IMG/VR virus record: IMGVR_UViG_3300032665_000006
Coordinates: 32,001 to 96,000 of that record
Strand: one strand, 5' to 3'
Length of the DNA: 64,000 bases
From: a virus
In this document: piece after piece, positions 1 to 64,000 of the stretch
How positions within the stretch are numbered: position 1 is the first letter of the stretch
Layout of the letters: every line of letters starts with the position of its first letter
Made by a program: the position numbers and the translations under genes
Notes under the pieces: generated by a model
What the model saw: the letters and a program-made list of their open reading frames with translations, nothing else
Told to the model about the DNA's origin: nothing
Database searches by the model: none

Positions 1-2
1 GC

Positions 3-239
3 ACCATTTTATGGGCCTATTTGTTTGAAAATCAAACCCCTGAGTTAGAAACAGCAATTTATAATGAAGTTCAGCGTGTAGTTGGTGGAGATCCACGAAT
101 TTATCTAAGTAGTATTAATATGTTTCCCCAGGAAAACGGCATATTATTAGAATTAGAACTACAAACAGTAGCAACAACATCAGCACAAATTTTATCGATA
201 TTCTTTAACGAACAACAGCGTTCCGCAAGTTATGTCTAA
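3..239 (+). CDS. gp25-like baseplate wedge subunit, 5'-truncated by the window edge
   Basis: The frame is open from the window start (TILWAYLFENQTPE...VVGGDPRI), resembling the gp25/GPW 'GT.IW..LFE...DPR' pattern. It lies immediately upstream of a gp6-like gene. Confidence 0.7.
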   Translation, partial: TILWAYLFENQTPELETAIYNEVQRVVGGDPRIYLSSINMFPQENGILLELELQTVATTSAQILSIFFNEQQRSASYV

Positions 240-264
240 CTTAAACTACCCAGTTTATTAAAAC

Positions 265-272
265 CATAAATA
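265..272 (+). promoter_or_regulatory. T4-late-like promoter core CATAAATA
   Basis: Matches the TATAAATA-type late promoter, 19 nt before the baseplate gene ATG. The TAAATA core recurs before many genes in the window. Confidence 0.55.
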
Positions 273-291
273 CTGTATCACTGGAACGACT

Positions 292-3200
292 ATGGCACAG
301 ACAACAAGACAAACCGTACTATTTGGGGTTGAAGATTGGAAAAGAATCTATCAAACTTATAGTGAAGGTGACTTTCAAAGTTACGATTTTGAAACCCTAC
401 GCAAATCCTTCATAGATTACCTGCGCCAGTATTATCCAGAAACATTCAATGATTATATTGAATCATCAGAATTTATAGCATTGCTTGATGTTATGGCTTT
501 TATGGGCCAAGCATTAGCATTTCGTACTGACTTAAACACTCGTGAAAACTATATTGACACAGCAGAACGCCGTGATAGTGTTATTAAATTAGCAAATTTA
601 GTAAGTTATGCTCCACAGCGTAATACAGAAGCTAGCGGATATCTTAAAGTATTTTCTGTACAAACTACAGAAAATGTAACAGACTACAACGGTGTCGACC
701 TTGCTAATATTACAGTTAACTGGGCCGATCCTAGTAACTTTGATTGGCAAGAACAGTTCACAGCTATTCTTAATGCCGCTTTAGTTGATACACAATATGT
801 AGGCAGTCCTGGAAACGATCAAAACATTCTTGGAGTAGATACACAAGAATATACTATTAACTTAGTGCCTGGTTACTTGCCAGTAATCCCTTATACTGCT
901 ACAGTCGATGGAGTTAATATGCCATTCGAAGCAGTTAACGCAACATCATTAGGTGAAACATATATTTACGAACCACCTCCATTGCCAAACGGACAATTTA
1001 ATATATTGTTCCGCAATGATCAATTAGGATATCAGTCAGCTAACACAGGATATTTCTTTTATTTCAAACAAGGTGTTTTACAAAACCAAGATTTCAATTT
1101 AGTAGAAAGCATTGCTAATCGTACTGTTGATATCAATATCGAAGGCGTTAATAATACTGATGTTTGGTTATATCAACTTGATAATTTAGGAAATTTGCGT
1201 CAGTTATGGAATAAAGTTGATTCTGTATATGCGGCTGCAGTTGAACAGATGACTCCTACCTTGCGTACAGTATTTTCCGTTACTAGTCGTACTAATGATC
1301 AAATTACTTTAGTATTTGGTGATAATGTTTTCTCAGCTATTCCAGTAGGGCAATTCCGCAACTATGTTCGTGCGTCTAACGGATTACAATACATTATTAA
1401 TCCAGAAGATATGCAATCTATTTCAATTCCTATCTCGTATGTTAGTCGTACAGGTAGTATTGAAACAATTACATTTACTTGTGGCATAACAACACCTGTA
1501 ACTAATGCCGCTCCACGCGAAACTATTGATCAAATTAAACAAAGAGCGCCAGCTCGTTACTATACACAAAATCGTATGGTTAATGGCGAAGATTATACAA
1601 ACTTTCCATTTACAACATATAATTCAATCATTAAAAGTGCTGCGCTCAATCGTAGTTCAATTGGATCAAGTCGTTATTTGGATTTAGTTGATCCAACAGG
1701 CAAATATTCTTCTACTAATGTGTTTGGTAGTGACGGAGCATTGTGGTATATTAATAACACCCCAGCATTTACATTTACATACCAAACAACTAATGATATT
1801 AATAATGTTATTCTTAATGACATAACACCGTTGCTAATTCAAGCAACAATGAAACAATTTTATTATGCTTATTTTCCACGCCCAAATTTACAATCATTAA
1901 ATTATAGTTGGAATGAAAGTACAACTATTGTAAATGAAACTACTGGATATTTTGTAAACAGTAGCGGAACTCCTGTAGTAGTTGGGCCAACAGCTAGTAA
2001 TAATGCTAAATTTATTGTTGAAACATCATTAATTAAATTTGTTCCGCCTTCTGGGTATCACTTTGATAGCAAAAACGAATTACAACCAGGATTGCCAGTA
2101 TCTGATGATGACCACTTAGTCATATGGGCTTCGCCGACAGCAATATATGGCAACGGCACTAACGGTGGCGTCGGTAATTTAGCTGACGGAACTGGTCCTG
2201 TTGTATTGAATACCTATGTTCCTACTGGCGCAATCGCAGTTCAAGTTATTCCATTATTAACTTCAACTTTCTCTACACAATTAAAACAAAGTATAGCTAA
2301 TCAAATTTATTTAAAAGCTAACTTTGGATTAGGATATGACAGTACAGGAACAATTACTGGTACACCTTATACTTGGTATTTAATAACAGCAGCAAATCTT
2401 GATGTGGGGGCATCCTGGAGCCAAACTTATGCTGGCAATACTTCTGGAGCAAATCTTGATGCTAGTTGGTTAATTCAAGCAACCTTTGATGGCAGTCAAT
2501 ATACTGTAATATCACGCAGTCTTGATTACTACTTTGGTAGTGTTCTCGAAGTTAGATTCTTCTTTGATACAGATCAAGCAATTTACGATAGTCGTACTGG
2601 TACAGTTATTTCAGATTTTGCGAAAGTTTTAAAAACAAACAGTCAACCGTATAATAATTCTCCATTGTTAGCTGATATCCCACTTAAAATTATTGGACAG
2701 CCAGTATTGAGCGATGGCTTAGTTGATGATTATCAAGTGTTAGTTGGATATGAAGACAACAACACAGGTATTCCTACGGATCCAGATTTCTTTCAAGAGA
2801 TTGTTGGAGTTTCACCATCAAGTACAGCGTTGCCACAACCATATGTGTTCTTCCAACTAACGGTAGATTTTGATAATCTAGAAAGATATTTGTTACAGCC
2901 AGAAGGCATTGTAGTTGCTGATTATCCAACATTGGCTGAAATTGAAATAATAAAAACACAATATCCTACAGGGCAAGTATTTTATGCTTATGCAGAAAAT
3001 GCGTTTTATACATTAATATTAAACTTAAACGGTTCATTATCAGTAGTTGCGACTCCAGGGTGGGTAGCACAAGTAGGCCGCCAAAGTTTATATTTCCAAT
3101 ATAGACATAATAGTGCGTTGACAAGTCTTATTGATCCAGGCAGCACAAATATTATTGATTTATATGTTGTAACTGCCGAATACTATACAGCTTATGTTCA

Positions 3201-3720
3201 GTGGATACAAGATACAACAGGCACAGTTACACAACCATTGCCTCCAACTATTGATGAATTGACAACAGCGTATGCTGGCTTACAAGATTATAAGATGATT
3301 AGTGACAATATGATTCTTAATAGTGTAGAATTTTTGCCATTGTTTGGTAGTAAAGCACCAGAAGCATTGAGAGCGACTATTAAAGTAATTCCTGCTGCTA
3401 ATACAAACGCAAGCAATAATCAAATTCGTAATTTAGTGTTAGCAACAATGAACGCATACTTTGATATTGCTAATTGGAATTTTGGCGACACATTTTACTT
3501 CTCAGAATTGGCGGCATATATACATGCACAAATCGGAACTTATGTTGCCTCGGTAGTGTTGGTACCATTAAATCCACAAAAGAGTTTTGGTGATTTGTAT
3601 GAAATACAATGCGCTCCGTATCAAATATTTGTTAACGGCGCAACTATTAATGACATTGAAGTGATTACATCGTTGACTAGTACTAACTTACAAACTGCTC
3701 CTGGCAGCGGAGCAATTTAA
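292..3720 (+). CDS. Baseplate wedge protein, T4 gp6-like (1142 aa)
   Basis: N-terminal DFETLRKSFIDYL...FNDYIESSEFIALLD...ENYIDTAERRDSV motif, internal FGD and 'IKQRAPARYYTQNRMVNGEDY' motifs typical of gp6/baseplate J family; position after gp25-like gene. Confidence 0.8.
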   Translation: MAQTTRQTVLFGVEDWKRIYQTYSEGDFQSYDFETLRKSFIDYLRQYYPETFNDYIESSEFIALLDVMAFMGQALAFRTDLNTRENYIDTAERRDSVIKLANLVSYAPQRNTEASGYLKVFSVQTTENVTDYNGVDLANITVNWADPSNFDWQEQFTAILNAALVDTQYVGSPGNDQNILGVDTQEYTINLVPGYLPVIPYTATVDGVNMPFEAVNATSLGETYIYEPPPLPNGQFNILFRNDQLGYQSANTGYFFYFKQGVLQNQDFNLVESIANRTVDINIEGVNNTDVWLYQLDNLGNLRQLWNKVDSVYAAAVEQMTPTLRTVFSVTSRTNDQITLVFGDNVFSAIPVGQFRNYVRASNGLQYIINPEDMQSISIPISYVSRTGSIETITFTCGITTPVTNAAPRETIDQIKQRAPARYYTQNRMVNGEDYTNFPFTTYNSIIKSAALNRSSIGSSRYLDLVDPTGKYSSTNVFGSDGALWYINNTPAFTFTYQTTNDINNVILNDITPLLIQATMKQFYYAYFPRPNLQSLNYSWNESTTIVNETTGYFVNSSGTPVVVGPTASNNAKFIVETSLIKFVPPSGYHFDSKNELQPGLPVSDDDHLVIWASPTAIYGNGTNGGVGNLADGTGPVVLNTYVPTGAIAVQVIPLLTSTFSTQLKQSIANQIYLKANFGLGYDSTGTITGTPYTWYLITAANLDVGASWSQTYAGNTSGANLDASWLIQATFDGSQYTVISRSLDYYFGSVLEVRFFFDTDQAIYDSRTGTVISDFAKVLKTNSQPYNNSPLLADIPLKIIGQPVLSDGLVDDYQVLVGYEDNNTGIPTDPDFFQEIVGVSPSSTALPQPYVFFQLTVDFDNLERYLLQPEGIVVADYPTLAEIEIIKTQYPTGQVFYAYAENAFYTLILNLNGSLSVVATPGWVAQVGRQSLYFQYRHNSALTSLIDPGSTNIIDLYVVTAEYYTAYVQWIQDTTGTVTQPLPPTIDELTTAYAGLQDYKMISDNMILNSVEFLPLFGSKAPEALRATIKVIPAANTNASNNQIRNLVLATMNAYFDIANWNFGDTFYFSELAAYIHAQIGTYVASVVLVPLNPQKSFGDLYEIQCAPYQIFVNGATINDIEVITSLTSTNLQTAPGSGAI

Positions 3721-6700
3721 TGGCCGCAAAAATCCGTTCAGTTGATTTCCTGCCGGAAATATTTCAAACCCCAGTAAACAAACAGTTTCTGGATGCCACA
3801 CTCGACCAATTAATTCAAGAGCCAAAATATAAACAGACTCAAGGATATATAGGACAAAAGGTTGGCCCAGGTGTAAATCCTGCCGACAACTATGTGGTAG
3901 AACCTACTAAAGTTCGTAATGATTATCAATTAGAACCTGGTATTGTATCGCTTAGTCCAACAACTTCAAAAATCGATGATGTCATTACCTATCCAGGTAT
4001 TATTGATGCTTTATCAACTCAAGGCGGCATAACAAATCAAGCAGATCGTTTGTTTGAAAGTGAATATTACTCTTGGGATCCATTTGTTGATTTTGACAAA
4101 CTTAATAACTATGCTCAATATTATTGGGTTCCAAACGGACCAGATTTAGTTACAGTAGCGCCAACAGCTATTCCAACAGAACAAACATTTACAGTTACTC
4201 GCACTAATGGAGCATATACTTTTAGCGGCTACACTGGTAATAATCCTGAATTGACATTAGTTCGTAACGGAAGCTATAACTTTGTTATTGCTCAAACAGA
4301 TCCAGTAACAGTTCAATATCGTGTTACAAATAACGGATCTAGTAGCTGGGCAATTAATTATCAACCAAATCCTACATTAACATTAGTTCGTGGCAACACT
4401 TATATCTTTAATTTAATACAAACAGCAAACTATGCTTTTTATATTAAAACTCAAGAAAGTTATGGTACTACTAACTTATGGACTGAAGGAGTTACTAACG
4501 GCGGCGCAGCTCAAGGGCAAGTTACTTTTACTGTTCCACAAGATGCTCCGGATACATTATACTATTGTAACGATTTAGAATTTAATTTACGCGGTCAACT
4601 TAACATCATTGATGCTTCTGCCGGCACAGGCCCAGAATTTTGGATACAAACAGAACCTGGTGTTGATGGACGCTTGCCTTGGTCTCCTAATATCTCTGAT
4701 AGAGATGTTTTAGGAGTTGTTAATAACGGTATTGATCTCGGAACCGTAACTTTTAATGTTCCTGATGTTAACGCACAGAATTTTTATTATTCTATGCCTT
4801 ATATTGGATATCCAACATCAACAACAGGAAAGGTTGATTTAATTTGTTCGTCTTTTACTTACGATCAACTTAACGGAGTTTCAGTACAACAATTTTTAAC
4901 AAACAATCCACAAGGTATTGACGGAATTACTAACCTTAATTCTCGTACATTAATTTTTACTACACAGTCATCTGATCCAGACTCGGGCGGTTGGTATAAT
5001 GTTACACCTTTTGATCCATTACAGCCTTCTGATAATAATCAAACCGGGGCATTTGATACTACAGCATTTGCTGAAGCAACTCCAATTACTGATCCGTCCA
5101 TTCAATTCAGTTTGTGGCAAATTCAATATGTTAATGATGTTAACGGTGTGCCATTTATAAAACTTAACAGTATTTTGTCAATTTCAGATTTAACACAATT
5201 TTCTGTTGCTTATGGCGCACAATATATTAATACTCAGTGGTATAAAAATGCTGAAGGCTTTTTTACACAGATGCCATTGCTTACTGCCGCATTGCCACAG
5301 TTATACTATCAAGATAGTATAGATCCAAGCATTTTTGGCGTAATTAATTTAATCGAAGGTAACACTAATAATAATGTACCGCCTTTATCGATTACAAATA
5401 TAACTTCAACTGGCACATCAGTAACATTAACATTTGCCGCACAACAAACAGCACCATATTCTATTGGTAGTACAATTATTGTATCTGAAGTTAATCCAGC
5501 ACAATACAATGGCGATTATGTTGTTACTGGATGTACAACATCGACAGTAACTTATTCTAGTACAGTTACCGAAAGTTATGTAAACAGCGGCACAATTAAT
5601 GCTATTAGCATCAATGCTTTTATTAATGTTGACACAGATATTTTAGGTAAAACTAATTATGTAAGTCCAAATGGGGTAACATTTACAAACGGACTTAAAA
5701 TTGTTTTTGAAGGTACAGTTTACCCATCAAGTTATGTAGGCAATACATATTATGTACAAGGTGTAGGATCAAGTATTGTATTAGTACCAGAAACTAGTTT
5801 AGTAGTTCCTGAAACTTACGCTGTAGAAATCGATGGTGAACCTGTCGTTCCTGATTATATGACCATCAATATGGCTAGTCAGGATCTTAATCCTTGGAGT
5901 CGTAGTAATCGCTGGTTCCACATTGATGTTATTGATGCCGCGGCCGCGTATAATGATATAGTACCAGATTTTACCAATGTACAGCGAGCTAATCGTCCTA
6001 TTTTAGAATTCCGTGCCGGAACAAAATTATTTAATTTTGGCACACAAGGTCTTCCTGCAATTAATATTATTGATTTTACACAAACTAACGCATTACTTAA
6101 TGTTAATGGGCAACCAAGCTACGGAGTAGATGGTTATAATTTAGTCGATGGCAGTTTAGTTATATTTGCTGCCGACTCTAATCCAGAAGTTGCTAATCAA
6201 ATTTATCAAGTTAATTTTGTAGTAGTGGATCCGGAAGTATCAACCGTACCTATTATTGATTTAACGCCTACAAGTTATAGTCCAGCATTAGCAAATCAAA
6301 CGACAGTTTGCCTTAATGGAAATACTTTAACTGGACAAAGTTTTTATTATAATGGCGTTTCGTGGAGTCCTCCGCAAAATCCTTGGATTATTTCAAGCTC
6401 TACTCAGCCAGCTAATACAACACCGGTGGTTCAATCATACGCAACACAAGTACTTGCCGAGGGATTAAACGCTACACAACAAAAATCTACGGTTAATCAA
6501 CCACCTTTGTTTGATGTTTATGACATCAATGGATATAGTTTTGGCGATATAGAAAAGTACCCAAGTACAAACTTCACTGGTTGTAAATTATTAAGCTACG
6601 CTGAAAATCCTGATAATCCAGCTGATGCTGTATTAGGCATTCCGTTAGCTTTCTTTAGTATTGATAATATTGGTGATATTTTATTCGACAATAATTTATA

Positions 6701-9700
6701 TAATGACACATTTATCTATACTCCATCTGGCACAGGTACTACAGTAAATGTAAGTAGCGGGTTTGTTTATCAATATTCAGACAGAATAGCATTTACTCCA
6801 GAGATTGGCTGGCAAACAGCGGCGATTCCATCATTACCTCGCCAACAATTTCAATTTAGTTATGCTGGTGTTCCATTACAACTTGACATTGCTGTTGAAA
6901 CAAGTCTCGATGTTCCAGCAGTACAAGTATTTGTTAATAATGTTTATCAAGTTCCATCAATATATACACTTTCAGTCAATACTACTACTAATGTTTCTAC
7001 TATTACATTAAATGGCACTTATGTTACTGGTGATATAATTGAAATACTTGCTTATAGTAGTCAAGTAAGCGCACAAGGTTTTTATGAAGTTCCTATCAAT
7101 CTTGAAAACAATCCGTTCAACGGAAATTCAAAACAATTTAGTTTAGGTACAATTCGTAATCACTACGGTACAATTTGCGAAAATTTAGTTGATTTACAAG
7201 GTCCTATAAATGGAAGAAATAATACTCGCGACTTAGGCGACATTGTTCCTTTTGGCCAATTAATTTTACAACAATCTTCGCCTTTAACATTAGCTGGATA
7301 TTTCTTACGCTCACCAAACTATGATATTTTTGCTGCTTTAGAATATAACAGTAGAGAATATATCAAATATAAAAATAAATTGTTAACGGCAGTTACACAA
7401 TTAAATCTTAACGGCACAGAAACTGTTTCGCAAATTCTTGATTTAGGTGTAAGAAATATTACACAAAGTTTAACAAGTTCTGATCCATTTTATTGGTCAG
7501 ATATGTTGCCTGTTGGGACAAATTATACTTCTAGTACAACAGTTGTAAATCCTATTACTACCGCAACATTTAACACAATTCAAACATACGACTTTACTTC
7601 GTCAAATTATCTTGGTTTATTAGTATATGTTAATAATGTATTATTAGTTCGTAACAGTCAATATGTTGTATCACCTGACGCTCCTAAATTAACAATTTTA
7701 ATACCATTAAATGTTGGCGATGTTGTAACGATTAATGAATATCCAACTACTGTAGCCAGCTGGTGTCCTAACACACCAAGTAAAATGGGCTTATATCCTA
7801 AGTATACTCCAAGTATTTTTGTTGATGAAACTTATTCAGAGCCAACAGTAGTAATTCAAGGACACGATGGCAGCATCACTATTGCTTTTGGTGACATTCG
7901 TGATCAAGTATTACTTGAATTTGAAAAGCGTATATACGATAACATCAAAGTTGATGACAATCCAATTCCATTAACTACTGATGAAGTTGATCCTGATTTT
8001 TACCCAGCACAAACTACAGCATTGTTGCCTGGCTTCTTCCGTAAAACTCCATATAGTTACGAAGAAGTTAACCAAATAATGAGTGAAGACTTTTTAACTT
8101 GGGTTGGACAAAATAAAGTAGATTATACACAACAAAATTATGTTGCTGATAATCCTTTCACATACAATTATATTCAAGCTGCTAATCGCATTGATGGCAC
8201 AGAATTCCTACAAGGTAACTGGCGTGGAATTTATCGTTACTTCTACGATACAGAAACTCCTAATACTACACCTTGGGAAATGGTTGGATTTTCGGAAGAA
8301 CCAGCTTGGTGGATTACACGATATGGTCCTGCTCCTTATACTGATGGCAATACAGTATTGTGGGATGATATGGAACTTGGCTTAGTTGCCGATCCAACAG
8401 GTCCTTATGTATTACCTGAATATGCTCGTCCTGGATTAAGTGAAATTATTCCTGCCGGATCAGAAGGCGAACTATTACCTCCGTTTGAATCTGTTATGGG
8501 CAAAAATGATCCATATGGATTCCAACAATCTTGGGTAGCTGGCGATGGCGGACCAGTACAAGCATCTTGGTGGAAGAGTAGTTCTTATCCATTTGCTATT
8601 ATGCGTTTGTTGGCATTAACTAAGCCAGCACAGTTTTTCTCATTATTCGCCGACAGAGATTTATATCGTTACAATACTACATTAGGTCAGTATTTGATGA
8701 ACAATCGTTATCGTTTAGATGCTTCTGGCGTTCAAGTGTATGGTAACGGAGTAAGTAAAGCAAGTTATATCAACTGGATTGTTGATTATAATCAACAAAC
8801 AGGCATTAATAGTACTACAGCACTAACTGAAGATTTAGCAAACTTAGATGTACGACTATGTTATCGTATGGCTTCATTCTCTGATCCAGTGTATGTACAA
8901 CTATTCACTGAAAGAGCTGGCCCAAACTCTACAAATAATAGTTTGTTGATTCCGCCAACAAGTTATGATTTATTATTTTATAAAAATCAACCTTTTAATC
9001 AGATTACATATAGTTCTGTAATTGTACAAGTAGAAGAACTAGAAGGTGGCGGCATCGGCTATTCTGTATTTGGATACAGCAATGTTCAACCATATTTTGA
9101 AATATTAGTAAGTAGTCCGGTTGGCTTATATCAAACTATTTCAGCAGGCGACATAACAGTTCAAGTACCTTCACAATATACAGCTAATGTAAAACAAATT
9201 CCTTATGGCTATGTATTCACAAGTCCTGCTAGTGTTTGCGACTTTTTATTAGGTTACGGAGCATGGCTTACAAGTCAAGGATTAGTATTTGATGATATCT
9301 ACAACGGTTATACATTAGATTGGAAACAAATGGCGCAAGAGTTTTTATACTTTGGCGCTCAAGGATGGCAAGCAGGCACAATGATTAATTTAAATCCTTG
9401 TGCTACTACTATCAAAGCTAGTCAACCTATTAGTATTGTGGACACTATTGCTAGTGTTACACCAGAAAATATGTTGTTAGATCAAAATCGATTTGTACTT
9501 GATGTTAGAACAATGGTTGTTAACCGTAATGGCAACGAATTTTCTGTTACTACAACTAACGGCCAAACAATTAACTATCTTACATTAAAGTTTACAAATT
9601 ACGAAGATATGATTGTATTGAATAATACTAGTCAATACAACGATTTAATTTACGATCCAATCACCGCGGCTCGTCAAGTACGCTTGAGTTTAATAGCCTC

Positions 9701-12700
9701 TACAACTACAGAGTGGGATGGCCAACTTAATGCTCAAGGTTTCATACTTAACTTAAACAATGTTCAGGAATGGCAACAATATCACAAGTATACTAAAGGC
9801 GAAATTGTATTGTATAAAAATACATATTGGCAAGCTATTGATATTAGTGAACCTCAGGAAACATTTAACTATGCTGATTGGGTTAAGAGTGATTACCAAG
9901 CTATTGATAATGGATTATTACCTAACTTAGCTAATAAAGCTGATCAATTAGTTGATACTTATAATGTATACACCGCTAATTTAACTAGCGACAATGATTT
10001 ATTTGCGTTTGGATTAATTGGATTCCGTCCTCGAACATATATGAGCGATATGAATCTTAATGGTGTAACACAGGTTCAAATTTATCAACAATTCCTTGGA
10101 TCAAAAGGAACATTGAAAGCGGCAGAAATTTTTAATACAGCTCAGCTTAATGGCAAAGAAAGTGGCGCTTACAATGTTTACGAAAATTGGGGCGTCTTAT
10201 CTGGCACTTATGGAGCTCAAGCTAACAAGAGTTATTTTGAGATTCAATTAAATCAAGCATTATTGCCTTATAATCCATCGACTATACAAATTATTAATCC
10301 TGGACAAACAAGTCAAGCAAATCAAGCAGTATATTTGAATAATTTATGGAGAGAAAGTTACAATATTACATCTCCTGATATTTTGCCAACAACATACGAA
10401 AATAGTAGCTTATCGTCAGCACTTCCTAGTGCCGGTTATGTATGCTTAGATGATGTTGATGTTACAGTATTCAGTCTTGAAGATCCTTCTGCTATTAGTG
10501 CGGATATTAATAATATTGGTATTGGAACTTATATTTGGATTGCCAAGATTAATAGTTATGACTGGGGTGTATACCGAGTAGCAAGCGTCCCTGGTCAAAT
10601 GATTCAATTAACAGATAACCTTGATGGCACTAGTATTGTTCAATTTAATGCGGCGCATAACTTGTCAGTTGCTGATTTAATTATTATCAAATATTTTAAT
10701 GTTGGAGCAAATGGTGTATATCGAGTATTAAGTGTGCCAACACCAACAACATTAACAATCGCATTTTCGTTTACAAATACTAATGTAACAACAATTAGCG
10801 GTAACGGATTAGTATTCCATTTACAAAGTGCTCGTGTAAGTCAAGCTAGTGATATAGCTTCATTACCTTATGTTAATAGCTTAGTACCTGGCGCTATTGC
10901 TTGGATTGATAATAATGGCGACGGCCACTGGGAAACGGTACAAAAACAAACACCTTTTACAACAAGCTCGACTATTGCTCCAGGATTAGTTGCTTCTAAT
11001 CAGTACGGTGCTAGTATAGCACAGACACAAAATAACTTTGCGGCTTTAGTTGGCGCTCCAACAGGAGAAGCTGGAGCGGGCTCAGTATTAACTTACTTCA
11101 AGAGTGTAATAAATGATTATCAATTTGGAACTACACTAAGTCTTGGCGTTCCAGAAACTAGTAATTTTGGCAATATGCTAGCTTTTGGAAATTCTAACTG
11201 GGCTATCGCTGGTGCTAACACTAGTATGTCAGGCACAGGCTATGCGGCAGTAATATATAGAGATTCAGCTTTAAATTCTATGGCAATAGCACAGATTCTT
11301 GTGCCACCAGATTTAAATTTTGGAGCTATTGGTTTTGGAACCTCGGGTGCTATCAGTCTTGACGAAAAGTGGTTGTATGTTGGTGCACCAGGTGCCAATA
11401 CAGTTTACGCATATGAAAAAATTGAAGTAGAAATTCAAACTGTTGCGTATACAGTTGAAAATAATGCGTTAGTTTATCAATATTCAAACGAGATACAAGT
11501 TAATTCGCAATATCCAGGTCAAATGATTGTTACATTGAGCGGATTTAAATTAACACCTGGTGTAGATTATACATTAAATCAAAATAATTTAATATTCACA
11601 GCTCCGCCAACAAACGGACAAAAATTAGTAATGACTCGCAATCTAGAAACTCAGCTAGATGATTACTATTACTATGGTGTACAACAAAATTCTACCTCCG
11701 GCACTGGAGTAGGAGCGGTATTCACAGTTGAAAATACTCGCGGCGAATACTATGTTACTTTAGCAGATGGCGGATCTAGTTATCGCGTTAACGATACACT
11801 TACAATCGATGGCACTCAAATTGGCGGCACCGCCCCTGCTAATAATTTAGTAATTACAGTAACCGCTAAAAATACACTAGGTCAAATAACTGGCTTCTCT
11901 TATATTGGCAATGGCCCAAGTAATACTAACAATTTTGCTTTAAATCAATATTTGTACAATGCTACTTCTATTAGTAGTTTTGTTGTTAAGGTAAATGGAG
12001 TAATTCAGCGTCCATATATAGATTATACATTTGACAATAATACAACCGTATTAACCTTTGTAACAATTCCTGGCTTAGGCGCTAAAATTAATGTAATAAC
12101 ATCAACATACTGGCAGTATGTTACAAATATTACTTCATCATCTTCAATATCTGGTGATATGTTTGGTGCTAGCGTAACAACTACTACTGATGGCCGTCAA
12201 ATAATAGTTGGCGCCCCAAATGCTGATATAAATGGAGCAACAGACGCTGGCGTAGTATATGTATTTGACCGTAGTGTTATTCGTTATATTGTATCAAACC
12301 CAGCACAAATGACATATACTGTTCCTGGTAATGTTACTGGTCCTGTGGCAGTAAGTGTTAATGAAACTTTCTTGTTGACAACAGCACAAGCCGTATTAGG
12401 ACAATTTACAGTTAACGGCAATAATATTGTATTCTCTAATATAGAATTTAATTACGGCGATATAATTGAAATTGAAACTAATCAAATAGTTCAAATTCAA
12501 GAATTAGTTAGCGATACAGTAGATGCCGAAGCTAATTACGGATTAGCACTCGATGCTTGTCCGTTAAATTGTAGTTTATATATTGGCGCACCGTTTGATA
12601 GCACACATTTATTAGATGCTGGCTCGGTAGATCATCAAGTAAATCAATCTAGAGTCTACGGAGTTACAACATCAACGATTGCTAATCCAACTTTATTTGG

Positions 12701-15700
12701 CACAGGAACTTTGCGTATTAATGATACGGTAGTAACAGTGCCGGTAGCGCCAAATAACACAGTTGTTGGATTTGCGGCCGCTATCAATGCTGCTCGTATT
12801 CCTAATGTAGTAGCACAAGTAACATCTGATTTAGAATTTATTACAGATGGCACTACTAAAGTATTTAATATTGGCACTTTGTATGCTGATGCGAGTTCTT
12901 ATACTACTGTAGTTTATCTTGATAACATATTACAAACTGTTGGTGGAGATTATTCTTATGATCCAACAACACAAAACATTTATTTTGTTTATGCGCCAAC
13001 GCCTGGAAGAGTTGTAACAGTAGTATCTGGTCGTTTAACTATTTCTGTACAAAATGCTACCGCTGGAAATGCTAATAATTTAATTACTGTATTGCCAGGG
13101 CCAGTTAATTCAGTGTTTACACAGTTAGGATTTGATACTTTTGTATTCACACAACAAATTTTAAGCCCATTACCAGTAACTAATGGACAATTTGGAGCAA
13201 GTTTAAGTATTGATAGTAGTGCGGTTAATTTAATTGTTGGCTCTCCTAACGGTAACATTTACGAACCAACAACATTTGATGCTGGCCAAACATACTTCGA
13301 TGAACATAGTACTACATTCTACAACCCAGTTAACAATGGCGGCGTAGCATATACCTATGATTTCTTCCCAAGTAGTACTAATAATATCAATAATCCTGGA
13401 CAATTTGCGTTCGGCCAACAAATTTATAACAGTATTACTCAAACAGGAGACCATTTTGGAACTTCTGTTAACTATACTACTGGCAAATTAATGGTTGGTG
13501 CTACTGGTGGCACAATCGAAAACACAAGTTCTGCTGGTTATGTTACAGTATTTGATAATTTAGCAGACACACCAGCATGGGCACCGATACGCACACAACA
13601 ACCAGTAGTTGATGTATATGCTATTGATGGCGTATTCAGTTATAACGGCGGACAAGCAATAGGTGTAAATGTTACAGCTACTGGCGAAACACAAACATAT
13701 TTTGATTTCTTTGATCCATTACAAGGTAAAATCCTTGGGGTTGCTCGTAGAAACATTGATTATATTGGCGCAGTTGATCCTGCTCAGTATAATCAAGGCA
13801 CAGTTCATAACAACGGCCAGCAATGGGGTAGTGAACATATTGGCCAAATGTGGTGGGATACTGATACTGTAAGATTTATTGATCCTAACCAAGATGACAT
13901 AGTATATGCTAGTCGTCGTTGGGGCACAACCTTCCCAGGAAGTAGTGTAGACATTTATCAATGGGTAGAAAGTACCAACCCTCCAGCTAGTTATTCTGGT
14001 CAAGGAACTCCGTTAAGCTCAACAAGTTATTGCGTAGCATCACAATTAGGCACAAATAATATCTTTACTACATTATATTATTTCTGGGTTAAAGGTATTA
14101 CTACTATAGCATCTGGTGCTGGCAAAACATTAAGTTCTAGCGGCGTATCTAATTATATTTTAGATCCTCGTAGTAGCGGATTACCTTATATTGCTGGGCT
14201 TAATGCTTCGACTATAGCAATTTATAATGCCCAAAGTTTATTAAACGCAACTAATACTATTTTAAGTGTTGGTTTTGACCGTCAACTTAATGATGCGGTA
14301 ATACACCAAGAGTATCAGATTATTAAAGATGGTATTGCTAAATCTTTCTTAAACCCACAGCTATATCGTAAATTGTTAGATAGCTTCTGTGGAGTAGACA
14401 CAGCCGGCCACGCAGTACCAGATCCAACATTAAGCCTAGGAATGCAATTTGGAGTACAATTCCGTCCTCGTCAAAGTATGTTTGCTGACAGATTTACGGC
14501 TTTAGAAAACTATTTAGGCCGTGCCAATAATGTATTAGCACAATTCCCTATTACTGAAACTCGTAGTTTCAACTTATTAAATGCTTCGGAACCAACTCCA
14601 GCCGCAAATAGTGGTGCTTGGAATTTTGAAGTAGCTAATTTGGAAATTTTAGGTTATCAAAATCTTAACATTGTGCCGGTTGGCTACAAGTATCTTGTGT
14701 TGTCCGATAGTAGTCAAGCAGGCTTATGGACAATTTATGAAGTACAAGCCGATAAAACATTAGCGTTGATACAAGTACAAAGTTATAATACTCCATCTTA
14801 CTGGTATTATATCAATTGGTACTTGCCTGGATATAATTCTACAGTTGCGCCAGTCGCAGCAGTACAAAATTATGGACAGTTATCAACATTGACTTATGCT
14901 CAAGCACCTGTTGGCTCATCAGTTCGTGTTATTACTAACGGTTCTGGTAAATGGGAAATTTATTTGCGTACAGGATTAAATCCTGTTACTGATTGGCAAC
15001 GAGTAGGATTAGAAGACGGCACAATAGCATTTGCTGAAGATTTATGGAATTACTCAGTTGGTAACTTTGGATTTGATTCTCAAGTATTTGATTCTCAATA
15101 CTTTGACGAAACACCACAAACTGAAACTCGTTATATTATTCGTGCGTTAAATGAAGAAATTTATATCGACGAATTACAAATAGAGCGTAATAGTAGTTTA
15201 ATCTTAGTCTTTAATTATGTTTACAGTGAATTTACAGATCCATCGTGGTTAATTAAAACGAGTTATGTCGATGTAAATCACAATATTCGTTCTTTATTGC
15301 CGTACCAAACATACTTGTCTGATAATCAAGACTTTGTATTAAATTATTTCCAAGAAGTTAAACCTTACCATGTCCAAGTTCGACAATTTAATTTAATATA
15401 CACCGGCGAAGATGATTTCTTAGGCGATATTACTGATTATGATTTGCCAGCTTATTGGAATTCTACTTTAGAGGTTCCTCAGTTTGTTAGTCCAATATTA
15501 ACTCCTTATACAGAAGCAGTTACAACTAATTACTCAACTGTAAGTGATACTCCGCCTAACGCACAAATTTGGCAATCACCAAGTTTATATAGTCAATGGT
15601 TTGAAAATTATTTCCTAACTGTTGAAAAAGCTGTAATTGTTAAGAGTGGAGCAGGATACACTTCTGCGCCTGTTGTTACTGTAACTGGTACTTGTGTAAC

Positions 15701-18700
15701 ACCGGCTGTGATGACAGCAATTATTAATTCAACTGGACAAGTAATTGGAATTACCGTAGTAAATCCTGGATCAGGTTACACAACCGATGCTACTATTACA
15801 ATCAGTGGTGGTGGCTTACCGGGCGATCCAACTACATGGGTGGCAAATTTAGCAGTAAATTCAAACGCATCTATTATTACATCTTGGAATAATATCTATC
15901 AAGTTGTTACTGGCGGCAATTTAGGAAATATTGAACCTATTGGAACAGGAACAGTAGTCAACGGAAGTGCTACATTAGAGTTTGTTGGGCAAATAGCACA
16001 AGCAGTATCAATAATGGGTAATCCATTAGTTCGTTCCTTTAATGTTACATTAAAATATGACCGTTATGAATATCAGTCAACTATTATTGATTGGGAAGCT
16101 AACACAACTTATGAAAATGGCACTCAGGTTCGATATGACAATATAGTATGGAGTGCTAACGGCACCGGTGGATCAGTAACAAATTCTGTATTTGATCCAA
16201 CACAATGGACAAAAGTTGATGCTAACTTGTTGAGCGGCGTAAATCGCACAATGGGTTATTATGTTAGTACTGTAAACAATCCTGGTTTATCGTTACCGTT
16301 ATTAATTGATGGCATAGATTATCCAGGCGTTCAAGTAGCAGCATTAACATTTGAGCAAGATACTGGATATGACCGCGGAAGTTTTGACATTAACCCATTT
16401 GATAATATTTCTTACGATCCTAATGGTCAACCAACTTACGATTTAGGCTTATTAGATACAATATTTGAAAGTAGCTATTTAGATCCGTACTTAGGAACTC
16501 GTCCAACTTCAATCAATGTAGATGGCGGCAAGTATGTTGACGCATTTGAAAGTCACGCACCAGAAGAATTAGTGCCAGGCATTGAATTTGACACCTTAGA
16601 TATGCGTGTTTATACAACACCGGGTGCTGACTGGCAGGGCCTTGGACATGGCTTTCCACAAGCAGTAAAACAAATTATATACAACAGTAGTAGTCCAACT
16701 ACAAGTTTTGCTGGATTATTCCCATATCCATTTGATATAGAAATTACTGATGCTACACAAGGTTACGATTTATCCGAAGGCGTAGATTATACTGTTGATT
16801 GGCCAAACCAAACCTTTACTATTAATACATCTTCAAGATTAATAGCTAACGGCGACCAATTAGGTATATATGTGTATGAATTAGGCGGCGGAAACCAAGT
16901 TTATAAGAATGTTTATAACGGTGCTGATGTAGGAAATACTATTATTGTTCCTGTAGCATACTATCAAGCAGACGGGACCACACCAGCAATCCAAGAATTT
17001 GTTATATTTGTTAATGGAAATTATTTAAATAATACCAATTACACTTATGCGTATAATTCATTTAGCACAACTCGTTTAAAATTTACAACAACATATACAT
17101 CAACTGACTTTATAAGTTTAGTAGTAATTGAGCCTACAACTATCAATGATGTAACTACTGATTATAGTTGGAGTTTACCAGTATCTCAAGAAATTACAGT
17201 AACAGCAACAGGGCAACTTGTATATTCATTGAATCCAGCATTTAGTTTATCTTACACAAATGCTGTTAATGCTATAGTTACAGTTGGCGGTATTACTGCT
17301 ATTGGTGCCGCAGGCGTTCCTTATGTAGGCGATGGTACAACAACTACATTTGAGTTCCCACAACGACTTAATGTTGATCCTACAACTATTCCAAGCGGTA
17401 ATGTGTTAGTTTATCTTGCTGGAACTTATATTCTGCCGTTTAACTATTCAATAACCACTAGTGGCGGTAATGCGTATGTACAATTTAATACAGCTCCAAC
17501 TGCTGGCGCAGAAATATACATAGCAACAAATATTTCTGCTCAGTATATTATTGATCCAATTGCTCAAACTTTAACTTTTGTATCAGGCGCAGGCATCATT
17601 CCGCGAGCTGGACAATTAATTTCAGTAACAACATTCAATGATACTCGTGAACAAAGATTATCAACTCAAATTTTCTATGGTCCTGTTACCGAAGGTGTAG
17701 CTGTTTATGAAGCATTTGATTCAACAGATTTTGATAATCCGCCTGGCGCTCCATCATCAGATCCTGGCGAATACGATGCTACCGTAGGTGAAGTTGTTTA
17801 TGTTAATGATTTAGTATTATATCAATCTTATAAAGACATTGCTCGCCCTTGGGTATCACTGAATGGTAAAACATTAACTGCTTATTTAGATTATACTATT
17901 GATGGCAATGTATTGAATTTAAACAATCGTGTTTTACAAACTACTGATGTGTTAGTAGTAACCAATGTAACAAGTTCAGTAGTTCCAGAAACTATGGAAT
18001 TCCGTATATTCCAAGATATGCGCGGAGTTCAAGCAACATATCGTATGACTCCTGCTACAACTACATCAGTAACTCAACCGGTAACATCAACTGATGATAT
18101 TATTCATGTTGCCGACGCCGGTGCGTTAACTATTCCAAACTTTGCTGCTAATGTTTGGGGTGTAGTAACAATCGATGGCGAGCGCATTATGTATCGAGAT
18201 ATTGATTTATCAACTAATACTATTTCTAGTTTACTTCGTGGCACAGCTGGAACGGCTGCTGCTCCTCACGCAGTTGGCGCATTAGTATATGATATGGGCC
18301 GTGGTAACTTAATGCCAGAAGAATTCCAAAATTATGTTCAAAGTAATTATTTCTTAGGCGATAGTACAACTAATGTGTTTGTTACAGATATCAATCTTAA
18401 CAATGCTAATGATTGGACTGGCTCTATCCCTTACGATAGTACCCTTTATTCGACTACTGGCCCAGATGGCGAGTACGATCCAGGCATGGGTAGCAACATA
18501 GAAGCAGTAGAAGTTTATTTAGGCGGCGAATTACAAACTAGTGGATACGGCATAACTAACACAGATACTGTAACAGTAGCATTTGAAACTCCGCCAGCAG
18601 ACGGCGAAGGGGTTACTATATTAGTACGGCGTGGGGTAACTTGGTATGCTCAGGGAGCAGGCACACCGTCTAATGGGGTTCCTTTACAGGAAACTAATAC

Positions 18701-18734
18701 TCCTGCGGCGCTCTTTTTAAGGGGTATAAATTAA
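3720..18734 (+). CDS. Giant virion structural protein (5004 aa), probable baseplate wedge/adhesin fusion
   Basis: Uninterrupted 15-kb ORF coupled to the gp6-like gene (TAATG). Thr/Asn/Ser-rich beta-sandwich repeats, seven FG-GAP-like repeats, EVKPYH motif and GSGYT..P repeats. Confidence 0.75.
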   Translation: MAAKIRSVDFLPEIFQTPVNKQFLDATLDQLIQEPKYKQTQGYIGQKVGPGVNPADNYVVEPTKVRNDYQLEPGIVSLSPTTSKIDDVITYPGIIDALSTQGGITNQADRLFESEYYSWDPFVDFDKLNNYAQYYWVPNGPDLVTVAPTAIPTEQTFTVTRTNGAYTFSGYTGNNPELTLVRNGSYNFVIAQTDPVTVQYRVTNNGSSSWAINYQPNPTLTLVRGNTYIFNLIQTANYAFYIKTQESYGTTNLWTEGVTNGGAAQGQVTFTVPQDAPDTLYYCNDLEFNLRGQLNIIDASAGTGPEFWIQTEPGVDGRLPWSPNISDRDVLGVVNNGIDLGTVTFNVPDVNAQNFYYSMPYIGYPTSTTGKVDLICSSFTYDQLNGVSVQQFLTNNPQGIDGITNLNSRTLIFTTQSSDPDSGGWYNVTPFDPLQPSDNNQTGAFDTTAFAEATPITDPSIQFSLWQIQYVNDVNGVPFIKLNSILSISDLTQFSVAYGAQYINTQWYKNAEGFFTQMPLLTAALPQLYYQDSIDPSIFGVINLIEGNTNNNVPPLSITNITSTGTSVTLTFAAQQTAPYSIGSTIIVSEVNPAQYNGDYVVTGCTTSTVTYSSTVTESYVNSGTINAISINAFINVDTDILGKTNYVSPNGVTFTNGLKIVFEGTVYPSSYVGNTYYVQGVGSSIVLVPETSLVVPETYAVEIDGEPVVPDYMTINMASQDLNPWSRSNRWFHIDVIDAAAAYNDIVPDFTNVQRANRPILEFRAGTKLFNFGTQGLPAINIIDFTQTNALLNVNGQPSYGVDGYNLVDGSLVIFAADSNPEVANQIYQVNFVVVDPEVSTVPIIDLTPTSYSPALANQTTVCLNGNTLTGQSFYYNGVSWSPPQNPWIISSSTQPANTTPVVQSYATQVLAEGLNATQQKSTVNQPPLFDVYDINGYSFGDIEKYPSTNFTGCKLLSYAENPDNPADAVLGIPLAFFSIDNIGDILFDNNLYNDTFIYTPSGTGTTVNVSSGFVYQYSDRIAFTPEIGWQTAAIPSLPRQQFQFSYAGVPLQLDIAVETSLDVPAVQVFVNNVYQVPSIYTLSVNTTTNVSTITLNGTYVTGDIIEILAYSSQVSAQGFYEVPINLENNPFNGNSKQFSLGTIRNHYGTICENLVDLQGPINGRNNTRDLGDIVPFGQLILQQSSPLTLAGYFLRSPNYDIFAALEYNSREYIKYKNKLLTAVTQLNLNGTETVSQILDLGVRNITQSLTSSDPFYWSDMLPVGTNYTSSTTVVNPITTATFNTIQTYDFTSSNYLGLLVYVNNVLLVRNSQYVVSPDAPKLTILIPLNVGDVVTINEYPTTVASWCPNTPSKMGLYPKYTPSIFVDETYSEPTVVIQGHDGSITIAFGDIRDQVLLEFEKRIYDNIKVDDNPIPLTTDEVDPDFYPAQTTALLPGFFRKTPYSYEEVNQIMSEDFLTWVGQNKVDYTQQNYVADNPFTYNYIQAANRIDGTEFLQGNWRGIYRYFYDTETPNTTPWEMVGFSEEPAWWITRYGPAPYTDGNTVLWDDMELGLVADPTGPYVLPEYARPGLSEIIPAGSEGELLPPFESVMGKNDPYGFQQSWVAGDGGPVQASWWKSSSYPFAIMRLLALTKPAQFFSLFADRDLYRYNTTLGQYLMNNRYRLDASGVQVYGNGVSKASYINWIVDYNQQTGINSTTALTEDLANLDVRLCYRMASFSDPVYVQLFTERAGPNSTNNSLLIPPTSYDLLFYKNQPFNQITYSSVIVQVEELEGGGIGYSVFGYSNVQPYFEILVSSPVGLYQTISAGDITVQVPSQYTANVKQIPYGYVFTSPASVCDFLLGYGAWLTSQGLVFDDIYNGYTLDWKQMAQEFLYFGAQGWQAGTMINLNPCATTIKASQPISIVDTIASVTPENMLLDQNRFVLDVRTMVVNRNGNEFSVTTTNGQTINYLTLKFTNYEDMIVLNNTSQYNDLIYDPITAARQVRLSLIASTTTEWDGQLNAQGFILNLNNVQEWQQYHKYTKGEIVLYKNTYWQAIDISEPQETFNYADWVKSDYQAIDNGLLPNLANKADQLVDTYNVYTANLTSDNDLFAFGLIGFRPRTYMSDMNLNGVTQVQIYQQFLGSKGTLKAAEIFNTAQLNGKESGAYNVYENWGVLSGTYGAQANKSYFEIQLNQALLPYNPSTIQIINPGQTSQANQAVYLNNLWRESYNITSPDILPTTYENSSLSSALPSAGYVCLDDVDVTVFSLEDPSAISADINNIGIGTYIWIAKINSYDWGVYRVASVPGQMIQLTDNLDGTSIVQFNAAHNLSVADLIIIKYFNVGANGVYRVLSVPTPTTLTIAFSFTNTNVTTISGNGLVFHLQSARVSQASDIASLPYVNSLVPGAIAWIDNNGDGHWETVQKQTPFTTSSTIAPGLVASNQYGASIAQTQNNFAALVGAPTGEAGAGSVLTYFKSVINDYQFGTTLSLGVPETSNFGNMLAFGNSNWAIAGANTSMSGTGYAAVIYRDSALNSMAIAQILVPPDLNFGAIGFGTSGAISLDEKWLYVGAPGANTVYAYEKIEVEIQTVAYTVENNALVYQYSNEIQVNSQYPGQMIVTLSGFKLTPGVDYTLNQNNLIFTAPPTNGQKLVMTRNLETQLDDYYYYGVQQNSTSGTGVGAVFTVENTRGEYYVTLADGGSSYRVNDTLTIDGTQIGGTAPANNLVITVTAKNTLGQITGFSYIGNGPSNTNNFALNQYLYNATSISSFVVKVNGVIQRPYIDYTFDNNTTVLTFVTIPGLGAKINVITSTYWQYVTNITSSSSISGDMFGASVTTTTDGRQIIVGAPNADINGATDAGVVYVFDRSVIRYIVSNPAQMTYTVPGNVTGPVAVSVNETFLLTTAQAVLGQFTVNGNNIVFSNIEFNYGDIIEIETNQIVQIQELVSDTVDAEANYGLALDACPLNCSLYIGAPFDSTHLLDAGSVDHQVNQSRVYGVTTSTIANPTLFGTGTLRINDTVVTVPVAPNNTVVGFAAAINAARIPNVVAQVTSDLEFITDGTTKVFNIGTLYADASSYTTVVYLDNILQTVGGDYSYDPTTQNIYFVYAPTPGRVVTVVSGRLTISVQNATAGNANNLITVLPGPVNSVFTQLGFDTFVFTQQILSPLPVTNGQFGASLSIDSSAVNLIVGSPNGNIYEPTTFDAGQTYFDEHSTTFYNPVNNGGVAYTYDFFPSSTNNINNPGQFAFGQQIYNSITQTGDHFGTSVNYTTGKLMVGATGGTIENTSSAGYVTVFDNLADTPAWAPIRTQQPVVDVYAIDGVFSYNGGQAIGVNVTATGETQTYFDFFDPLQGKILGVARRNIDYIGAVDPAQYNQGTVHNNGQQWGSEHIGQMWWDTDTVRFIDPNQDDIVYASRRWGTTFPGSSVDIYQWVESTNPPASYSGQGTPLSSTSYCVASQLGTNNIFTTLYYFWVKGITTIASGAGKTLSSSGVSNYILDPRSSGLPYIAGLNASTIAIYNAQSLLNATNTILSVGFDRQLNDAVIHQEYQIIKDGIAKSFLNPQLYRKLLDSFCGVDTAGHAVPDPTLSLGMQFGVQFRPRQSMFADRFTALENYLGRANNVLAQFPITETRSFNLLNASEPTPAANSGAWNFEVANLEILGYQNLNIVPVGYKYLVLSDSSQAGLWTIYEVQADKTLALIQVQSYNTPSYWYYINWYLPGYNSTVAPVAAVQNYGQLSTLTYAQAPVGSSVRVITNGSGKWEIYLRTGLNPVTDWQRVGLEDGTIAFAEDLWNYSVGNFGFDSQVFDSQYFDETPQTETRYIIRALNEEIYIDELQIERNSSLILVFNYVYSEFTDPSWLIKTSYVDVNHNIRSLLPYQTYLSDNQDFVLNYFQEVKPYHVQVRQFNLIYTGEDDFLGDITDYDLPAYWNSTLEVPQFVSPILTPYTEAVTTNYSTVSDTPPNAQIWQSPSLYSQWFENYFLTVEKAVIVKSGAGYTSAPVVTVTGTCVTPAVMTAIINSTGQVIGITVVNPGSGYTTDATITISGGGLPGDPTTWVANLAVNSNASIITSWNNIYQVVTGGNLGNIEPIGTGTVVNGSATLEFVGQIAQAVSIMGNPLVRSFNVTLKYDRYEYQSTIIDWEANTTYENGTQVRYDNIVWSANGTGGSVTNSVFDPTQWTKVDANLLSGVNRTMGYYVSTVNNPGLSLPLLIDGIDYPGVQVAALTFEQDTGYDRGSFDINPFDNISYDPNGQPTYDLGLLDTIFESSYLDPYLGTRPTSINVDGGKYVDAFESHAPEELVPGIEFDTLDMRVYTTPGADWQGLGHGFPQAVKQIIYNSSSPTTSFAGLFPYPFDIEITDATQGYDLSEGVDYTVDWPNQTFTINTSSRLIANGDQLGIYVYELGGGNQVYKNVYNGADVGNTIIVPVAYYQADGTTPAIQEFVIFVNGNYLNNTNYTYAYNSFSTTRLKFTTTYTSTDFISLVVIEPTTINDVTTDYSWSLPVSQEITVTATGQLVYSLNPAFSLSYTNAVNAIVTVGGITAIGAAGVPYVGDGTTTTFEFPQRLNVDPTTIPSGNVLVYLAGTYILPFNYSITTSGGNAYVQFNTAPTAGAEIYIATNISAQYIIDPIAQTLTFVSGAGIIPRAGQLISVTTFNDTREQRLSTQIFYGPVTEGVAVYEAFDSTDFDNPPGAPSSDPGEYDATVGEVVYVNDLVLYQSYKDIARPWVSLNGKTLTAYLDYTIDGNVLNLNNRVLQTTDVLVVTNVTSSVVPETMEFRIFQDMRGVQATYRMTPATTTSVTQPVTSTDDIIHVADAGALTIPNFAANVWGVVTIDGERIMYRDIDLSTNTISSLLRGTAGTAAAPHAVGALVYDMGRGNLMPEEFQNYVQSNYFLGDSTTNVFVTDINLNNANDWTGSIPYDSTLYSTTGPDGEYDPGMGSNIEAVEVYLGGELQTSGYGITNTDTVTVAFETPPADGEGVTILVRRGVTWYAQGAGTPSNGVPLQETNTPAALFLRGIN

Positions 18735-18787
18735 GGTAAATATCTATAAGGTTTACACTGGGTACGAATCATAATAAATAAAGAACG

Positions 18788-18931
18788 ATGGAAAATAAAA
18801 CACCAACACAGCAACAAGAGCAAGTTAAACCTGAAAAACGGCCTAATGATACTGGGTCAGTAACTGTAGATGGTTTTGTGAAGATTTTTGACCCAAAAAC
18901 TCGCAAAGTATTTGTGGAGCAGAAAGCATGA
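18788..18931 (+). CDS. 47-aa protein not in the ORF track (MENKTPTQ...VDGFVKIFDPKTRKVFVEQKA)
   Basis: ATG 7 nt after TAAATA (18775-18780), ATGA overlap with the next gene, and similarity to the next gene's N-terminus. Confidence 0.7.
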   Translation: MENKTPTQQQEQVKPEKRPNDTGSVTVDGFVKIFDPKTRKVFVEQKA

Positions 18932-19536
18932 TTATTCAACCAGGTTTAGCAAAGATAGAAGGATTTATCAAAATAACAGATCCAATCACCGGTGAAGTTT
19001 TAGTAGATAAAAAGAACGCCATCAATTACGAAAATATTTCAATTGCTATGGCTAGTACCCTTTCAAATGCCCCAACAGGCTGGATTTATACTATGGCATT
19101 TGGAAATGGCGGATCAGCAGTTGATCCTACTGGAGTTATCACATATTTGCCACCTAATGTAACTGGGCAAAATGCTAGTTTATACAATGAAACTTATGCT
19201 CAAGTAGTAGATCAAAATTCAGCCGCAAACTTAGACCCCGCTAATAACAATATGACGGTGTTGCATACCTCAGGAAACCCATATACAGACATTTTAGTAT
19301 CTTGTTTGTTAGATTATGGTCAACCTGCTGGGCAACAAGCGTTTGATAATAGCACCAATTTCAATGGAGAATATGTATTTGATGAACTAGGATTACAATG
19401 TTGGAACGGTTCTGCTACAGATTTGTTCTTAATCACCCATGTCATATTCCATCCGGTCCAGAAAAGTTTGAACCGTCAAATTCAAATTGACTACACTTTG
19501 CGGATACAAACTTTGACAAATTTAAGTGCGGCATAA
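18928..19536 (+). CDS. Putative virion structural protein (202 aa)
   Basis: Lies in the structural operon; 'YVFDELGL...LITHVIFHPVQKSLNRQIQIDYTLRI' resembles baseplate/tail-collar fold proteins. Confidence 0.55.
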   Translation: MIIQPGLAKIEGFIKITDPITGEVLVDKKNAINYENISIAMASTLSNAPTGWIYTMAFGNGGSAVDPTGVITYLPPNVTGQNASLYNETYAQVVDQNSAANLDPANNNMTVLHTSGNPYTDILVSCLLDYGQPAGQQAFDNSTNFNGEYVFDELGLQCWNGSATDLFLITHVIFHPVQKSLNRQIQIDYTLRIQTLTNLSAA

Positions 19537-20211
19537 ATGTATTATATATATTATCTAATTGACCCGCGTACTAGCCTTCCGTTTTATGTAGGAAAAGGCA
19601 AAGGTAATCGGGCATACGATCATTTAAACGGGCGCGACGCTGGCATTAACAAACGAAAAGATGCAAAGATTGCTAAAATTCGTAGACTTGGATTAGAACC
19701 AACTGTTGAATATCCGGTTACTAATATTATTGACGAGAATTTAGCATATCGACTCGAAGATGATCATATATTAATGTTTGGTCGTAAAGATTATGATGCT
19801 AACGGAATACTTACCAATATATGTATTAATGCTGTTTCGTCAGCAAAAATGCCAGAAGCAAGAGAAAAAAATCGACTTGCTCATTTAGGTAAAGTAACTA
19901 GTGAAAAAACTAAAGAAAAACAAAGTTTAACAGCATTATCCAAAGGTGATAATCACCAAGCAAAATCATCAGAAAGTCGGTTAAAGAGAAGTATTGCTAT
20001 GTTGGCTAAGGGTGAACAGCATCATAATAAAACACTCGAAGCTAGAGCAAAAATAACAGATTCTGCCGAAAAAACCCCAGTAATAGTAGAAGGAATTTTA
20101 TATCGTTCTCTAACTGAAGCGGCAAAATCATTAAAATTAGGCAAAAGTAAAATTTTTTATAGATTAAAAAGTCCTAATTTTCCTACATACAACTATGTTG
20201 AAAGAGCATAA
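19537..20211 (+). mobile_element. Free-standing GIY-YIG-type homing endonuclease with NUMOD-like DNA-binding tail
   Basis: N-terminal YIYYLIDP..PFYVGKG..R motif, basic repeated linker, C-terminal 'VEGILYRSLTEAAKSL' HTH-like motif. Lys-rich composition differs from the structural neighbours. Confidence 0.75.
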
Positions 20212-20262
20212 ATATGTATATATTAAATGGCCATAAATAATAAAAAGGACGGAGTAAACTAA

Positions 20263-21549
20263 ATGTCATATACAATTAATCTAACAAATGGTAATATTTT
20301 ATGTACCATTCCAGATGGAACTATCAATTCATCTGCTTGTTCACAAGTCTTAGTCGGCAAAAACTATGCTGGCTACGGTCAATTTCTGGATGACAATTTC
20401 GTACATTTGTTAGAAAATGCTGCTAACAGCACTCCGCCATCAGCCCCTTTAACAGGACAATTATGGTTTGATACTACAACTAGTGTTCTACAAGTTTATA
20501 ATGGCACAGGCTTTAAGTCATTAGGCGGCTCACAAGCATCTGGTACAGCTCCAACAAATAACTCCGTTGGCGATTTATGGTATAACTCCACAGCACAACA
20601 ATTAAATGTATGGACAGGTTCCGCATGGTTATTAGTTGGTCCAATTTATAATTCAACTACAGGTATTACTGGAGCTCTGCCAGCTACTATCCTTGATAAT
20701 ACAGCTACATCACACATTGTTGTAGAATTATATGTAAACAATACAATCGTCGGCTTTATTTCTGAAGATGCTTCCTTTACTCCACAAACAGCTATCCCAG
20801 GATTTACAACAATTCGTCCAGGTATTACACTTGCTACAAGTATTGGTTCACAAGTTCCTTTATTCCAAGGCACAGCATCTAACTCATTAAGTTTAAATGG
20901 TGTATCTGGTACTTCGTTTATGCGTACAGATGCTAATACATCTACTACAGGCACATTAACTGTACTTAATAACACAGGATTGGCAGTAGGCGCTAACAGT
21001 GATTTTAAAGTTAGTGTATCTGGCGTAAATGTTAATTTAACTAATTCTGATAACAACGGCAATATTAATTTTGTTGTTAATAAAGCAGGAACTCCATCAA
21101 CAGCGATGACAATTAATGGCGCTACTGGAATTGTCAGTGGTGCGTATGGTATTACAGCTAACTATGCTGACGTAGCAGAACGCTTTGAAGCTGATACAGC
21201 TTATGCGCCAGGCACAGTAGTTGAGCTTGGCGGATCTGCTGAAATTACAAAATCCAATACAGAACTAAGTGAATCTGTATTTGGTGTGATAAGTACAAAA
21301 GCAGCTTACTTAATGAATAATGGCGCAGGTGACGATATAACACATCCTCCAGTTGCTATGACAGGCCGTGTACCAGTTCAGGTTACGGGTGTTGTACAAA
21401 AGGGTGACCGTTTAGTTTCCGCAGGTAATGGTATGGCAAGAGCTGCTAAAGCAGGCGAAGCAACGGCATTTAATGTTATCGGCCGCTCACTCGTAGACAA
21501 ATTAGATTCCGGCATTGGTTCCGTTGAAGCTATTGTCACTATCAAATAA
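20263..21549 (+). CDS. Tail fibre/baseplate-attached structural protein (428 aa)
   Basis: GKNYAGYGQ...LLEN...GQLWFD and GDLWYN repeats; C-terminal YADVAERFEAD...GVIS..GRVPV domain typical of phage fibre C-termini; GGAG SD. Confidence 0.65.
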   Translation: MSYTINLTNGNILCTIPDGTINSSACSQVLVGKNYAGYGQFLDDNFVHLLENAANSTPPSAPLTGQLWFDTTTSVLQVYNGTGFKSLGGSQASGTAPTNNSVGDLWYNSTAQQLNVWTGSAWLLVGPIYNSTTGITGALPATILDNTATSHIVVELYVNNTIVGFISEDASFTPQTAIPGFTTIRPGITLATSIGSQVPLFQGTASNSLSLNGVSGTSFMRTDANTSTTGTLTVLNNTGLAVGANSDFKVSVSGVNVNLTNSDNNGNINFVVNKAGTPSTAMTINGATGIVSGAYGITANYADVAERFEADTAYAPGTVVELGGSAEITKSNTELSESVFGVISTKAAYLMNNGAGDDITHPPVAMTGRVPVQVTGVVQKGDRLVSAGNGMARAAKAGEATAFNVIGRSLVDKLDSGIGSVEAIVTIK

Positions 21550-21562
21550 TTAGGGAACAAGA

Positions 21563-22510
21563 ATGACGTATACAAGCGGCGGCTTAATTCAAGCATCAGA
21601 TTTTAATGGCTTTAGTACCGGTGTTAATGCCGTATGGAATACTTTGTATGGCCAAACAGCAGTAACTACTGTTTCGACAGCCGGCACAGTTACAGCTACT
21701 CAATGGGCTTCTTTGAATTCTACAATTAGTTCAGAAGCAAGTCATCAAGGTACATCAATTACATCAAGAACTAATCCTACAGCAGGTCAAGTTATTTCTG
21801 TATTATCAAATGTACAAACAGATATTAATAATTGTACAACAAATCAGTATAATGCGTCCACACAAGGTAGTCAATATACAGGTTGGACAGGTAATTCTAG
21901 TTTAACAAGTGGTAAAGGATCTGGTTCAGCAGCTTGGACAGCAACATTTACAGATACAATTACATTTAGTAGTGGGGCAGCGGCAAGTTATTTCTTTAAT
22001 GCTGGCGCTACTGTTAAAATTCAATTTAGTAAAACATCTACTGGTACAGTAGCAGACACAGAATGGAACAATTTCGTTAATACTGTTTGCGGCACAATTT
22101 ACTTGTCAAGTACAGGCGCAGCTAAAACAATTAATGGTGTAACATATACAGGAACTACAAAAATTGGTGGAACCGGAACTCCGTCTATTTTAACTACTGG
22201 TACAGGATTTGCTCAATTAACATCAACGCCGGTTGTAATTTACAAGCAATTTGATAGCGGTACAGCTTATTCAAGTAACTATGTTCAAGTTACTGCGGCA
22301 TTTAGTGGATCATCGTTAACATTAGTAACAACATGGTACGATAATGGTGATACCAATCCAGGTTCAACAGCACAAATTAGTGGCGGCACAGCAACAACTG
22401 GTATTACTTTTGGTACAGCAGGAGCAACAGTAGTAACATATTTCCCACCAGAAACAACTTATTTGACAAATACTTGGGGTACTCCATCAGTAGCTTCTAC
22501 CGCAGCATAA
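21563..22510 (+). CDS. Thr/Ser/Gly-rich virion structural protein (315 aa)
   Basis: Last gene of the structural operon before a terminator; fibre-like low-charge composition. Confidence 0.55.
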   Translation: MTYTSGGLIQASDFNGFSTGVNAVWNTLYGQTAVTTVSTAGTVTATQWASLNSTISSEASHQGTSITSRTNPTAGQVISVLSNVQTDINNCTTNQYNASTQGSQYTGWTGNSSLTSGKGSGSAAWTATFTDTITFSSGAAASYFFNAGATVKIQFSKTSTGTVADTEWNNFVNTVCGTIYLSSTGAAKTINGVTYTGTTKIGGTGTPSILTTGTGFAQLTSTPVVIYKQFDSGTAYSSNYVQVTAAFSGSSLTLVTTWYDNGDTNPGSTAQISGGTATTGITFGTAGATVVTYFPPETTYLTNTWGTPSVASTAA

Positions 22511-22540
22511 TGTTCGCCTAACGGCACTTTTAGTTTTACC

Positions 22541-22560
22541 AAAGGGACTTCGGTCCCTTT
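22541..22560 (+). terminator. Intrinsic terminator hairpin with UUCG loop
   Basis: AAAGGGAC-TTCG-GTCCCTTT followed by ACTTTT, at the end of the structural operon. Confidence 0.8.
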
Positions 22561-22586
22561 ACTTTTACACCTTTCTGTAGTATAAT
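22558..22586 (+). promoter_or_regulatory. Sigma70-like promoter TTTACT-17-TATAAT
   Basis: -35 at 22558-22563, -10 at 22581-22586, ATG at 22593. Confidence 0.6.
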
Positions 22587-22592
22587 AACTGT

Positions 22593-22901
22593 ATGGATAC
22601 TGACAAATTAGTTGCTCACGGCCGTAGCCGTTTTGAACACGAAGCGGCCAAACGAACTCTCAAAGAAAAATATCAAGGTAAATTGATATTTGCTTATAAT
22701 GGCGGAATGTTTAAAGCTAGTCCCGAATTGATTGTATTTTTAAAATCTTGCGAAACAGAAATCGAAGTAGTGTTACTTGATTTATATGATAATCCAATCA
22801 AAGTTAATGTTCACGCATTAAAAATGCTGGCACAACAACGATATCGAGAACAAATGGATGCTTGGTTATTAGAGTACAACGAACTTAATAAAAATAGATG
22901 A
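22593..22901 (+). CDS. Hypothetical protein (102 aa)
   Basis: ORF after a promoter; ATGA overlap with the next gene. Confidence 0.6.
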   Translation: MDTDKLVAHGRSRFEHEAAKRTLKEKYQGKLIFAYNGGMFKASPELIVFLKSCETEIEVVLLDLYDNPIKVNVHALKMLAQQRYREQMDAWLLEYNELNKNR

Positions 22902-23692
22902 CAACCGGCGTATTAATTTTTGCTTTTAATAATGAACATATAGATTATCTAGCTATGGCTAATTGGTCAGCAAAAAATATACGCAGACATTTAAATTTGC
23001 CAGTTGCGGTAGTGACTAATCAATTAGTTCCTAATAATTATTTCTTCGAACAAGTAATACAAGCTGCGCCCGAGGGTAACCATTCAAGAAAGTTTGATGA
23101 TCAAGAAGAAAATGTAACTTGGTATAATGGTAATCGAGCTGATGCTTATAATTTGTCGCCATGGTCGCAAACATTAGTATTAGATGCTGACTATGTAGTG
23201 GCAAGCGATGAATTAAAAAAAGTAATAGCAATGCCAGAAAACTTTATAGCGCACAAAACAGCATATGATATAGTTGACCAAGATAATTTTAGTGAACTTA
23301 ACAACTTCGGTAATTTTAATATGCCTATGTGGTGGGCGACAATAATGATGTTTCGTAGGTCTGCTGAAGCAAAAATGATTTTTGACTGTATGACTATGAT
23401 AAAAAATAATTGGCAACACTATAGAAATTTATATGGTATTGCTCGTTCAACATATCGTAATGATTTTGCGTTAAGCATTGCCTTAGGTATAGTAAATGGG
23501 CATACCCTTAATCATACAGATATTCCGTGGGGACTTGCGTCAGTAACTCCGGCACACAAATTAACACAATTAGAACAAGACAAATATCGTGTAGATTTTT
23601 TAACTAGTGATCAAAAACCACGCTATATAACTTTGTCACAGGACTTTCATGCTATGGGTAAAAAACATTTAGGAGACATTGTTGCTAGTTGA
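22898..23692 (+). CDS. GT-A fold glycosyltransferase-like protein
   Basis: GVLIFA start, 'SPWSQTLVLDADY' DxD motif, 'RNDFALSIA' and a C-terminal His. Confidence 0.6.
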   Translation: MTTGVLIFAFNNEHIDYLAMANWSAKNIRRHLNLPVAVVTNQLVPNNYFFEQVIQAAPEGNHSRKFDDQEENVTWYNGNRADAYNLSPWSQTLVLDADYVVASDELKKVIAMPENFIAHKTAYDIVDQDNFSELNNFGNFNMPMWWATIMMFRRSAEAKMIFDCMTMIKNNWQHYRNLYGIARSTYRNDFALSIALGIVNGHTLNHTDIPWGLASVTPAHKLTQLEQDKYRVDFLTSDQKPRYITLSQDFHAMGKKHLGDIVAS

Positions 23693-24401
23693 ACAAGGAT
23701 ATTTAATTCCGGCGATAGGCGAGGTATATGTTAAATGCGCCAATAAATTAAAGGATAGTATTTTACAGTGGCATCCCGATGTTAATATTACAATATTAAC
23801 AGAAGATATGTTACCGCATGGCAATCTTGGTGGCTTTGCCAATGACTGGCAATGTTACCAAGCAAGCCCGTATAAAAAAACAATTAAGTTGGAAGCAGAT
23901 ATGTGGTGCGCCAGCCCAATCGATCATTGGTGGGACTTGTTTGCTAATCGTGATGTGGTTATTAGTCAAGGTTGTAGAGATTTTTATGATCAACCTGGCA
24001 AGGCAAGAACATATCGTAAAATATTCGATAATAACAATTTGCCTGATGTGTATAATGCTATTACATATTGGGAAGTTAGTGACACAGCTGAAGAATTTTT
24101 TAGATTAGTGCGTGATATGTTTGAACATTGGGAAAGTTATAAACCTTTATTAAAATTTCCCGACGAAATACCTACCACTGATGTAGTATATGGAATGGCA
24201 GCCATTCTAATAGGGCCAGAGAATGTAACTTTACCTTCTGGTCCTACTATCGTTCATATGAAAAAACATATGATACCCATTGTATCAAATGATTGGAGTA
24301 AAGAGTTAATATTAGAACACACTAATCCAGGAGTTAGGATTAATACAGTAGCACAATGGGGTTTTGTACATTATCACATAAAGGATGTTGAAAATGAGTA
24401 A
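23679..24401 (+). CDS. GT-A fold glycosyltransferase-like protein, paralog of the upstream gene
   Basis: 'SPYKKTIKLEADM' (ExD variant), 'TTDVVYGMA', C-terminal HYH. Confidence 0.55.
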   Translation: MLLVEQGYLIPAIGEVYVKCANKLKDSILQWHPDVNITILTEDMLPHGNLGGFANDWQCYQASPYKKTIKLEADMWCASPIDHWWDLFANRDVVISQGCRDFYDQPGKARTYRKIFDNNNLPDVYNAITYWEVSDTAEEFFRLVRDMFEHWESYKPLLKFPDEIPTTDVVYGMAAILIGPENVTLPSGPTIVHMKKHMIPIVSNDWSKELILEHTNPGVRINTVAQWGFVHYHIKDVENE

Positions 24402-24654
24402 AGACGAAGATAAATTTAAGCATAGCAAGCGTTTACAAAAAGTATGGAACGCAATTAGGAAACAATTAAAGATTGCTAAAGCGCACGGTAATCCCATCGA
24501 CGAACCGCACCGTTACGCTAAACATCATGCCATGGACTGTGGCCAGCCTGATTGTAATATGTGTCGCAATCCGCGATATAACGAAACAGTTAAAGGTAAA
24601 GATAAATTGACGGTACAAGAGCGCCGTAATAATCAAAAGAGTAACGATGACTGA
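24394..24654 (+). CDS. Small basic protein with a putative Zn-binding motif
   Basis: HHAMDCGQPDCNMCRNPR. ATG at 24394 is preferred over the track's TTG start. Confidence 0.55.
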   Translation: MSKDEDKFKHSKRLQKVWNAIRKQLKIAKAHGNPIDEPHRYAKHHAMDCGQPDCNMCRNPRYNETVKGKDKLTVQERRNNQKSNDD

Positions 24655-24964
24655 AGACGAATTCTTTGCCGCGTTGGAGCCCGTCTCCCCAGTTGTTAAA
24701 ATACACAGGTTGTACTACGACGAGCAAGGAGCGCCATTATTTTTTAGTCAAGAAGATTTGCCTGGGAAATATATAGATATACCATGGGAAGTATATATTA
24801 ATCCACCTAAGCATTTTAAGGTAATTAATAACAGTATTGTACTTCTTGATACAGCAATAGTTAAAAAATTGTATCCTACCAAAGGCGGCACACCGTGTCA
24901 TCCGCAGGATATTAGTATTGTAGTTAAGAATACAGAACCAAATATTAAATGGAGTTTTCGTTGA
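24647..24964 (+). CDS. Hypothetical protein (105 aa)
   Basis: Overlap-coupled ORF within the GT operon. Confidence 0.55.
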   Translation: MTEDEFFAALEPVSPVVKIHRLYYDEQGAPLFFSQEDLPGKYIDIPWEVYINPPKHFKVINNSIVLLDTAIVKKLYPTKGGTPCHPQDISIVVKNTEPNIKWSFR

Positions 24965-25887
24965 ATCATATTGACATAGCAGAATTAGATTGTGTATATC
25001 TAAGTTACGATGAACCTAATAAAGAAGAAAATTGGGTAAAAATTAAAAATATGGTACCATGGGCTATGAGAGTAGATGGTATCAAAGGATCAGACGCCGC
25101 ACATAAGGCCGCGGCTGATGTCAGTCTTACGGATCGATTTATTTTAATTGACGGTGATAATATTCCCGATGATAACTTTTTTGATCTTTCTTTACGATTG
25201 GAAGAACGAGACGAAAATTGTGTATTTCGTTGGAGAGCCCGTAATCACATTAATGGACTTATGTATGGCAACGGTGGATTAAGTTGCTGGACTAAAGATT
25301 TTATTTACAATATGCGTACACACGAAGCAAGCGATGGCACAGCAGAAAATGATGTGGAGTTTTGTTTTTATCCTAATTATATTGCTATGTACGATTGTTA
25401 TAGTACAACATATCCCAACGCTACACCTTTCCAAGCATGGCGAGCAGGATTCCGCGAAGGCGTTAAGATGTGTCTTGACCGTGGCAGTAAACCTAATATT
25501 ACAGAATTTAAACAAAGAGTTAACAATCGTAATTTAGATCATTTAACAATATGGCAAAATGTTGGCAGAGATGTAGAAAATGGAATATGGTCTATACTTG
25601 GTGCTAGAATGGGTACCTATATGTTAATGATTAATCCTACTTGGGATTATAAAGAAGTTCAAAACTTTGATGCTCTTAAAGCAATATACGAAACTATCAA
25701 CGGGCATGATCCAGAACAAATCGCGGCAAGATTAGCGCCAGATTTAATGAATCAATTAGATTTGCCTATTGCTATGCTAGACGAAAATGCTAGTAAATTC
25801 TTTAAAAGTCACTATCGCAGTGACTGGCACAACAAAGGAATTATGGTTCGCGAGTTAGATGTTATTCGTAAACTCGAGGGGTGGTAA
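24949..25887 (+). CDS. GT-A-like glycosyltransferase/nucleotidyl-sugar enzyme (312 aa)
   Basis: 'LSYDEPN...RVDGIKGSDAAHKAAA...FILIDGDN' DxD motif; 'AWRAGFRE' shared with the paralogous domain at 47349-48060. Confidence 0.55.
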   Translation: MEFSLNHIDIAELDCVYLSYDEPNKEENWVKIKNMVPWAMRVDGIKGSDAAHKAAADVSLTDRFILIDGDNIPDDNFFDLSLRLEERDENCVFRWRARNHINGLMYGNGGLSCWTKDFIYNMRTHEASDGTAENDVEFCFYPNYIAMYDCYSTTYPNATPFQAWRAGFREGVKMCLDRGSKPNITEFKQRVNNRNLDHLTIWQNVGRDVENGIWSILGARMGTYMLMINPTWDYKEVQNFDALKAIYETINGHDPEQIAARLAPDLMNQLDLPIAMLDENASKFFKSHYRSDWHNKGIMVRELDVIRKLEGW

Positions 25888-26430
25888 TCATTTAATACCG
25901 ATTACCATGTATCTAGTAAACTTCCATTCAGGATATACAAATCGTAACTCGCCTTGATACATAATTTCTGAAAGTGGATAGTGTGCGACAAAATCATCGA
26001 TAGTAGCAGAGTGTACCACATGATCATCGTGCGGCATATTGTTGCCTTGTAATATAACTCTTGTGCCGTTTGGAATATTGTTAAACCAATCCATAGTTTC
26101 AAAATGTTCAGTACTAGTGTTAATGATTAAATCTGGATTACCAGGTAATACTTGATTACAGTCTCCGGTTTGGGCTTTAAACTGCCATTCTTTAATTACC
26201 CAATTTTCGTTAATCATATCAGCAATAGATTCGCAAGTAGGATCTAAATCATAACTTTCAATACGGTCCACTCTAAAGTTTTGTCTGCTTAATAATAAAA
26301 ACCCAAGTATACCGTACCAACCGCCGTATACGCGAGTTAGTTTACTATGCCATCCGATAGATTCTAATTCCTGGCATAGCCAAAGTTTACTATCAACTTG
26401 TCCATTCGAAAAAGCATCTTTGTTAATCAT
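25888..26430 (-). CDS. Class I SAM-dependent methyltransferase-like protein
   Basis: Gly-rich motif I VYGGWYG, acidic SYDLD after strand 2, 'DLIINTSTEH'. Confidence 0.6.
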   Translation of the reverse strand: MINKDAFSNGQVDSKLWLCQELESIGWHSKLTRVYGGWYGILGFLLLSRQNFRVDRIESYDLDPTCESIADMINENWVIKEWQFKAQTGDCNQVLPGNPDLIINTSTEHFETMDWFNNIPNGTRVILQGNNMPHDDHVVHSATIDDFVAHYPLSEIMYQGELRFVYPEWKFTRYMVIGIK

Positions 26431-27560
26431 ATGTTTTCCTGTTTTGGAAGCATTGATGCTAAATTACCTAACCATAACCATGGATGTCTAAAAATAGGAT
26501 CTTTCAATATATCTAATAACTCTTGATGATGCGGATGATCCACTTGCCATACAGCCATAGATTTAAATTGTTCGTCGGTCATATGACCCCATTGTGCTAT
26601 ACAAGTAATGTTTATTTCGTGTTTAGATTTATATGATGTTTCGTATTCGACAAATTGTTTTAGTTCTTTAAAGTTATCTTCTTGAACTATAAAATTATTT
26701 TGCCAATGGATTAAATTAGGAAATTTTTTATTGAATACTAACTCATCAAGGTCTTCTAAATTTTTTATTAATTTTTTAAAAATACCATTTTTTCTTACTT
26801 TGCTGTATGTTTCTTCTGTAGCAGCATCTATGCTAACATCTAGATAAGAAATATGTTTTAACAACGGTTCTATTTCCATCCATCTTTCTTTGGTCATTAG
26901 TAAGCCGTTGGTTTTTAAGTTTATTCTAAGATTTTCTGGAATAGGATTATTTGCTAATTCGCAAAGATAATCCCAATAAAATACACTTGCGAACGCATCT
27001 CCTGATGAAGTTATGCCTATAGTAACTAGCTGATCATGATGTATTTCAAGTAATCTATTAACTAATGCTTTTGTTTTTTCATGAATCGTACCGATACGAT
27101 TACTTTCGTATGTATTATCTTTTGGATTCCAATATATAAACTCATTACGACAGCTAGGACATTGTAAATTACAGCTTTGGTCATAATTTAACCCAATATG
27201 TACTAATGTAGATTGTTTGAGTCTTGTTTCTAATTCGTTGCTGGGCACAATCCAATGATTTCGTTTGACACCAGATGTTAGTATTAAATTTAATTCAGGA
27301 CATTGGTCATTACAATAATCAAACTTGCTTTGCTTCATGCCTTCTTGTATTTTCAATCTTGTGGGATTGTTAATAATTTCATCAGCAGAATCAGTAAGAA
27401 CATTGCCAACAATTTCGGGTAACCAAGTACAACAACAAGCACTTACATCACCGTTTCCTAAAATATCATAAAATCCAAAAGGTGTTTTACAAGATAGATT
27501 AGCAAGTTTGGTACTAACATCTCGATAAAAACTTACAGGTTTGATTACAAAATTTACCAT
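26427..27560 (-). CDS. Radical SAM protein with N-terminal Cys-rich SPASM/twitch-like domain
   Basis: CNLQCPSC (CxxxCxxC), SSGD, TNG and SIDA motifs; N-terminal C...GDVSACCC...C..C. Start uncertain (27560/27569/27581). Confidence 0.8.
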   Translation of the reverse strand: MVNFVIKPVSFYRDVSTKLANLSCKTPFGFYDILGNGDVSACCCTWLPEIVGNVLTDSADEIINNPTRLKIQEGMKQSKFDYCNDQCPELNLILTSGVKRNHWIVPSNELETRLKQSTLVHIGLNYDQSCNLQCPSCRNEFIYWNPKDNTYESNRIGTIHEKTKALVNRLLEIHHDQLVTIGITSSGDAFASVFYWDYLCELANNPIPENLRINLKTNGLLMTKERWMEIEPLLKHISYLDVSIDAATEETYSKVRKNGIFKKLIKNLEDLDELVFNKKFPNLIHWQNNFIVQEDNFKELKQFVEYETSYKSKHEINITCIAQWGHMTDEQFKSMAVWQVDHPHHQELLDILKDPIFRHPWLWLGNLASMLPKQENI

Positions 27561-27661
27561 TAGATACATACTTATTAGCATAAATAAGTGTTCAAATAAA
27601 AGTTTATTTGTTTACTCCCCCATCCGTAGTACAATAAATATCATCTCCCCTTAGGACTCTC

Positions 27662-28618
27662 ATGAAGAAAAAATATTATAAATTAGTTCACGCTAAAGAA
27701 ACGAATACTGATTGGTTTGTAGTTAATTGGTGTTTGGGCAATACTTGTAATTTTAGTTGTAGCTACTGTCCAGAAAATTTACATAATGGAACAAATCCAT
27801 GGCCTACTCCGGATACTATCAAAAATTTTATTTCAAAAGTTAAAGCAACACACCCTAACAAAAAATTATATTTTGAATTTACTGGCGGTGAAGTTACATT
27901 GTATAAACATTTTATCGAGATTTGCCAATATTGTACAGAGCAAGGTGTTAAAGTAGGATTAATCTCTAATGGATCAAGAACATTGCGTTATTGGAAAGAA
28001 AACAAACAATATTTTGATCATATATGTTTAAGTTTTCACCCAGAATTCGGCGATGCTGATCACTTTATCGAAGTGGTTAAGGAATTAAATAATGATGTAA
28101 GAACTCATGTTAATATTATGATGAGTCCAGAAAAGTTTGACTATTGCTATGATATAGCGGACAAGATAAAAGATCTTGGAAATATTTCAATGGCGCTTCA
28201 GCCATTAATACATGACTTTGGCGAAGTATTATATGATTATACTCCTGAACAAAAACAAATTATCGATAATCAACATGAATTAATTAGCAAATATATAAAA
28301 TTTACTAAAGAGTTTGAATACTATCGCGGCGCTATGAAAATGTTATATGCCAATGATACTTCTTTGGCAGTTAGTGCTCATCGTTTTATTAATGAAAAAG
28401 CTAATGATTGGTCTGGGTGGGATTGTTATGCGGGAGTAGAACAGTTAATCGTGGATCAACGAGGGGCTATATTCCGTGGGTGGTGTAAAGAAGGCGACTT
28501 GGTAGGCAACATTGCTGATCCAAATTTAAATTTACCCACAGATCCGGTGCGTTGTACTAAATCAATGTGCCATTGTAATTTTGATATCATGAGCACAAAG
28601 GAATATCCAGGTGAGTAA
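27662..28618 (+). CDS. Radical SAM protein with C-terminal Cys cluster
   Basis: CNFSCSYC, TGGE, SNG; C-terminal CYAG...WC...CTKSMCHC. Confidence 0.85.
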   Translation: MKKKYYKLVHAKETNTDWFVVNWCLGNTCNFSCSYCPENLHNGTNPWPTPDTIKNFISKVKATHPNKKLYFEFTGGEVTLYKHFIEICQYCTEQGVKVGLISNGSRTLRYWKENKQYFDHICLSFHPEFGDADHFIEVVKELNNDVRTHVNIMMSPEKFDYCYDIADKIKDLGNISMALQPLIHDFGEVLYDYTPEQKQIIDNQHELISKYIKFTKEFEYYRGAMKMLYANDTSLAVSAHRFINEKANDWSGWDCYAGVEQLIVDQRGAIFRGWCKEGDLVGNIADPNLNLPTDPVRCTKSMCHCNFDIMSTKEYPGE

Positions 28619-29921
28619 AGATACTATATGTACTATCCCTTGGAATCATCTTGCTATTTTACAGAATGGTGATTATGGAATTTGTTGTCAGTGCGTGTAT
28701 AGTGCCGCTGGTCGATTAATTACCGATGGTGTGTCAGAAAATGTGTTAACAAAAGATATTGAAGAAGTTAGAAATCATCCAATGTATGTTGACCTTAGGC
28801 GTAGTATGATGGCCGGGGAAAAACATCCTTTATGTAAATTATGTTGGGATGAAGAAGAACTAGGTATCCTTTCAAAAAGACAAAATCAACAAAAAATTTA
28901 CGGTAATACCTTAGAACAAATTGTTAACTCTGAAGATAAAAGTGGAGTAATTGATACTAAAGAATATCCATTGAACTATTTAGATTTAAGATTGGGAAAT
29001 CTTTGTAATTTAAAGTGTCGTAGTTGCGGTCCAGCAGATAGTTCATTGTGGATCGAGGATATGTATGACGCTGGTATTACTGAATTCCGTGTACAAAACA
29101 TATCTAAATCATACGAAATTGAAAAAAAGAATAATGTATACAAAATTAAAAGTGATGATTTTCAATATTATGCTAGTGAACAATTTGGCAAAAATTTAGA
29201 AGAAACATTGTCTACTATTGATAGAATTTATTTTACGGGCGGCGACCCTTTGCTTAATAAAAAACATTATGAAATATTAGACTATTGTATTGAACACGAT
29301 TACGCAAAAAATATTACACTTGAATACAATACTAACGGAACAACTCTTAACAAAAATTTGTTGGAGCAATGGCGACATTTTGCCCATGTAATAGTTTGTT
29401 TTAGTATTGATGGTATAGGTGATATGGCGCATTATGTTCGCTATCCATCAGACTGGGAAGTTATCGAAGCAAATATAAAAGAGTTAGATAGTTCAGATTT
29501 AACAAATGTACTGTGTACAACTAATTTTACTGTAAGCATATTGAATGTAAAACATTTTTTAGAAACATTAGATTGGTTTTATGCTCAACCCTTTCAAAAA
29601 TTTGGCGGAAGAAATCGAAGACTATACTGGCATCGTTTAGTTGGACCGCCCTGGTTTAATTTACAAGTGTTACCGCAAGAAACAAAACAAGAAATTACAG
29701 CTCTGTATCAAAAATACATGGATGAATCTCCGAGATCATTTATTAAGAGCTATATTGGTCCTATTGTAGATTTTATGAACGCTGGCGATATGAGTCAATA
29801 TTTGCCAGATACAAAAAGAGTTATCGAAGGCATCGACAAGATTAGAAATCAAAAATTAGAAGATTATATTCCTTGGTTATCGGATGTATTGAAAAATGTT
29901 GAAAGCAATGCTAAAAAATGA
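28611..29921 (+). CDS. Radical SAM protein with N-terminal twitch/SPASM-like domain
   Basis: CTIPW...CC...CKLC; CNLKCRSC; TGGDP; TNG; SIDG; VRYP. Confidence 0.85.
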   Translation: MSKDTICTIPWNHLAILQNGDYGICCQCVYSAAGRLITDGVSENVLTKDIEEVRNHPMYVDLRRSMMAGEKHPLCKLCWDEEELGILSKRQNQQKIYGNTLEQIVNSEDKSGVIDTKEYPLNYLDLRLGNLCNLKCRSCGPADSSLWIEDMYDAGITEFRVQNISKSYEIEKKNNVYKIKSDDFQYYASEQFGKNLEETLSTIDRIYFTGGDPLLNKKHYEILDYCIEHDYAKNITLEYNTNGTTLNKNLLEQWRHFAHVIVCFSIDGIGDMAHYVRYPSDWEVIEANIKELDSSDLTNVLCTTNFTVSILNVKHFLETLDWFYAQPFQKFGGRNRRLYWHRLVGPPWFNLQVLPQETKQEITALYQKYMDESPRSFIKSYIGPIVDFMNAGDMSQYLPDTKRVIEGIDKIRNQKLEDYIPWLSDVLKNVESNAKK

Positions 29922-31222
29922 CCGATAAAAAAGTATATAGATTGGAACAAAGTAAGACTTTTTGTATGGCACCTTGGGTACATATTCATAACTTACCAAG
30001 CGGAGAAATTTTACCTTGCTGTATAAACAATCAAACTTTAAAGATTGGTAATTTATACGAGGATTCCGTTGAAACTATCTGGAATAATGATGTTTACAAA
30101 TCTATTCGTACAGATATGTTGGCCGATACACCTATCGCTAGTTGCGAAAGATGTTACAAAGAAGAAGAATGGGGTAATAATCAATCATATAGAAAAGTAT
30201 TCAATAATGAATACGGTAACAGATACGAAGATTTAGTTGAGCAATTAACAACGGAAGATGGCACCGCAACTAAGATGGAATTTAGACGCTGGGACTTTAG
30301 ATTTAGTAATTTGTGTAACTTAGCCTGCACTAGTTGCGGCCCTAACTGTAGTAGTATGTGGGTAGAAATTGTTAATAAAATGGGGTTACCGCATAAAGGT
30401 GATAAATTTCAAACAAGTAGACAAAATCTAGAACTTTTTATCGATACAATAAAAAAGCAAGCTGATATTGTTGATAATGTATATCTAGCTGGCGGCGAAC
30501 CATTAATACAACCGGAACATTACGAAATTTTAAAACATATCGATGAAATTGGAAGATTGGATAAAATTAATTTTACTTATAGTACAAATTTAACATCACT
30601 AACATACAAATCTACTAATGTTATGGACTACTGGAATAAAATGAAATATGTTAAAGTATTAGTAAGTCTTGATGAAGTAGACCCTGATAGATTGTATTAT
30701 ATTAGATATCCATCTAAAGCAAGCGAAATTATAGACAATATTAAAACATTAAACAAAAATTTTACAGGCGATAATCGCAGATGGTCGATTACTCCAACTT
30801 GGAGTATAATGAATATCCATAGAATAAAAGATATTGCTAGATTTTTTAAAGATAATAACTTATTACCGGCAACATTTGCTGATAGCGCAGAGTGGGAAGT
30901 TGATTTACATAACATTCTTCTGCTATATCCAAATCATATGTCTATATCAGCGGCACCTCCAGAATGGAAACAGTATCTTCGAAAACAATTAGATGAATAT
31001 GTACAGTGGTATATAGACGAAATGCTTTCTATGAAAAACTCCCATGTTAAACAACGAGCTACTGATCTATTTTTAAGTAATATTAAAAGATTTTATGGTG
31101 CGCTCGATGATAATATACAAGTTGATCCAAAGATTCATAAAGATTGGTATTCAAGATTAGATAGAGTTAGAAATACTAGTTTTAATGACGCATTTCCTGA
31201 ACTAGCATGGAATTTAGCATAA
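29918..31222 (+). CDS. Radical SAM protein with N-terminal twitch/SPASM-like domain, paralog of the upstream gene
   Basis: CMAPW...PCC...CERC; CNLACTSC; AGGEP; STN; IRYP. Confidence 0.85.
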   Translation: MTDKKVYRLEQSKTFCMAPWVHIHNLPSGEILPCCINNQTLKIGNLYEDSVETIWNNDVYKSIRTDMLADTPIASCERCYKEEEWGNNQSYRKVFNNEYGNRYEDLVEQLTTEDGTATKMEFRRWDFRFSNLCNLACTSCGPNCSSMWVEIVNKMGLPHKGDKFQTSRQNLELFIDTIKKQADIVDNVYLAGGEPLIQPEHYEILKHIDEIGRLDKINFTYSTNLTSLTYKSTNVMDYWNKMKYVKVLVSLDEVDPDRLYYIRYPSKASEIIDNIKTLNKNFTGDNRRWSITPTWSIMNIHRIKDIARFFKDNNLLPATFADSAEWEVDLHNILLLYPNHMSISAAPPEWKQYLRKQLDEYVQWYIDEMLSMKNSHVKQRATDLFLSNIKRFYGALDDNIQVDPKIHKDWYSRLDRVRNTSFNDAFPELAWNLA

Positions 31223-31244
31223 GTATTAATGATAAGGAATTAAT

Positions 31245-32006
31245 ATGTCAATAATTGGTTTAGACCCAGCTCATTCCCCTTTTAAATATTTAGATGAATA
31301 TATAGATGAACCTAATTGGGAAACACTTCATAACGAAGTATGCTTAGGTATTGCTAAAGCAGAATGGAATAAAAAATTTGTATCTAGCGGTGTACATAAG
31401 GACTGGGCAGATAAGGAAATCACTACTACTTTTCTTAAATTAAAGGAAAGGTTGACCCCTGAACAGTTAGCCATATTTGTAACATTAAATTCTACAGACG
31501 AAAAGATAAAATATCTTAACGCATTAACACATACTCCGCATCCGTTTTGGGTAATATTTTTGCGGTGGAACAAAAGAGTAGAACAAACAGGGGTATATAA
31601 CAAAGCAGTACCAGAAGATTGTTTTTGGACTCCGAATGCTAAACACTTTCCAACTTTAGTAAAATTTATTGAATCTATGCCTTTTGAGGGAATAGGTCGT
31701 GTTATTTTCTTCATGACCGAAGCTAATAATCAAACAGTACCTCACTTTGATGTAGCTAACGAAGCACAACGAGCAGAAAAGTCTAACGATGATTTTATAT
31801 GGTTTACTACTAAACCAAACTCTAAAAGTATGTTTGTTATGAACGGTGAAACATTAGATAAAGTTTATGCTGATCCTGCCAAGAATTTTGTATGGTTTAA
31901 CGAAATGGATTTTCATGGAACTGACCCAGTTGACCACTTTAGTTTTTCTATTAGAATTGACGGTAAGTTTAAACCAGAAGTAAAAGAAGCTCTTACAAAG
32001 GGTTGA
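31245..32006 (+). CDS. Cupin/2OG-Fe(II) oxygenase-like protein
   Basis: PHFD...FNEMDFHG...SIRIDG gives an HxD...H facial triad plus a distal Arg; AAGGA SD. Confidence 0.55.
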   Translation: MSIIGLDPAHSPFKYLDEYIDEPNWETLHNEVCLGIAKAEWNKKFVSSGVHKDWADKEITTTFLKLKERLTPEQLAIFVTLNSTDEKIKYLNALTHTPHPFWVIFLRWNKRVEQTGVYNKAVPEDCFWTPNAKHFPTLVKFIESMPFEGIGRVIFFMTEANNQTVPHFDVANEAQRAEKSNDDFIWFTTKPNSKSMFVMNGETLDKVYADPAKNFVWFNEMDFHGTDPVDHFSFSIRIDGKFKPEVKEALTKG

Positions 32007-32580
32007 GGTCTTTATTCCAAGGTGTATTAATAATACACTTATCTTTGTTATTCCACTTGTCAACGAATTGTTTGTAAGCTATCATAGCTTGTCTTTTTGA
32101 GATAAGAGGAAACTCATCCCATTCTCTTATTTCGAAGCCTTTATCTTTTAATTGTTTTAAAAAATCTACACGACTAGAATTAGACCAAGAAATATTATTG
32201 TTTATTGTTACATCTGGCGAATTGCCAAAATGTTTCTTAAGAATATCTTGATTACGCCATATCTCAATGTAGTCTATACTACGATCTATATCATTGCCAA
32301 CCTTAACACGCCATACTAAATCACCGTTAGCAGCAGAATCAAAGAAAATCTGATTATGAGCCTTCCAATCGCTAGTTAATTCTGCTGATTGTTTTCTTAT
32401 GTTTAATCCTGCTTTATCCAGCGATGGGTCAAAATAGTTATTGTAAAAAGTGTCGTTATCATTAAGATTTTTAATCCAAAGATATCTAACAGCCCATGTA
32501 CCTTTGTTGTCAGGGTCAATAAGAGCAGTCATAGCAACATTATCTTGTTCAGAAGAATGTTTATGTGGGATAACAATCAT
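31993..32580 (-). CDS. Hypothetical protein (195 aa)
   Basis: ATGA-coupled to the TauD-like gene; no recognised motif. Confidence 0.5.
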   Translation of the reverse strand: MIVIPHKHSSEQDNVAMTALIDPDNKGTWAVRYLWIKNLNDNDTFYNNYFDPSLDKAGLNIRKQSAELTSDWKAHNQIFFDSAANGDLVWRVKVGNDIDRSIDYIEIWRNQDILKKHFGNSPDVTINNNISWSNSSRVDFLKQLKDKGFEIREWDEFPLISKRQAMIAYKQFVDKWNNKDKCIINTPWNKDLNPL

Positions 32581-33461
32581 TGCGGGAAATATTTGTTTTT
32601 ATGATCAGCCCATTCTTGATTATCTAAATGGTCTATGTTGATTCTATAAAAATGTCTGGTATCGGTAGTAGGATCAAATGTTAACGCAGTTCTTGCGTGA
32701 ACAAATGAATGATTATCATATACAGAAATATCATTGGTGTCCCACTTGTGTTGATATGTAAGAGCAGGAATTCTACCAAGGTGTGAAAGCCATTGTCTAA
32801 TTAAAAAACAATGTCCTTGAGATACACCGTCTATTTTTACATCGGTTATCCACGCACCTTTTTGTAATCCCCAGTTATAATGATTTAATCTTAATGATTT
32901 AGCACCAGTAATAGGATGAATTTTTAATAATGGAAATTCTTTTGTATCAGTACCTGGGTTATACCAACTCTGTTGGCATACTGTTACTTTGGGCAATACT
33001 TCTAACATTTCAGGAGTAAGATATTTAAAACTTTCTTCTAAGTTTAACCATATTGTTTGTCCCGATGTTTCTGGGCCTGGATTACTAGTGATCCACAAAC
33101 TTCTAAAAGGATATGGTTTATGTTCTCTATTTGGAATGTCAGCGTGCCATGGCATAAAGTCGGCAGGAATTTTTTTAATAAGTTCATTACTAAACGGGCT
33201 TATAACTTGAGGACCGTTTTTAGTATTAACATCTTCGGCTATTTCGTGTGAATATTCATAATCGGATCTTTGCCACGGCGATCCAAAATAAAAACTAAAT
33301 TCTGAATATTGTTCTTTTGTAAAGTTAACTTTTTTAAAAAATATTAACTTTCTTTCATAAATTAGATTGCGCCAGTAATCGGGAGTTTGCGTAAAAAATT
33401 CTTCAGGAGAATCTAATTGTATAACTGAACCCCATGTATCCTTTATGTTTGTAATTTTCAT
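32577..33461 (-). CDS. TauD/TfdA-family 2OG-Fe(II) dioxygenase
   Basis: WHADI, G.T, HPITG, 'HKWDTNDISVYDNHSFVHAR' and terminal R..R, the classic TauD motifs. Confidence 0.85.
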   Translation of the reverse strand: MKITNIKDTWGSVIQLDSPEEFFTQTPDYWRNLIYERKLIFFKKVNFTKEQYSEFSFYFGSPWQRSDYEYSHEIAEDVNTKNGPQVISPFSNELIKKIPADFMPWHADIPNREHKPYPFRSLWITSNPGPETSGQTIWLNLEESFKYLTPEMLEVLPKVTVCQQSWYNPGTDTKEFPLLKIHPITGAKSLRLNHYNWGLQKGAWITDVKIDGVSQGHCFLIRQWLSHLGRIPALTYQHKWDTNDISVYDNHSFVHARTALTFDPTTDTRHFYRINIDHLDNQEWADHKNKYFPQ

Positions 33462-34066
33462 GATAATCTTGCGTCTATAATAAAGTTAATTCTATCCTGG
33501 TCACTACGATTTTCTAACCAATGCGGAACATGGTTGTTGACCCAGTATAACGAATCAACATCGAGAATACAGTTTTCATTTCTGATAGCAAAAATGTTAT
33601 CTTCTGCGGCTGTTACTGTAAAATGAAATCTATCATAATAACTAAAATATCTACCTTCATCTGTGTGTAAGTCTACAGTTGAATGAGCAGCTAATTTGCT
33701 TACAAAAATTCTGCCAAACTCTACTTGTTTAGCTCCTGTTTTTAATAATGTTTCTTCAAACCATTCTATTGATTTTTTAAAAATAGGTAAGTCAGCAGTT
33801 ACAGATTGAGTAACCATCATGTGTTGATTTGTTTGTAAAGTGTTTAACCCACGCGGCAAATCTTTTAAATGTCTTAAATGAATTGTTTCTGTATAGCGCA
33901 ATGCGTGAGTTACTGTTTGTCTATGTGTGCTAAGTTTCCATAAAAATGCAGTACTTGAATCATTGAAGTAATTTCTTAATTCGTTACCTAATTCTGTATT
34001 GGTATCTAATTTAAAACTATTTAAATCTTCGTCAAACAATTTATAAGGGCTGACTAAGCAATTCAC
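33458..34066 (-). CDS. Aspartyl/asparaginyl beta-hydroxylase-like 2OG oxygenase
   Basis: LHTD...RFH...VNNHVPHWLENRSDQDRINFIID. Confidence 0.75.
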   Translation of the reverse strand: MNCLVSPYKLFDEDLNSFKLDTNTELGNELRNYFNDSSTAFLWKLSTHRQTVTHALRYTETIHLRHLKDLPRGLNTLQTNQHMMVTQSVTADLPIFKKSIEWFEETLLKTGAKQVEFGRIFVSKLAAHSTVDLHTDEGRYFSYYDRFHFTVTAAEDNIFAIRNENCILDVDSLYWVNNHVPHWLENRSDQDRINFIIDARLS

Positions 34067-34662
34067 AGATAGCCTCCGATTGGCGTATCTTTTCGGTATT
34101 CTCGTTTTAAGTATGTACAGCGAATAACAGTATCAGTTGGTAGTAAAATACGACTGAATAAAATAGTCCAGAAATTTTGGTGTATACATTTAGTTTTTGC
34201 TGGCACTATACATTCGTCAAAATAATCATATCTTTCTCTAGCTTCTTTACTAAAAGCAAATCGTCTTAGTAACTTACCGTGTTTTTCTGACCACAATGTA
34301 TAAAATCTATATCTACCTTGTTTTTCATTATATGCCATAGCAGCATCTAATAACATTCTAACATGATTCCTATTATTCGATGAGCGTATCATAGTACCAT
34401 ACCATACCGGCTCATTAGGACTAAGATAAAAAGATATTAAAGCTACAATTTTACCGTCATCGTCTTGTAATCCTAATGCTTTATAACGAACAAGTCCTGC
34501 CAAATATGTCTCTACAAATGAACTGTGATATATTTTCTCGATAGGATTTGTGTCAGTGGGTACAAAATAACTAGCGTGTAAGTCTGTGCCCATAAAATTT
34601 TTAGTATAGAACAAATGTACAACTGCATCAATATGCGTATGGTCTAATTCTATAATTTTCAT
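34063..34662 (-). CDS. GNAT-fold protein (putative acyltransferase)
   Basis: 'ALGLQDDDGKIVALISF...LLDAAMAYNEKQG.YRFY' GNAT-like topology; the acetyl-CoA motif is degenerate. Confidence 0.4.
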   Translation of the reverse strand: MKIIELDHTHIDAVVHLFYTKNFMGTDLHASYFVPTDTNPIEKIYHSSFVETYLAGLVRYKALGLQDDDGKIVALISFYLSPNEPVWYGTMIRSSNNRNHVRMLLDAAMAYNEKQGRYRFYTLWSEKHGKLLRRFAFSKEARERYDYFDECIVPAKTKCIHQNFWTILFSRILLPTDTVIRCTYLKREYRKDTPIGGYL

Positions 34663-35576
34663 ATTTCGCCTCTTAATTGTTTTAATGCTAAGTCGTATGG
34701 CACACCATCTAAGCTAAACTCTAATCTTTTAACTTGGTCGAACCCAATATCTTCATATGCTTGGCCATTGAATGCTAATAAACTTTCAAAACCATGTTTC
34801 TTTTCTTTTTTTCTAAATTGTGAATACATTTTTTCTAGTATAGCATTTTTACTTGATGCTGCTGTTAGTTTATAGTTATATTTGTCTGTTACTAATTTTT
34901 TAATACCGTCTGATTCTAAGTAATATAATAGTAATTCGGGGGTATAGCTATACCATTCGTTAACTAATGGAAGATTATACTTTAAACTAAATCGCATAGC
35001 ACTAGCATCTTCATTTTCTCGAAACGCATAATACCAGTAACTACCTGCGGGTTCAACTTGTCTTGTTACTCCGGCTTCACCGCCCATAACAGCTGGTTGT
35101 CCTAAATTTAATATATTTTTATAAACCATAATATAGGTTAGCTGAGTGCTTTGAATTTGCTCGCCAAACTCAGTAGCTTCGCCTGAAAAGAAAAATTCAT
35201 GTACATTAAAATCTATAATATGAAGTTTAACATCTAATTCTCTAGCAATAGCTTCTGCTTCAGCAACTTCGCTAGCATTGTAGTTATTTTCAAATCTAAT
35301 TACAGCACATTGTGGTTTAAATCCGTTGTGTATAAAATTACGCAGTACAATTTCGCTATCGGTGCCGCCTGATAAAAATAGTATAAGATCTTTACCAAAA
35401 TCTTCTCGTACTAAATGAGCAGTTCTGTGTAATTCTTCTTCAAAAGAACTTGTGCGATACTGGTCTGGGTCAACCGCACCTAACGAAACTACAAATTTCT
35501 CAACAGGAGTTTCTCGGTAACCATACTCTCGTCCACCGATTGTGTATTTTAAATGATTCTGATATGTAAAATACAT
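34659..35576 (-). CDS. PP-loop (adenine nucleotide alpha-hydrolase / AsnB-C-like) ATPase, subfamily A
   Basis: LFLSGGTDSE PP-loop; shares WY.Y.PE and K..GFE with 36986-37912. Confidence 0.7.
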   Translation of the reverse strand: MYFTYQNHLKYTIGGREYGYRETPVEKFVVSLGAVDPDQYRTSSFEEELHRTAHLVREDFGKDLILFLSGGTDSEIVLRNFIHNGFKPQCAVIRFENNYNASEVAEAEAIARELDVKLHIIDFNVHEFFFSGEATEFGEQIQSTQLTYIMVYKNILNLGQPAVMGGEAGVTRQVEPAGSYWYYAFRENEDASAMRFSLKYNLPLVNEWYSYTPELLLYYLESDGIKKLVTDKYNYKLTAASSKNAILEKMYSQFRKKEKKHGFESLLAFNGQAYEDIGFDQVKRLEFSLDGVPYDLALKQLRGEI

Positions 35577-36394
35577 TAGCCCTTGCGATCAGCAAATATT
35601 TTTTGTCTACTTTCTTTAGTAGCAATCAAAGGTACAAAGAATAAACTTGAATCCCATTCTTTTTTGTTACCACTTACAGTAGTTCCAAAGTCATAGGCAC
35701 TTGCTTTTTCGTGATGATTGTTGTGCCAACCTTGACCCCAAGTAATCCAAGCAAGTAATGGAACATTTCTACTTTGATCTTTGGTTTCAAAATTTCTATA
35801 ACCAAATTCTGGAGTGTGGCAAAATACATTAATATTGCTTTCCATATACAAGCTCAGTGCCGCAGGAACAATAAAACCAAATAATAACAACTGCCAAGAA
35901 ATAAGACCAACAATTAAGTAAGTACCTAATACAATCCAGTTATAATGTTTAGCAATCCAAACGTGCATAGGATCTTTAAGTAAATCTATAGCAAACTTAG
36001 GATTGAAATATTGATCCCAGTCGTATAACCAACTATGCCAAGCATACCACCACCCTTTAGTAGGTGTGTGAGCGTCTTTATCTGTGTCGGAGTATCTGTG
36101 ATGGCTGCCCCGGTGTATGGCTGCCCACCCTAATGGACTACCTTGTAAACTTAAACAGGATAACCAAAGTATAATTGGCTTTAATCCCCATCGTAATTCG
36201 ATAGCACGATGACTTACATAACGATGTAGTCCAACGGCTACGCCTAATCCTTCAATTAAGATCCACCCAATTAATACTTCTAAGGCATTTAGCCATGTAA
36301 AGTTAAAAAATATTAAGTAAGCAAGTGTGCCAAACCAGGCAACAGCGTGAATTGGATATAATACATAATAAAGGAAGGAATTTGTTTTAGGCAT
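35576..36394 (-). CDS. Membrane fatty acid (delta-9-like) desaturase
   Basis: His boxes HRYVSH, HRGSHH and HNNHH; 'SDTDKDAH', 'WGQGWHNNHH'; transmembrane segments. Confidence 0.9.
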   Translation of the reverse strand: MPKTNSFLYYVLYPIHAVAWFGTLAYLIFFNFTWLNALEVLIGWILIEGLGVAVGLHRYVSHRAIELRWGLKPIILWLSCLSLQGSPLGWAAIHRGSHHRYSDTDKDAHTPTKGWWYAWHSWLYDWDQYFNPKFAIDLLKDPMHVWIAKHYNWIVLGTYLIVGLISWQLLLFGFIVPAALSLYMESNINVFCHTPEFGYRNFETKDQSRNVPLLAWITWGQGWHNNHHEKASAYDFGTTVSGNKKEWDSSLFFVPLIATKESRQKIFADRKG

Positions 36395-36399
36395 ATCTA

Positions 36400-36413
36400 T
36401 ATTTAAGTAAATA
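36400..36413. promoter_or_regulatory. Back-to-back divergent TAAATA motifs
   Basis: TATTTA-AG-TAAATA in a 26-bp gap between divergent starts 36394 and 36421. Confidence 0.6.
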
Positions 36414-36420
36414 TCACACC

Positions 36421-36996
36421 ATGATTAAAATAGTTGACCTTGCTACTTCTTTTGATAAAACTTTGTGGGATCAATTTCAAAAATATGTGTTGACAACAAC
36501 CGATGAATTGAAATATAATTATATCGGATTGGAACCACAAGATTTTGTTTCGTTTCCTGCGGTAGTGATTGATAATGCAATTATATGCTTTAGTGCCTTA
36601 CAAGTCAATAGTGATTGGTGGGGTAAAGGTATTGGCAGAGTTAGTACTAGAATGTGGATACATCCTGATTACAGACATACGGGAAAGTTTACTAGCGGAG
36701 CCAAATTTCTCAACACTACTTATTGCTTACCGTTACAGCTAGCAAAAGCAAAACTAATTGGATTAGACTGTGTATTTATTAGTAGAGAGTCTAATTTGCT
36801 TGGGTTTGAAGAATATTTAAAGTTAATTAAAGTTAACAGTAAAGTTGATTTTGTAATGGAGCCAAGCAAATATGCTATTAACGGGCCTTGCTTAGTAGAT
36901 GATCCTGAAAGTATGAAGCAATGGGTTATGTTACATTATTTGACTGATGCGGGTCAAGATTGTTGGAATAGGAATATGAAAAAATATGTTTTATAA
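36421..36996 (+). CDS. GNAT-fold acetyltransferase-like protein
   Basis: 'IICFSAL...RMWIHPDYRHTG...AKLIGLDCVFISR'. Confidence 0.55.
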   Translation: MIKIVDLATSFDKTLWDQFQKYVLTTTDELKYNYIGLEPQDFVSFPAVVIDNAIICFSALQVNSDWWGKGIGRVSTRMWIHPDYRHTGKFTSGAKFLNTTYCLPLQLAKAKLIGLDCVFISRESNLLGFEEYLKLIKVNSKVDFVMEPSKYAINGPCLVDDPESMKQWVMLHYLTDAGQDCWNRNMKKYVL

Positions 36997-37912
36997 AAAT
37001 AATTGGTTTGCTTGGACATACGACGATGGCCCTGAATATGGCCCTAAACTACATCCTACAGCAAAATTTGAATTAGTTCTTAGAAATACAATTGATCGTC
37101 CTGTAAAAAGTTATTACGAGGAATTGCTAGAGAACGGCCGAGTTATTAGGGATACCTTTTCGGGTCCTCTCGATTTATTATTTTCTGGCGGTGTTGATAG
37201 TGAAATTATATTGCGGGTTTACAAGGATCTTGGCATTCCAATTAATGTTTACATTTTTAAATACGAAAACGATTACAACTTGCCAGAGTACACACAAGCA
37301 ATTAAGTCTTGCGATAAGTTAAATGTTACACCTAAAATAATAGATTTTAATTTACAAAAGTTTTTTGAAAACGAAGCATATGACATACAACAAAAAGTAT
37401 TTGCTTCGGCTTCTGGGTGGATACCACATATGAAATTAACGGAATATTGTGATGGTTTGCCTATTATAGGAAGTGGAAATCCGTATATTCGAAGAAGAAG
37501 TAGAGATATGTCGCAAAAATATCCTTGGGTATTTGAGTTAGATGAAAAATGTCATCATTGGGCGGTATATCATAAAACTATAGATCGTCCTTGTATAACT
37601 GATTGGTACGAATATTCGCCCGAAGTAATTGTATCTTATTTTAAATTACCGGTTGTACAAAAACTGTTAAATGACGAAGTTCCAGGAAAGTTGTCTAATG
37701 AATCTACAAAGGTACAAGTACATCAAGAATATTGGCCTGATTTAGATTTAAGACAAAAGCTAATAGGATTCGAAGGTCCACAGCCCGATAAATCTAAGCC
37801 CGATGTACAGCCATTTATGTTAGACTTTGGCAAAAAATATATTCGTGGAATTGTTACAGATAAAACTTATATTTTTTCAGAAGAAGAGTTGCTTAATCGG
37901 ATCGGTTCTTAG
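36986..37912 (+). CDS. PP-loop ATPase, subfamily A
   Basis: LLFSGGVDSE; paralog of 34659-35576. Confidence 0.7.
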   Translation: MFYKNNWFAWTYDDGPEYGPKLHPTAKFELVLRNTIDRPVKSYYEELLENGRVIRDTFSGPLDLLFSGGVDSEIILRVYKDLGIPINVYIFKYENDYNLPEYTQAIKSCDKLNVTPKIIDFNLQKFFENEAYDIQQKVFASASGWIPHMKLTEYCDGLPIIGSGNPYIRRRSRDMSQKYPWVFELDEKCHHWAVYHKTIDRPCITDWYEYSPEVIVSYFKLPVVQKLLNDEVPGKLSNESTKVQVHQEYWPDLDLRQKLIGFEGPQPDKSKPDVQPFMLDFGKKYIRGIVTDKTYIFSEEELLNRIGS

Positions 37913-38735
37913 TGACCCATTGCCCAAAGTGAATACAGTGGTCCTCTAATCGATTCACTGTTTTCATTAACGGGAAATATTTTCCTTTTTGTAATTCGAT
38001 AGTTTCGACATCTTCAAGGAATACATCTTCTAAAGTTTCAAATTCTACTCGCTTAGAAGGCAATGTTTCTGGGTCATAATAGAATTGTGTCATCCAGCTA
38101 AATCCAAACTCATTATTTGCGTCATCTGGTATAGTATAGTTAACAGATAAACAACCAGGACTATATTCAACAAATACATACGGGTATATAAACAACCACC
38201 AGCCAGTTGAACAAGTTTGTAATATCCAGCCGTCGCCTTGCTCCATGCCTACTTCATCTAAATTAGTAACTTCGGCAAGAGCTGGGTGTACTACATCTTC
38301 GCCTTTACGAATATGTAACAAATCTGCTTGAATTTCCATCATCCATAGCCAGCTGCCAGAACTTTTTCCGTTGTTGGCGTGACTAAATTCTAAATTTGTT
38401 TCTTTAGCAAGGTCGTTAACCCAGTAATGATCTGGCTCAACAAAATCTTTAAACACTAATCCAGACTTTCCGATCTGAGCCTTACCGCATCCGATGTTAC
38501 GGTCGTTGTTAAGCGGCTTGCCATCTTTATCCCATTCAAACCCGTGAAACTTACATACAATATTCTCTACAAATTCACCCGGGTTCGCTAACGGATACAT
38601 TCTATGTGGACATAACCGATGGAACAAGTTTACATCTGTTTGATTATTATTTAAAATATATTCTGGAGTAACAAAATTTTGGGCAGATAGTACTGATTTA
38701 TGGGCTAGTATTTTTGGAGGTTTATTGAATATCAT
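37893..38735 (-). CDS. Rieske [2Fe-2S] oxygenase alpha-subunit-like protein
   Basis: CPHR...CKFHG Rieske ligands; DLLH...H and EDVE candidates for a mononuclear iron site. Confidence 0.8.
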   Translation of the reverse strand: MIFNKPPKILAHKSVLSAQNFVTPEYILNNNQTDVNLFHRLCPHRMYPLANPGEFVENIVCKFHGFEWDKDGKPLNNDRNIGCGKAQIGKSGLVFKDFVEPDHYWVNDLAKETNLEFSHANNGKSSGSWLWMMEIQADLLHIRKGEDVVHPALAEVTNLDEVGMEQGDGWILQTCSTGWWLFIYPYVFVEYSPGCLSVNYTIPDDANNEFGFSWMTQFYYDPETLPSKRVEFETLEDVFLEDVETIELQKGKYFPLMKTVNRLEDHCIHFGQWVTKNRSD

Positions 38736-38779
38736 AATGTATTTATTTTAGCACCTATTGTAGCTAATGTAAATAGAGT

Positions 38780-39019
38780 ATGGACACATTTAAAATTAAA
38801 TTTCAAGAACGAATCCCACGCAGTTTGGGCAAAGTTATTACTTGGCGCATTATCTTATCTATTCAATATTTCATTATTGGGTATGCTACTACAGGTAGTT
38901 TGGCAAAAGCCGCTGGCTTAGTTGGAATCACTACCGTTGTTAATAGTGCCATCTACTACTTACACGAAAGAGCTTGGAATAAGTCTAATTGGGGTAAAGT
39001 AGAAACTATTGACGATTAA
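38780..39019 (+). CDS. DUF2061-like small membrane protein
   Basis: 'RSLGKVITWR...YYLHERAWNKSNWG' signature. Confidence 0.75.
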   Translation: MDTFKIKFQERIPRSLGKVITWRIILSIQYFIIGYATTGSLAKAAGLVGITTVVNSAIYYLHERAWNKSNWGKVETIDD

Positions 39020-40163
39020 TAGTATTCATTGGCCCAATTTTGTAATGTTGTATAAAAAATTGTAAGCCATCCGGGGTACCATCGTCTTTGTATTTTAAAA
39101 ACTTGGTTGCGTTTTTTGTAACGTAATCAAGTCCCTCTTGCCAAATTTTGTGTGCGGCGTGGTCTTTATATCCTGAAGTAAACCAAGTATCAAATTCACT
39201 ATGCCAGTCACTAGTTGATTTATCAGTTTGAAACCATGATTGGTCCCAATTAGAATATATTACTGGTTTAATCATTGGTTCTTGTATTAGTCGCCAAGTG
39301 TCAGAACTTAAATTTTTACGATGCCAAATTTCTTGATACTGTGGATTAGCTTCTAAGAACCGTTTAATTACATGGCATTGTTTACATAAAATATCTACGG
39401 CATCTGGGCTCCAGTAGAAAAACTCCAACGCTGAATTTGTGTAATCTTTAAAACTATCGTCAATCGGTACTATATTAACGCCTTTATCAGTAAAGTACAT
39501 ATGAAGATTATTGTTTTCGATAACAGTTCTGGGTTTGTCGATACCAACCACCATAGCTACTTTGTGTGCTTTATCAAATTGTTTTCTAACATCTTTAAAG
39601 TATGAATAATTATATCTTGTTACATTAAGAGGATTTAATCCTTCTTTACGGTCTAACACCCAGCTAGCATCTCCATACGAAGTAAAAGCATCGAATAAAT
39701 TTTCGGTTAAATCTAATATAGTTATTTTAGTTCTTGGAATAAGATGTGCTACTTCTTTTAAACGAGGTATAGTTTGTAATTGATGTTCGGCTCCGGTATT
39801 CCAACTAGCTTTTTGTTTAGGATCTAATACAACAAATTTATCCCATGCTGTTGACATATGGTTAACAACAATTTCATCGATATGTAATCCTTGGCGAATA
39901 AAACTCATTAAAATGTTGTGACTATCTGATCCACCGCTATAACTTAGTATCAGGTAATCGTACTTTTCTCTTAGATTCCTGGTGCGTTCGTCATATAACT
40001 GGTCTAAAGTTTTTTCGGGTTCCTTAGTCCAGTCGTATGCGGCAAAAAATTCTCGATTAAAATTCCATTTAACTTCTTTGTTAACTGATGCCGCAAATAA
40101 GCAAGCACGAATTTTAGATTCAAACTTGATACCATCTACTTCATAAAAGCTGTTAATAATCAT
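39006..40163 (-). CDS. PP-loop ATPase, subfamily B
   Basis: 'YDYLILSYSGGSDSHN', GIDKP, FYWSP...KQCH. Confidence 0.7.
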   Translation of the reverse strand: MIINSFYEVDGIKFESKIRACLFAASVNKEVKWNFNREFFAAYDWTKEPEKTLDQLYDERTRNLREKYDYLILSYSGGSDSHNILMSFIRQGLHIDEIVVNHMSTAWDKFVVLDPKQKASWNTGAEHQLQTIPRLKEVAHLIPRTKITILDLTENLFDAFTSYGDASWVLDRKEGLNPLNVTRYNYSYFKDVRKQFDKAHKVAMVVGIDKPRTVIENNNLHMYFTDKGVNIVPIDDSFKDYTNSALEFFYWSPDAVDILCKQCHVIKRFLEANPQYQEIWHRKNLSSDTWRLIQEPMIKPVIYSNWDQSWFQTDKSTSDWHSEFDTWFTSGYKDHAAHKIWQEGLDYVTKNATKFLKYKDDGTPDGLQFFIQHYKIGPMNTINRQ

Positions 40164-41050
40164 AATTCTAATGTAGCAGTAAGTTCTTGTAGTATATCGG
40201 CTACAGATTTGATAGTAGTAATGTTATCAATAGACGTTCCAACAAATACATGACCATAGTTAGGATTTTTTATGCCTATCTTTAATCCAGCAGTATGATT
40301 AAAATCTTCGTTATCTAATTTTCTAAAGACTAGCGAATTTTGTCGTGCGCCTTGGTCGAATCTGGTGATATCAGCAGACGAAGATTCGATAAATTTAAGT
40401 TTAGTTTCGTTTGAAATTCGACTCTCTTCTGAAGCTGCTAATACTGTGCCGAGACCAACAGCTAGCGCACCGTTATCTATAAAATACTTAACTTGCTCGG
40501 CGGTACCGATGCCACCAGAAACAATGATATAAGCATTTGGACATTTATCTTTTATAATGCCAAATAGTTCAGTGAGGTCGTTGTACCCTCGACCAGCTCC
40601 GTTCACTCCTTTAAGTATGAATCCATCTACATCTGTCCGAATATCCTTAATACCTAAACATTTTACAAACACTTTAATATTGTTAGCTTTTAATTTTGAT
40701 AAAGCATCTGAAATCAATAAAGTATCAGCACCATCGGAATCTAATATAAGTTCAATAAATTCAATTTTATACTTTATTATAATATTCAATATCTTATCTA
40801 GAACTAATTCGTTTAAGCTAATACTAAACAACAATTTACTGTCGTTGAATTCTTGTTGATACACAATAAAATCTTCTTCCATTTTAGCTAAGTCAATTTC
40901 GATACCGTAGTTGAACACAGATAGGCTAGGAATGCCACCAGCATATCGAACAGCTTTTGCTAATTTAATATCGGATACTTGATTCATAGCCATGGCTACT
41001 ATTGGATATTTACAACCTAACACTTCTTTAAATTTGTTGTTAGAACTCAT
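40160..41050 (-). CDS. Nitronate monooxygenase / FabK-like FMN-dependent oxidoreductase
   Basis: 'KYPIVAMAM..VSD..LA.AV..AGG', 'SGGIG...GA.AV.LGT...SEES'. Start placed at 41050, 8 nt after a TAAATA motif. Confidence 0.8.
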   Translation of the reverse strand: MSSNNKFKEVLGCKYPIVAMAMNQVSDIKLAKAVRYAGGIPSLSVFNYGIEIDLAKMEEDFIVYQQEFNDSKLLFSISLNELVLDKILNIIIKYKIEFIELILDSDGADTLLISDALSKLKANNIKVFVKCLGIKDIRTDVDGFILKGVNGAGRGYNDLTELFGIIKDKCPNAYIIVSGGIGTAEQVKYFIDNGALAVGLGTVLAASEESRISNETKLKFIESSSADITRFDQGARQNSLVFRKLDNEDFNHTAGLKIGIKNPNYGHVFVGTSIDNITTIKSVADILQELTATLEL

Positions 41051-41116
41051 ATAAAAAATATTTAGCTTAAAAACTGGGCACAAAAAAATAAACAAGTAAA
41101 TAGTATACAGAGGTAT

Positions 41117-41593
41117 TTGATGATACAAAATCCAACAAAAGGTAGTTTAATAGGAACCGAACAGGATAAACTTGGAGCCACAGTATTGGTTAGTTTTATT
41201 GATGCTATAGGTGGATCGCCATTAGTTCCTTTGCTTATGAAAAACTTTGCAAAATTAATCGAAGACGGTCATGGTGCTAACTATGTAGCATTTGGTAACA
41301 AGAACAAAGCTGTTTATATAGAAGTTGATAATAAGATTGTGGGACATATCGTTTATTATCATATACCGGACGATTCGCTAAACACAGCCCGGATCATACT
41401 TAGTTGGGTTGACGAAAATTATCGACAACGCGGCCTTTATAAAATTTTACACAAATACTTTGAATTAGTTTTAAAAACTGCTGGGTCTAAGCGTATTGCT
41501 AGCTATGTGGCTATAGACAATATCGCTCGTTTATCGAGTTGCGAGTCAGTTGGTATGCAAAAACATTCTTATCGAATGGAAAAATTTTTATAA
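41117..41593 (+). CDS. GNAT acetyltransferase
   Basis: 'WVDENYRQRGLYKIL' motif A; 'N.....SCESVGM'. Confidence 0.75.
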   Translation: MMIQNPTKGSLIGTEQDKLGATVLVSFIDAIGGSPLVPLLMKNFAKLIEDGHGANYVAFGNKNKAVYIEVDNKIVGHIVYYHIPDDSLNTARIILSWVDENYRQRGLYKILHKYFELVLKTAGSKRIASYVAIDNIARLSSCESVGMQKHSYRMEKFL

Positions 41594-42658
41594 TCTAAAC
41601 AATTTTTCGGCATTGCGAAATGCTATATTTTCTATATCTTGTTCCGAAAGCCCGGAAACGTATAAATCGCTGGTATCTTTCCATTTGTTTAATCCGCTAG
41701 GGTCGTGGTGTGGATAATCTGTACTAAACAGTAATCGTTTTGGACCAACATATTCCATTAAAACATTAAAACTAGGTCTCATTTCTATGTCAATAGTAAA
41801 ATATATATTTTCTTTGATATAACTAAAAGGATGATTTTTACATTTATATAGACTTGGATCACGAGTATAAGACTCTGCTATATTCTTCAAAATTTTGCCT
41901 ATCATTAGTTGGGCGCCTTCTGTTAGTATTATTTGAAGTTTTGGATGTCGGTCGAATATATTGTCAGATAATAAATCATAAACGCCCATCTCTAATCGAC
42001 CTACAGGTTTATTATTTGCAATAAGTTTAATGCGTTCTGGTAAAGAATATGCTATATCGTGCTGCATTGAAAAATGCGTGAATATAACAATATCATTCTT
42101 TTCACACATATCGTAAAATTCCTCCATACGGTCAATAGCTGACCACGGGACATCTCCTTTTGTAGTAGGATCGTACACAGTATAATGTAAGTATGCTACT
42201 TTAAAATTATTATCAATAGCCCACTGTAATTCTAACAATGCCATATCCATATCTTGAAATGGCAGTAATGCGACCCCAAAGAATCTGTCTGGATATTGAT
42301 CTACGATATTTTTAACTACTATATTATAGCTATGGGCCATGGCAGCTCCAAGATTTTTTTCGGTTGAATAGTTAAACCTCATAGCTCGCTCCTGCGGAGC
42401 AAGCAATTGCATATCAACTTTCATCTTTGCTAAATCTTTAAATCTTTCGACTATGTTAGTAAGCCCGTATAAATCGCAATGAAGTGTATCTGGTTTGCTG
42501 TCGGTTTTGTTTATAATTGGATCTTTAGCATATTGTATATCAAACAATCTACCATCTTGATCAAAAAATAGCTTAGGTAAATCTTGTTTAAGGTTGTCTG
42601 GTACAAAGTCAAATATTTCTGGGGGAATAATATGACTGTCACAATCGATTATTTTCAT
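41588..42658 (-). CDS. Amidohydrolase_2 family (decarboxylase/hydratase-like) metalloenzyme
   Basis: MKIIDCDSH, YPDRF, FSTDYPH, NAEKLF. Start placed at 42658, 5 nt after TAAATA. Confidence 0.85.
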   Translation of the reverse strand: MKIIDCDSHIIPPEIFDFVPDNLKQDLPKLFFDQDGRLFDIQYAKDPIINKTDSKPDTLHCDLYGLTNIVERFKDLAKMKVDMQLLAPQERAMRFNYSTEKNLGAAMAHSYNIVVKNIVDQYPDRFFGVALLPFQDMDMALLELQWAIDNNFKVAYLHYTVYDPTTKGDVPWSAIDRMEEFYDMCEKNDIVIFTHFSMQHDIAYSLPERIKLIANNKPVGRLEMGVYDLLSDNIFDRHPKLQIILTEGAQLMIGKILKNIAESYTRDPSLYKCKNHPFSYIKENIYFTIDIEMRPSFNVLMEYVGPKRLLFSTDYPHHDPSGLNKWKDTSDLYVSGLSEQDIENIAFRNAEKLFRL

Positions 42659-42666
42659 AATAGTAT

Positions 42667-43587
42667 TTACTTCGATACATCCAAGATTTTGACCCATTTA
42701 TTGTAAGTAGGCTCTACTTCTCTTTCTATATAATCATTTTTTGGATTCATATCGATATTATAATCTTGTTCTTTATAAAAGTTAACTCTATTAGCTTTCA
42801 TAAAACCGACAGTTATACTTCGAACAAGCAAATCTATGTCTTTAGTATCACGACTTACAGTTATTCCAAAATAATTAACTAATGTAGGAACTGGAGCATA
42901 CTTAGTAATACTAGGAACTCCGTTGATTCCGGTAGGTTGTGCTACACCTAAAATGCGTACTTGTGACCCTCGCAGATTTAACGATCCATACGCATCTGAA
43001 ACCATATCTACTTGTCCGCTCAGCAGAGCCATAAGCTCTTCGTTGCCGCCTTTGTATCTAATTGCCTGAATGTCGTGATGACTATATTTGGCAATTTGTT
43101 TAACTAACATTTCGTGGGATTCTCCACCAACAGCAATGTTAATACTTTGTCTTGGAATTTTTTTATCAAACAAATCGCCGATTGATTTAAATTTACTGTC
43201 TGGTCTTACTGCGATAGCTAGTGGACTAGTTATTACTGGGCCAATAACCTTTAATCGATCAATAAAGTTATTTTCAGGATGTACAAGTGCTTCAAATAAA
43301 ACTTGGCCACCCGATGTACCTAATATTGATTTGTTTGTTTGAGGTTTTTCAAAATAAGTTTTTAATGCGATAGAACCATTTGCTCCAGGTCGTTCTAATA
43401 CAATAAATTTTAAACGCCCAGCAGTATCAGCATCACTAACAAAAGTTCTAATGATAGTATTGGCGCCTCCAGCACCATATCCTACTGTAACCACAACATC
43501 GTCTGACTCTGTAGTCCAAGGCATAGTATATGTGCCGGCCCATACCAAATTGCTAGTTAACAGTAATAATAAAAGTAGTTTTTTCAT
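42667..43587 (-). CDS. Bug/TctC-family tripartite tricarboxylate solute-binding protein with signal peptide
   Basis: Signal peptide MKKLLLLLLLTSNLVWA; GYGAGG, RPGANG, 'IRYKGG.E...LLSGQVD', 'GVPSI'. Confidence 0.75.
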   Translation of the reverse strand: MKKLLLLLLLTSNLVWAGTYTMPWTTESDDVVVTVGYGAGGANTIIRTFVSDADTAGRLKFIVLERPGANGSIALKTYFEKPQTNKSILGTSGGQVLFEALVHPENNFIDRLKVIGPVITSPLAIAVRPDSKFKSIGDLFDKKIPRQSINIAVGGESHEMLVKQIAKYSHHDIQAIRYKGGNEELMALLSGQVDMVSDAYGSLNLRGSQVRILGVAQPTGINGVPSITKYAPVPTLVNYFGITVSRDTKDIDLLVRSITVGFMKANRVNFYKEQDYNIDMNPKNDYIEREVEPTYNKWVKILDVSK

Positions 43588-43621
43588 AATCTAATACTTA
43601 TCTTGTTATTTGCGTTGCCAT

Positions 43622-43647
43622 AAAAAAAGCACTCCGAAGAGTGCTTT
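43622..43647 (-). terminator. Intrinsic terminator (UUCG loop) after dctP
   Basis: Minus strand AAAGCACTC-TTCG-GAGTGC followed by a T7 run. Confidence 0.85.
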
Positions 43648-43665
43648 GATTTTATTACTATTTAA

Positions 43666-44622
43666 TTAAGCATTTTTAATGCGGTTAACCAAATCATCAG
43701 AGAAGTATGTAGTATACTTGTCATAGATTGGAGCCATCATGGCTTTGAACTTAGCAACTTCTGCTTCATCCCATTTAACAACATTAACACCGTTAGCACG
43801 GCACTCTGCTTCAACACGAATAGCGTCTTCAACACTTTCGACACGCTCAATCTTAGCACTAGCTACACCAGCTGCTTTCATAGCGGCTTGCTGTTCTTCT
43901 GTTAATGTATTCCAAAACTCACGATTAACGATGATACTAGTACAAGCAACATTATGCTCCATATCATTGATGAATGGTAATGCTTTGTCATTGTTTAAAG
44001 GATAGTAACGTGTGTAAGTACACTCGCCAGCTTCTACTTCACCGGACAATGTGCGTTCTGTTAATTCTTCAACTGGGAAGAATGTAGTTTCAGCACCTAA
44101 CGCATCAAATGTGTCTTTGATAACTGGCCCACTACTAACACGGAACTTAACGCCTTTAAAATCTTCTACACTAGCAATAGACTTAGTAGCAGGAATAGTT
44201 CTATAACCACCAGAGTAAGTAAATGCTAATGCTTTGATCTTTTCGCCGCCTTCTGATTCTAATTTACCTAAAAGTTCTTCACCGATAGCACCGTCAAATA
44301 CACGAGCTGCATGATCATGATCTTTAAACAAGAAAGGCATATCGATAACATTTAATGTACGGGAATAGCGATCAGCTAACCATGTTGTGTATAATTGACT
44401 TACTTGGATCTTACCAGCTTCCATTAAATCTAATACATCTTTTTTGCCGACTGGGACACCGTTGTTGTATTTTTCGCTGTATTCACTATCAGTTAATACT
44501 TCGATTTCGATCTGTCCTGGAACACGCTCTTCTAGCGCATCCTTGAAAAATTTAGCAGCACGGATAAACAAATATGCTGGATCGTGAGCAATAACCCACA
44601 CAATTTTTTTACTTTGACTCAT
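43666..44622 (-). CDS. dctP: TRAP-type DctP solute-binding protein lacking a signal peptide
   Basis: DMPFLFKD..HA, GGYR, 'EDFKGVKFRV', LGA, 'FWNTLTEEQQ' motifs; AAGGAGA SD; own terminator. Confidence 0.8.
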   Translation of the reverse strand: MSQSKKIVWVIAHDPAYLFIRAAKFFKDALEERVPGQIEIEVLTDSEYSEKYNNGVPVGKKDVLDLMEAGKIQVSQLYTTWLADRYSRTLNVIDMPFLFKDHDHAARVFDGAIGEELLGKLESEGGEKIKALAFTYSGGYRTIPATKSIASVEDFKGVKFRVSSGPVIKDTFDALGAETTFFPVEELTERTLSGEVEAGECTYTRYYPLNNDKALPFINDMEHNVACTSIIVNREFWNTLTEEQQAAMKAAGVASAKIERVESVEDAIRVEAECRANGVNVVKWDEAEVAKFKAMMAPIYDKYTTYFSDDLVNRIKNA

Positions 44623-44654
44623 TTTTATCTCCTTTAGATAATGTACAGTTTTAT

Positions 44655-45830
44655 TTATTCGATTTTTCCGATAACATATCGATTGCTATATAAACGAAAA
44701 CCAGTGCCCTTTGGACGCAGATATTTGTGTTTAATATTCCTAAAAAAGTGGGTAAAATCACTAACAATAAGCTGATGCAATCGTGTTTCGCGATGATTTT
44801 TGTAAAACCAATAGTCATGACTAGCCATGAATACTTCTTTAGCTTTTTTAGCTTGGAAACTAGAAGTCATATCAATATCAGGGTATATAATAGGCACTAT
44901 AGCCCGTTCGTAAGTCCCATTCCTGCTAGCAATAAATTCTTTCTTTTCAGGCGACCATAAAGTTTCGTAATTTTCAACATATCTGTGTTTACTCCAGTCA
45001 AATATGTAATCTTTTATATACTGGTATTGTGGTAACTTAATCATTTTAATTATTTCGTGCGACTGTTTTATTACTATCTCGGGCAATCTTGGAGTTGAAT
45101 AAAACAACACAATATCAACATTATCGTAAAATTGATCAAATGGTTGTCGGGGAACATTGATACTAGCATCGTTAAATTCGGTATAAATTGTATCATTTTC
45201 AAAAGATAACTTTGGCTTTTCTATTCCGTAAACAACGGCTATTCGTTTGCCTTGATCAGCTAATGCTTTAAGATGTGTTAGTTGATCTAGCCGATATCTG
45301 GCAACAGTAGTAGGATGAATATGATCCGAAGATTGATAAAGCCATTCGTCGGTTTTATAGTCCAACATAGTTTTAAAAAAGTCATTAATAGAAATTTTTA
45401 TATCAGGATGCGACATAGATACTTCGTGTAAATATGGCATAGTAGTTAACAGCCATTCACTTGCGTTATTGCTAGCCGCAGTATCAGTTGATGCTTTAAA
45501 ATCTCGTAAGCCAGTTAACGGTACTCCGGCAACTACTTCGTCTACACGAATATTATTGTTTAAAAAACTGTGAAGTACGTTAGTGCTATCAGCACCTCCG
45601 CTAAACATAACTACAACATAATCATATTCATCTCTGATTTGACGTGCTCTAATTTTGTAAAGCTCGGTTAATGATAAAGTTGGCTCAATAGTCCAATTAG
45701 TTTGGTTGAACTTGTCTATATGAAAGTCCCAAGTAATATCAGCTTCAGTTTTGCCTGCTTCTAAAATAGCTTCAATTTTATCTAGATATACTTTATTGTC
45801 AACAATATACTTGCCTAAATATTCCTTCAT
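44655..45830 (-). CDS. PP-loop ATPase, subfamily B
   Basis: 'YDYVVVMFSGGADSTN', GIEKP, FYSTP...KQSH. Confidence 0.7.
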   Translation of the reverse strand: MKEYLGKYIVDNKVYLDKIEAILEAGKTEADITWDFHIDKFNQTNWTIEPTLSLTELYKIRARQIRDEYDYVVVMFSGGADSTNVLHSFLNNNIRVDEVVAGVPLTGLRDFKASTDTAASNNASEWLLTTMPYLHEVSMSHPDIKISINDFFKTMLDYKTDEWLYQSSDHIHPTTVARYRLDQLTHLKALADQGKRIAVVYGIEKPKLSFENDTIYTEFNDASINVPRQPFDQFYDNVDIVLFYSTPRLPEIVIKQSHEIIKMIKLPQYQYIKDYIFDWSKHRYVENYETLWSPEKKEFIASRNGTYERAIVPIIYPDIDMTSSFQAKKAKEVFMASHDYWFYKNHRETRLHQLIVSDFTHFFRNIKHKYLRPKGTGFRLYSNRYVIGKIE

Positions 45831-47038
45831 TGTATATTTTCCAAAAATTGTTTGTAGTGGCCAATCTTATAGCGTTGTGTGTATAATTTAAAACCAGTTT
45901 GTTGTGGTGACAAGTACATAGGGTTTATATTTTTATAAAATAATTTAAAATCACTTTCTAATAGTTGTGAAGTCCGTGTGTCTTTGTGTAATTGGTCAAA
46001 CCAACTACTTTGAGGCGGCAAAAAAGCTACTGTAGATTTTTGACACTGAAACACCGGAGTAACTGTTGACGGATATATAGCAGGAACAATACCGCGTTGA
46101 TAATCTCCTTTTATATTAACAACAGCACTATCGTTTGGATCCTTACTTTTCCAAAAGCCAGGATTGCCCATATTTCGTACAGCGTCTACTAACCAACGAT
46201 TTTCTTTTTTGTGAATATACTTAGCAGTTACATGACTCTGCTTAACTAAAACTTCGGGCATTTCTGGACCCCAGTAAAACAAGATACGATTAACATTAGG
46301 ATAAAGAATGTCAAAAGGTAACACAACATTATTAACTCCTAAATCAGTAATCATAGTATAAACATTACCGTGTTCATCATATCGCAACAACGGTTTATCG
46401 CAACCCCACACTATGCCTATGCGTTTGCCTGCTTCGGCCATGTCTTTAAGATACTTAAATTTGTTCAAGTCACCCTTGCCAGTTACTGAGGGTGTAATCC
46501 AGTCGGGGCATTTATAAAGCCAATCATCAGTTTTACTATTAATAATATCTTCGAAAAAATCATTAATAGTAACTTTGACTTTTGGAAAGTTTACAGAAAT
46601 TTCATGTAGCAATGGAAACAATGCGTATTTTGTTTCGCTCATTGTATTGCTAGCAGAAGTATCTTTATCGTTCCAATCCCAGTTACTTAATCCGGACATA
46701 GGAGCTGATCCAATTACTTCGTCTACATGGATACCATTATTTAAAAAACTTTTAATTACATTGGTACTATCAGCGCCGCCGCTACACATAACGATTACAT
46801 AATCGTATGAATCTCTAATTTGTTGGGCTCTTAGGCGATAAAGTTCGTCTAAGGATAACGCTGGCTCGGTAAGCCAGTCTATTTGATTGAATACATCTCT
46901 ATGAAAATTCCATCTAATTTCAGTAAGCGTTTTTTGTGCTTCTAAAACAGCTTCAATTTTGCTTATAAAAACTTTATTATTAACGCTGTAATGCCCAGCT
47001 TCCCAATAAGAAGCTGGAAAATTTTCGTAAAGATTCAT
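45827..47038 (-). CDS. PP-loop ATPase, subfamily B (tandem paralog)
   Basis: 'YDYVIVMCSGGADSTN', GCDKP, FYWGP...KQSH. Confidence 0.7.
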   Translation of the reverse strand: MNLYENFPASYWEAGHYSVNNKVFISKIEAVLEAQKTLTEIRWNFHRDVFNQIDWLTEPALSLDELYRLRAQQIRDSYDYVIVMCSGGADSTNVIKSFLNNGIHVDEVIGSAPMSGLSNWDWNDKDTSASNTMSETKYALFPLLHEISVNFPKVKVTINDFFEDIINSKTDDWLYKCPDWITPSVTGKGDLNKFKYLKDMAEAGKRIGIVWGCDKPLLRYDEHGNVYTMITDLGVNNVVLPFDILYPNVNRILFYWGPEMPEVLVKQSHVTAKYIHKKENRWLVDAVRNMGNPGFWKSKDPNDSAVVNIKGDYQRGIVPAIYPSTVTPVFQCQKSTVAFLPPQSSWFDQLHKDTRTSQLLESDFKLFYKNINPMYLSPQQTGFKLYTQRYKIGHYKQFLENIQ

Positions 47039-47042
47039 CTAA

Positions 47043-47348
47043 TTAGGAAACGGTCTCGTTGCTAAGAGTTGTTAAACCAATCGAAGCATTATACGCAGAT
47101 CTTTCGGTAGCAAGTGGTCTTGTTAATCTAGCAGAATGCCAAGCTGCGTAATTTTCTACAGTATCAAATACTACTGTATAAACTTTAGTATTTTCGTCTG
47201 TGTTTTCGTAGTGTTGACTAACAAATCCTGGTTGCTGTGAAGTCCAAACATCATGAGCAGTTGCTTTAGCTTTGTTGTCGGCGCTTACATCGCCATAAAA
47301 AGTTGTACCAGCTGGTTTTCTTGAATAAATCGTAAGGGTAATTGCCAT
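47043..47348 (-). CDS. Small protein, possible dimeric alpha-beta barrel (ABM-like)
   Basis: 'QQPGFVS...YTVVFDTVENYAAW' pattern; AGGAGA SD and upstream TAAATA. Confidence 0.4.
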   Translation of the reverse strand: MAITLTIYSRKPAGTTFYGDVSADNKAKATAHDVWTSQQPGFVSQHYENTDENTKVYTVVFDTVENYAAWHSARLTRPLATERSAYNASIGLTTLSNETVS

Positions 47349-48977
47349 TTAAATATCTCCTAATAGTATATTATTTAGTGATAATACTTTAGCAAACTCT
47401 GATTCTAACCAATTAAAATCATTGATTAACCCTAATGCTTCTAAGTCACCACTATTTGTTTTGCCATAATTGTAACCAGCAATAGCACCTTTAATAGCCC
47501 ATTCTCCGTAAGGTTTGTATTTGCCCTCTGAACACCAAACTTTAAGTCGTTTTTGACTTTCCCGGGATAGTTGTCGTTTCATAATGCCCCCACTTAGTTT
47601 AGCACATTCTCTGAACGCACTACGCCAAGTATTAAATTCACTGGTATTAAACGCAGTAACATTACTAATTCTATCCATAATTTTAAATTTTTTGCTAATA
47701 CTAGTAGTCATATCAGTATTAGATGGATCTGCTAATAACATTAATTCTTTAGGGATTAATTTAACTCCGCCATAGCCGTATTCTAGATTATTGACAGGAT
47801 TTATACTACGCCAAACATGAACACAGTCACGATCAAACAAATTAGGTTGGAATGTAAAATCCCATTCTTCCATTAACCAAGCATCACCGTCTACAACATA
47901 AAACATATCGGTAGTTACTAATTCGGCGGCACACTTGTGAGCGTTAACAATTCCGTTAACTCCATCTACACGAAATGCTTGCGGAACTTTTTCTAAAACA
48001 CGTTGCCAATTATCTTCAGCATTGGGTTCGTTATAACTTATAAACACAACATCTAATTGCTCAGGCAAATCAACTTTAATTTTTCCTACTACTTTAACAC
48101 CTTTTGATTCGTGCGGGATAATTTTAGCAGCCCAAATTTCCTCGTAACTGTTAACTAATGTATCGTCGACAAGCCAGATATGTTCATAATTTAAATCATA
48201 GTAAGGAATTTTATCTTCTATTGTGTAATTTAATTCAGGCAATGCTGGGTTATAAACTATCTTAGGTTTAACATATCCCATATCTTTTACAGGCTTAACA
48301 CCACCGCCTCGAACTTTTAATTTAATGGCCCATACTCTATCGAGCGTAGGATTAAACTGATTATCTAAGTACCATACACATTCGTACTTTAAATCATACC
48401 ATTGCATCTTATAATCAAAGTTATAATCTATTTTGGGAATATCGCGGTTATAAATAGTTCTAATTAACACATCGAGTGTCAGATAGCCCATATCCTTTGT
48501 ACCCGATACTCCAAAGTCCGTTGCTTGAGCTTTTAATGCCCATACTTTATCGGGGGTGGGATTAAACTCAGGATCGATATACCAAACTAATTGATATTTT
48601 AAGTCACTTAAATTCAATGTAGTAGAGGTTGGGTCATTAATAAACGGAATAGAACTATCTATGTCCGGATTTCTTTCCCATGTAATATTAATGTCATCTA
48701 GTGTTATAGTATAGAATCGTTTGATAGTCTGCCAAGATTTAGTAAAGTATTTTACTATCCACTGGCCTTGGCAATTCCACACGGTTGAATATTCATTTTG
48801 ATATTTTTCCAAATCTATTTTTTCAAATAAACCCAAATGACTAAATTCTGGATTAATAACAATAAACTCATCTCGGCCTTGCCCTAGTTCGTATAAAGCA
48901 TTGTTATAATCTAAGGAAATACCTTTCCATTCTACTTTTTCTACTTCTTCTTTAGGTACTATATAAACATTAATCAT
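47349..48977 (-). CDS. GT-A-like domain fused to N-terminal tandem repeats
   Basis: The C-terminal 'FISYNEPN...RVDGVNGIVNAHK...VVDGD...WRSAFRE' domain is paralogous to 24949-25887. Repeats read LKY..VWY.D..FNPT.D.VWA.K...KDMGY. Start placed at the ATGA overlap. Confidence 0.6.
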   Translation of the reverse strand: MINVYIVPKEEVEKVEWKGISLDYNNALYELGQGRDEFIVINPEFSHLGLFEKIDLEKYQNEYSTVWNCQGQWIVKYFTKSWQTIKRFYTITLDDINITWERNPDIDSSIPFINDPTSTTLNLSDLKYQLVWYIDPEFNPTPDKVWALKAQATDFGVSGTKDMGYLTLDVLIRTIYNRDIPKIDYNFDYKMQWYDLKYECVWYLDNQFNPTLDRVWAIKLKVRGGGVKPVKDMGYVKPKIVYNPALPELNYTIEDKIPYYDLNYEHIWLVDDTLVNSYEEIWAAKIIPHESKGVKVVGKIKVDLPEQLDVVFISYNEPNAEDNWQRVLEKVPQAFRVDGVNGIVNAHKCAAELVTTDMFYVVDGDAWLMEEWDFTFQPNLFDRDCVHVWRSINPVNNLEYGYGGVKLIPKELMLLADPSNTDMTTSISKKFKIMDRISNVTAFNTSEFNTWRSAFRECAKLSGGIMKRQLSRESQKRLKVWCSEGKYKPYGEWAIKGAIAGYNYGKTNSGDLEALGLINDFNWLESEFAKVLSLNNILLGDI

Positions 48978-49924
48978 TTTTGTATAAGCCAATCGTAGTA
49001 TTCTTGAAATCCTTCTTCTATATCTATAGTAGGATAGTAGCCAAAGTCGCTCCGTGCTCGCATAGTGTTTAATTGACCTCGAACTGGGAAGTTATTATCT
49101 CTAGATTTTACAATTACTGTGCCTTTACCTGCAATTTTAACAGCTAAATTTGCCGCATCTAACAAAGTACGTGATTGTCCGCGAGTGATATTATAAGTAC
49201 CATTGAGTGTATTTTCACTTACAGCCGCCAATGCTATCCCTGTGGCCGCATCGTCGATAAAAGTAAAGTCTAAGGTATCATCGATGCCGTTAACTATAAG
49301 TTCTCCGCCCTCGATAGCAGTAGTCAAATATTTACTGACTACTCTGTCAACTACATCATATGGTCCGTATATAGCACTAGGGCGAATAATAGTATAATCC
49401 AAATTATATTGACGACTATAATCCTGTACTAGCCATTCGCCGGCTAATTTCATTATACCATATGCGCCAATAGGCCTACAGTCGGCAGCTTCATCCATCC
49501 CATCAAAAAATTCGTGTTTACCAAAGTTTCCGTACACCATAGATGAACTTACATAAACAAACTTTTTAACTTTATGCTTAACACTTAGGTCTAATAAGTT
49601 AAGTAGCCCTTCGCTCATCACACGACTGCCCCATGTTGGGTTACTATTAACTACTTTTTGTCTAGGAAAGCTAGCTAAGTGTATTACAACATCTACACCT
49701 TCGAATATGCTATCATCAAAAGGTTTTTCAATGCTAGCAATACAAATATCACGAGTTTTAATGCGACACATACGCTCAAGCATTAAGTAATCTAATTCTG
49801 GTTGTGGAATAACGCCGTAAGTTGTTTTGTTATCGATAATAGCAACGTCGTGGCGGAAACTTTCGAGTACACGAACTACATTGTGTCCTACGAAACCTAA
49901 TCCACCGGTTACTAATATTTTCAT
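48974..49924 (-). CDS. NAD-dependent NDP-sugar epimerase/dehydratase (extended SDR)
   Basis: MKILVTGGLGFVG, HLAS, SSSMVYG, YGIMK (YxxxK), YGP. True start at 49924. Confidence 0.9.
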   Translation of the reverse strand: MKILVTGGLGFVGHNVVRVLESFRHDVAIIDNKTTYGVIPQPELDYLMLERMCRIKTRDICIASIEKPFDDSIFEGVDVVIHLASFPRQKVVNSNPTWGSRVMSEGLLNLLDLSVKHKVKKFVYVSSSMVYGNFGKHEFFDGMDEAADCRPIGAYGIMKLAGEWLVQDYSRQYNLDYTIIRPSAIYGPYDVVDRVVSKYLTTAIEGGELIVNGIDDTLDFTFIDDAATGIALAAVSENTLNGTYNITRGQSRTLLDAANLAVKIAGKGTVIVKSRDNNFPVRGQLNTMRARSDFGYYPTIDIEEGFQEYYDWLIQK

Positions 49925-50151
49925 ACAAATAGTCCGTGAATGTAAATACCAACCATGATTAAGTTTAATATGATTAAAGAAGGCTCCTTCCATAAGAAAC
50001 TTAACATAACCCATAGGCTAGCATTTAATAAACCTGAAAATTTATAGTAAGGAGCAACATCGTGTGCAGTTAACACTACATGAGTAAGAGCAACAAAAGT
50101 AGCTAACCACTTTATATAAAAGTCTAAAGGTTTGTTTAAGAGTTTTTCCAC
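49921..50151 (-). CDS. Small membrane protein
   Basis: About three hydrophobic segments ('IKWLAT...W....W...LI..N'); start uncertain, GTG at 50151 assumed. Confidence 0.5.
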   Translation of the reverse strand: MEKLLNKPLDFYIKWLATFVALTHVVLTAHDVAPYYKFSGLLNASLWVMLSFLWKEPSLIILNLIMVGIYIHGLFV

Positions 50152-50474
50152 TTGAGTGCCCAATAAGTTTGATCTTGCTCGGATAATCGAGCAATAATGT
50201 AATAGGTCCAACCAAAATTATAAGGATTCAACGCACGGTGCCAAAAAGGTTTTTCGACAGCGTGTTCCATAACCCAACGGCCTGCTTCAGTCTCTTGCCA
50301 TTCCCATATAGGTTGCGCTACATATAAATCTGGATCTTCGACATCGCCCATATTAATTTGATGAACCTTAACATCGGAAAACATTACAGTTTTGTCGCCA
50401 ATAAGTTTCCATTCAGGTTCTTTGAATAGCTTGTCAGCTTCTTCGGATCGATTTGAATATTTTATGCCAGCCAT
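50136..50474 (-). CDS. Hypothetical protein with C-terminal ...YWALKW motif
   Basis: 'GDVEDPDLYVAQPIWEWQ..EAG.WVME'; preceded by TTGTAA-17-TATAAT (50480-50508). Confidence 0.65.
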   Translation of the reverse strand: MAGIKYSNRSEEADKLFKEPEWKLIGDKTVMFSDVKVHQINMGDVEDPDLYVAQPIWEWQETEAGRWVMEHAVEKPFWHRALNPYNFGWTYYIIARLSEQDQTYWALKWKNS

Positions 50475-50497
50475 ACTATATTATAGCATGGCTTATC

Positions 50498-50736
50498 TTA
50501 CTTTACAAGGAATTCGGTAACCATTGGAAAGATTGATTCCAAGGCAGCGGCACAGGCTTGTGCTACTTCTCTATGTTCCTTTTGAGTCTCTGGGCCAGAG
50601 CGTAATTCAATATGTTGTTTTGGTTAGCAGGATTGCTAACACGAGCGCAGTAAGCAACTAGCTCTTGAGCATTTACAATGCCTTGTTCTGCTAGTTCCTT
50701 ACTTGGCTGTGACGATGATACTAATGAGACTTTCAA
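50498..50736 (-). pseudogene. thyX: Flavin-dependent thymidylate synthase ThyX remnant with large internal deletion and frameshift
   Basis: TTG start gives MKVSLVSSSQ...ELVAYCARVSNPANQNN, joined out of frame at ~50613 to IELRSGPETQKEHREVAQAC...IFPMVTEFLVK*. These are ThyX N- and C-termini; the RHRx7S core is absent. Confidence 0.75.
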
Positions 50737-51035
50737 AGTTTTCCTAATAACTTATCTGTTTCGGGCTGAACTAAGGCAGCCACGCTTTTAATATCAACAA
50801 CAAAGTCTACGTCTTTAATATCAGAGTCCATTTCAGAAAATGTTCTGGAAACTAATGACTCGATATCTTCAATTTGTAAACCTTGTTTGATAAGTGTATG
50901 TAAGTTAATTGTGCGTTGCTTACCATCATTTAACTTAATTACAATCTTTTTAATACATTCCAGTGGTACATCTGTTTTGTTTACTTCTTTAACAATAATT
51001 TCCCACTGGTCCAATAACTCATCAATTGGATGCAT
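50733..51035 (-). CDS. Hypothetical protein (100 aa)
   Basis: Coupled ORF ('WEIIVKEVNKTDVPLECIKK'). Confidence 0.6.
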   Translation of the reverse strand: MHPIDELLDQWEIIVKEVNKTDVPLECIKKIVIKLNDGKQRTINLHTLIKQGLQIEDIESLVSRTFSEMDSDIKDVDFVVDIKSVAALVQPETDKLLGKL

Positions 51036-51774
51036 CGCTCACCGCGGCTTCTGCTTTAGGTGGACGGCCACGACGCTTAGGAGCTTCGGCTTGTGGAGGA
51101 GTCCAGGTAGCTTCACCTAAATTCACACCAGGAGTCATACGCTCGGCATCTTTTTTCATACGAGCAGCTTCGGCGATCATAGAATTAGCTTCTACTTCCA
51201 TGCGTTTGGCTTGTGCTAGCATATTAGCAGCGATTTGACGGTCACTTAAAACGCCATCTTGTGGGGCATTAAGATTGTTTGGCTCAACAAAGCGTGACTC
51301 TGCGGCTTGCTGTTTAGCAAGTTGTTCTTCTTTGTATTGAGCTTCGGCAGCACGTTTAACACTTGGATCAACCATACCTCGTGAGGCATCATTTTGTTCC
51401 ATTTTCTTACGAGCTTCGTCGCCTTTATTCATTTCGTTAACCATTTTGTTAAGTTCATCTAAACGAATAGTTGCGCCAGTTGCCGGGGTCATAATAACAT
51501 CAGCAGTACGAATCTTTTTAATCATACGCTCGTTGTGTAATGTTTCGAGAATAGGACGACCATCTGGAAGCATAGAACGATGTAAAGCATCGGCTAACTG
51601 ATTAGCTTGCTGACCTACATCGCTTTCTACTACACGCTGGATAGCATCTTGCCAAGAAGCATTAAGAATCTCGGGATAGATGACCAAGCACATATGATCT
51701 TCTTGTGGTACTTCGCGATACAATACTAAGACTTTGCGGTCTCCATTTTTTCCTACGTGTTTAATCTGTGCCAT
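51022..51774 (-). CDS. Hypothetical coiled-coil protein with C-terminal AT-hook-like motif
   Basis: Start MAQIKHVG with GGAGG SD; ends ...KRRGRPPK. Confidence 0.65.
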   Translation of the reverse strand: MAQIKHVGKNGDRKVLVLYREVPQEDHMCLVIYPEILNASWQDAIQRVVESDVGQQANQLADALHRSMLPDGRPILETLHNERMIKKIRTADVIMTPATGATIRLDELNKMVNEMNKGDEARKKMEQNDASRGMVDPSVKRAAEAQYKEEQLAKQQAAESRFVEPNNLNAPQDGVLSDRQIAANMLAQAKRMEVEANSMIAEAARMKKDAERMTPGVNLGEATWTPPQAEAPKRRGRPPKAEAAVSDASN

Positions 51775-51775
51775 G

Positions 51776-52024
51776 TTATCCTCCTTGGACGCTATCAGAC
51801 GATGCTGCGGTTGTATCTTCATCAGCAGTACCGTCGGCTTCGGCAGCTTCTTGTGCTGCTTTAGCTTTTGCTACTACTGAATTTAGAAAAGCTGTGAGCT
51901 TGTCATAGACAGCTCCAACTTGTGTTAGTTCGGCTCCCTGGAATGCTCCGCGAGATGCCGCGAGATCTAAAATGTTGCGTACAGCATCTAGATCCGCTAC
52001 TGTGATTTGATTTGTATTTTCCAT
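51776..52024 (-). CDS. Hypothetical protein (MENTNQITVADL...)
   Basis: ATG 5 nt after TAAATA (52030-52035). Confidence 0.6.
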   Translation of the reverse strand: MENTNQITVADLDAVRNILDLAASRGAFQGAELTQVGAVYDKLTAFLNSVVAKAKAAQEAAEADGTADEDTTAASSDSVQGG

Positions 52025-52060
52025 ATAGATATTTAATAAAGATCCGCACCCACAAAAAAT

Positions 52061-52086
52061 AAAATGCCCCATTTATAGGGCATTTT
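52061..52086 (-). terminator. Probable intrinsic terminator
   Basis: AAAATGCCC-N8-GGGCATTTT inverted repeat with a T-rich run on the minus strand. Confidence 0.65.
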
Positions 52087-52106
52087 GGTAAAACTGAGAA
52101 GTGTTT

Positions 52107-52271
52107 TTACTTGTTTAACGCTAAGTTTAACCAAATTATTCCACCACTAACTAAGGCATTGAGATAATCTCCGCGGCCAAGACATTCAACAACATTAAGG
52201 CTTAACCAACCAATAACAAACCATGTAATTTTAGTTTGATTTACTAGATACCAAAATTTAAATTTTTCCAT
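52107..52271 (-). CDS. 54-aa membrane protein (not in the track)
   Basis: MEKFKFWY...ITWFVIGWL..., two hydrophobic segments; fills the gap between genes. Confidence 0.55.
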   Translation of the reverse strand: MEKFKFWYLVNQTKITWFVIGWLSLNVVECLGRGDYLNALVSGGIIWLNLALNK

Positions 52272-52273
52272 AA

Positions 52274-52774
52274 TTAATCCAGTGGGAAAGGTGAAACAAT
52301 AATGCGAGGCTCAATATACAATGGAGCTGCTTTTTTAGTCTTAGGATTTACACACAATACCCAAGTACCTTCTGCTGACGCAGGGCTATACAATCCATTC
52401 GGATCTGCTTGCGGTATAGCAGCAACGCCATGGGCGTAATCGCTAATACGCTGTGGGTTAGTATATTGTGTAGCATAAGGTAATCCAAACCCAACAGAGT
52501 CACATAGTTTATGACGATTGCCATTTAAGTCTACAATGTAAGTAGTAGTTGGCGTATTTTGATCACGCAACTCGATGATGTCTTTCATCATACGCTTTTC
52601 TGCAAAGTTAGTAATAGCAGGGAAGCCAACTGACTCCACACCTTGTTTGCTTAATTCTTCTTGTTTACGACGCTCAATCTGTGTTGAGGTTGGATTATCA
52701 TCGCAAGCTGTTAGCAAACATGACAAACCTAAAATGGCAATAAATGGTGCTACTGTAAAGATTTTATTTTTCAT
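52274..52774 (-). CDS. Lipoprotein (166 aa)
   Basis: Signal peptide with LTAC lipobox; 'GLPYATQYTNP...PQADPNGLYSP'. Confidence 0.7.
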   Translation of the reverse strand: MKNKIFTVAPFIAILGLSCLLTACDDNPTSTQIERRKQEELSKQGVESVGFPAITNFAEKRMMKDIIELRDQNTPTTTYIVDLNGNRHKLCDSVGFGLPYATQYTNPQRISDYAHGVAAIPQADPNGLYSPASAEGTWVLCVNPKTKKAAPLYIEPRIIVSPFPLD

Positions 52775-53112
52775 TATTGTTTTCCTGATCTTAAATCGTT
52801 ATAAAAGTTACGCAAATTTGGCGGCATCTTATCTTCTGGATACACACTAAAGCGATGTAATACAATGGCACGAACAGCATCTTTATGTTCTTTATCTGCG
52901 TTAACATATTCCAACTGTAAGTTTTCCAAATCACGAATCATACCATCGTTGTACTGTTCAGATTGTTTGAACACTTGATTATCCACAGCGCGATATTTAG
53001 GCGCAAAGAATTTATATGACTCGTACCCGCCATAACTTAATCCAAAAACTACCAATACAAATAATACAATGCCAATAATACTTGAAAATACTAATTCAAA
53101 AAAATCCTTCAT
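52774..53112 (-). CDS. Single-pass membrane protein
   Basis: N-terminal TM helix followed by a helical domain; start at the ATGA overlap (53112). Confidence 0.6.
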   Translation of the reverse strand: MKDFFELVFSSIIGIVLFVLVVFGLSYGGYESYKFFAPKYRAVDNQVFKQSEQYNDGMIRDLENLQLEYVNADKEHKDAVRAIVLHRFSVYPEDKMPPNLRNFYNDLRSGKQ

Positions 53113-53270
53113 TCTGTTTCCTTTCTTCCTTCCTTCCAACTAGCACCAAAGCATATTGCTAGTACAAATAACCACCCGCTACCATCTTTATAATAATAAA
53201 GATAACTTGCGCCACCTAATAACGCAAGATTATACAATGCTACAATTAAAAATTCCAAAGTTCTGTTCAT
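53109..53270 (-). CDS. 53-aa membrane protein (not in the track)
   Basis: MNRTLEFLIVALYNLALLGG...; overlap-coupled on both sides. Confidence 0.55.
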   Translation of the reverse strand: MNRTLEFLIVALYNLALLGGASYLYYYKDGSGWLFVLAICFGASWKEGRKETE

Positions 53271-53719
53271 TAAAATGGTGCCTCTTCATCTTCTTCTTTG
53301 TTGCCAAACTTCAATAAGTCCCATATTTTTTTCTGTTCTTCTTTTTTCTGTTTAGCTTCATCCTCTCGGCGTCTGCGTTCAACATATTTTTCAATTGCTG
53401 CCTTGCGTTTTTTATCGTTAGTTAATCCAATAGCATCGTCTGTAATATAAACAAACTCCATACCTTGTAAAAAGTATCTAGCTTCTTCGATGGTACCAGT
53501 AAACACAGCCGCATTTCGCGACCAGCAAGGATGATGATTATCTACAGGAGTTAAACTAATATTATCGCCCGACATTTCGTCAATCCATGTACCTGTCCAA
53601 GACGCTGTAGAATGAGAATACGCTGTAGTATGATTCTCTGGTTCGCGAATCTTTAGCCCTAATTTAGCGGCTAATTCTTCTAAGCGTCGAATACGCTCTA
53701 TGGTTGCCCAGCCAGTCAT
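53270..53719 (-). CDS. Hypothetical protein
   Basis: Start MTGWAT at an ATGA overlap with an AAGGA SD. Confidence 0.55.
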   Translation of the reverse strand: MTGWATIERIRRLEELAAKLGLKIREPENHTTAYSHSTASWTGTWIDEMSGDNISLTPVDNHHPCWSRNAAVFTGTIEEARYFLQGMEFVYITDDAIGLTNDKKRKAAIEKYVERRRREDEAKQKKEEQKKIWDLLKFGNKEEDEEAPF

Positions 53720-53961
53720 TGTTTTTCCTTTAACATATCCCACATTAATGTAGGATCAGTTTTTGGCACAACTGCTATAGCCTTAACCCACCCTTTTTCA
53801 ACAGCCCAGACAATATTATCAGCAATATGCTTTGGGCAACGGTCTGTAACTTCGATGCTAGCACGATTAGCTAAAGTATAAGGGCCGTTTAGTTGAAAAC
53901 TAGGATCACCTTTGCGTAAGGTTACCCAAGGAGTGTCACCGACAGTAAAGTTTATGGACAT
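53716..53961 (-). CDS. Hypothetical protein (81 aa)
   Basis: Coupled ORF. Confidence 0.55.
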   Translation of the reverse strand: MSINFTVGDTPWVTLRKGDPSFQLNGPYTLANRASIEVTDRCPKHIADNIVWAVEKGWVKAIAVVPKTDPTLMWDMLKEKQ

Positions 53962-54113
53962 AGTTTTACAATCTCTTCAGCACTACGACCAGTCTTGACC
54001 AACTCTAATCTACATTCTTTAGAACTTTTCATTGCTAGGCCACCCCCTACCATCATAGCAACGATAACAAAACCGATGCCTAGGAATAACCATTTTTCAA
54101 ACTGTGTAATCAT
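53952..54113 (-). CDS. 53-aa protein with N-terminal TM and two Cys (not in the track)
   Basis: MITQFEKWLFLGIGFVIVAMMVGGGL...C...C; AAGGA SD. Confidence 0.5.
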   Translation of the reverse strand: MITQFEKWLFLGIGFVIVAMMVGGGLAMKSSKECRLELVKTGRSAEEIVKLCP

Positions 54114-54289
54114 TGATTAGTTTCCTTGGGAGACAACCATACAGTAATATCAAATATTTTTAGTCCAATATACCAAGCACCTAGAACTTGTAACACAGTT
54201 TCGGTCGTTTCTTTGTAGTTAAACAAACAACCCCAATAAACAATGGTCAATCCTGCGCCTAATAAGATTCTTTTGGTCATATAATTCAT
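54110..54289 (-). CDS. 59-aa membrane protein (not in the track)
   Basis: MNYMTKRILLGAGLTIVYWG...; TAATG and ATGA overlaps. Confidence 0.5.
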   Translation of the reverse strand: MNYMTKRILLGAGLTIVYWGCLFNYKETTETVLQVLGAWYIGLKIFDITVWLSPKETNQ

Positions 54290-55575
54290 TAGTGACTCTT
54301 TTCTTCTTCGTAATAAGCATATTGGCCAAATGGCGGAACAATACTAGTAGTACCATGCATAATGAACACAGTATCACAGTACAACTCATCGCCCCAACTA
54401 CCGCATGGATATCCGTCTGTAAACATAATATGACGCTTAGGTTGGATATCATTTGCTTTAAAATAATCAAATACACAGTCAAAGTCTGTACCGCCGCCGC
54501 CTTGTACTTCGTAATCGCAGATAGTATCCAAGTTATCACTATCATACTGCTGTGGATTGTAAGTGTTAGTATCAAAAGTTACAATATGAATCTTGTATGC
54601 TGGAAAGGTATCCATAATACCTTGTACTTCTGCTAAGAAGTCTTTAAGCATCTTTTCGCAAATAGATCCTGATGCGTCAATGCTAATAGCAATATCAATC
54701 ATAGGATCCAATTGCATACCTGGCATAACAGCATCCATATGCCAACCCCTGCGACTTGCTCGCATCCAAGTAAAGTCAGACTTAATGGTAGATTCAAGTT
54801 GCATACGCAACAATTCACGCCAGTCCATTTTAGGAGCTGTCATATCTTGAATCATACGGCGTATGCCTGCTGGCAAGTTACCAGCACCGTCTGATGCGGC
54901 CGCGGCCGCTAGTACAGCTTCTTTAATCTCATCACGAATTTGATCTCTTTCAGATTGCGACAATTTGGGACGACCTTTACCTGGTTGATCACCATTGCCA
55001 CTACCACCTTCGCCGTCATCTTCGCCATCCAAATGGTCATCGAGCAATTTGTCGATGAGATCTTCCATGTTAATCTTTTCAGCATTTTCGTACAAGATAT
55101 CGTAGACTTGTTCGTAGCTCATACCGTCGTATTTTGGATCATATAAACAAGGAACGGTAGTAATCTTTTCACCCACACGATGTTTAATCAAGTCCTGATT
55201 AACGCAATAGTCCGCGGCAATGTTAGATAATGTTGGGTCTCGGTCGCCTCGTCTACCCATGTGGTCGTAAACACAATGTAATACTTCGTGTCCAAATAAG
55301 AATTCAATTTCTTTTGGACGAAGCATTTCAATAAAGCGAGAATTGTAGTAAAAATTACGACCATCTGTGGCGGCTGTAGTACACCACTCGTCGGCATTGA
55401 TTAACTTTAAACGAGTAGCTAAATTACCAAAGAAGCTAGCACGAAGCAATAAACCCACACGGGCAGTAATCAATTTTTCGCGAACTATAGCATCTAACTT
55501 AGGGTCCATTGGACCTAGCAAGTCTTTGTACTTGTCTTTTTCTTTAGTGTTTGCTGTAGTACCTGCTGTAGACAT
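54289..55575 (-). CDS. Metallopeptidase-like (HExxH) plus vWA domain protein (DUF2201-type)
   Basis: TAATDG...GHEVLH...NIAAD; MIDAS DASGS, GGGGTDF, FTDG. Confidence 0.85.
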   Translation of the reverse strand: MSTAGTTANTKEKDKYKDLLGPMDPKLDAIVREKLITARVGLLLRASFFGNLATRLKLINADEWCTTAATDGRNFYYNSRFIEMLRPKEIEFLFGHEVLHCVYDHMGRRGDRDPTLSNIAADYCVNQDLIKHRVGEKITTVPCLYDPKYDGMSYEQVYDILYENAEKINMEDLIDKLLDDHLDGEDDGEGGSGNGDQPGKGRPKLSQSERDQIRDEIKEAVLAAAAASDGAGNLPAGIRRMIQDMTAPKMDWRELLRMQLESTIKSDFTWMRASRRGWHMDAVMPGMQLDPMIDIAISIDASGSICEKMLKDFLAEVQGIMDTFPAYKIHIVTFDTNTYNPQQYDSDNLDTICDYEVQGGGGTDFDCVFDYFKANDIQPKRHIMFTDGYPCGSWGDELYCDTVFIMHGTTSIVPPFGQYAYYEEEKSH

Positions 55576-55604
55576 TCTGTATCCTTTTTATTAACTATAC
55601 TACT

Positions 55605-55633
55605 ATTATACAATTATATGAATTCTTTGTCAA
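55605..55633 (-). promoter_or_regulatory. Consensus sigma70 promoter TTGACA-17-TATAAT
   Basis: Perfect consensus upstream of the vWA gene. Confidence 0.85.
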
Positions 55634-55935
55634 CCAGTGTATTTTAGGGTAAAAAGTGCTAGTTCTGCGTCGGATTTGAAGTATAATCGCATTTCATTGT
55701 GTTCCGTGTGCCATGCCCACGAATTCAGTGTTTCTAAGCCCTTTTCACCCACACCTAATGTAATCCACTTACGTTCTACTCCAGGGCCAAAGGTATCCCA
55801 ACACCAGTTACGATACTCCATAAATTTTGCTACTCTGTTTTCGCTACCCCAAATATCAAGTGTGATTTCGACATGATACTTCATAATATTATAGCAAGTA
55901 TGTCTTCGATCTAATTTGGTGACTTTATAATTCAT
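55630..55935 (-). CDS. Small protein, FxL[KR][WY] family
   Basis: Ends LYFKSDAELALFTLKYTG. Confidence 0.65.
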   Translation of the reverse strand: MNYKVTKLDRRHTCYNIMKYHVEITLDIWGSENRVAKFMEYRNWCWDTFGPGVERKWITLGVGEKGLETLNSWAWHTEHNEMRLYFKSDAELALFTLKYTG

Positions 55936-55940
55936 ACTAC

Positions 55941-55969
55941 AGTATAATACAGATTGATTTTATTGTCAA
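55941..55969 (-). promoter_or_regulatory. Sigma70 promoter TTGACA-17-TATACT
   Basis: The -10 element ends 5 nt before the ATG at 55935. Confidence 0.7.
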
Positions 55970-56160
55970 TAACGAATCATTCTTATTGTAAATTCGAACT
56001 GGTCAATAATTACTAAAGTGTTTCGTAGGGTATAATATTGATAATAAGTGGTTAGCCAAACGATACCGCCGCTAGTTGTTCTTACAGGCGGCCACGCATA
56101 TTTTATAGTATAAATGGTACCGTTAAGTTTAAATGAGCTGTTCATTCTCCGTTTGGACAT
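55966..56160 (-). CDS. Hypothetical protein (64 aa)
   Basis: 'KYAWPPVRT.SG..VWL..Y'; start uncertain. Confidence 0.5.
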   Translation of the reverse strand: MSKRRMNSSFKLNGTIYTIKYAWPPVRTTSGGIVWLTTYYQYYTLRNTLVIIDQFEFTIRMIRY

Positions 56161-56425
56161 TTATATATTTAAGTACAAACCAAGATAATGCTGATTCGTT
56201 ATAAAAATCCAAGTGAATTTGATCTGAATAGCTGAATCTAGTTGAATCTTCGTACCAAGGGACTAATGCTTTATGATGTCTAACTGTAAAACCAAGTTCT
56301 CTTTTAAGGCGCCAAGAAATAGCAAAAATATGCTCACCAAAATCTTTTTTAATTTGATCCCGAACATAGGACCAATCGTATGGCTCTTCAAATATTATTA
56401 AGTTAGGTTTAATTTGAATTTTCAT
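56129..56425 (-). CDS. Small protein, FxL[KR][WY] family
   Basis: LDFYNESALSWFVLKY. Confidence 0.65.
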   Translation of the reverse strand: MKIQIKPNLIIFEEPYDWSYVRDQIKKDFGEHIFAISWRLKRELGFTVRHHKALVPWYEDSTRFSYSDQIHLDFYNESALSWFVLKYINVQTENEQLI

Positions 56426-56631
56426 TCTCTACCCTCTAACTGATCTAATGTTCGTTTGGCGTGCCAACCCATACGGCCTTCTACATCCATTCGTCTAATA
56501 TCATCTAATGCTGTACGCATAATTTCGTTTTCTTCTTCTAACTTATAAACACGGTTGCGTAGGTTGCTGGCATCTGCCCATGACATAATCATAGATACTA
56601 ACTTAGCAAATAACGCACTCCAATCTATCAT
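56422..56631 (-). CDS. Small coiled-coil protein
   Basis: 'LRNRVYKLEEENEIMRTALDDI'; ATGA-coupled. Confidence 0.55.
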   Translation of the reverse strand: MIDWSALFAKLVSMIMSWADASNLRNRVYKLEEENEIMRTALDDIRRMDVEGRMGWHAKRTLDQLEGRE

Positions 56632-56945
56632 TTTCCTTGATGTTTCAACATAAAAATAAGATACTTTTGTTCATCGGTAACTTCATTTTCCAAACTCATT
56701 TCTCCGTTAGGAGTTAATTTTAATTTAACACCATAGTTATCATTTAACCAAGAATAAAAATCAACTTGTGGGTGATCTGTAGTATCAAACTCCTTTTTAG
56801 CCGATACAATCTGCATCCAAATAGTTTTACTATCTCCGATAATAGTATCTATTCTTGCCGCCTGACTATTATAATATTCGTCTTTAGCTGTATCGGGTAA
56901 TTGCTGACTAAATTTTTTCAGTCTTTTTTGCCAATCGTTATTCAT
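56628..56945 (-). CDS. Small protein, FxL[KR] family
   Basis: EVTDEQKYLIFMLKH. Confidence 0.6.
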   Translation of the reverse strand: MNNDWQKRLKKFSQQLPDTAKDEYYNSQAARIDTIIGDSKTIWMQIVSAKKEFDTTDHPQVDFYSWLNDNYGVKLKLTPNGEMSLENEVTDEQKYLIFMLKHQGK

Positions 56946-57330
56946 CTTTGGGCCATGGACTCGGCGTCCACCCTAATTTTAATAAATCTTCGGCTACTTC
57001 TTCAGTAACAGTTCCTTCCGGTACATACTGCTTTATAGCCATTTGCTGTTCATCTTCTAAGTAGTCATAAGATGCTACACCGCCTATTCCTGAACAGTAC
57101 CAATCCATATAATCTTCAACTGCTATATCATTACGCAACTCGGCTACAATGCCGCCGGCACTACGCCAACTACAAGTCCAGTACTCATCATTAAGTACTG
57201 GCCAAACTTCTTGTGGCTGCCAGCGCATATTACATAATGCGGCATAGATATTTTGAGCGTAACGATTCTCTTTGATTTTTTCTATGAACCAAGGAGAATT
57301 TTTCATATCGTCTTCTAAATCTCGTTCCAT
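56938..57330 (-). CDS. Hypothetical protein
   Basis: 'YAQNIYAALCN...CSWRSAGGIVA...YMDWYCSG...EGTVT'; start at the TAATG overlap. Confidence 0.6.
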   Translation of the reverse strand: MERDLEDDMKNSPWFIEKIKENRYAQNIYAALCNMRWQPQEVWPVLNDEYWTCSWRSAGGIVAELRNDIAVEDYMDWYCSGIGGVASYDYLEDEQQMAIKQYVPEGTVTEEVAEDLLKLGWTPSPWPKDE

Positions 57331-57539
57331 TATACCCACCGTAACATAAACATCGTGGCTTCGGAGCCGTCAATAAAATACCAAGATTGTAGTTCTCCAA
57401 CAGGAGGTGTTGTAGCCCAACGGTCATCTAAATTCTCCATACACCATTGTTGCATCTCAAAACTTTTTTCTAGTGATTCAACTTTAGTATCAATTTTATG
57501 TTGAAAGTCCCGCCAACTATAGCTGTATTCTTCGCTCAT
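57330..57539 (-). CDS. Small protein, FxL[KR][WY] family
   Basis: WYFIDGSEATMFMLRWV. Confidence 0.65.
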   Translation of the reverse strand: MSEEYSYSWRDFQHKIDTKVESLEKSFEMQQWCMENLDDRWATTPPVGELQSWYFIDGSEATMFMLRWV

Positions 57540-57781
57540 GGTCCCCAGCGCATTAAAAAGTTAATACGATCAAAGTCAGTATCAAACTGTAATACCATAC
57601 CTTGTTGATGTTCGATACCCCGCGGCAAACGCTCGTTCATCCAGTTTAGTATTTCCCGTTCGTTATCGGCCCACCAATTATAATCTACAATCATTAGTCC
57701 TGGTAAAGGACTAGCTGGGCTATTCGCTAATTGAAATCTACTTGTTTTTAATATAGCTGGGGTACCAGGGCGATTAATCAT
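57536..57781 (-). CDS. Small protein, FxL[KR][WY] family
   Basis: LQFDTDFDRINFLMRWGP. Confidence 0.65.
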   Translation of the reverse strand: MINRPGTPAILKTSRFQLANSPASPLPGLMIVDYNWWADNEREILNWMNERLPRGIEHQQGMVLQFDTDFDRINFLMRWGP

Positions 57782-58050
57782 TCTCCAAATTTCCTTGCTT
57801 TCAATTTAATCCAAGTAAATTCTTTTGGATCTACTTCACCCCAAGAAGTATTACCACGAGGAGCCTTTACTAGTGTAACTCCGTTGGCATTTTCCAGCCA
57901 AACCCTAATAGCATCTTTAAAAGCAAAATCGTGAATAGCATGATTCATACGACCGCCTTGCGCCGGACTACAATCGGTAAGCATATAATAGCCACCACCT
58001 GGACGACCTAATACACTAATATTTTCGGGAATTTCATAATAGTAATTCAT
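57778..58050 (-). CDS. Small protein, related C-terminal motif
   Basis: VDPKEFTWIKLKA. Confidence 0.6.
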   Translation of the reverse strand: MNYYYEIPENISVLGRPGGGYYMLTDCSPAQGGRMNHAIHDFAFKDAIRVWLENANGVTLVKAPRGNTSWGEVDPKEFTWIKLKARKFGE

Positions 58051-58303
58051 TATCTTCTTGTCCGTACTTTAATTTGAACCAACTTAATTCTTCATCGCCT
58101 TTTACATATATCATGTATATTTGATATACTATATGAAACGACCAATGTTCGTTATCGATTTTCTCACCGTGGGCTAAACTTTCACAAGGACCGTAAGTTT
58201 GGCTAAACCAGTTCCTAGCTTCATGAAAGTTCAACATACCGTGTACTTGTACACCATATTTGAAATTTCTCTTATCTTTGGTATTGTGTAAGTTATAATT
58301 CAT
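58034..58303 (-). CDS. Small protein, FxL[KR][WY] family
   Basis: IYVKGDEELSWFKLKYG; start at the ATGA overlap. Confidence 0.65.
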   Translation of the reverse strand: MNYNLHNTKDKRNFKYGVQVHGMLNFHEARNWFSQTYGPCESLAHGEKIDNEHWSFHIVYQIYMIYVKGDEELSWFKLKYGQEDNELLL

Positions 58304-58500
58304 TGCTGTGGCCAACGAAGTAAAAAATAAGTACGACGCTCTGGTTCTTTAATAAACAGCATAGCACCATTCATACCAACATCCTTAGGATCAGCCCCTA
58401 GCCACTCAATAATAGAGTCTCTATTCTTTTGCCACCAGTTATTATTCATAATAACACATAACTCTGGCGCATCTAGTTCGGAGCAAAATTCGTAGTTCAT
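58300..58500 (-). CDS. Small protein, FxL[KR][WY] family
   Basis: LFIKEPERRTYFLLRWP. Confidence 0.65.
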   Translation of the reverse strand: MNYEFCSELDAPELCVIMNNNWWQKNRDSIIEWLGADPKDVGMNGAMLFIKEPERRTYFLLRWPQQ

Positions 58501-58514
58501 AACTTATAAAAGGA

Positions 58515-58565
58515 AGGAGGGCGGTGCGAACACAGCCCTGTGTACAAACACTACACCACCCTCCT
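58515..58565. other. GC-rich structured element downstream of the MoxR gene
   Basis: 12-bp stem AGGAGGGCGGTG/CACCACCCTCCT enclosing an ACACA-GCCC-TGTGT hairpin. Confidence 0.6.
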
Positions 58566-58573
58566 GTTAGCTA

Positions 58574-59659
58574 TTAAGCTGATGCGTTCAAGATGTACTT
58601 GCCATACTTCTTATGGAACTCATCGAAGTTTTTCAACTTAGTTGGTTGGAATGGAAGATTGTACACAGTTAACGCAATACGAGCACCCATAACTACCAAT
58701 TCAGTTTCAAAGTTCTTCATCATGTAAGCAAAGAAGTAATCTGCCATAGTGTGGAAGTCTTTGTCTGCTACTTTCTTCTCTACAGCATCTTTGAGCTCAT
58801 AGCACATAGAAATAACTAGAGAATACATAGCTGAAACTTCTTTAACATCTAGGGTAGTAACTTTACCAGACAAAATGTCTTCTGGCTTAGGCATACGACC
58901 AGCAATCTTACGGTGTCCGTTAAACTTAATAGCAAGTCCTTCACCAATAGTACCAGAAATCAAGTTAGTAATTGTATCTTCATCACCATCTTCTTCTGAT
59001 AAAATTTCGCTTACAAAAGACCAACTACGAGGAGTAGCAAACGCACGACTTGAAGATTTAGGATCAAAGTCATACAAGTCTTGTTTATTAGAGCCTAAGT
59101 AACCAATAATATCCTTGTGGATGTTATGAGTAACGGCCCAATCTTGCCAGCTAGCGAAGTCTGTTTTCATCTCCTGGTGAATGAAACGATTAGCTAGCGG
59201 AGTAGGCATACGATATGTAACACCTTTGTCTGACTCACGATTACCAGCCGCAACCATAACAACATTATCTGGCAATTTATATTTGCCAATGCGTCGATTC
59301 AAAATTAGTTGATATGCCGCAGCTTGTACTGAAGGAGCCGCAGAGTTCATTTCGTCTAAGAATAGAACAACTACTGGATACTGACTAGCTAATTCTTCGG
59401 ATGGCAAATCAATAGGCTCGGCCCAATCCATCTTGCCAACTTCTTTATTATAAAACGGGATACCACGAATATCTGTCGGCTCCATTTGACCTAGACGTAA
59501 GTCAATCATATGGCCACCTAATTCAGTAGCAATATCAGCTACCAATTCTGATTTACCAATACCTGGAGGCCCCCACAAAAATAGTGGACGCTTGTGTTTG
59601 AAAGCCTTGAGCAAAGAGCGTTTGGCTTGTACCGATGTTACTTGTCTAGTTTCTGACAT
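58574..59659 (-). CDS. MoxR-like AAA+ ATPase
   Basis: Walker A GPPGIGKS, Walker B LFLDE, AAGN sensor, PLANRF arginine finger, ATPRSW. Confidence 0.9.
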   Translation of the reverse strand: MSETRQVTSVQAKRSLLKAFKHKRPLFLWGPPGIGKSELVADIATELGGHMIDLRLGQMEPTDIRGIPFYNKEVGKMDWAEPIDLPSEELASQYPVVVLFLDEMNSAAPSVQAAAYQLILNRRIGKYKLPDNVVMVAAGNRESDKGVTYRMPTPLANRFIHQEMKTDFASWQDWAVTHNIHKDIIGYLGSNKQDLYDFDPKSSSRAFATPRSWSFVSEILSEEDGDEDTITNLISGTIGEGLAIKFNGHRKIAGRMPKPEDILSGKVTTLDVKEVSAMYSLVISMCYELKDAVEKKVADKDFHTMADYFFAYMMKNFETELVVMGARIALTVYNLPFQPTKLKNFDEFHKKYGKYILNASA

Positions 59660-59695
59660 GGGCTGTGTTTCCTTTATAAGTGATTAATTTAACTA

Positions 59696-59890
59696 CTAAA
59701 CTACATTATACGATTTAATGAATTTATTGTCAACCTGCTTAGATTCATCCATAAACACCCGTATTGCTCTTAATTCTGTGGGCGAAAGTTGTCGAAAATG
59801 CTTAACCATAAGTTCGATCCCTCTCAAAGGATCTACTTGATTAGCTTCTGAAAAATCGAGGATGATGTCAACGGCATTTTCTAAGTTCAT
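59696..59890 (-). CDS. Hypothetical protein (64 aa, MNLENAVD...)
   Basis: ATG 6 nt after TTGACG-17-TATAAT (59897-59925). Confidence 0.55.
   Translation of the reverse strand: MNLENAVDIILDFSEANQVDPLRGIELMVKHFRQLSPTELRAIRVFMDESKQVDNKFIKSYNVV
59705..59733 (-). promoter_or_regulatory. Consensus sigma70 promoter TTGACA-17-TATAAT
   Basis: Perfect consensus upstream of the MoxR gene. Confidence 0.85.
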
Positions 59891-59944
59891 ACAGCTATTA
59901 TAGCAATATATCAATTTGTCGTCAACCTGGGTGCTAAATATAGA

Positions 59945-60443
59945 ATGTACACTATTATTGAAGATTGTAGCCCTTATTACATTAGATTTACCCATCAAGG
60001 ACTTGATCAAATTATTAATATATGTAAACAAAATGCCTATGAAAGATTCTATAAATTTTGATTCTAATCGTGTAGCGTTGTTTATTACAGAACCAGGAAT
60101 TAAATCATCGATTCATAAAGACGGGAGTAAAATGCGTTGCGGTATCAATGTTACATTGACTGTATTAGATGATTGTTGTAAAACAAAATGGTATAGTGAT
60201 GAATCTCTAAGTCGAGCGCCAAAACAATATAATGGGTACAGTCGCATTCGTTATCCAATTATAGAACCAGCACCAGTAAAAACAACAGTATTTGGAGCGA
60301 ACGAATGTATTTTATTCAATACTGATATCTATCATTCCTGGGATAACTCAATATCAACTAATACAAGAACTGTACTAACATTAAGAAATGTTGGCGGAGA
60401 TTTATATTTTGATGAAGTTAAAAAATTGCTATTTGAATATTAA
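59945..60443 (+). pseudogene. Cupin/2OG oxygenase-like gene apparently split by a frameshift
   Basis: TAAATA then ATG 59945 opens MYTIIEDCSPYYIRF... (stop 60061). The catalytic half (IHKDG...FNTDIYHSWDN...R) is in the +1 frame from ~60033. Confidence 0.5.
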
Positions 60444-60757
60444 CGGCCACGACCAGCACTACGGGTTGGTGGCTTTTTAGCTGGACCAGCCGAAGGCTTT
60501 ACTTTAACTTTCTTTTCAACAGTAGCATTAACTTCAGAACCATCTACATGAGTCTTGCCCTGCTTCTTTGCTAATGCTTTAGCTAGTGTATCTGATAATT
60601 TTGACATTTCTCGTTCCTTTTTCTTAGCATCTAATTTTTTCATTAACTTGCGCCATTCAGCTTTAGTTAATTGTTTGCCCCAGTTAGTATTTTTAACTTC
60701 GGCTGCCATAGGACGACTAATGGGTCTACCTGGGTCTATATTTTTCTTAGTTACCAT
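60440..60757 (-). CDS. Small Lys-rich basic protein
   Basis: TAATG-coupled to the HNH gene; possible second internal start MSKLSD with an AAGGA SD. Confidence 0.5.
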   Translation of the reverse strand: MVTKKNIDPGRPISRPMAAEVKNTNWGKQLTKAEWRKLMKKLDAKKKEREMSKLSDTLAKALAKKQGKTHVDGSEVNATVEKKVKVKPSAGPAKKPPTRSAGRGR

Positions 60758-61173
60758 TAATAACTCTTATCCAACGAATATCTAACTCGTCTTGCGTGTC
60801 TTCCGTTGCCGCGGTTAGCACCTTTATAAGTTGGTGTTTGACTATGACAATTTGGACAAATCATACATAAATTCTTTGGAAGATTATTTTGACTATTGCC
60901 ATCCTTATGTTCCAATTCTAATACAATAGGCTTACCGTTATGTTCAGTAATACCACAGTAAGCGCATTTATTATCTTGTTGGGCCAACAAATAACGCTTA
61001 ATTGATAATTTAGTTCCATTAACTCCAGTACCGGTTTCGTCGCCATTTAACCATTTACTAATAAATTGCGCTTGCCGATCCACAGATTGACATTTAATAG
61101 AACAATATATGTTACTTTTACTATGTTTAAATCTAGATTCAGTATTACAAGTTTTACAAGTGTAAGTTTTCAT
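60757..61173 (-). mobile_element. HNH endonuclease next to tRNA genes
   Basis: CAYC...LELEHKDGNSQNN..NL..ICPNCHSQT; N-terminal CxxC...CSIKC; AAGGAG SD. Confidence 0.8.
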
Positions 61174-61228
61174 GGTATATCACTCCTTACTTTTATTTAT
61201 GTTCTACCTGTAATATTTAAAATTTTTT

Positions 61229-61302
61229 TGGTGCCCCTTGACAGAATCGAACTGCCATGTCAAGATTACAAATCTAGCATATTACCATTATATTAAAGGG
61301 GC
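61229..61302 (-). tRNA. tRNA-Thr(UGU)
   Basis: GCCCCTT/AAGGGGC acceptor stem, loop TT-TGT-AA, TTCGA T-loop, encoded ACCA. Confidence 0.85.
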
Positions 61303-61316
61303 TATACTTCTAATTT

Positions 61317-61392
61317 TGGCTCCCCGACCTGGGCTCGAACCAGGGACCTGCGGATTAACAGTCCGTTACTCTACCAACTGAGCTATCAGGGA
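61317..61392 (-). tRNA. tRNA-Asn(GUU)
   Basis: TCCCTGA/TCGGGGA acceptor stem, loop CT-GTT-AA, GGTTCGA, encoded GCCA. Confidence 0.92.
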
Positions 61393-61402
61393 ATTGTACT
61401 AC

Positions 61403-61642
61403 TTACTCTACTACCGACTCCACCACCGCTTCTGCGGATACTGCTTCTACTGCTTTGACGAATCCTGGACGACTTTTTAATTCATTAATTCTACGATGAA
61501 TTTTAGCAATATTCTTTTTACGAGCGTTTGATAATAGTTTTTCTAATTGCTCAATGTTCAACGGACCCAAACGCTCTTTACCATTCTTGGTACGCATTGG
61601 ATCTGCTTTACGACTTTTTTGATTTCCACCTTTGGTTGCCAT
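61403..61642 (-). CDS. Small basic hypothetical protein
   Basis: AAAGGA SD; 79 aa. Confidence 0.55.
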   Translation of the reverse strand: MATKGGNQKSRKADPMRTKNGKERLGPLNIEQLEKLLSNARKKNIAKIHRRINELKSRPGFVKAVEAVSAEAVVESVVE

Positions 61643-61661
61643 GTAAGTTCCTTTGTTATTT

Positions 61662-61877
61662 TTACTTATTAGCGATGTTGATCATGGCTAAAATTTCGTC
61701 TACGGATTCTCTAACTTCCCAAGTACCGTATGGTGGGCAAAATATAAAAGTTTTGCGATCAATACTACCGTCAGGATTAGTTACATCATCCATGATCATA
61801 GAAACTATTACATCGGTGTTAAGCGCAAGAGGTTTGTTGTTGAATTCGGTAGATGCTGAAGTTAAATGTATAAACAT
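61662..61877 (-). CDS. FlbD/SwrD-like small protein
   Basis: 'MFIHLT...LALN.D.I......T.I......EVRESVDEI' pattern. Confidence 0.4.
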   Translation of the reverse strand: MFIHLTSASTEFNNKPLALNTDVIVSMIMDDVTNPDGSIDRKTFIFCPPYGTWEVRESVDEILAMINIANK

Positions 61878-61898
61878 GAGTTCTTTCTATTTTAATAA

Positions 61899-62465
61899 TT
61901 ATGCTATAAATCCAAGTGCTGATAATTTTTCACGAACTTCTTTGTAAGTAAAATGATTACCAAATTGTATCGATAATGTGATTCTATGTACATCGCTGTT
62001 ATTAACAACTCTATGAGGTATAGTAGTGTTAACTAAACAGCCATGTCCAAATGCTGATTCCTCGTATGTATCATGTAGAGTACTATCCTTGGTACCAGCC
62101 GCCAAATGCTTATAATTTTTATCAGGTTTAGGTAATATTAATTTTGAATTCCACTGAATAAGGCCAGTGCCTTCTAATACCCAATTGATAGCAAACATAG
62201 TAGTTTCTGAATTAGTTCCGTCGATATGCCAAGGAAAAGATCCATTGGGTCGCCATCTAAAAATTCTAACTACAGTAGGAAAAATATTTTCAGCTGACAA
62301 ACTCTCTCTAATTTCCTTAGTCCAAAATAAATTTTTAGCACCTATTAACGGGTAAGCTCTCCATCGCGGAATATTATCTGTAATATCTGTAGGACTATTA
62401 GGCCATATTTTTTTGTAATTTATGTTTGGCGCAGGTAATGTAGTTTGAGTATAAAACTGATTCAT
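61899..62465 (-). CDS. Cupin/2OG-Fe(II) oxygenase-like protein
   Basis: WHIDG...AINW...LVNTTIPHRVVN...RITLS. Confidence 0.6.
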   Translation of the reverse strand: MNQFYTQTTLPAPNINYKKIWPNSPTDITDNIPRWRAYPLIGAKNLFWTKEIRESLSAENIFPTVVRIFRWRPNGSFPWHIDGTNSETTMFAINWVLEGTGLIQWNSKLILPKPDKNYKHLAAGTKDSTLHDTYEESAFGHGCLVNTTIPHRVVNNSDVHRITLSIQFGNHFTYKEVREKLSALGFIA

Positions 62466-62481
62466 CTTATATTTAAGATTA

Positions 62482-62574
62482 TGGCGGAGAGCTAGGGATT
62501 CGAACCCCAGATGGACTGTTTAGATCCATGCCCGCTTAGTAGGCGGGTGCCTTCGACCGCTCGGCCAGCTCTCC
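62482..62574 (-). tRNA. tRNA-Ser with ACU anticodon (class II, long variable arm)
   Basis: GGAGAGC/GCTCTCC acceptor stem, G73, CCA; anticodon stem CCCGC/GCGGG with loop CT-ACT-AA; long variable arm; GGTTCGAATCC. Confidence 0.85.
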
Positions 62575-62585
62575 GTAATTCTTTT

Positions 62586-62885
62586 TTACTTATGACGCTT
62601 GGGCGGCGCTGTAGATTTTAGTAAGTACTCTCCAGCATCGATCTCGCCTGCTTCAATTTCTAATAGTACTGTAACTAAATCGCCATAAGCCGACTTAACC
62701 TTGCGAGTATGTCCGGTACGCAATTCGCGAATACGAGCGGCACCAATTGAAATTAATTCATATCGGCCAACGACTTTAGCAGCCGCTTCAGATGTGCGCC
62801 CGGTGGTGTCCGTTGGATCATATTTGGTTGGAACCAAGCGTGGAACAATTTTATCGCCAGTTAGTGGTTGTTGTACTAATTTCAT
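62586..62885 (-). CDS. rpoZ: RNA polymerase omega subunit (RpoZ)-like protein
   Basis: 'RTSEAAAKVVGRYELISIGAARIRELR.G...VTVLLEIEAGEI' aligns by eye with the omega consensus R..A....NRF.LV..AA.RAR....AL.EI..G. Confidence 0.6.
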   Translation of the reverse strand: MKLVQQPLTGDKIVPRLVPTKYDPTDTTGRTSEAAAKVVGRYELISIGAARIRELRTGHTRKVKSAYGDLVTVLLEIEAGEIDAGEYLLKSTAPPKRHK

Positions 62886-62907
62886 ATATACCTTTATAGT
62901 GGTTGGA

Positions 62908-63072
62908 TTACTTTGTTAAAAATTGTGTGTTACGGAATGCTTTAAGGATTTCATAAGTCTTTTTCTTACTAGCCATAATTTGGCGACTAGCTTCTGCTCG
63001 TTTTTCAGTTTTAGACCATTGACCCGCTAATGTGCGCGAAAGTTCTGATGCTGTTTGTTGTGGTTTTGCCAT
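62908..63072 (-). CDS. 54-aa basic protein (not in the track)
   Basis: MAKPQQTASELSRTLAGQW...; AAGGA SD; TTGACT-17-TATAAT at 63097-63125. Confidence 0.6.
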   Translation of the reverse strand: MAKPQQTASELSRTLAGQWSKTEKRAEASRQIMASKKKTYEILKAFRNTQFLTK

Positions 63073-63117
63073 GATGGTTCCTTTTATGTAAGTTATATTA
63101 TACTACAATACTCGATG

Positions 63118-63750
63118 TTAGTCAAGCGGTTTGATGATTTCGTCTACCGATTTGTCTATTGCTACTGTAACAATTAATCTGGGCCCTTCGCTTAATACTA
63201 CAGCATGGGCACAATCGGTTTTTACAAAGGCACTAGGAGTTAATAAATTTGGAACGGATAATGTAGGTTCTTTTAGATATTCCCACCGCTCTTCTGGATT
63301 GGATCCTGGTATTGCTTTGCTTACATACTCTTGTCCGGTAATACTATGAAATTTCCAATCAACTAGTCGAGAATCGCCGTATTCCATATTGCCCCACCAA
63401 ACCATTGGGTCTTGGGGATTACCTTGAACCATTACATTAAATCGAGATTTAATTTTGTAAGCATTACCCTTGCTGAACTTTGCGTCCATATGTGGATTAC
63501 TTTTAATAGCATAAGGCATATTGCTAACAAATACATTTATGCCATAGTAACTTGTGTCGCAGTTATATTTAGATAAAAACTGTTTTAATTCTTGCCCTGC
63601 TAAACTATTTTGCCACTCGTTTTGATATTCGTACTGTGTAACATCTAAGTCGTGAAAGAATTTTCGATTGAATCTTTCTTCGTATCGATCCAATATCCAC
63701 TGTCTAGCAGTTTCAGAAAAAGCAAAATCTGTTTTGTGAAAGAAAGTCAT
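63118..63750 (-). CDS. Cupin/2OG oxygenase-like protein
   Basis: NPHMD...RFN...FVKTDCAHAV...RLIVTV; start at the ATGA overlap (63750). Confidence 0.55.
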   Translation of the reverse strand: MTFFHKTDFAFSETARQWILDRYEERFNRKFFHDLDVTQYEYQNEWQNSLAGQELKQFLSKYNCDTSYYGINVFVSNMPYAIKSNPHMDAKFSKGNAYKIKSRFNVMVQGNPQDPMVWWGNMEYGDSRLVDWKFHSITGQEYVSKAIPGSNPEERWEYLKEPTLSVPNLLTPSAFVKTDCAHAVVLSEGPRLIVTVAIDKSVDEIIKPLD

Positions 63751-63998
63751 TTTTTCCAATAAGGGGTAAGGTCTTTGGGCATTTCGTAATCATTACGATT
63801 CATTAGTATTTCGATATTATTATATTGTTCGTTTCCGGTCCACGGAGCACCGACTGCTAATGTAACCTTAACTTCGTCGGCAGTATTAACCATACCATGA
63901 GCCCAGCCACCGTCCATTAGAAAAGGACCTTCTGCACTTGGAGCGTACTTGTTACCATCTTTGGTTATAAAATATAAAGTATCAGTGCGCCCTTGTAA
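63747..63998 (-). CDS. C-terminal part of a cupin/AspH-like oxygenase, truncated by the window edge
   Basis: Open frame LQGRTDTLYF...FLMDGGWAHGMVN...KVTLAVG...YWKK*. Confidence 0.5.
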   Translation of the reverse strand, partial: LQGRTDTLYFITKDGNKYAPSAEGPFLMDGGWAHGMVNTADEVKVTLAVGAPWTGNEQYNNIEILMNRNDYEMPKDLTPYWKK

Positions 63999-64000
63999 TA

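Follow-up and report, generated by a model that had tools for sequence, protein, structure and literature searches.

Why would a phage keep an unbroken run of enzyme genes, nearly all of the tailoring type, next to its tail genes? The window, a stretch of 64,000 nucleotides, is part of a 133-kb fragment from an uncultured, ~340-kb, Rak2-like jumbo myovirus from a lake. The initial annotation, made from the letters alone, counted about 30 contiguous genes in the island; the ORF listing gives 31, tightly packed between 22898 and 50014. Our preferred answer, which we hold tentatively, is that the island is an exchangeable glycan-tailoring locus in the tail-fibre (host-recognition) region, acting inside the cell and probably on the virion fibres.

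The island does adjoin tail genes (Table 1). The structural genes at 292-18734 show 34% identity to Rak2-like jumbo phages, and a fibre protein with an intramolecular-chaperone cleavage (IMC) domain also lies upstream. The giant ORF has weak homology to ORF361 of the Ralstonia phage RsoM2USA, which is described as found in virions (PMC8504454). RsoM2USA also provides the sole cultured match to the core of the island (gp347-358), and there too the core adjoins a giant structural ORF. With baseplate and fibre genes on the flanks, and in a virus record, the stretch is phage DNA. A chimeric join with host DNA had been a concern. Contigs from runs not flagged as the source cover 30 of 30 bins of 29501-49500 at at least 99% identity, and contigs from other lake runs bridge both inner island junctions, so the window is not chimeric. 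The phage also encodes tRNAs.

Table 1. Features of the window (rSAM, radical SAM).
Feature	Position	Strand	Evidence or remark
Baseplate wedge	292-3720	+	phrog_10646, E 5e-282
Giant ORF, 5004 aa	3720-18734	+	FG-GAP repeat
Tail-fibre-like gene	20263-21549	+	PHROG fibre matches; Peptidase_G2 IMC domain, E 8e-5
315-aa gene after fibre gene	within 20263-22510	+	
Core left half	22593-25887	+	starts and stops overlap
102-aa ORF	within 22593-25887	+	
GT8-like	22898-23692	+	profile vs PDB
GT8-like	23679-24401	+	profile vs PDB
Small ORF, basic, Cys-rich	24385-24654	+	
Small ORF	24647-24964	+	
GT-A/GT2-like	24949-25887	+	AF2 and Foldseek
Small conserved protein, MTase-like?	25888-26430	-	Atlas lead
rSAM, N-terminal SPASM/twitch-like Cys domain	26427-27581	-	Pfam Radical_SAM and SPASM
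rSAM, 318 aa	27662-28618	+	CX3CX2C
N-terminal-twitch rSAM	28611-29921	+	NF033640, CX3CX2C
N-terminal-twitch rSAM	29918-31222	+	NF033640, CX3CX2C
Variable cassette	31245-34066	both	absent from G001-G004
253-aa gene, presumed "cupin"	starts 31245	+	
195-aa gene	within 31245-34066	-	
TauD	32577-33461	-	Pfam E 2e-20
AspH-like	33458-34066	-	Asp_Arg_Hydrox E 5e-6
GNAT-like?	34063-34662	-	weak
PP-loop, ~305 aa	34659-35576	-	SGGxDS
Delta9-type desaturase	35576-36394	-	FA_desaturase E 6e-16
GNAT-like?	36421-36996	+	weak
PP-loop, ~305 aa	36986-37912	+	SGGxDS
Rieske oxygenase	37893-38735	-	Pfam
PP-loop, ~390 aa	39006-40163	-	SGGxDS
NMO-like flavoenzyme	40160-41128	-	Pfam
GNAT	41117-41593	+	Pfam
Amidohydro_2 decarboxylase-like	41588-42697	-	
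TctC-like	42667-43587	-	signal peptide
DctP-like	43666-44622	-	leaderless
PP-loop, ~390 aa	44655-45830	-	SGGxDS
PP-loop, ~390 aa	45827-47038	-	SGGxDS
101-aa gene	47043-47348	-	
547-aa protein, three N-terminal repeats and C-terminal GT-A/GT2-like domain	47349-48992	-	
NDP-sugar epimerase/dehydratase	48974-49924	-	Pfam Epimerase E 7e-40; phrog_540

The four proposed glycosyltransferase (GT)-like proteins were all recovered, at weak scores: two are glycogenin/GT8-like (E = 6e-4, profile A6 against PDB) and two have a GT-A fold. For the 24949 protein, an AF2 model (pLDDT 80.3) gave weak Foldseek GT-A matches (E ~1e-3, TM 0.26-0.44) to SunS, ArnC, PBCV-1 A64R and TarP, and the C-terminal part of the 547-aa protein is its paralogue (E = 5e-28). 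SunS, PBCV-1 A64R and glycogenin are protein-glycosylating enzymes. Viral clusters labelled "GT2-like" in the Atlas also match the left half of the core. That half has homologues in the same order in RsoM2USA and in three of the four nearest relatives (G001, G003 and G004), while the right half (47349-49924) is kept in G001 and in several other viral loci with PP-loops (L014-16, L022 and L028). Kept out to RsoM2USA are two GT8-like and two GT2-like genes, an N-terminal-twitch radical SAM, a methyltransferase-like gene and the epimerase. The NDP-sugar epimerase label is firm. Its longest ORF reaches 50014, but a start at 49924 seems likelier, and the island end first drawn there agrees with the start of the Pfam domain (residue 33) and with the relatives' alignments (313-318 of the 346 residues of the long ORF). 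The methyltransferase label is weak: the 25888 protein has no match in Pfam or PDB, and its one lead is an Atlas viral cluster at 0.94, 21% of whose members carry PF13847, so that the fold is possibly class I methyltransferase-like. Of the 76 PP-loop loci, 11 have a homologue of this protein, and so does RsoM2USA (gp347).

All four radical SAM enzymes have the CX3CX2C motif. The two N-terminal-twitch enzymes score 352 and 324 bits against NF033640 (cut-off 170), and the 318-aa enzyme has a sub-threshold similarity to viperin (59.8 bits, cut-off 180); this operon (27662-31222) is 40-67% conserved in relatives. The remaining enzyme (26427) scores 51.7 bits against NF033640 and has no homologue in the four relatives or the 76 PP-loop loci, among which it appears to be unique to this phage.

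The five predicted PP-loop ATPases likewise all contain SGGxDS. The nearest match of the ~305-aa proteins is NH3-dependent NAD synthetase (E = 1.5e-7, profile A2), which is a carboxylate amidating enzyme. The three ~390-aa proteins are paralogues with no match in Pfam and no sequence match in PDB; in an AF2 model (pLDDT 90), the PP-loop core alone matches LarE, MnmA and TilS, and full-length matches are to uncultured phage proteins only. Neither family has an invariant cysteine, which argues against sulfur transfer. We found these families in 76 viral loci, in 0 of 50,697 GenBank phage records and, among 185,579 species genomes, in 2, each time on a short MAG contig, so they appear to be almost exclusively viral. 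The commonest companions of the ~390-aa family are the ~305-aa PP-loop (32/76 loci) and desaturases (25/76), and a GT-like or epimerase homologue lies within ~10 kb in 18/76. Among 150 neighbouring ORFs from 11 PP-loop loci, desaturases (11) and radical SAM enzymes (8) were most frequent; ATP-grasp, P450, PhyH, ketoacyl synthase and acyltransferase genes were also present, and the last two hint at lipids rather than sugars.

A conserved core flanks a slot, and related phages carry different enzyme cassettes there. The 16 kb at 31245-47348 are missing from all four nearest relatives and are assembled from cassettes common piecemeal to different phages, with very uneven identity. In this slot the closest relative (G001, backbone proteins 64-81% identical) carries a deoxysugar set: a scan of 10 of its 13 ORFs found three SDR epimerase/dehydratases, an RmlC-type 3,5-epimerase, a TPP E1-like enzyme, a radical SAM enzyme and a GDSL acylhydrolase. 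In the complete relative (G004), where 10 of 19 ORFs were scanned, the matches were a Pfam GT2, four radical SAMs, a dicarboxylate symporter and an amino-acid-type binding protein. Because the core is conserved and the inner part is absent from relatives, the island is not one fixed pathway. The original idea that the phage builds a complex modification stands insofar as a glycan-type function is plausible, but the single pathway gives way to two layers, a core and swapped cassettes.

Within the cassettes, Pfam confirmed the TauD, AspH-like, Rieske, desaturase, NMO and Amidohydro_2 labels, and three His boxes are readable in the desaturase, which is the only one of the 31 island ORFs with more than one hydrophobic segment. 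A "cupin", presumably the 31245 protein, was not recovered, as this protein has no match at all, including in Pfam. Of three proposed GNAT-like proteins, one is a firm GNAT (41117-41593) and two (34063 and 36421) are weak, with 3 of 10 members of their family touching GNAT models (best E = 1.5e-3). L022 has the desaturase/PP-loop module (34063-37912) at 73-82% identity, and the module is also seen in L019, L031 and L051. The two proposed solute-binding proteins are of the TctC and DctP types. The DctP-like protein is nearest in PDB to glucuronate- and galacturonate-binding (hexuronate) TRAP receptors (E = 5e-27 to 2.5e-23; ligands as given in PMC11668362 and PMC7660916); it retains both carboxylate-binding arginines, but the hexuronate-contacting Asn of the solved receptors is substituted. 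Among the proteins examined, a signal peptide is present in 4/4 TctC-like and in 0/12 distinct viral DctP-like proteins, so the latter cannot serve as periplasmic receptors. The Amidohydro_2 protein is nearest in PDB to gamma-resorcylate and 2,3-dihydroxybenzoate decarboxylases and ACMSD. Nucleotide identities of the Amidohydro_2, TctC-like and DctP-like genes to L015 are 97.9%, 68.3% and 91.1%; such a drop between adjacent genes shows that single genes move, as would be expected of passengers.

The reported late-type motif TAAATA was borne out in the longer form ATAAATA: 7 of 11 copies in the window have a start on the same strand 5-60 nt downstream (0.26 expected), as do 14 of 24 in the whole 133-kb record (0.84 expected). 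It precedes the baseplate and fibre genes (the copies at 20208 and 20233 are 48 and 23 nt upstream of the fibre gene) and three island units, at 27662 (the copy at 27634 is 21 nt upstream), 37893 and 43666. A late, virion-linked role, as first proposed, would fit this pattern, but the GT operon does not share the motif: upstream of it are a hairpin and a sigma-70-like TTTACT-17-TATAAT.

The main alternative, which we rate somewhat less likely, is that the island is a recombination hot spot that gathers unrelated auxiliary metabolic genes, each serving the infected cell alone (for example by desaturating membrane lipids, by taking up aromatic or sugar acids from lake water and converting them, or through assorted hydroxylations), with only the GT core forming a unit. 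The missing inner part, the piecemeal cassettes, the uneven identities of neighbouring genes and the several short units on both strands all fit this. The TctC-like protein has the signal peptide that a host-uptake helper would have, the decarboxylase-like, Rieske and NMO genes look like aromatic-acid catabolism, and desaturase, fabF-type and substrate-transport genes are among those reported from aquatic myophages (PMC7029224). The cassettes thus come close to the shuffled passengers that the initial annotation had named as its refutation, but the recurrence of the same families together in divergent viral loci (32/76, 25/76 and 17/76) speaks against pure chance, and the order of desaturase, PP-loop and GNAT-like genes is held in several loci at 43-82% identity. 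Also, the two PP-loop families seem virus-specific, which argues against borrowed host metabolism, the DctP-like proteins are leaderless, and no DctM or TctA partner is encoded in four records.

It is improbable that the product is a free small molecule that helps the infected cell or harms competitors, for instance an oxidised, amide-linked compound derived from a sugar or amino acid. The repertoire is typical of tailoring steps, neighbouring loci have ATP-grasp, P450 and PhyH genes, and jumbo cyanophages are proposed by Iyer et al. (PMC7824862) to carry a sugar/amino-acid secondary-metabolite cluster. However, Pfam scans of the window ORFs found no PKS, NRPS or other scaffold family and no precursor peptide, as first noted, and no RRE domain, exporter or immunity gene; the locus sits in the structural region; and close relatives differ in content, which would be surprising if one metabolite were made.

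Most characterised PP-loop enzymes adenylate nucleobases, and DNA hypermodification pathways include glycosyltransferases and radical SAM enzymes. Hypermodification of phage DNA or tRNA would also suit the structural neighbours of the PP-loop core (tRNA-modifying MnmA, TtuA and TilS, as well as LarE), the viperin-like similarity and the phage-encoded tRNAs. We nevertheless consider it very unlikely: no TGT/DpdA homologue was found in four records including the complete relative; the relatives' only thymidylate-synthase-family gene is canonical (E = 5e-107), and this record lacks it; the PP-loops have no conserved cysteine for thiolation; the island is in the fibre module and not among replication genes; and DNA modification pathways do not usually vary so extremely from strain to strain.

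Lipid hydroxylases are found among the AspH-family and desaturase-family enzymes. Least probable of all is that core and cassettes alter host surface polysaccharide or lipid A during infection and so block superinfection: these families, the predicted export of the TctC-like protein, and the reading of GT8-type transferases in hypervariable fibre-region islands of pelagimyophages as host-surface modifiers (PMC7029224) favour it, but Pfam scans and hydrophobic segments gave no flippase, polymerase, ligase, bactoprenol-linked transferase or exporter, and, more weakly, the phage looks lytic, with no integrase among the window ORFs scanned, which are part of the genome.

The exchangeable glycan-tailoring locus is suggested by a GT-like core beside fibre genes, in the same order across deep divergence, and by a putative carboxylate theme across the DctP-like, TctC-like and NAD-synthetase-like proteins. 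The deoxysugar set of the closest relative, the virus-specific PP-loop families, the late-type motif and the protein-glycosylating enzymes among the fold matches also favour it, as does the missing export machinery: no Wzx, Wzy, ABC exporter or initiating transferase was matched by Pfam in the 31 ORFs. The loose linkage of PP-loop/oxygenase cassettes to the GT core counts against it, as do the hint of lipids, the Asn substitution, the sigma-70-like promoter, the low GT-A scores, the single-gene movement, and the absence from the window of an aminotransferase, nucleotidyltransferase or uronate-forming dehydrogenase. As there is no flippase, polymerase or exporter, the likeliest acceptor would be a protein of the virion, for instance the giant fibre protein. 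With its soluble GT-A-type transferases, the core would assemble a sugar chain from nucleotide sugars on this intracellular acceptor, and the cassettes would provide the chain's substituents and tailor them. The secreted TctC-like receptor may aid import of a carboxylic acid via host membrane parts, and the leaderless DctP-like protein may hold a carboxylate in the cytoplasm; PP-loop ATPases would adenylate carboxyl groups for amide joining to amines, and the oxygenases, desaturase, GNAT and decarboxylase-like enzyme would modify the pieces. The outcome would be a virion surface chemistry that differs between strains.

The enzyme block beside the tail genes, described in the initial annotation as about 30 contiguous genes, consists of 31 tightly packed ORFs (22898-50014), which we call the island. 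Its adjacency to structural genes also stood: the genes for a baseplate wedge, a 5004-aa ORF and a fibre lie directly upstream. The parent IMG/VR virus record, of which the window is bases 32001-96000, is 133,477 bp long and 39% complete according to CheckV, which implies a genome of roughly 340 kb. The best GenBank relatives of the baseplate wedge protein are from Rak2-like jumbo myoviruses at ~34% identity (96 GenBank records matched, 87 of them over at least 80% of the query). The 5004-aa ORF is 36-53% identical to parts of giant ORFs in four related viral contigs and weakly similar to the giant ORF361 of Ralstonia phage RsoM2USA, whose product is reported from virions (PMC8504454). The homing endonuclease gene near the fibre gene has no homologue in the four relatives and is therefore probably a recent insertion. 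The right flank (50-64 kb) encodes HNH endonucleases, an ATPase (phrog_1297) and three tRNAs, and no neck gene was found in it.

Features of the window, with nucleotide identities to L015, a locus of a related phage
Feature	Position	Strand	Identity to L015	Remarks
Baseplate wedge subunit	292-3720	+		phrog_10646, E 5e-282
Giant ORF, 5004 aa	3720-18734	+		directly after baseplate wedge; one FG-GAP repeat match
GIY-YIG/I-TevI-type homing endonuclease	19537-20211	+		between a conserved 202-aa gene and the fibre gene
Fibre-like gene with intramolecular-chaperone cleavage domain	20263-21549			after the 5004-aa ORF
Very basic 89-aa protein	24385-24654	+		inside the GT operon; CxxxxCxxC patch
GT-like protein	24949-25887
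Radical SAM protein	26427-27581			NF033640, 51.7 bits
Radical SAM protein, 318 aa	27662-28618	+
Radical SAM protein	28611-29921			NF033640, 352 bits
Radical SAM protein	29918-31222			NF033640, 324 bits
Repeat protein with GT-A-like domain	47349-48992	-
DUF6552 ORF	49921-50211	-		E 1.4e-7; overlaps first 31 codons of the longest epimerase ORF
tRNA genes Thr(TGT), Asn(GTT) and an unusual Ser with anticodon ACT	61229-61392 and 62482-62574	-
Decarboxylase-like gene			97.9%
TctC-like gene			68.3%	adjoins the decarboxylase-like gene
DctP-like gene			91.1%
Two PP-loop genes			68% each
Backbone genes			72-77%

The island is not an artefact of a chimeric join. Contigs from two lake metagenome runs that were not flagged as a possible source (X15 and X16) cover all 30 bins of 29501-49500, with 33 of 35 and 31 of 34 pieces at least 99% identical. 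Both inner junctions are bridged, 31222/31245 by one X16 contig (30903-31593) and 47348/47349 by one X15 contig (47083-48237). The stretch is present in many lake-water metagenome runs: 19 of the 24 listed runs have at least half of the sampled words. G+C content is 32-36% in the island and 35-41% in the flanks, so nothing marks the island as foreign DNA. Among 50,697 phage records, megablast with a 19-kb part of the island found no match, so there is no close DNA relative among them.

Most of the enzyme labels first given to these genes were borne out by searches with Pfam, NCBIfam and motifs. All four radical SAM (rSAM) proteins carry CX3CX2C and all five PP-loop ATPases carry SGGxDS. Pfam upheld the TauD, AspH-like, Rieske, desaturase (FA_desaturase), NMO and amidohydrolase (Amidohydro_2) proteins and both solute-binding proteins (TctC and DctP), and the sugar epimerase is indeed an NDP-sugar epimerase/dehydratase. 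(The epimerase probably starts at 49924, because the DUF6552 ORF overlaps the longer start.) Of the three proteins called GNAT-like, one is firm by Pfam, but the other two are weak: 3 of 10 family members touch GNAT models, with a best E of 1.5e-3, and an hhalign comparison of their profile with the window's true GNAT was not usable (probability 28% over 29 columns). The methyltransferase label for the ORF at 25888 came down to an Atlas lead, and the cupin label stays unsupported, with no match in the Pfam searches. The 25888 and 34063/36421 families, searched as profiles against the PDB, gave chance-level matches only, and Pfam searches up to an E of 5 on ten unexplained island ORFs gave nothing usable.

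Two of the rSAM proteins, those at 28611 and 29918, belong to the N-terminal-twitch family NF033640 (cut-off 170 bits), while the one at 26427 falls below the cut-off and is not a member. We rejected a RiPP reading of SPASM matches, as the cysteine domains are the N-terminal twitch domains of NF033640, not RRE, and no precursor was found. The 318-aa rSAM is 63-86% identical to its counterparts in relatives; its similarity to prokaryotic viperins (59.8 bits, cut-off 180) and the STM4011 family stays below threshold.

The label of the four GT-like proteins stands in part: they have no Pfam match, and fold and profile scores are weak, but profile, fold-model and paralogy evidence speaks for it, and DGD and DAD motifs are visible in the sequences. 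The profile of the family formed by 22898 and 23679 matches glycogenin (GT8) in the PDB at an E of 6e-4. The AlphaFold model of the protein at 24949 (pLDDT 80.3) matches the GT-A transferases SunS, ArnC, TarP and the chlorovirus capsid glycosyltransferase A64R of PBCV-1 with probabilities of 0.8-1.0, yet with E ~1e-3 and TM of 0.26-0.44; the C-terminal part of a 547-aa protein is its paralogue (E 5e-28). In this 547-aa protein, encoded at 47349, the N-terminal 300 residues contain three ~50-residue repeats (W-Y/L-x-D-x-x-F/L-N-P-T-x-D-K/R-V-W-A-x-K) ahead of the GT-A-like domain, and its homologue in the relative G004 has 1380 aa. The small basic protein of the GT operon is conserved, at 47-67% identity, in 9 of the 76 viral loci that we found with a PP-loop family of about 390 residues (PP-loop-390). 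No island ORF encodes Wzx, Wzy, an ABC exporter or an initiating transferase, and the desaturase is the island's only polytopic membrane protein.

The rSAM at 29918 led to the four relatives (G001-G004), of which G004 is 348,701 bp long and rated 100% complete. The backbone on both sides of the island is common to all four, and all four lack homologues of the genes between 31245 and 47348. By this test the slot is non-syntenic: both of its flanks are conserved, and the slots of the relatives differ in content. The conserved layer comprises two GT8-like genes, a GT2-like gene, the N-terminal-twitch rSAM genes, the small 25888-like gene, a second GT2-like domain and the epimerase. Phage RsoM2USA (MG752970) is the only GenBank phage record that matches the GT2-like protein, and its gp347-358, all annotated "hypothetical protein", keep the core gene order at 23-41% identity. 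Like our phage, RsoM2USA has a giant structural ORF, a fibre-like gene, two GT8-like genes, a GT2-like gene, an N-terminal-twitch rSAM, a second GT2-like gene and a 25888-like gene, with an epimerase-like gene nearby. In contrast, its core is compact: the 31 kb inspected contain no cassettes with PP-loop, desaturase, oxygenase or binding-protein genes. Beside the epimerase block, between homologues of 50136 and 50733, G003 (L093) and G004 (L094, G004:C1:21354-22247) have a thymidylate-synthase-family gene (E ~1e-107) that is missing at that place in the window.

The closest relative is G001, whose backbone proteins are 64-81% identical to those of our phage. Its slot has 13 ORFs, and the 10 scanned yielded a deoxysugar-type set: three SDR epimerase/dehydratases, an RmlC-type 3,5-epimerase, an enzyme resembling TPP E1, a GDSL acylhydrolase and a radical SAM. 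Of the 19 ORFs in the G004 slot, the 10 scanned include four radical SAMs, one of which has a B12-binding domain, along with a Pfam GT2, a metallophosphoesterase, a binding protein of the amino-acid type and a sodium:dicarboxylate symporter. Pieces of the inner 16 kb recur in different viral loci: the desaturase/PP-loop/GNAT-like module is found at 73-82% identity in L022, and the amidohydrolase/TctC/DctP/PP-loop block in L014-L016. Identity to L015 changes sharply from gene to gene (see table), which, judged from the sequences, is recent single-gene exchange between diverged phages.

The island has three copies of PP-loop-390 and two of a shorter PP-loop family of about 305 residues. PP-loop-390 has no match in Pfam and none in NCBIfam above cut-off, and its profile finds nothing meaningful among PDB sequences (best E 0.5). 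In its structural model (pLDDT 90), only the PP-loop core matches LarE, MnmA, TtuA, TilS and NAD synthetase (TM ~0.2); full-length matches are only to uncharacterised proteins of uncultured phages. Among 1.84 billion representatives, the profile identified at least 765 clusters, at the 50% identity level, with E <= 1e-30 (1,675 with E <= 1e-3). The family is absent from all GenBank phage records searched, and a pattern-based scan, which can miss weak relatives, found it in just 2 of 185,579 species genomes. Both hits are short contigs (L091 and L092), binned to a Methylococcaceae MAG and a Polynucleobacter MAG, and are probably phage DNA. Together with the TctC-type receptor and a Ralstonia phage relative, these contigs hint at a Burkholderiales-type host. 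The shorter family is nearest to NH3-dependent NAD synthetase (E 1.5e-7), and GenBank phages lack it as well. An invariant cysteine is missing from both families, which favours adenylation followed by amide formation over sulfur transfer. We discarded a 7-deazaguanine reading of weak QueC matches (22 bits against a cut-off of 150), given the lack of a TGT family and of a conserved cysteine.

The DctP-like protein scores 155 bits in Pfam (cut-off 23.4), and its nearest relatives of known structure are the receptors 4X8R, 4N8Y and 4MHF, which were solved with glucuronate or galacturonate (PMC11668362, PMC7660916). Both carboxylate-binding arginines align with those of the solved hexuronate binders, but the ligand-contacting asparagine is not kept. 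Neither this protein nor any of 12 distinct viral homologues has a signal peptide, and DctM is not encoded in records G000, G004, G005 or G006. The TctC-like protein (33.3 bits, cut-off 27) and all 4 of its viral homologues have a signal peptide; TctA is not encoded in four records. A predicted complex of PP-loop-390 with the DctP-like protein gave no answer (score 0.00), neither for nor against. The Amidohydro_2 protein is nearest to non-oxidative aromatic-acid decarboxylases.

The motif ATAAATA is rare: counting both strands, the window has 11 copies and the whole record 24. Of these, 7 (0.26 expected) and 14 (0.84 expected), respectively, lie 5-60 nt upstream of a start on the same strand, a concentration at gene starts. 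The motif stands before the baseplate wedge gene, the rSAM operon at 27662 and the genes for the Rieske, DctP-like and an HNH protein, and two copies stand before the fibre gene. The GT operon at 22593 is instead preceded by a hairpin and a TTTACT-17-TATAAT site, and the mixture of ATAAATA and sigma-70-like sites means that expression timing within the island is probably mixed. The canonical T4 late promoter, TATAAATA, is strongly depleted in the window (1 match against 15.6 expected, with at least one in every one of 100 shuffles), which rules it out as the signal. Between 20000 and 39999, neither sigma-70-like sites (103 against 95.3 in shuffles) nor terminator-like sites (10 against 10.3) are enriched. 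In the right flank (54289-59659), a near-consensus TTGACA-N17-TATAAT lies directly upstream of the genes at 54289, 55630 and 58574, which suggests that these may be early genes read by the host polymerase.

We tentatively propose, at somewhat less than an even chance, that the island is an exchangeable locus for glycan tailoring in the cytoplasm, with virion fibre proteins as its most likely target. We favour this because the conserved GT-like core adjoins the fibre genes, because the same slot of the closest relative has deoxysugar content, because there is no export machinery, because carboxylate binding and adenylation form a common theme, and because the PP-loop families are exclusively viral. 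A bound carboxylate would be attached as an amide to a sugar, and the sugar to a virion protein. A broader proposition, which as a whole we regard as unlikely, is that jumbo phages of the lake clade carry a programmable "virion surface chemistry" locus, a viral counterpart of the bacterial O-antigen locus. A fixed glycosylation core would decorate the giant tail-fibre proteins inside the cell, and interchangeable cassettes would add amide-linked, oxidised substituents. Virus-only PP-loop amidoligases would form the centre of these cassettes, with leaderless DctP-type carriers in the cytoplasm bringing them carboxylates, and cassette swaps among co-occurring phages might diversify host range or aid evasion of recognition.

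Some of our data count against glycan tailoring. Just 18 of the 76 PP-loop-390 loci have a GT-like or epimerase homologue within ~10 kb; among 150 ORFs from 11 of the 76 loci, desaturases and radical SAMs lead the companions, and fatty-acid synthesis genes turn up occasionally; and genes move singly. This makes the main rival a hot spot that gathers independent auxiliary genes around a small GT unit, which we consider rather doubtful but a serious contender. That the island makes a free small molecule, as the initial annotation had allowed, is quite improbable: in agreement with its statement that there is no PKS/NRPS scaffold or obvious precursor peptide, no hallmark of a secondary-metabolite cluster (PKS, NRPS, terpene synthase, or precursor peptide with a recognition domain) was found in the ORFs scanned with Pfam and NCBIfam. 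Modification of nucleic acids is very improbable. In a DNA hypermodification pathway the tailoring genes would come with a base-precursor enzyme (hydroxymethylase) or a DpdA-type transglycosylase, but four records contain no TGT family, and a canonical-scoring thymidylate synthase occurs only in the relatives G003 and G004; this record, which is 39% complete, has no member of the thymidylate-synthase family. Modification of the host envelope, also suggested at the outset, is the most improbable of these readings.

As far as the available text of Zaragoza-Solas et al. 2020 (PMC7029224) goes, the hypervariable "host recognition cluster" known from pelagimyophages and cyanomyophages is the nearest described system. 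Like our island, it is large and non-syntenic and lies in the structural region by a giant gene and the tail-fibre genes; it has GT8-type glycosyltransferases, AspH-type hydroxylases, transport-related genes and radical SAM cassettes that vary between close relatives, and it diverges gradually, cassette by cassette. In contrast, those phages are T4-like with genomes of ~150-200 kb, not Rak2-like jumbo phages, and the cluster is bounded by VrlC and the neck gene gp14, whereas the right flank here has early-type genes, HNH endonucleases and tRNAs. The same part of that paper describes no multi-copy viral PP-loop ATPases, N-terminal-twitch rSAM/GT2-like pair or leaderless DctP-like protein, although its supplementary gene tables may list them. 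Iyer, Anantharaman and Aravind 2021 (PMC7824862) described polysaccharide clusters and putative sugar/amino-acid "secondary metabolite" clusters in jumbo cyanophages, with a proposed role in polysaccharide decoration or metabolite synthesis. These are likewise polymorphic, with paralogous glycosyltransferases, 2OG oxygenases and cupins, but centre on carbamoyltransferases, a halogenase and HAD phosphatases, whereas the hallmarks of our island are radical SAMs, PP-loop ATPases, a desaturase and binding proteins; "PP-loop", "Rieske" and "solute-binding" have no occurrences in the text of PMC7824862. A single aquatic myovirus can also have several radical SAM genes, as in T4-like marine environmental genomes with as many as 12, but Nishimura et al. 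2017 (PMC5332604), in the part available, treat these as Fe-S-related metabolism and give no locus-level description. Four core glycosyltransferase groups are known from another aquatic jumbo lineage, "Moraphage" (PMC12619734), which we set aside as evidence because that lineage is not tied to the present phage. A full-text literature search returned no description of the PP-loop families, leaderless DctP-type proteins or the RsoM2USA core cassette, and supplementary tables may list some of these.

The virion glycosylation systems of mycobacteriophages and PBCV-1 (A64R) have soluble GT-A transferases encoded beside structural genes, a feature that the island would share if its GT-like proteins are such enzymes. 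Those systems differ in that their transferases number from one to a few and that they lack a large set of tailoring genes. Work on mycobacteriophages has reportedly found virion glycosylation to be virus-encoded. Bacterial O-antigen and capsule loci likewise have conserved flanks around a hypervariable middle of sugar-nucleotide enzymes, transferases and substituent-adding enzymes, and they use PP-loop amidotransferases for acetamidino and uronamide groups. Unlike these loci, the island lacks a Wzx/Wzy or ABC export route and an initiating transferase, and its PP-loop families match no NCBIfam model above cut-off.

Hypervariable islands beside the tail fibres of aquatic myophages were already known, and the locus described here gives the question of their function a concrete shape. 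Its conserved, putative glycosylation core reaches a cultured phage, RsoM2USA, and three unrecognised protein groups (PP-loop-390, the NadE-like shorter PP-loop family and the leaderless DctP-type binding protein) are open to expression and assay. Even as a set of independent passengers, the genes would document how diverged phages of one habitat exchange them one by one. If instead the product of the locus decorates virions, then phages would own a strain-variable surface chemistry, which would bear on host range, phage-phage competition and the design of phage particles.
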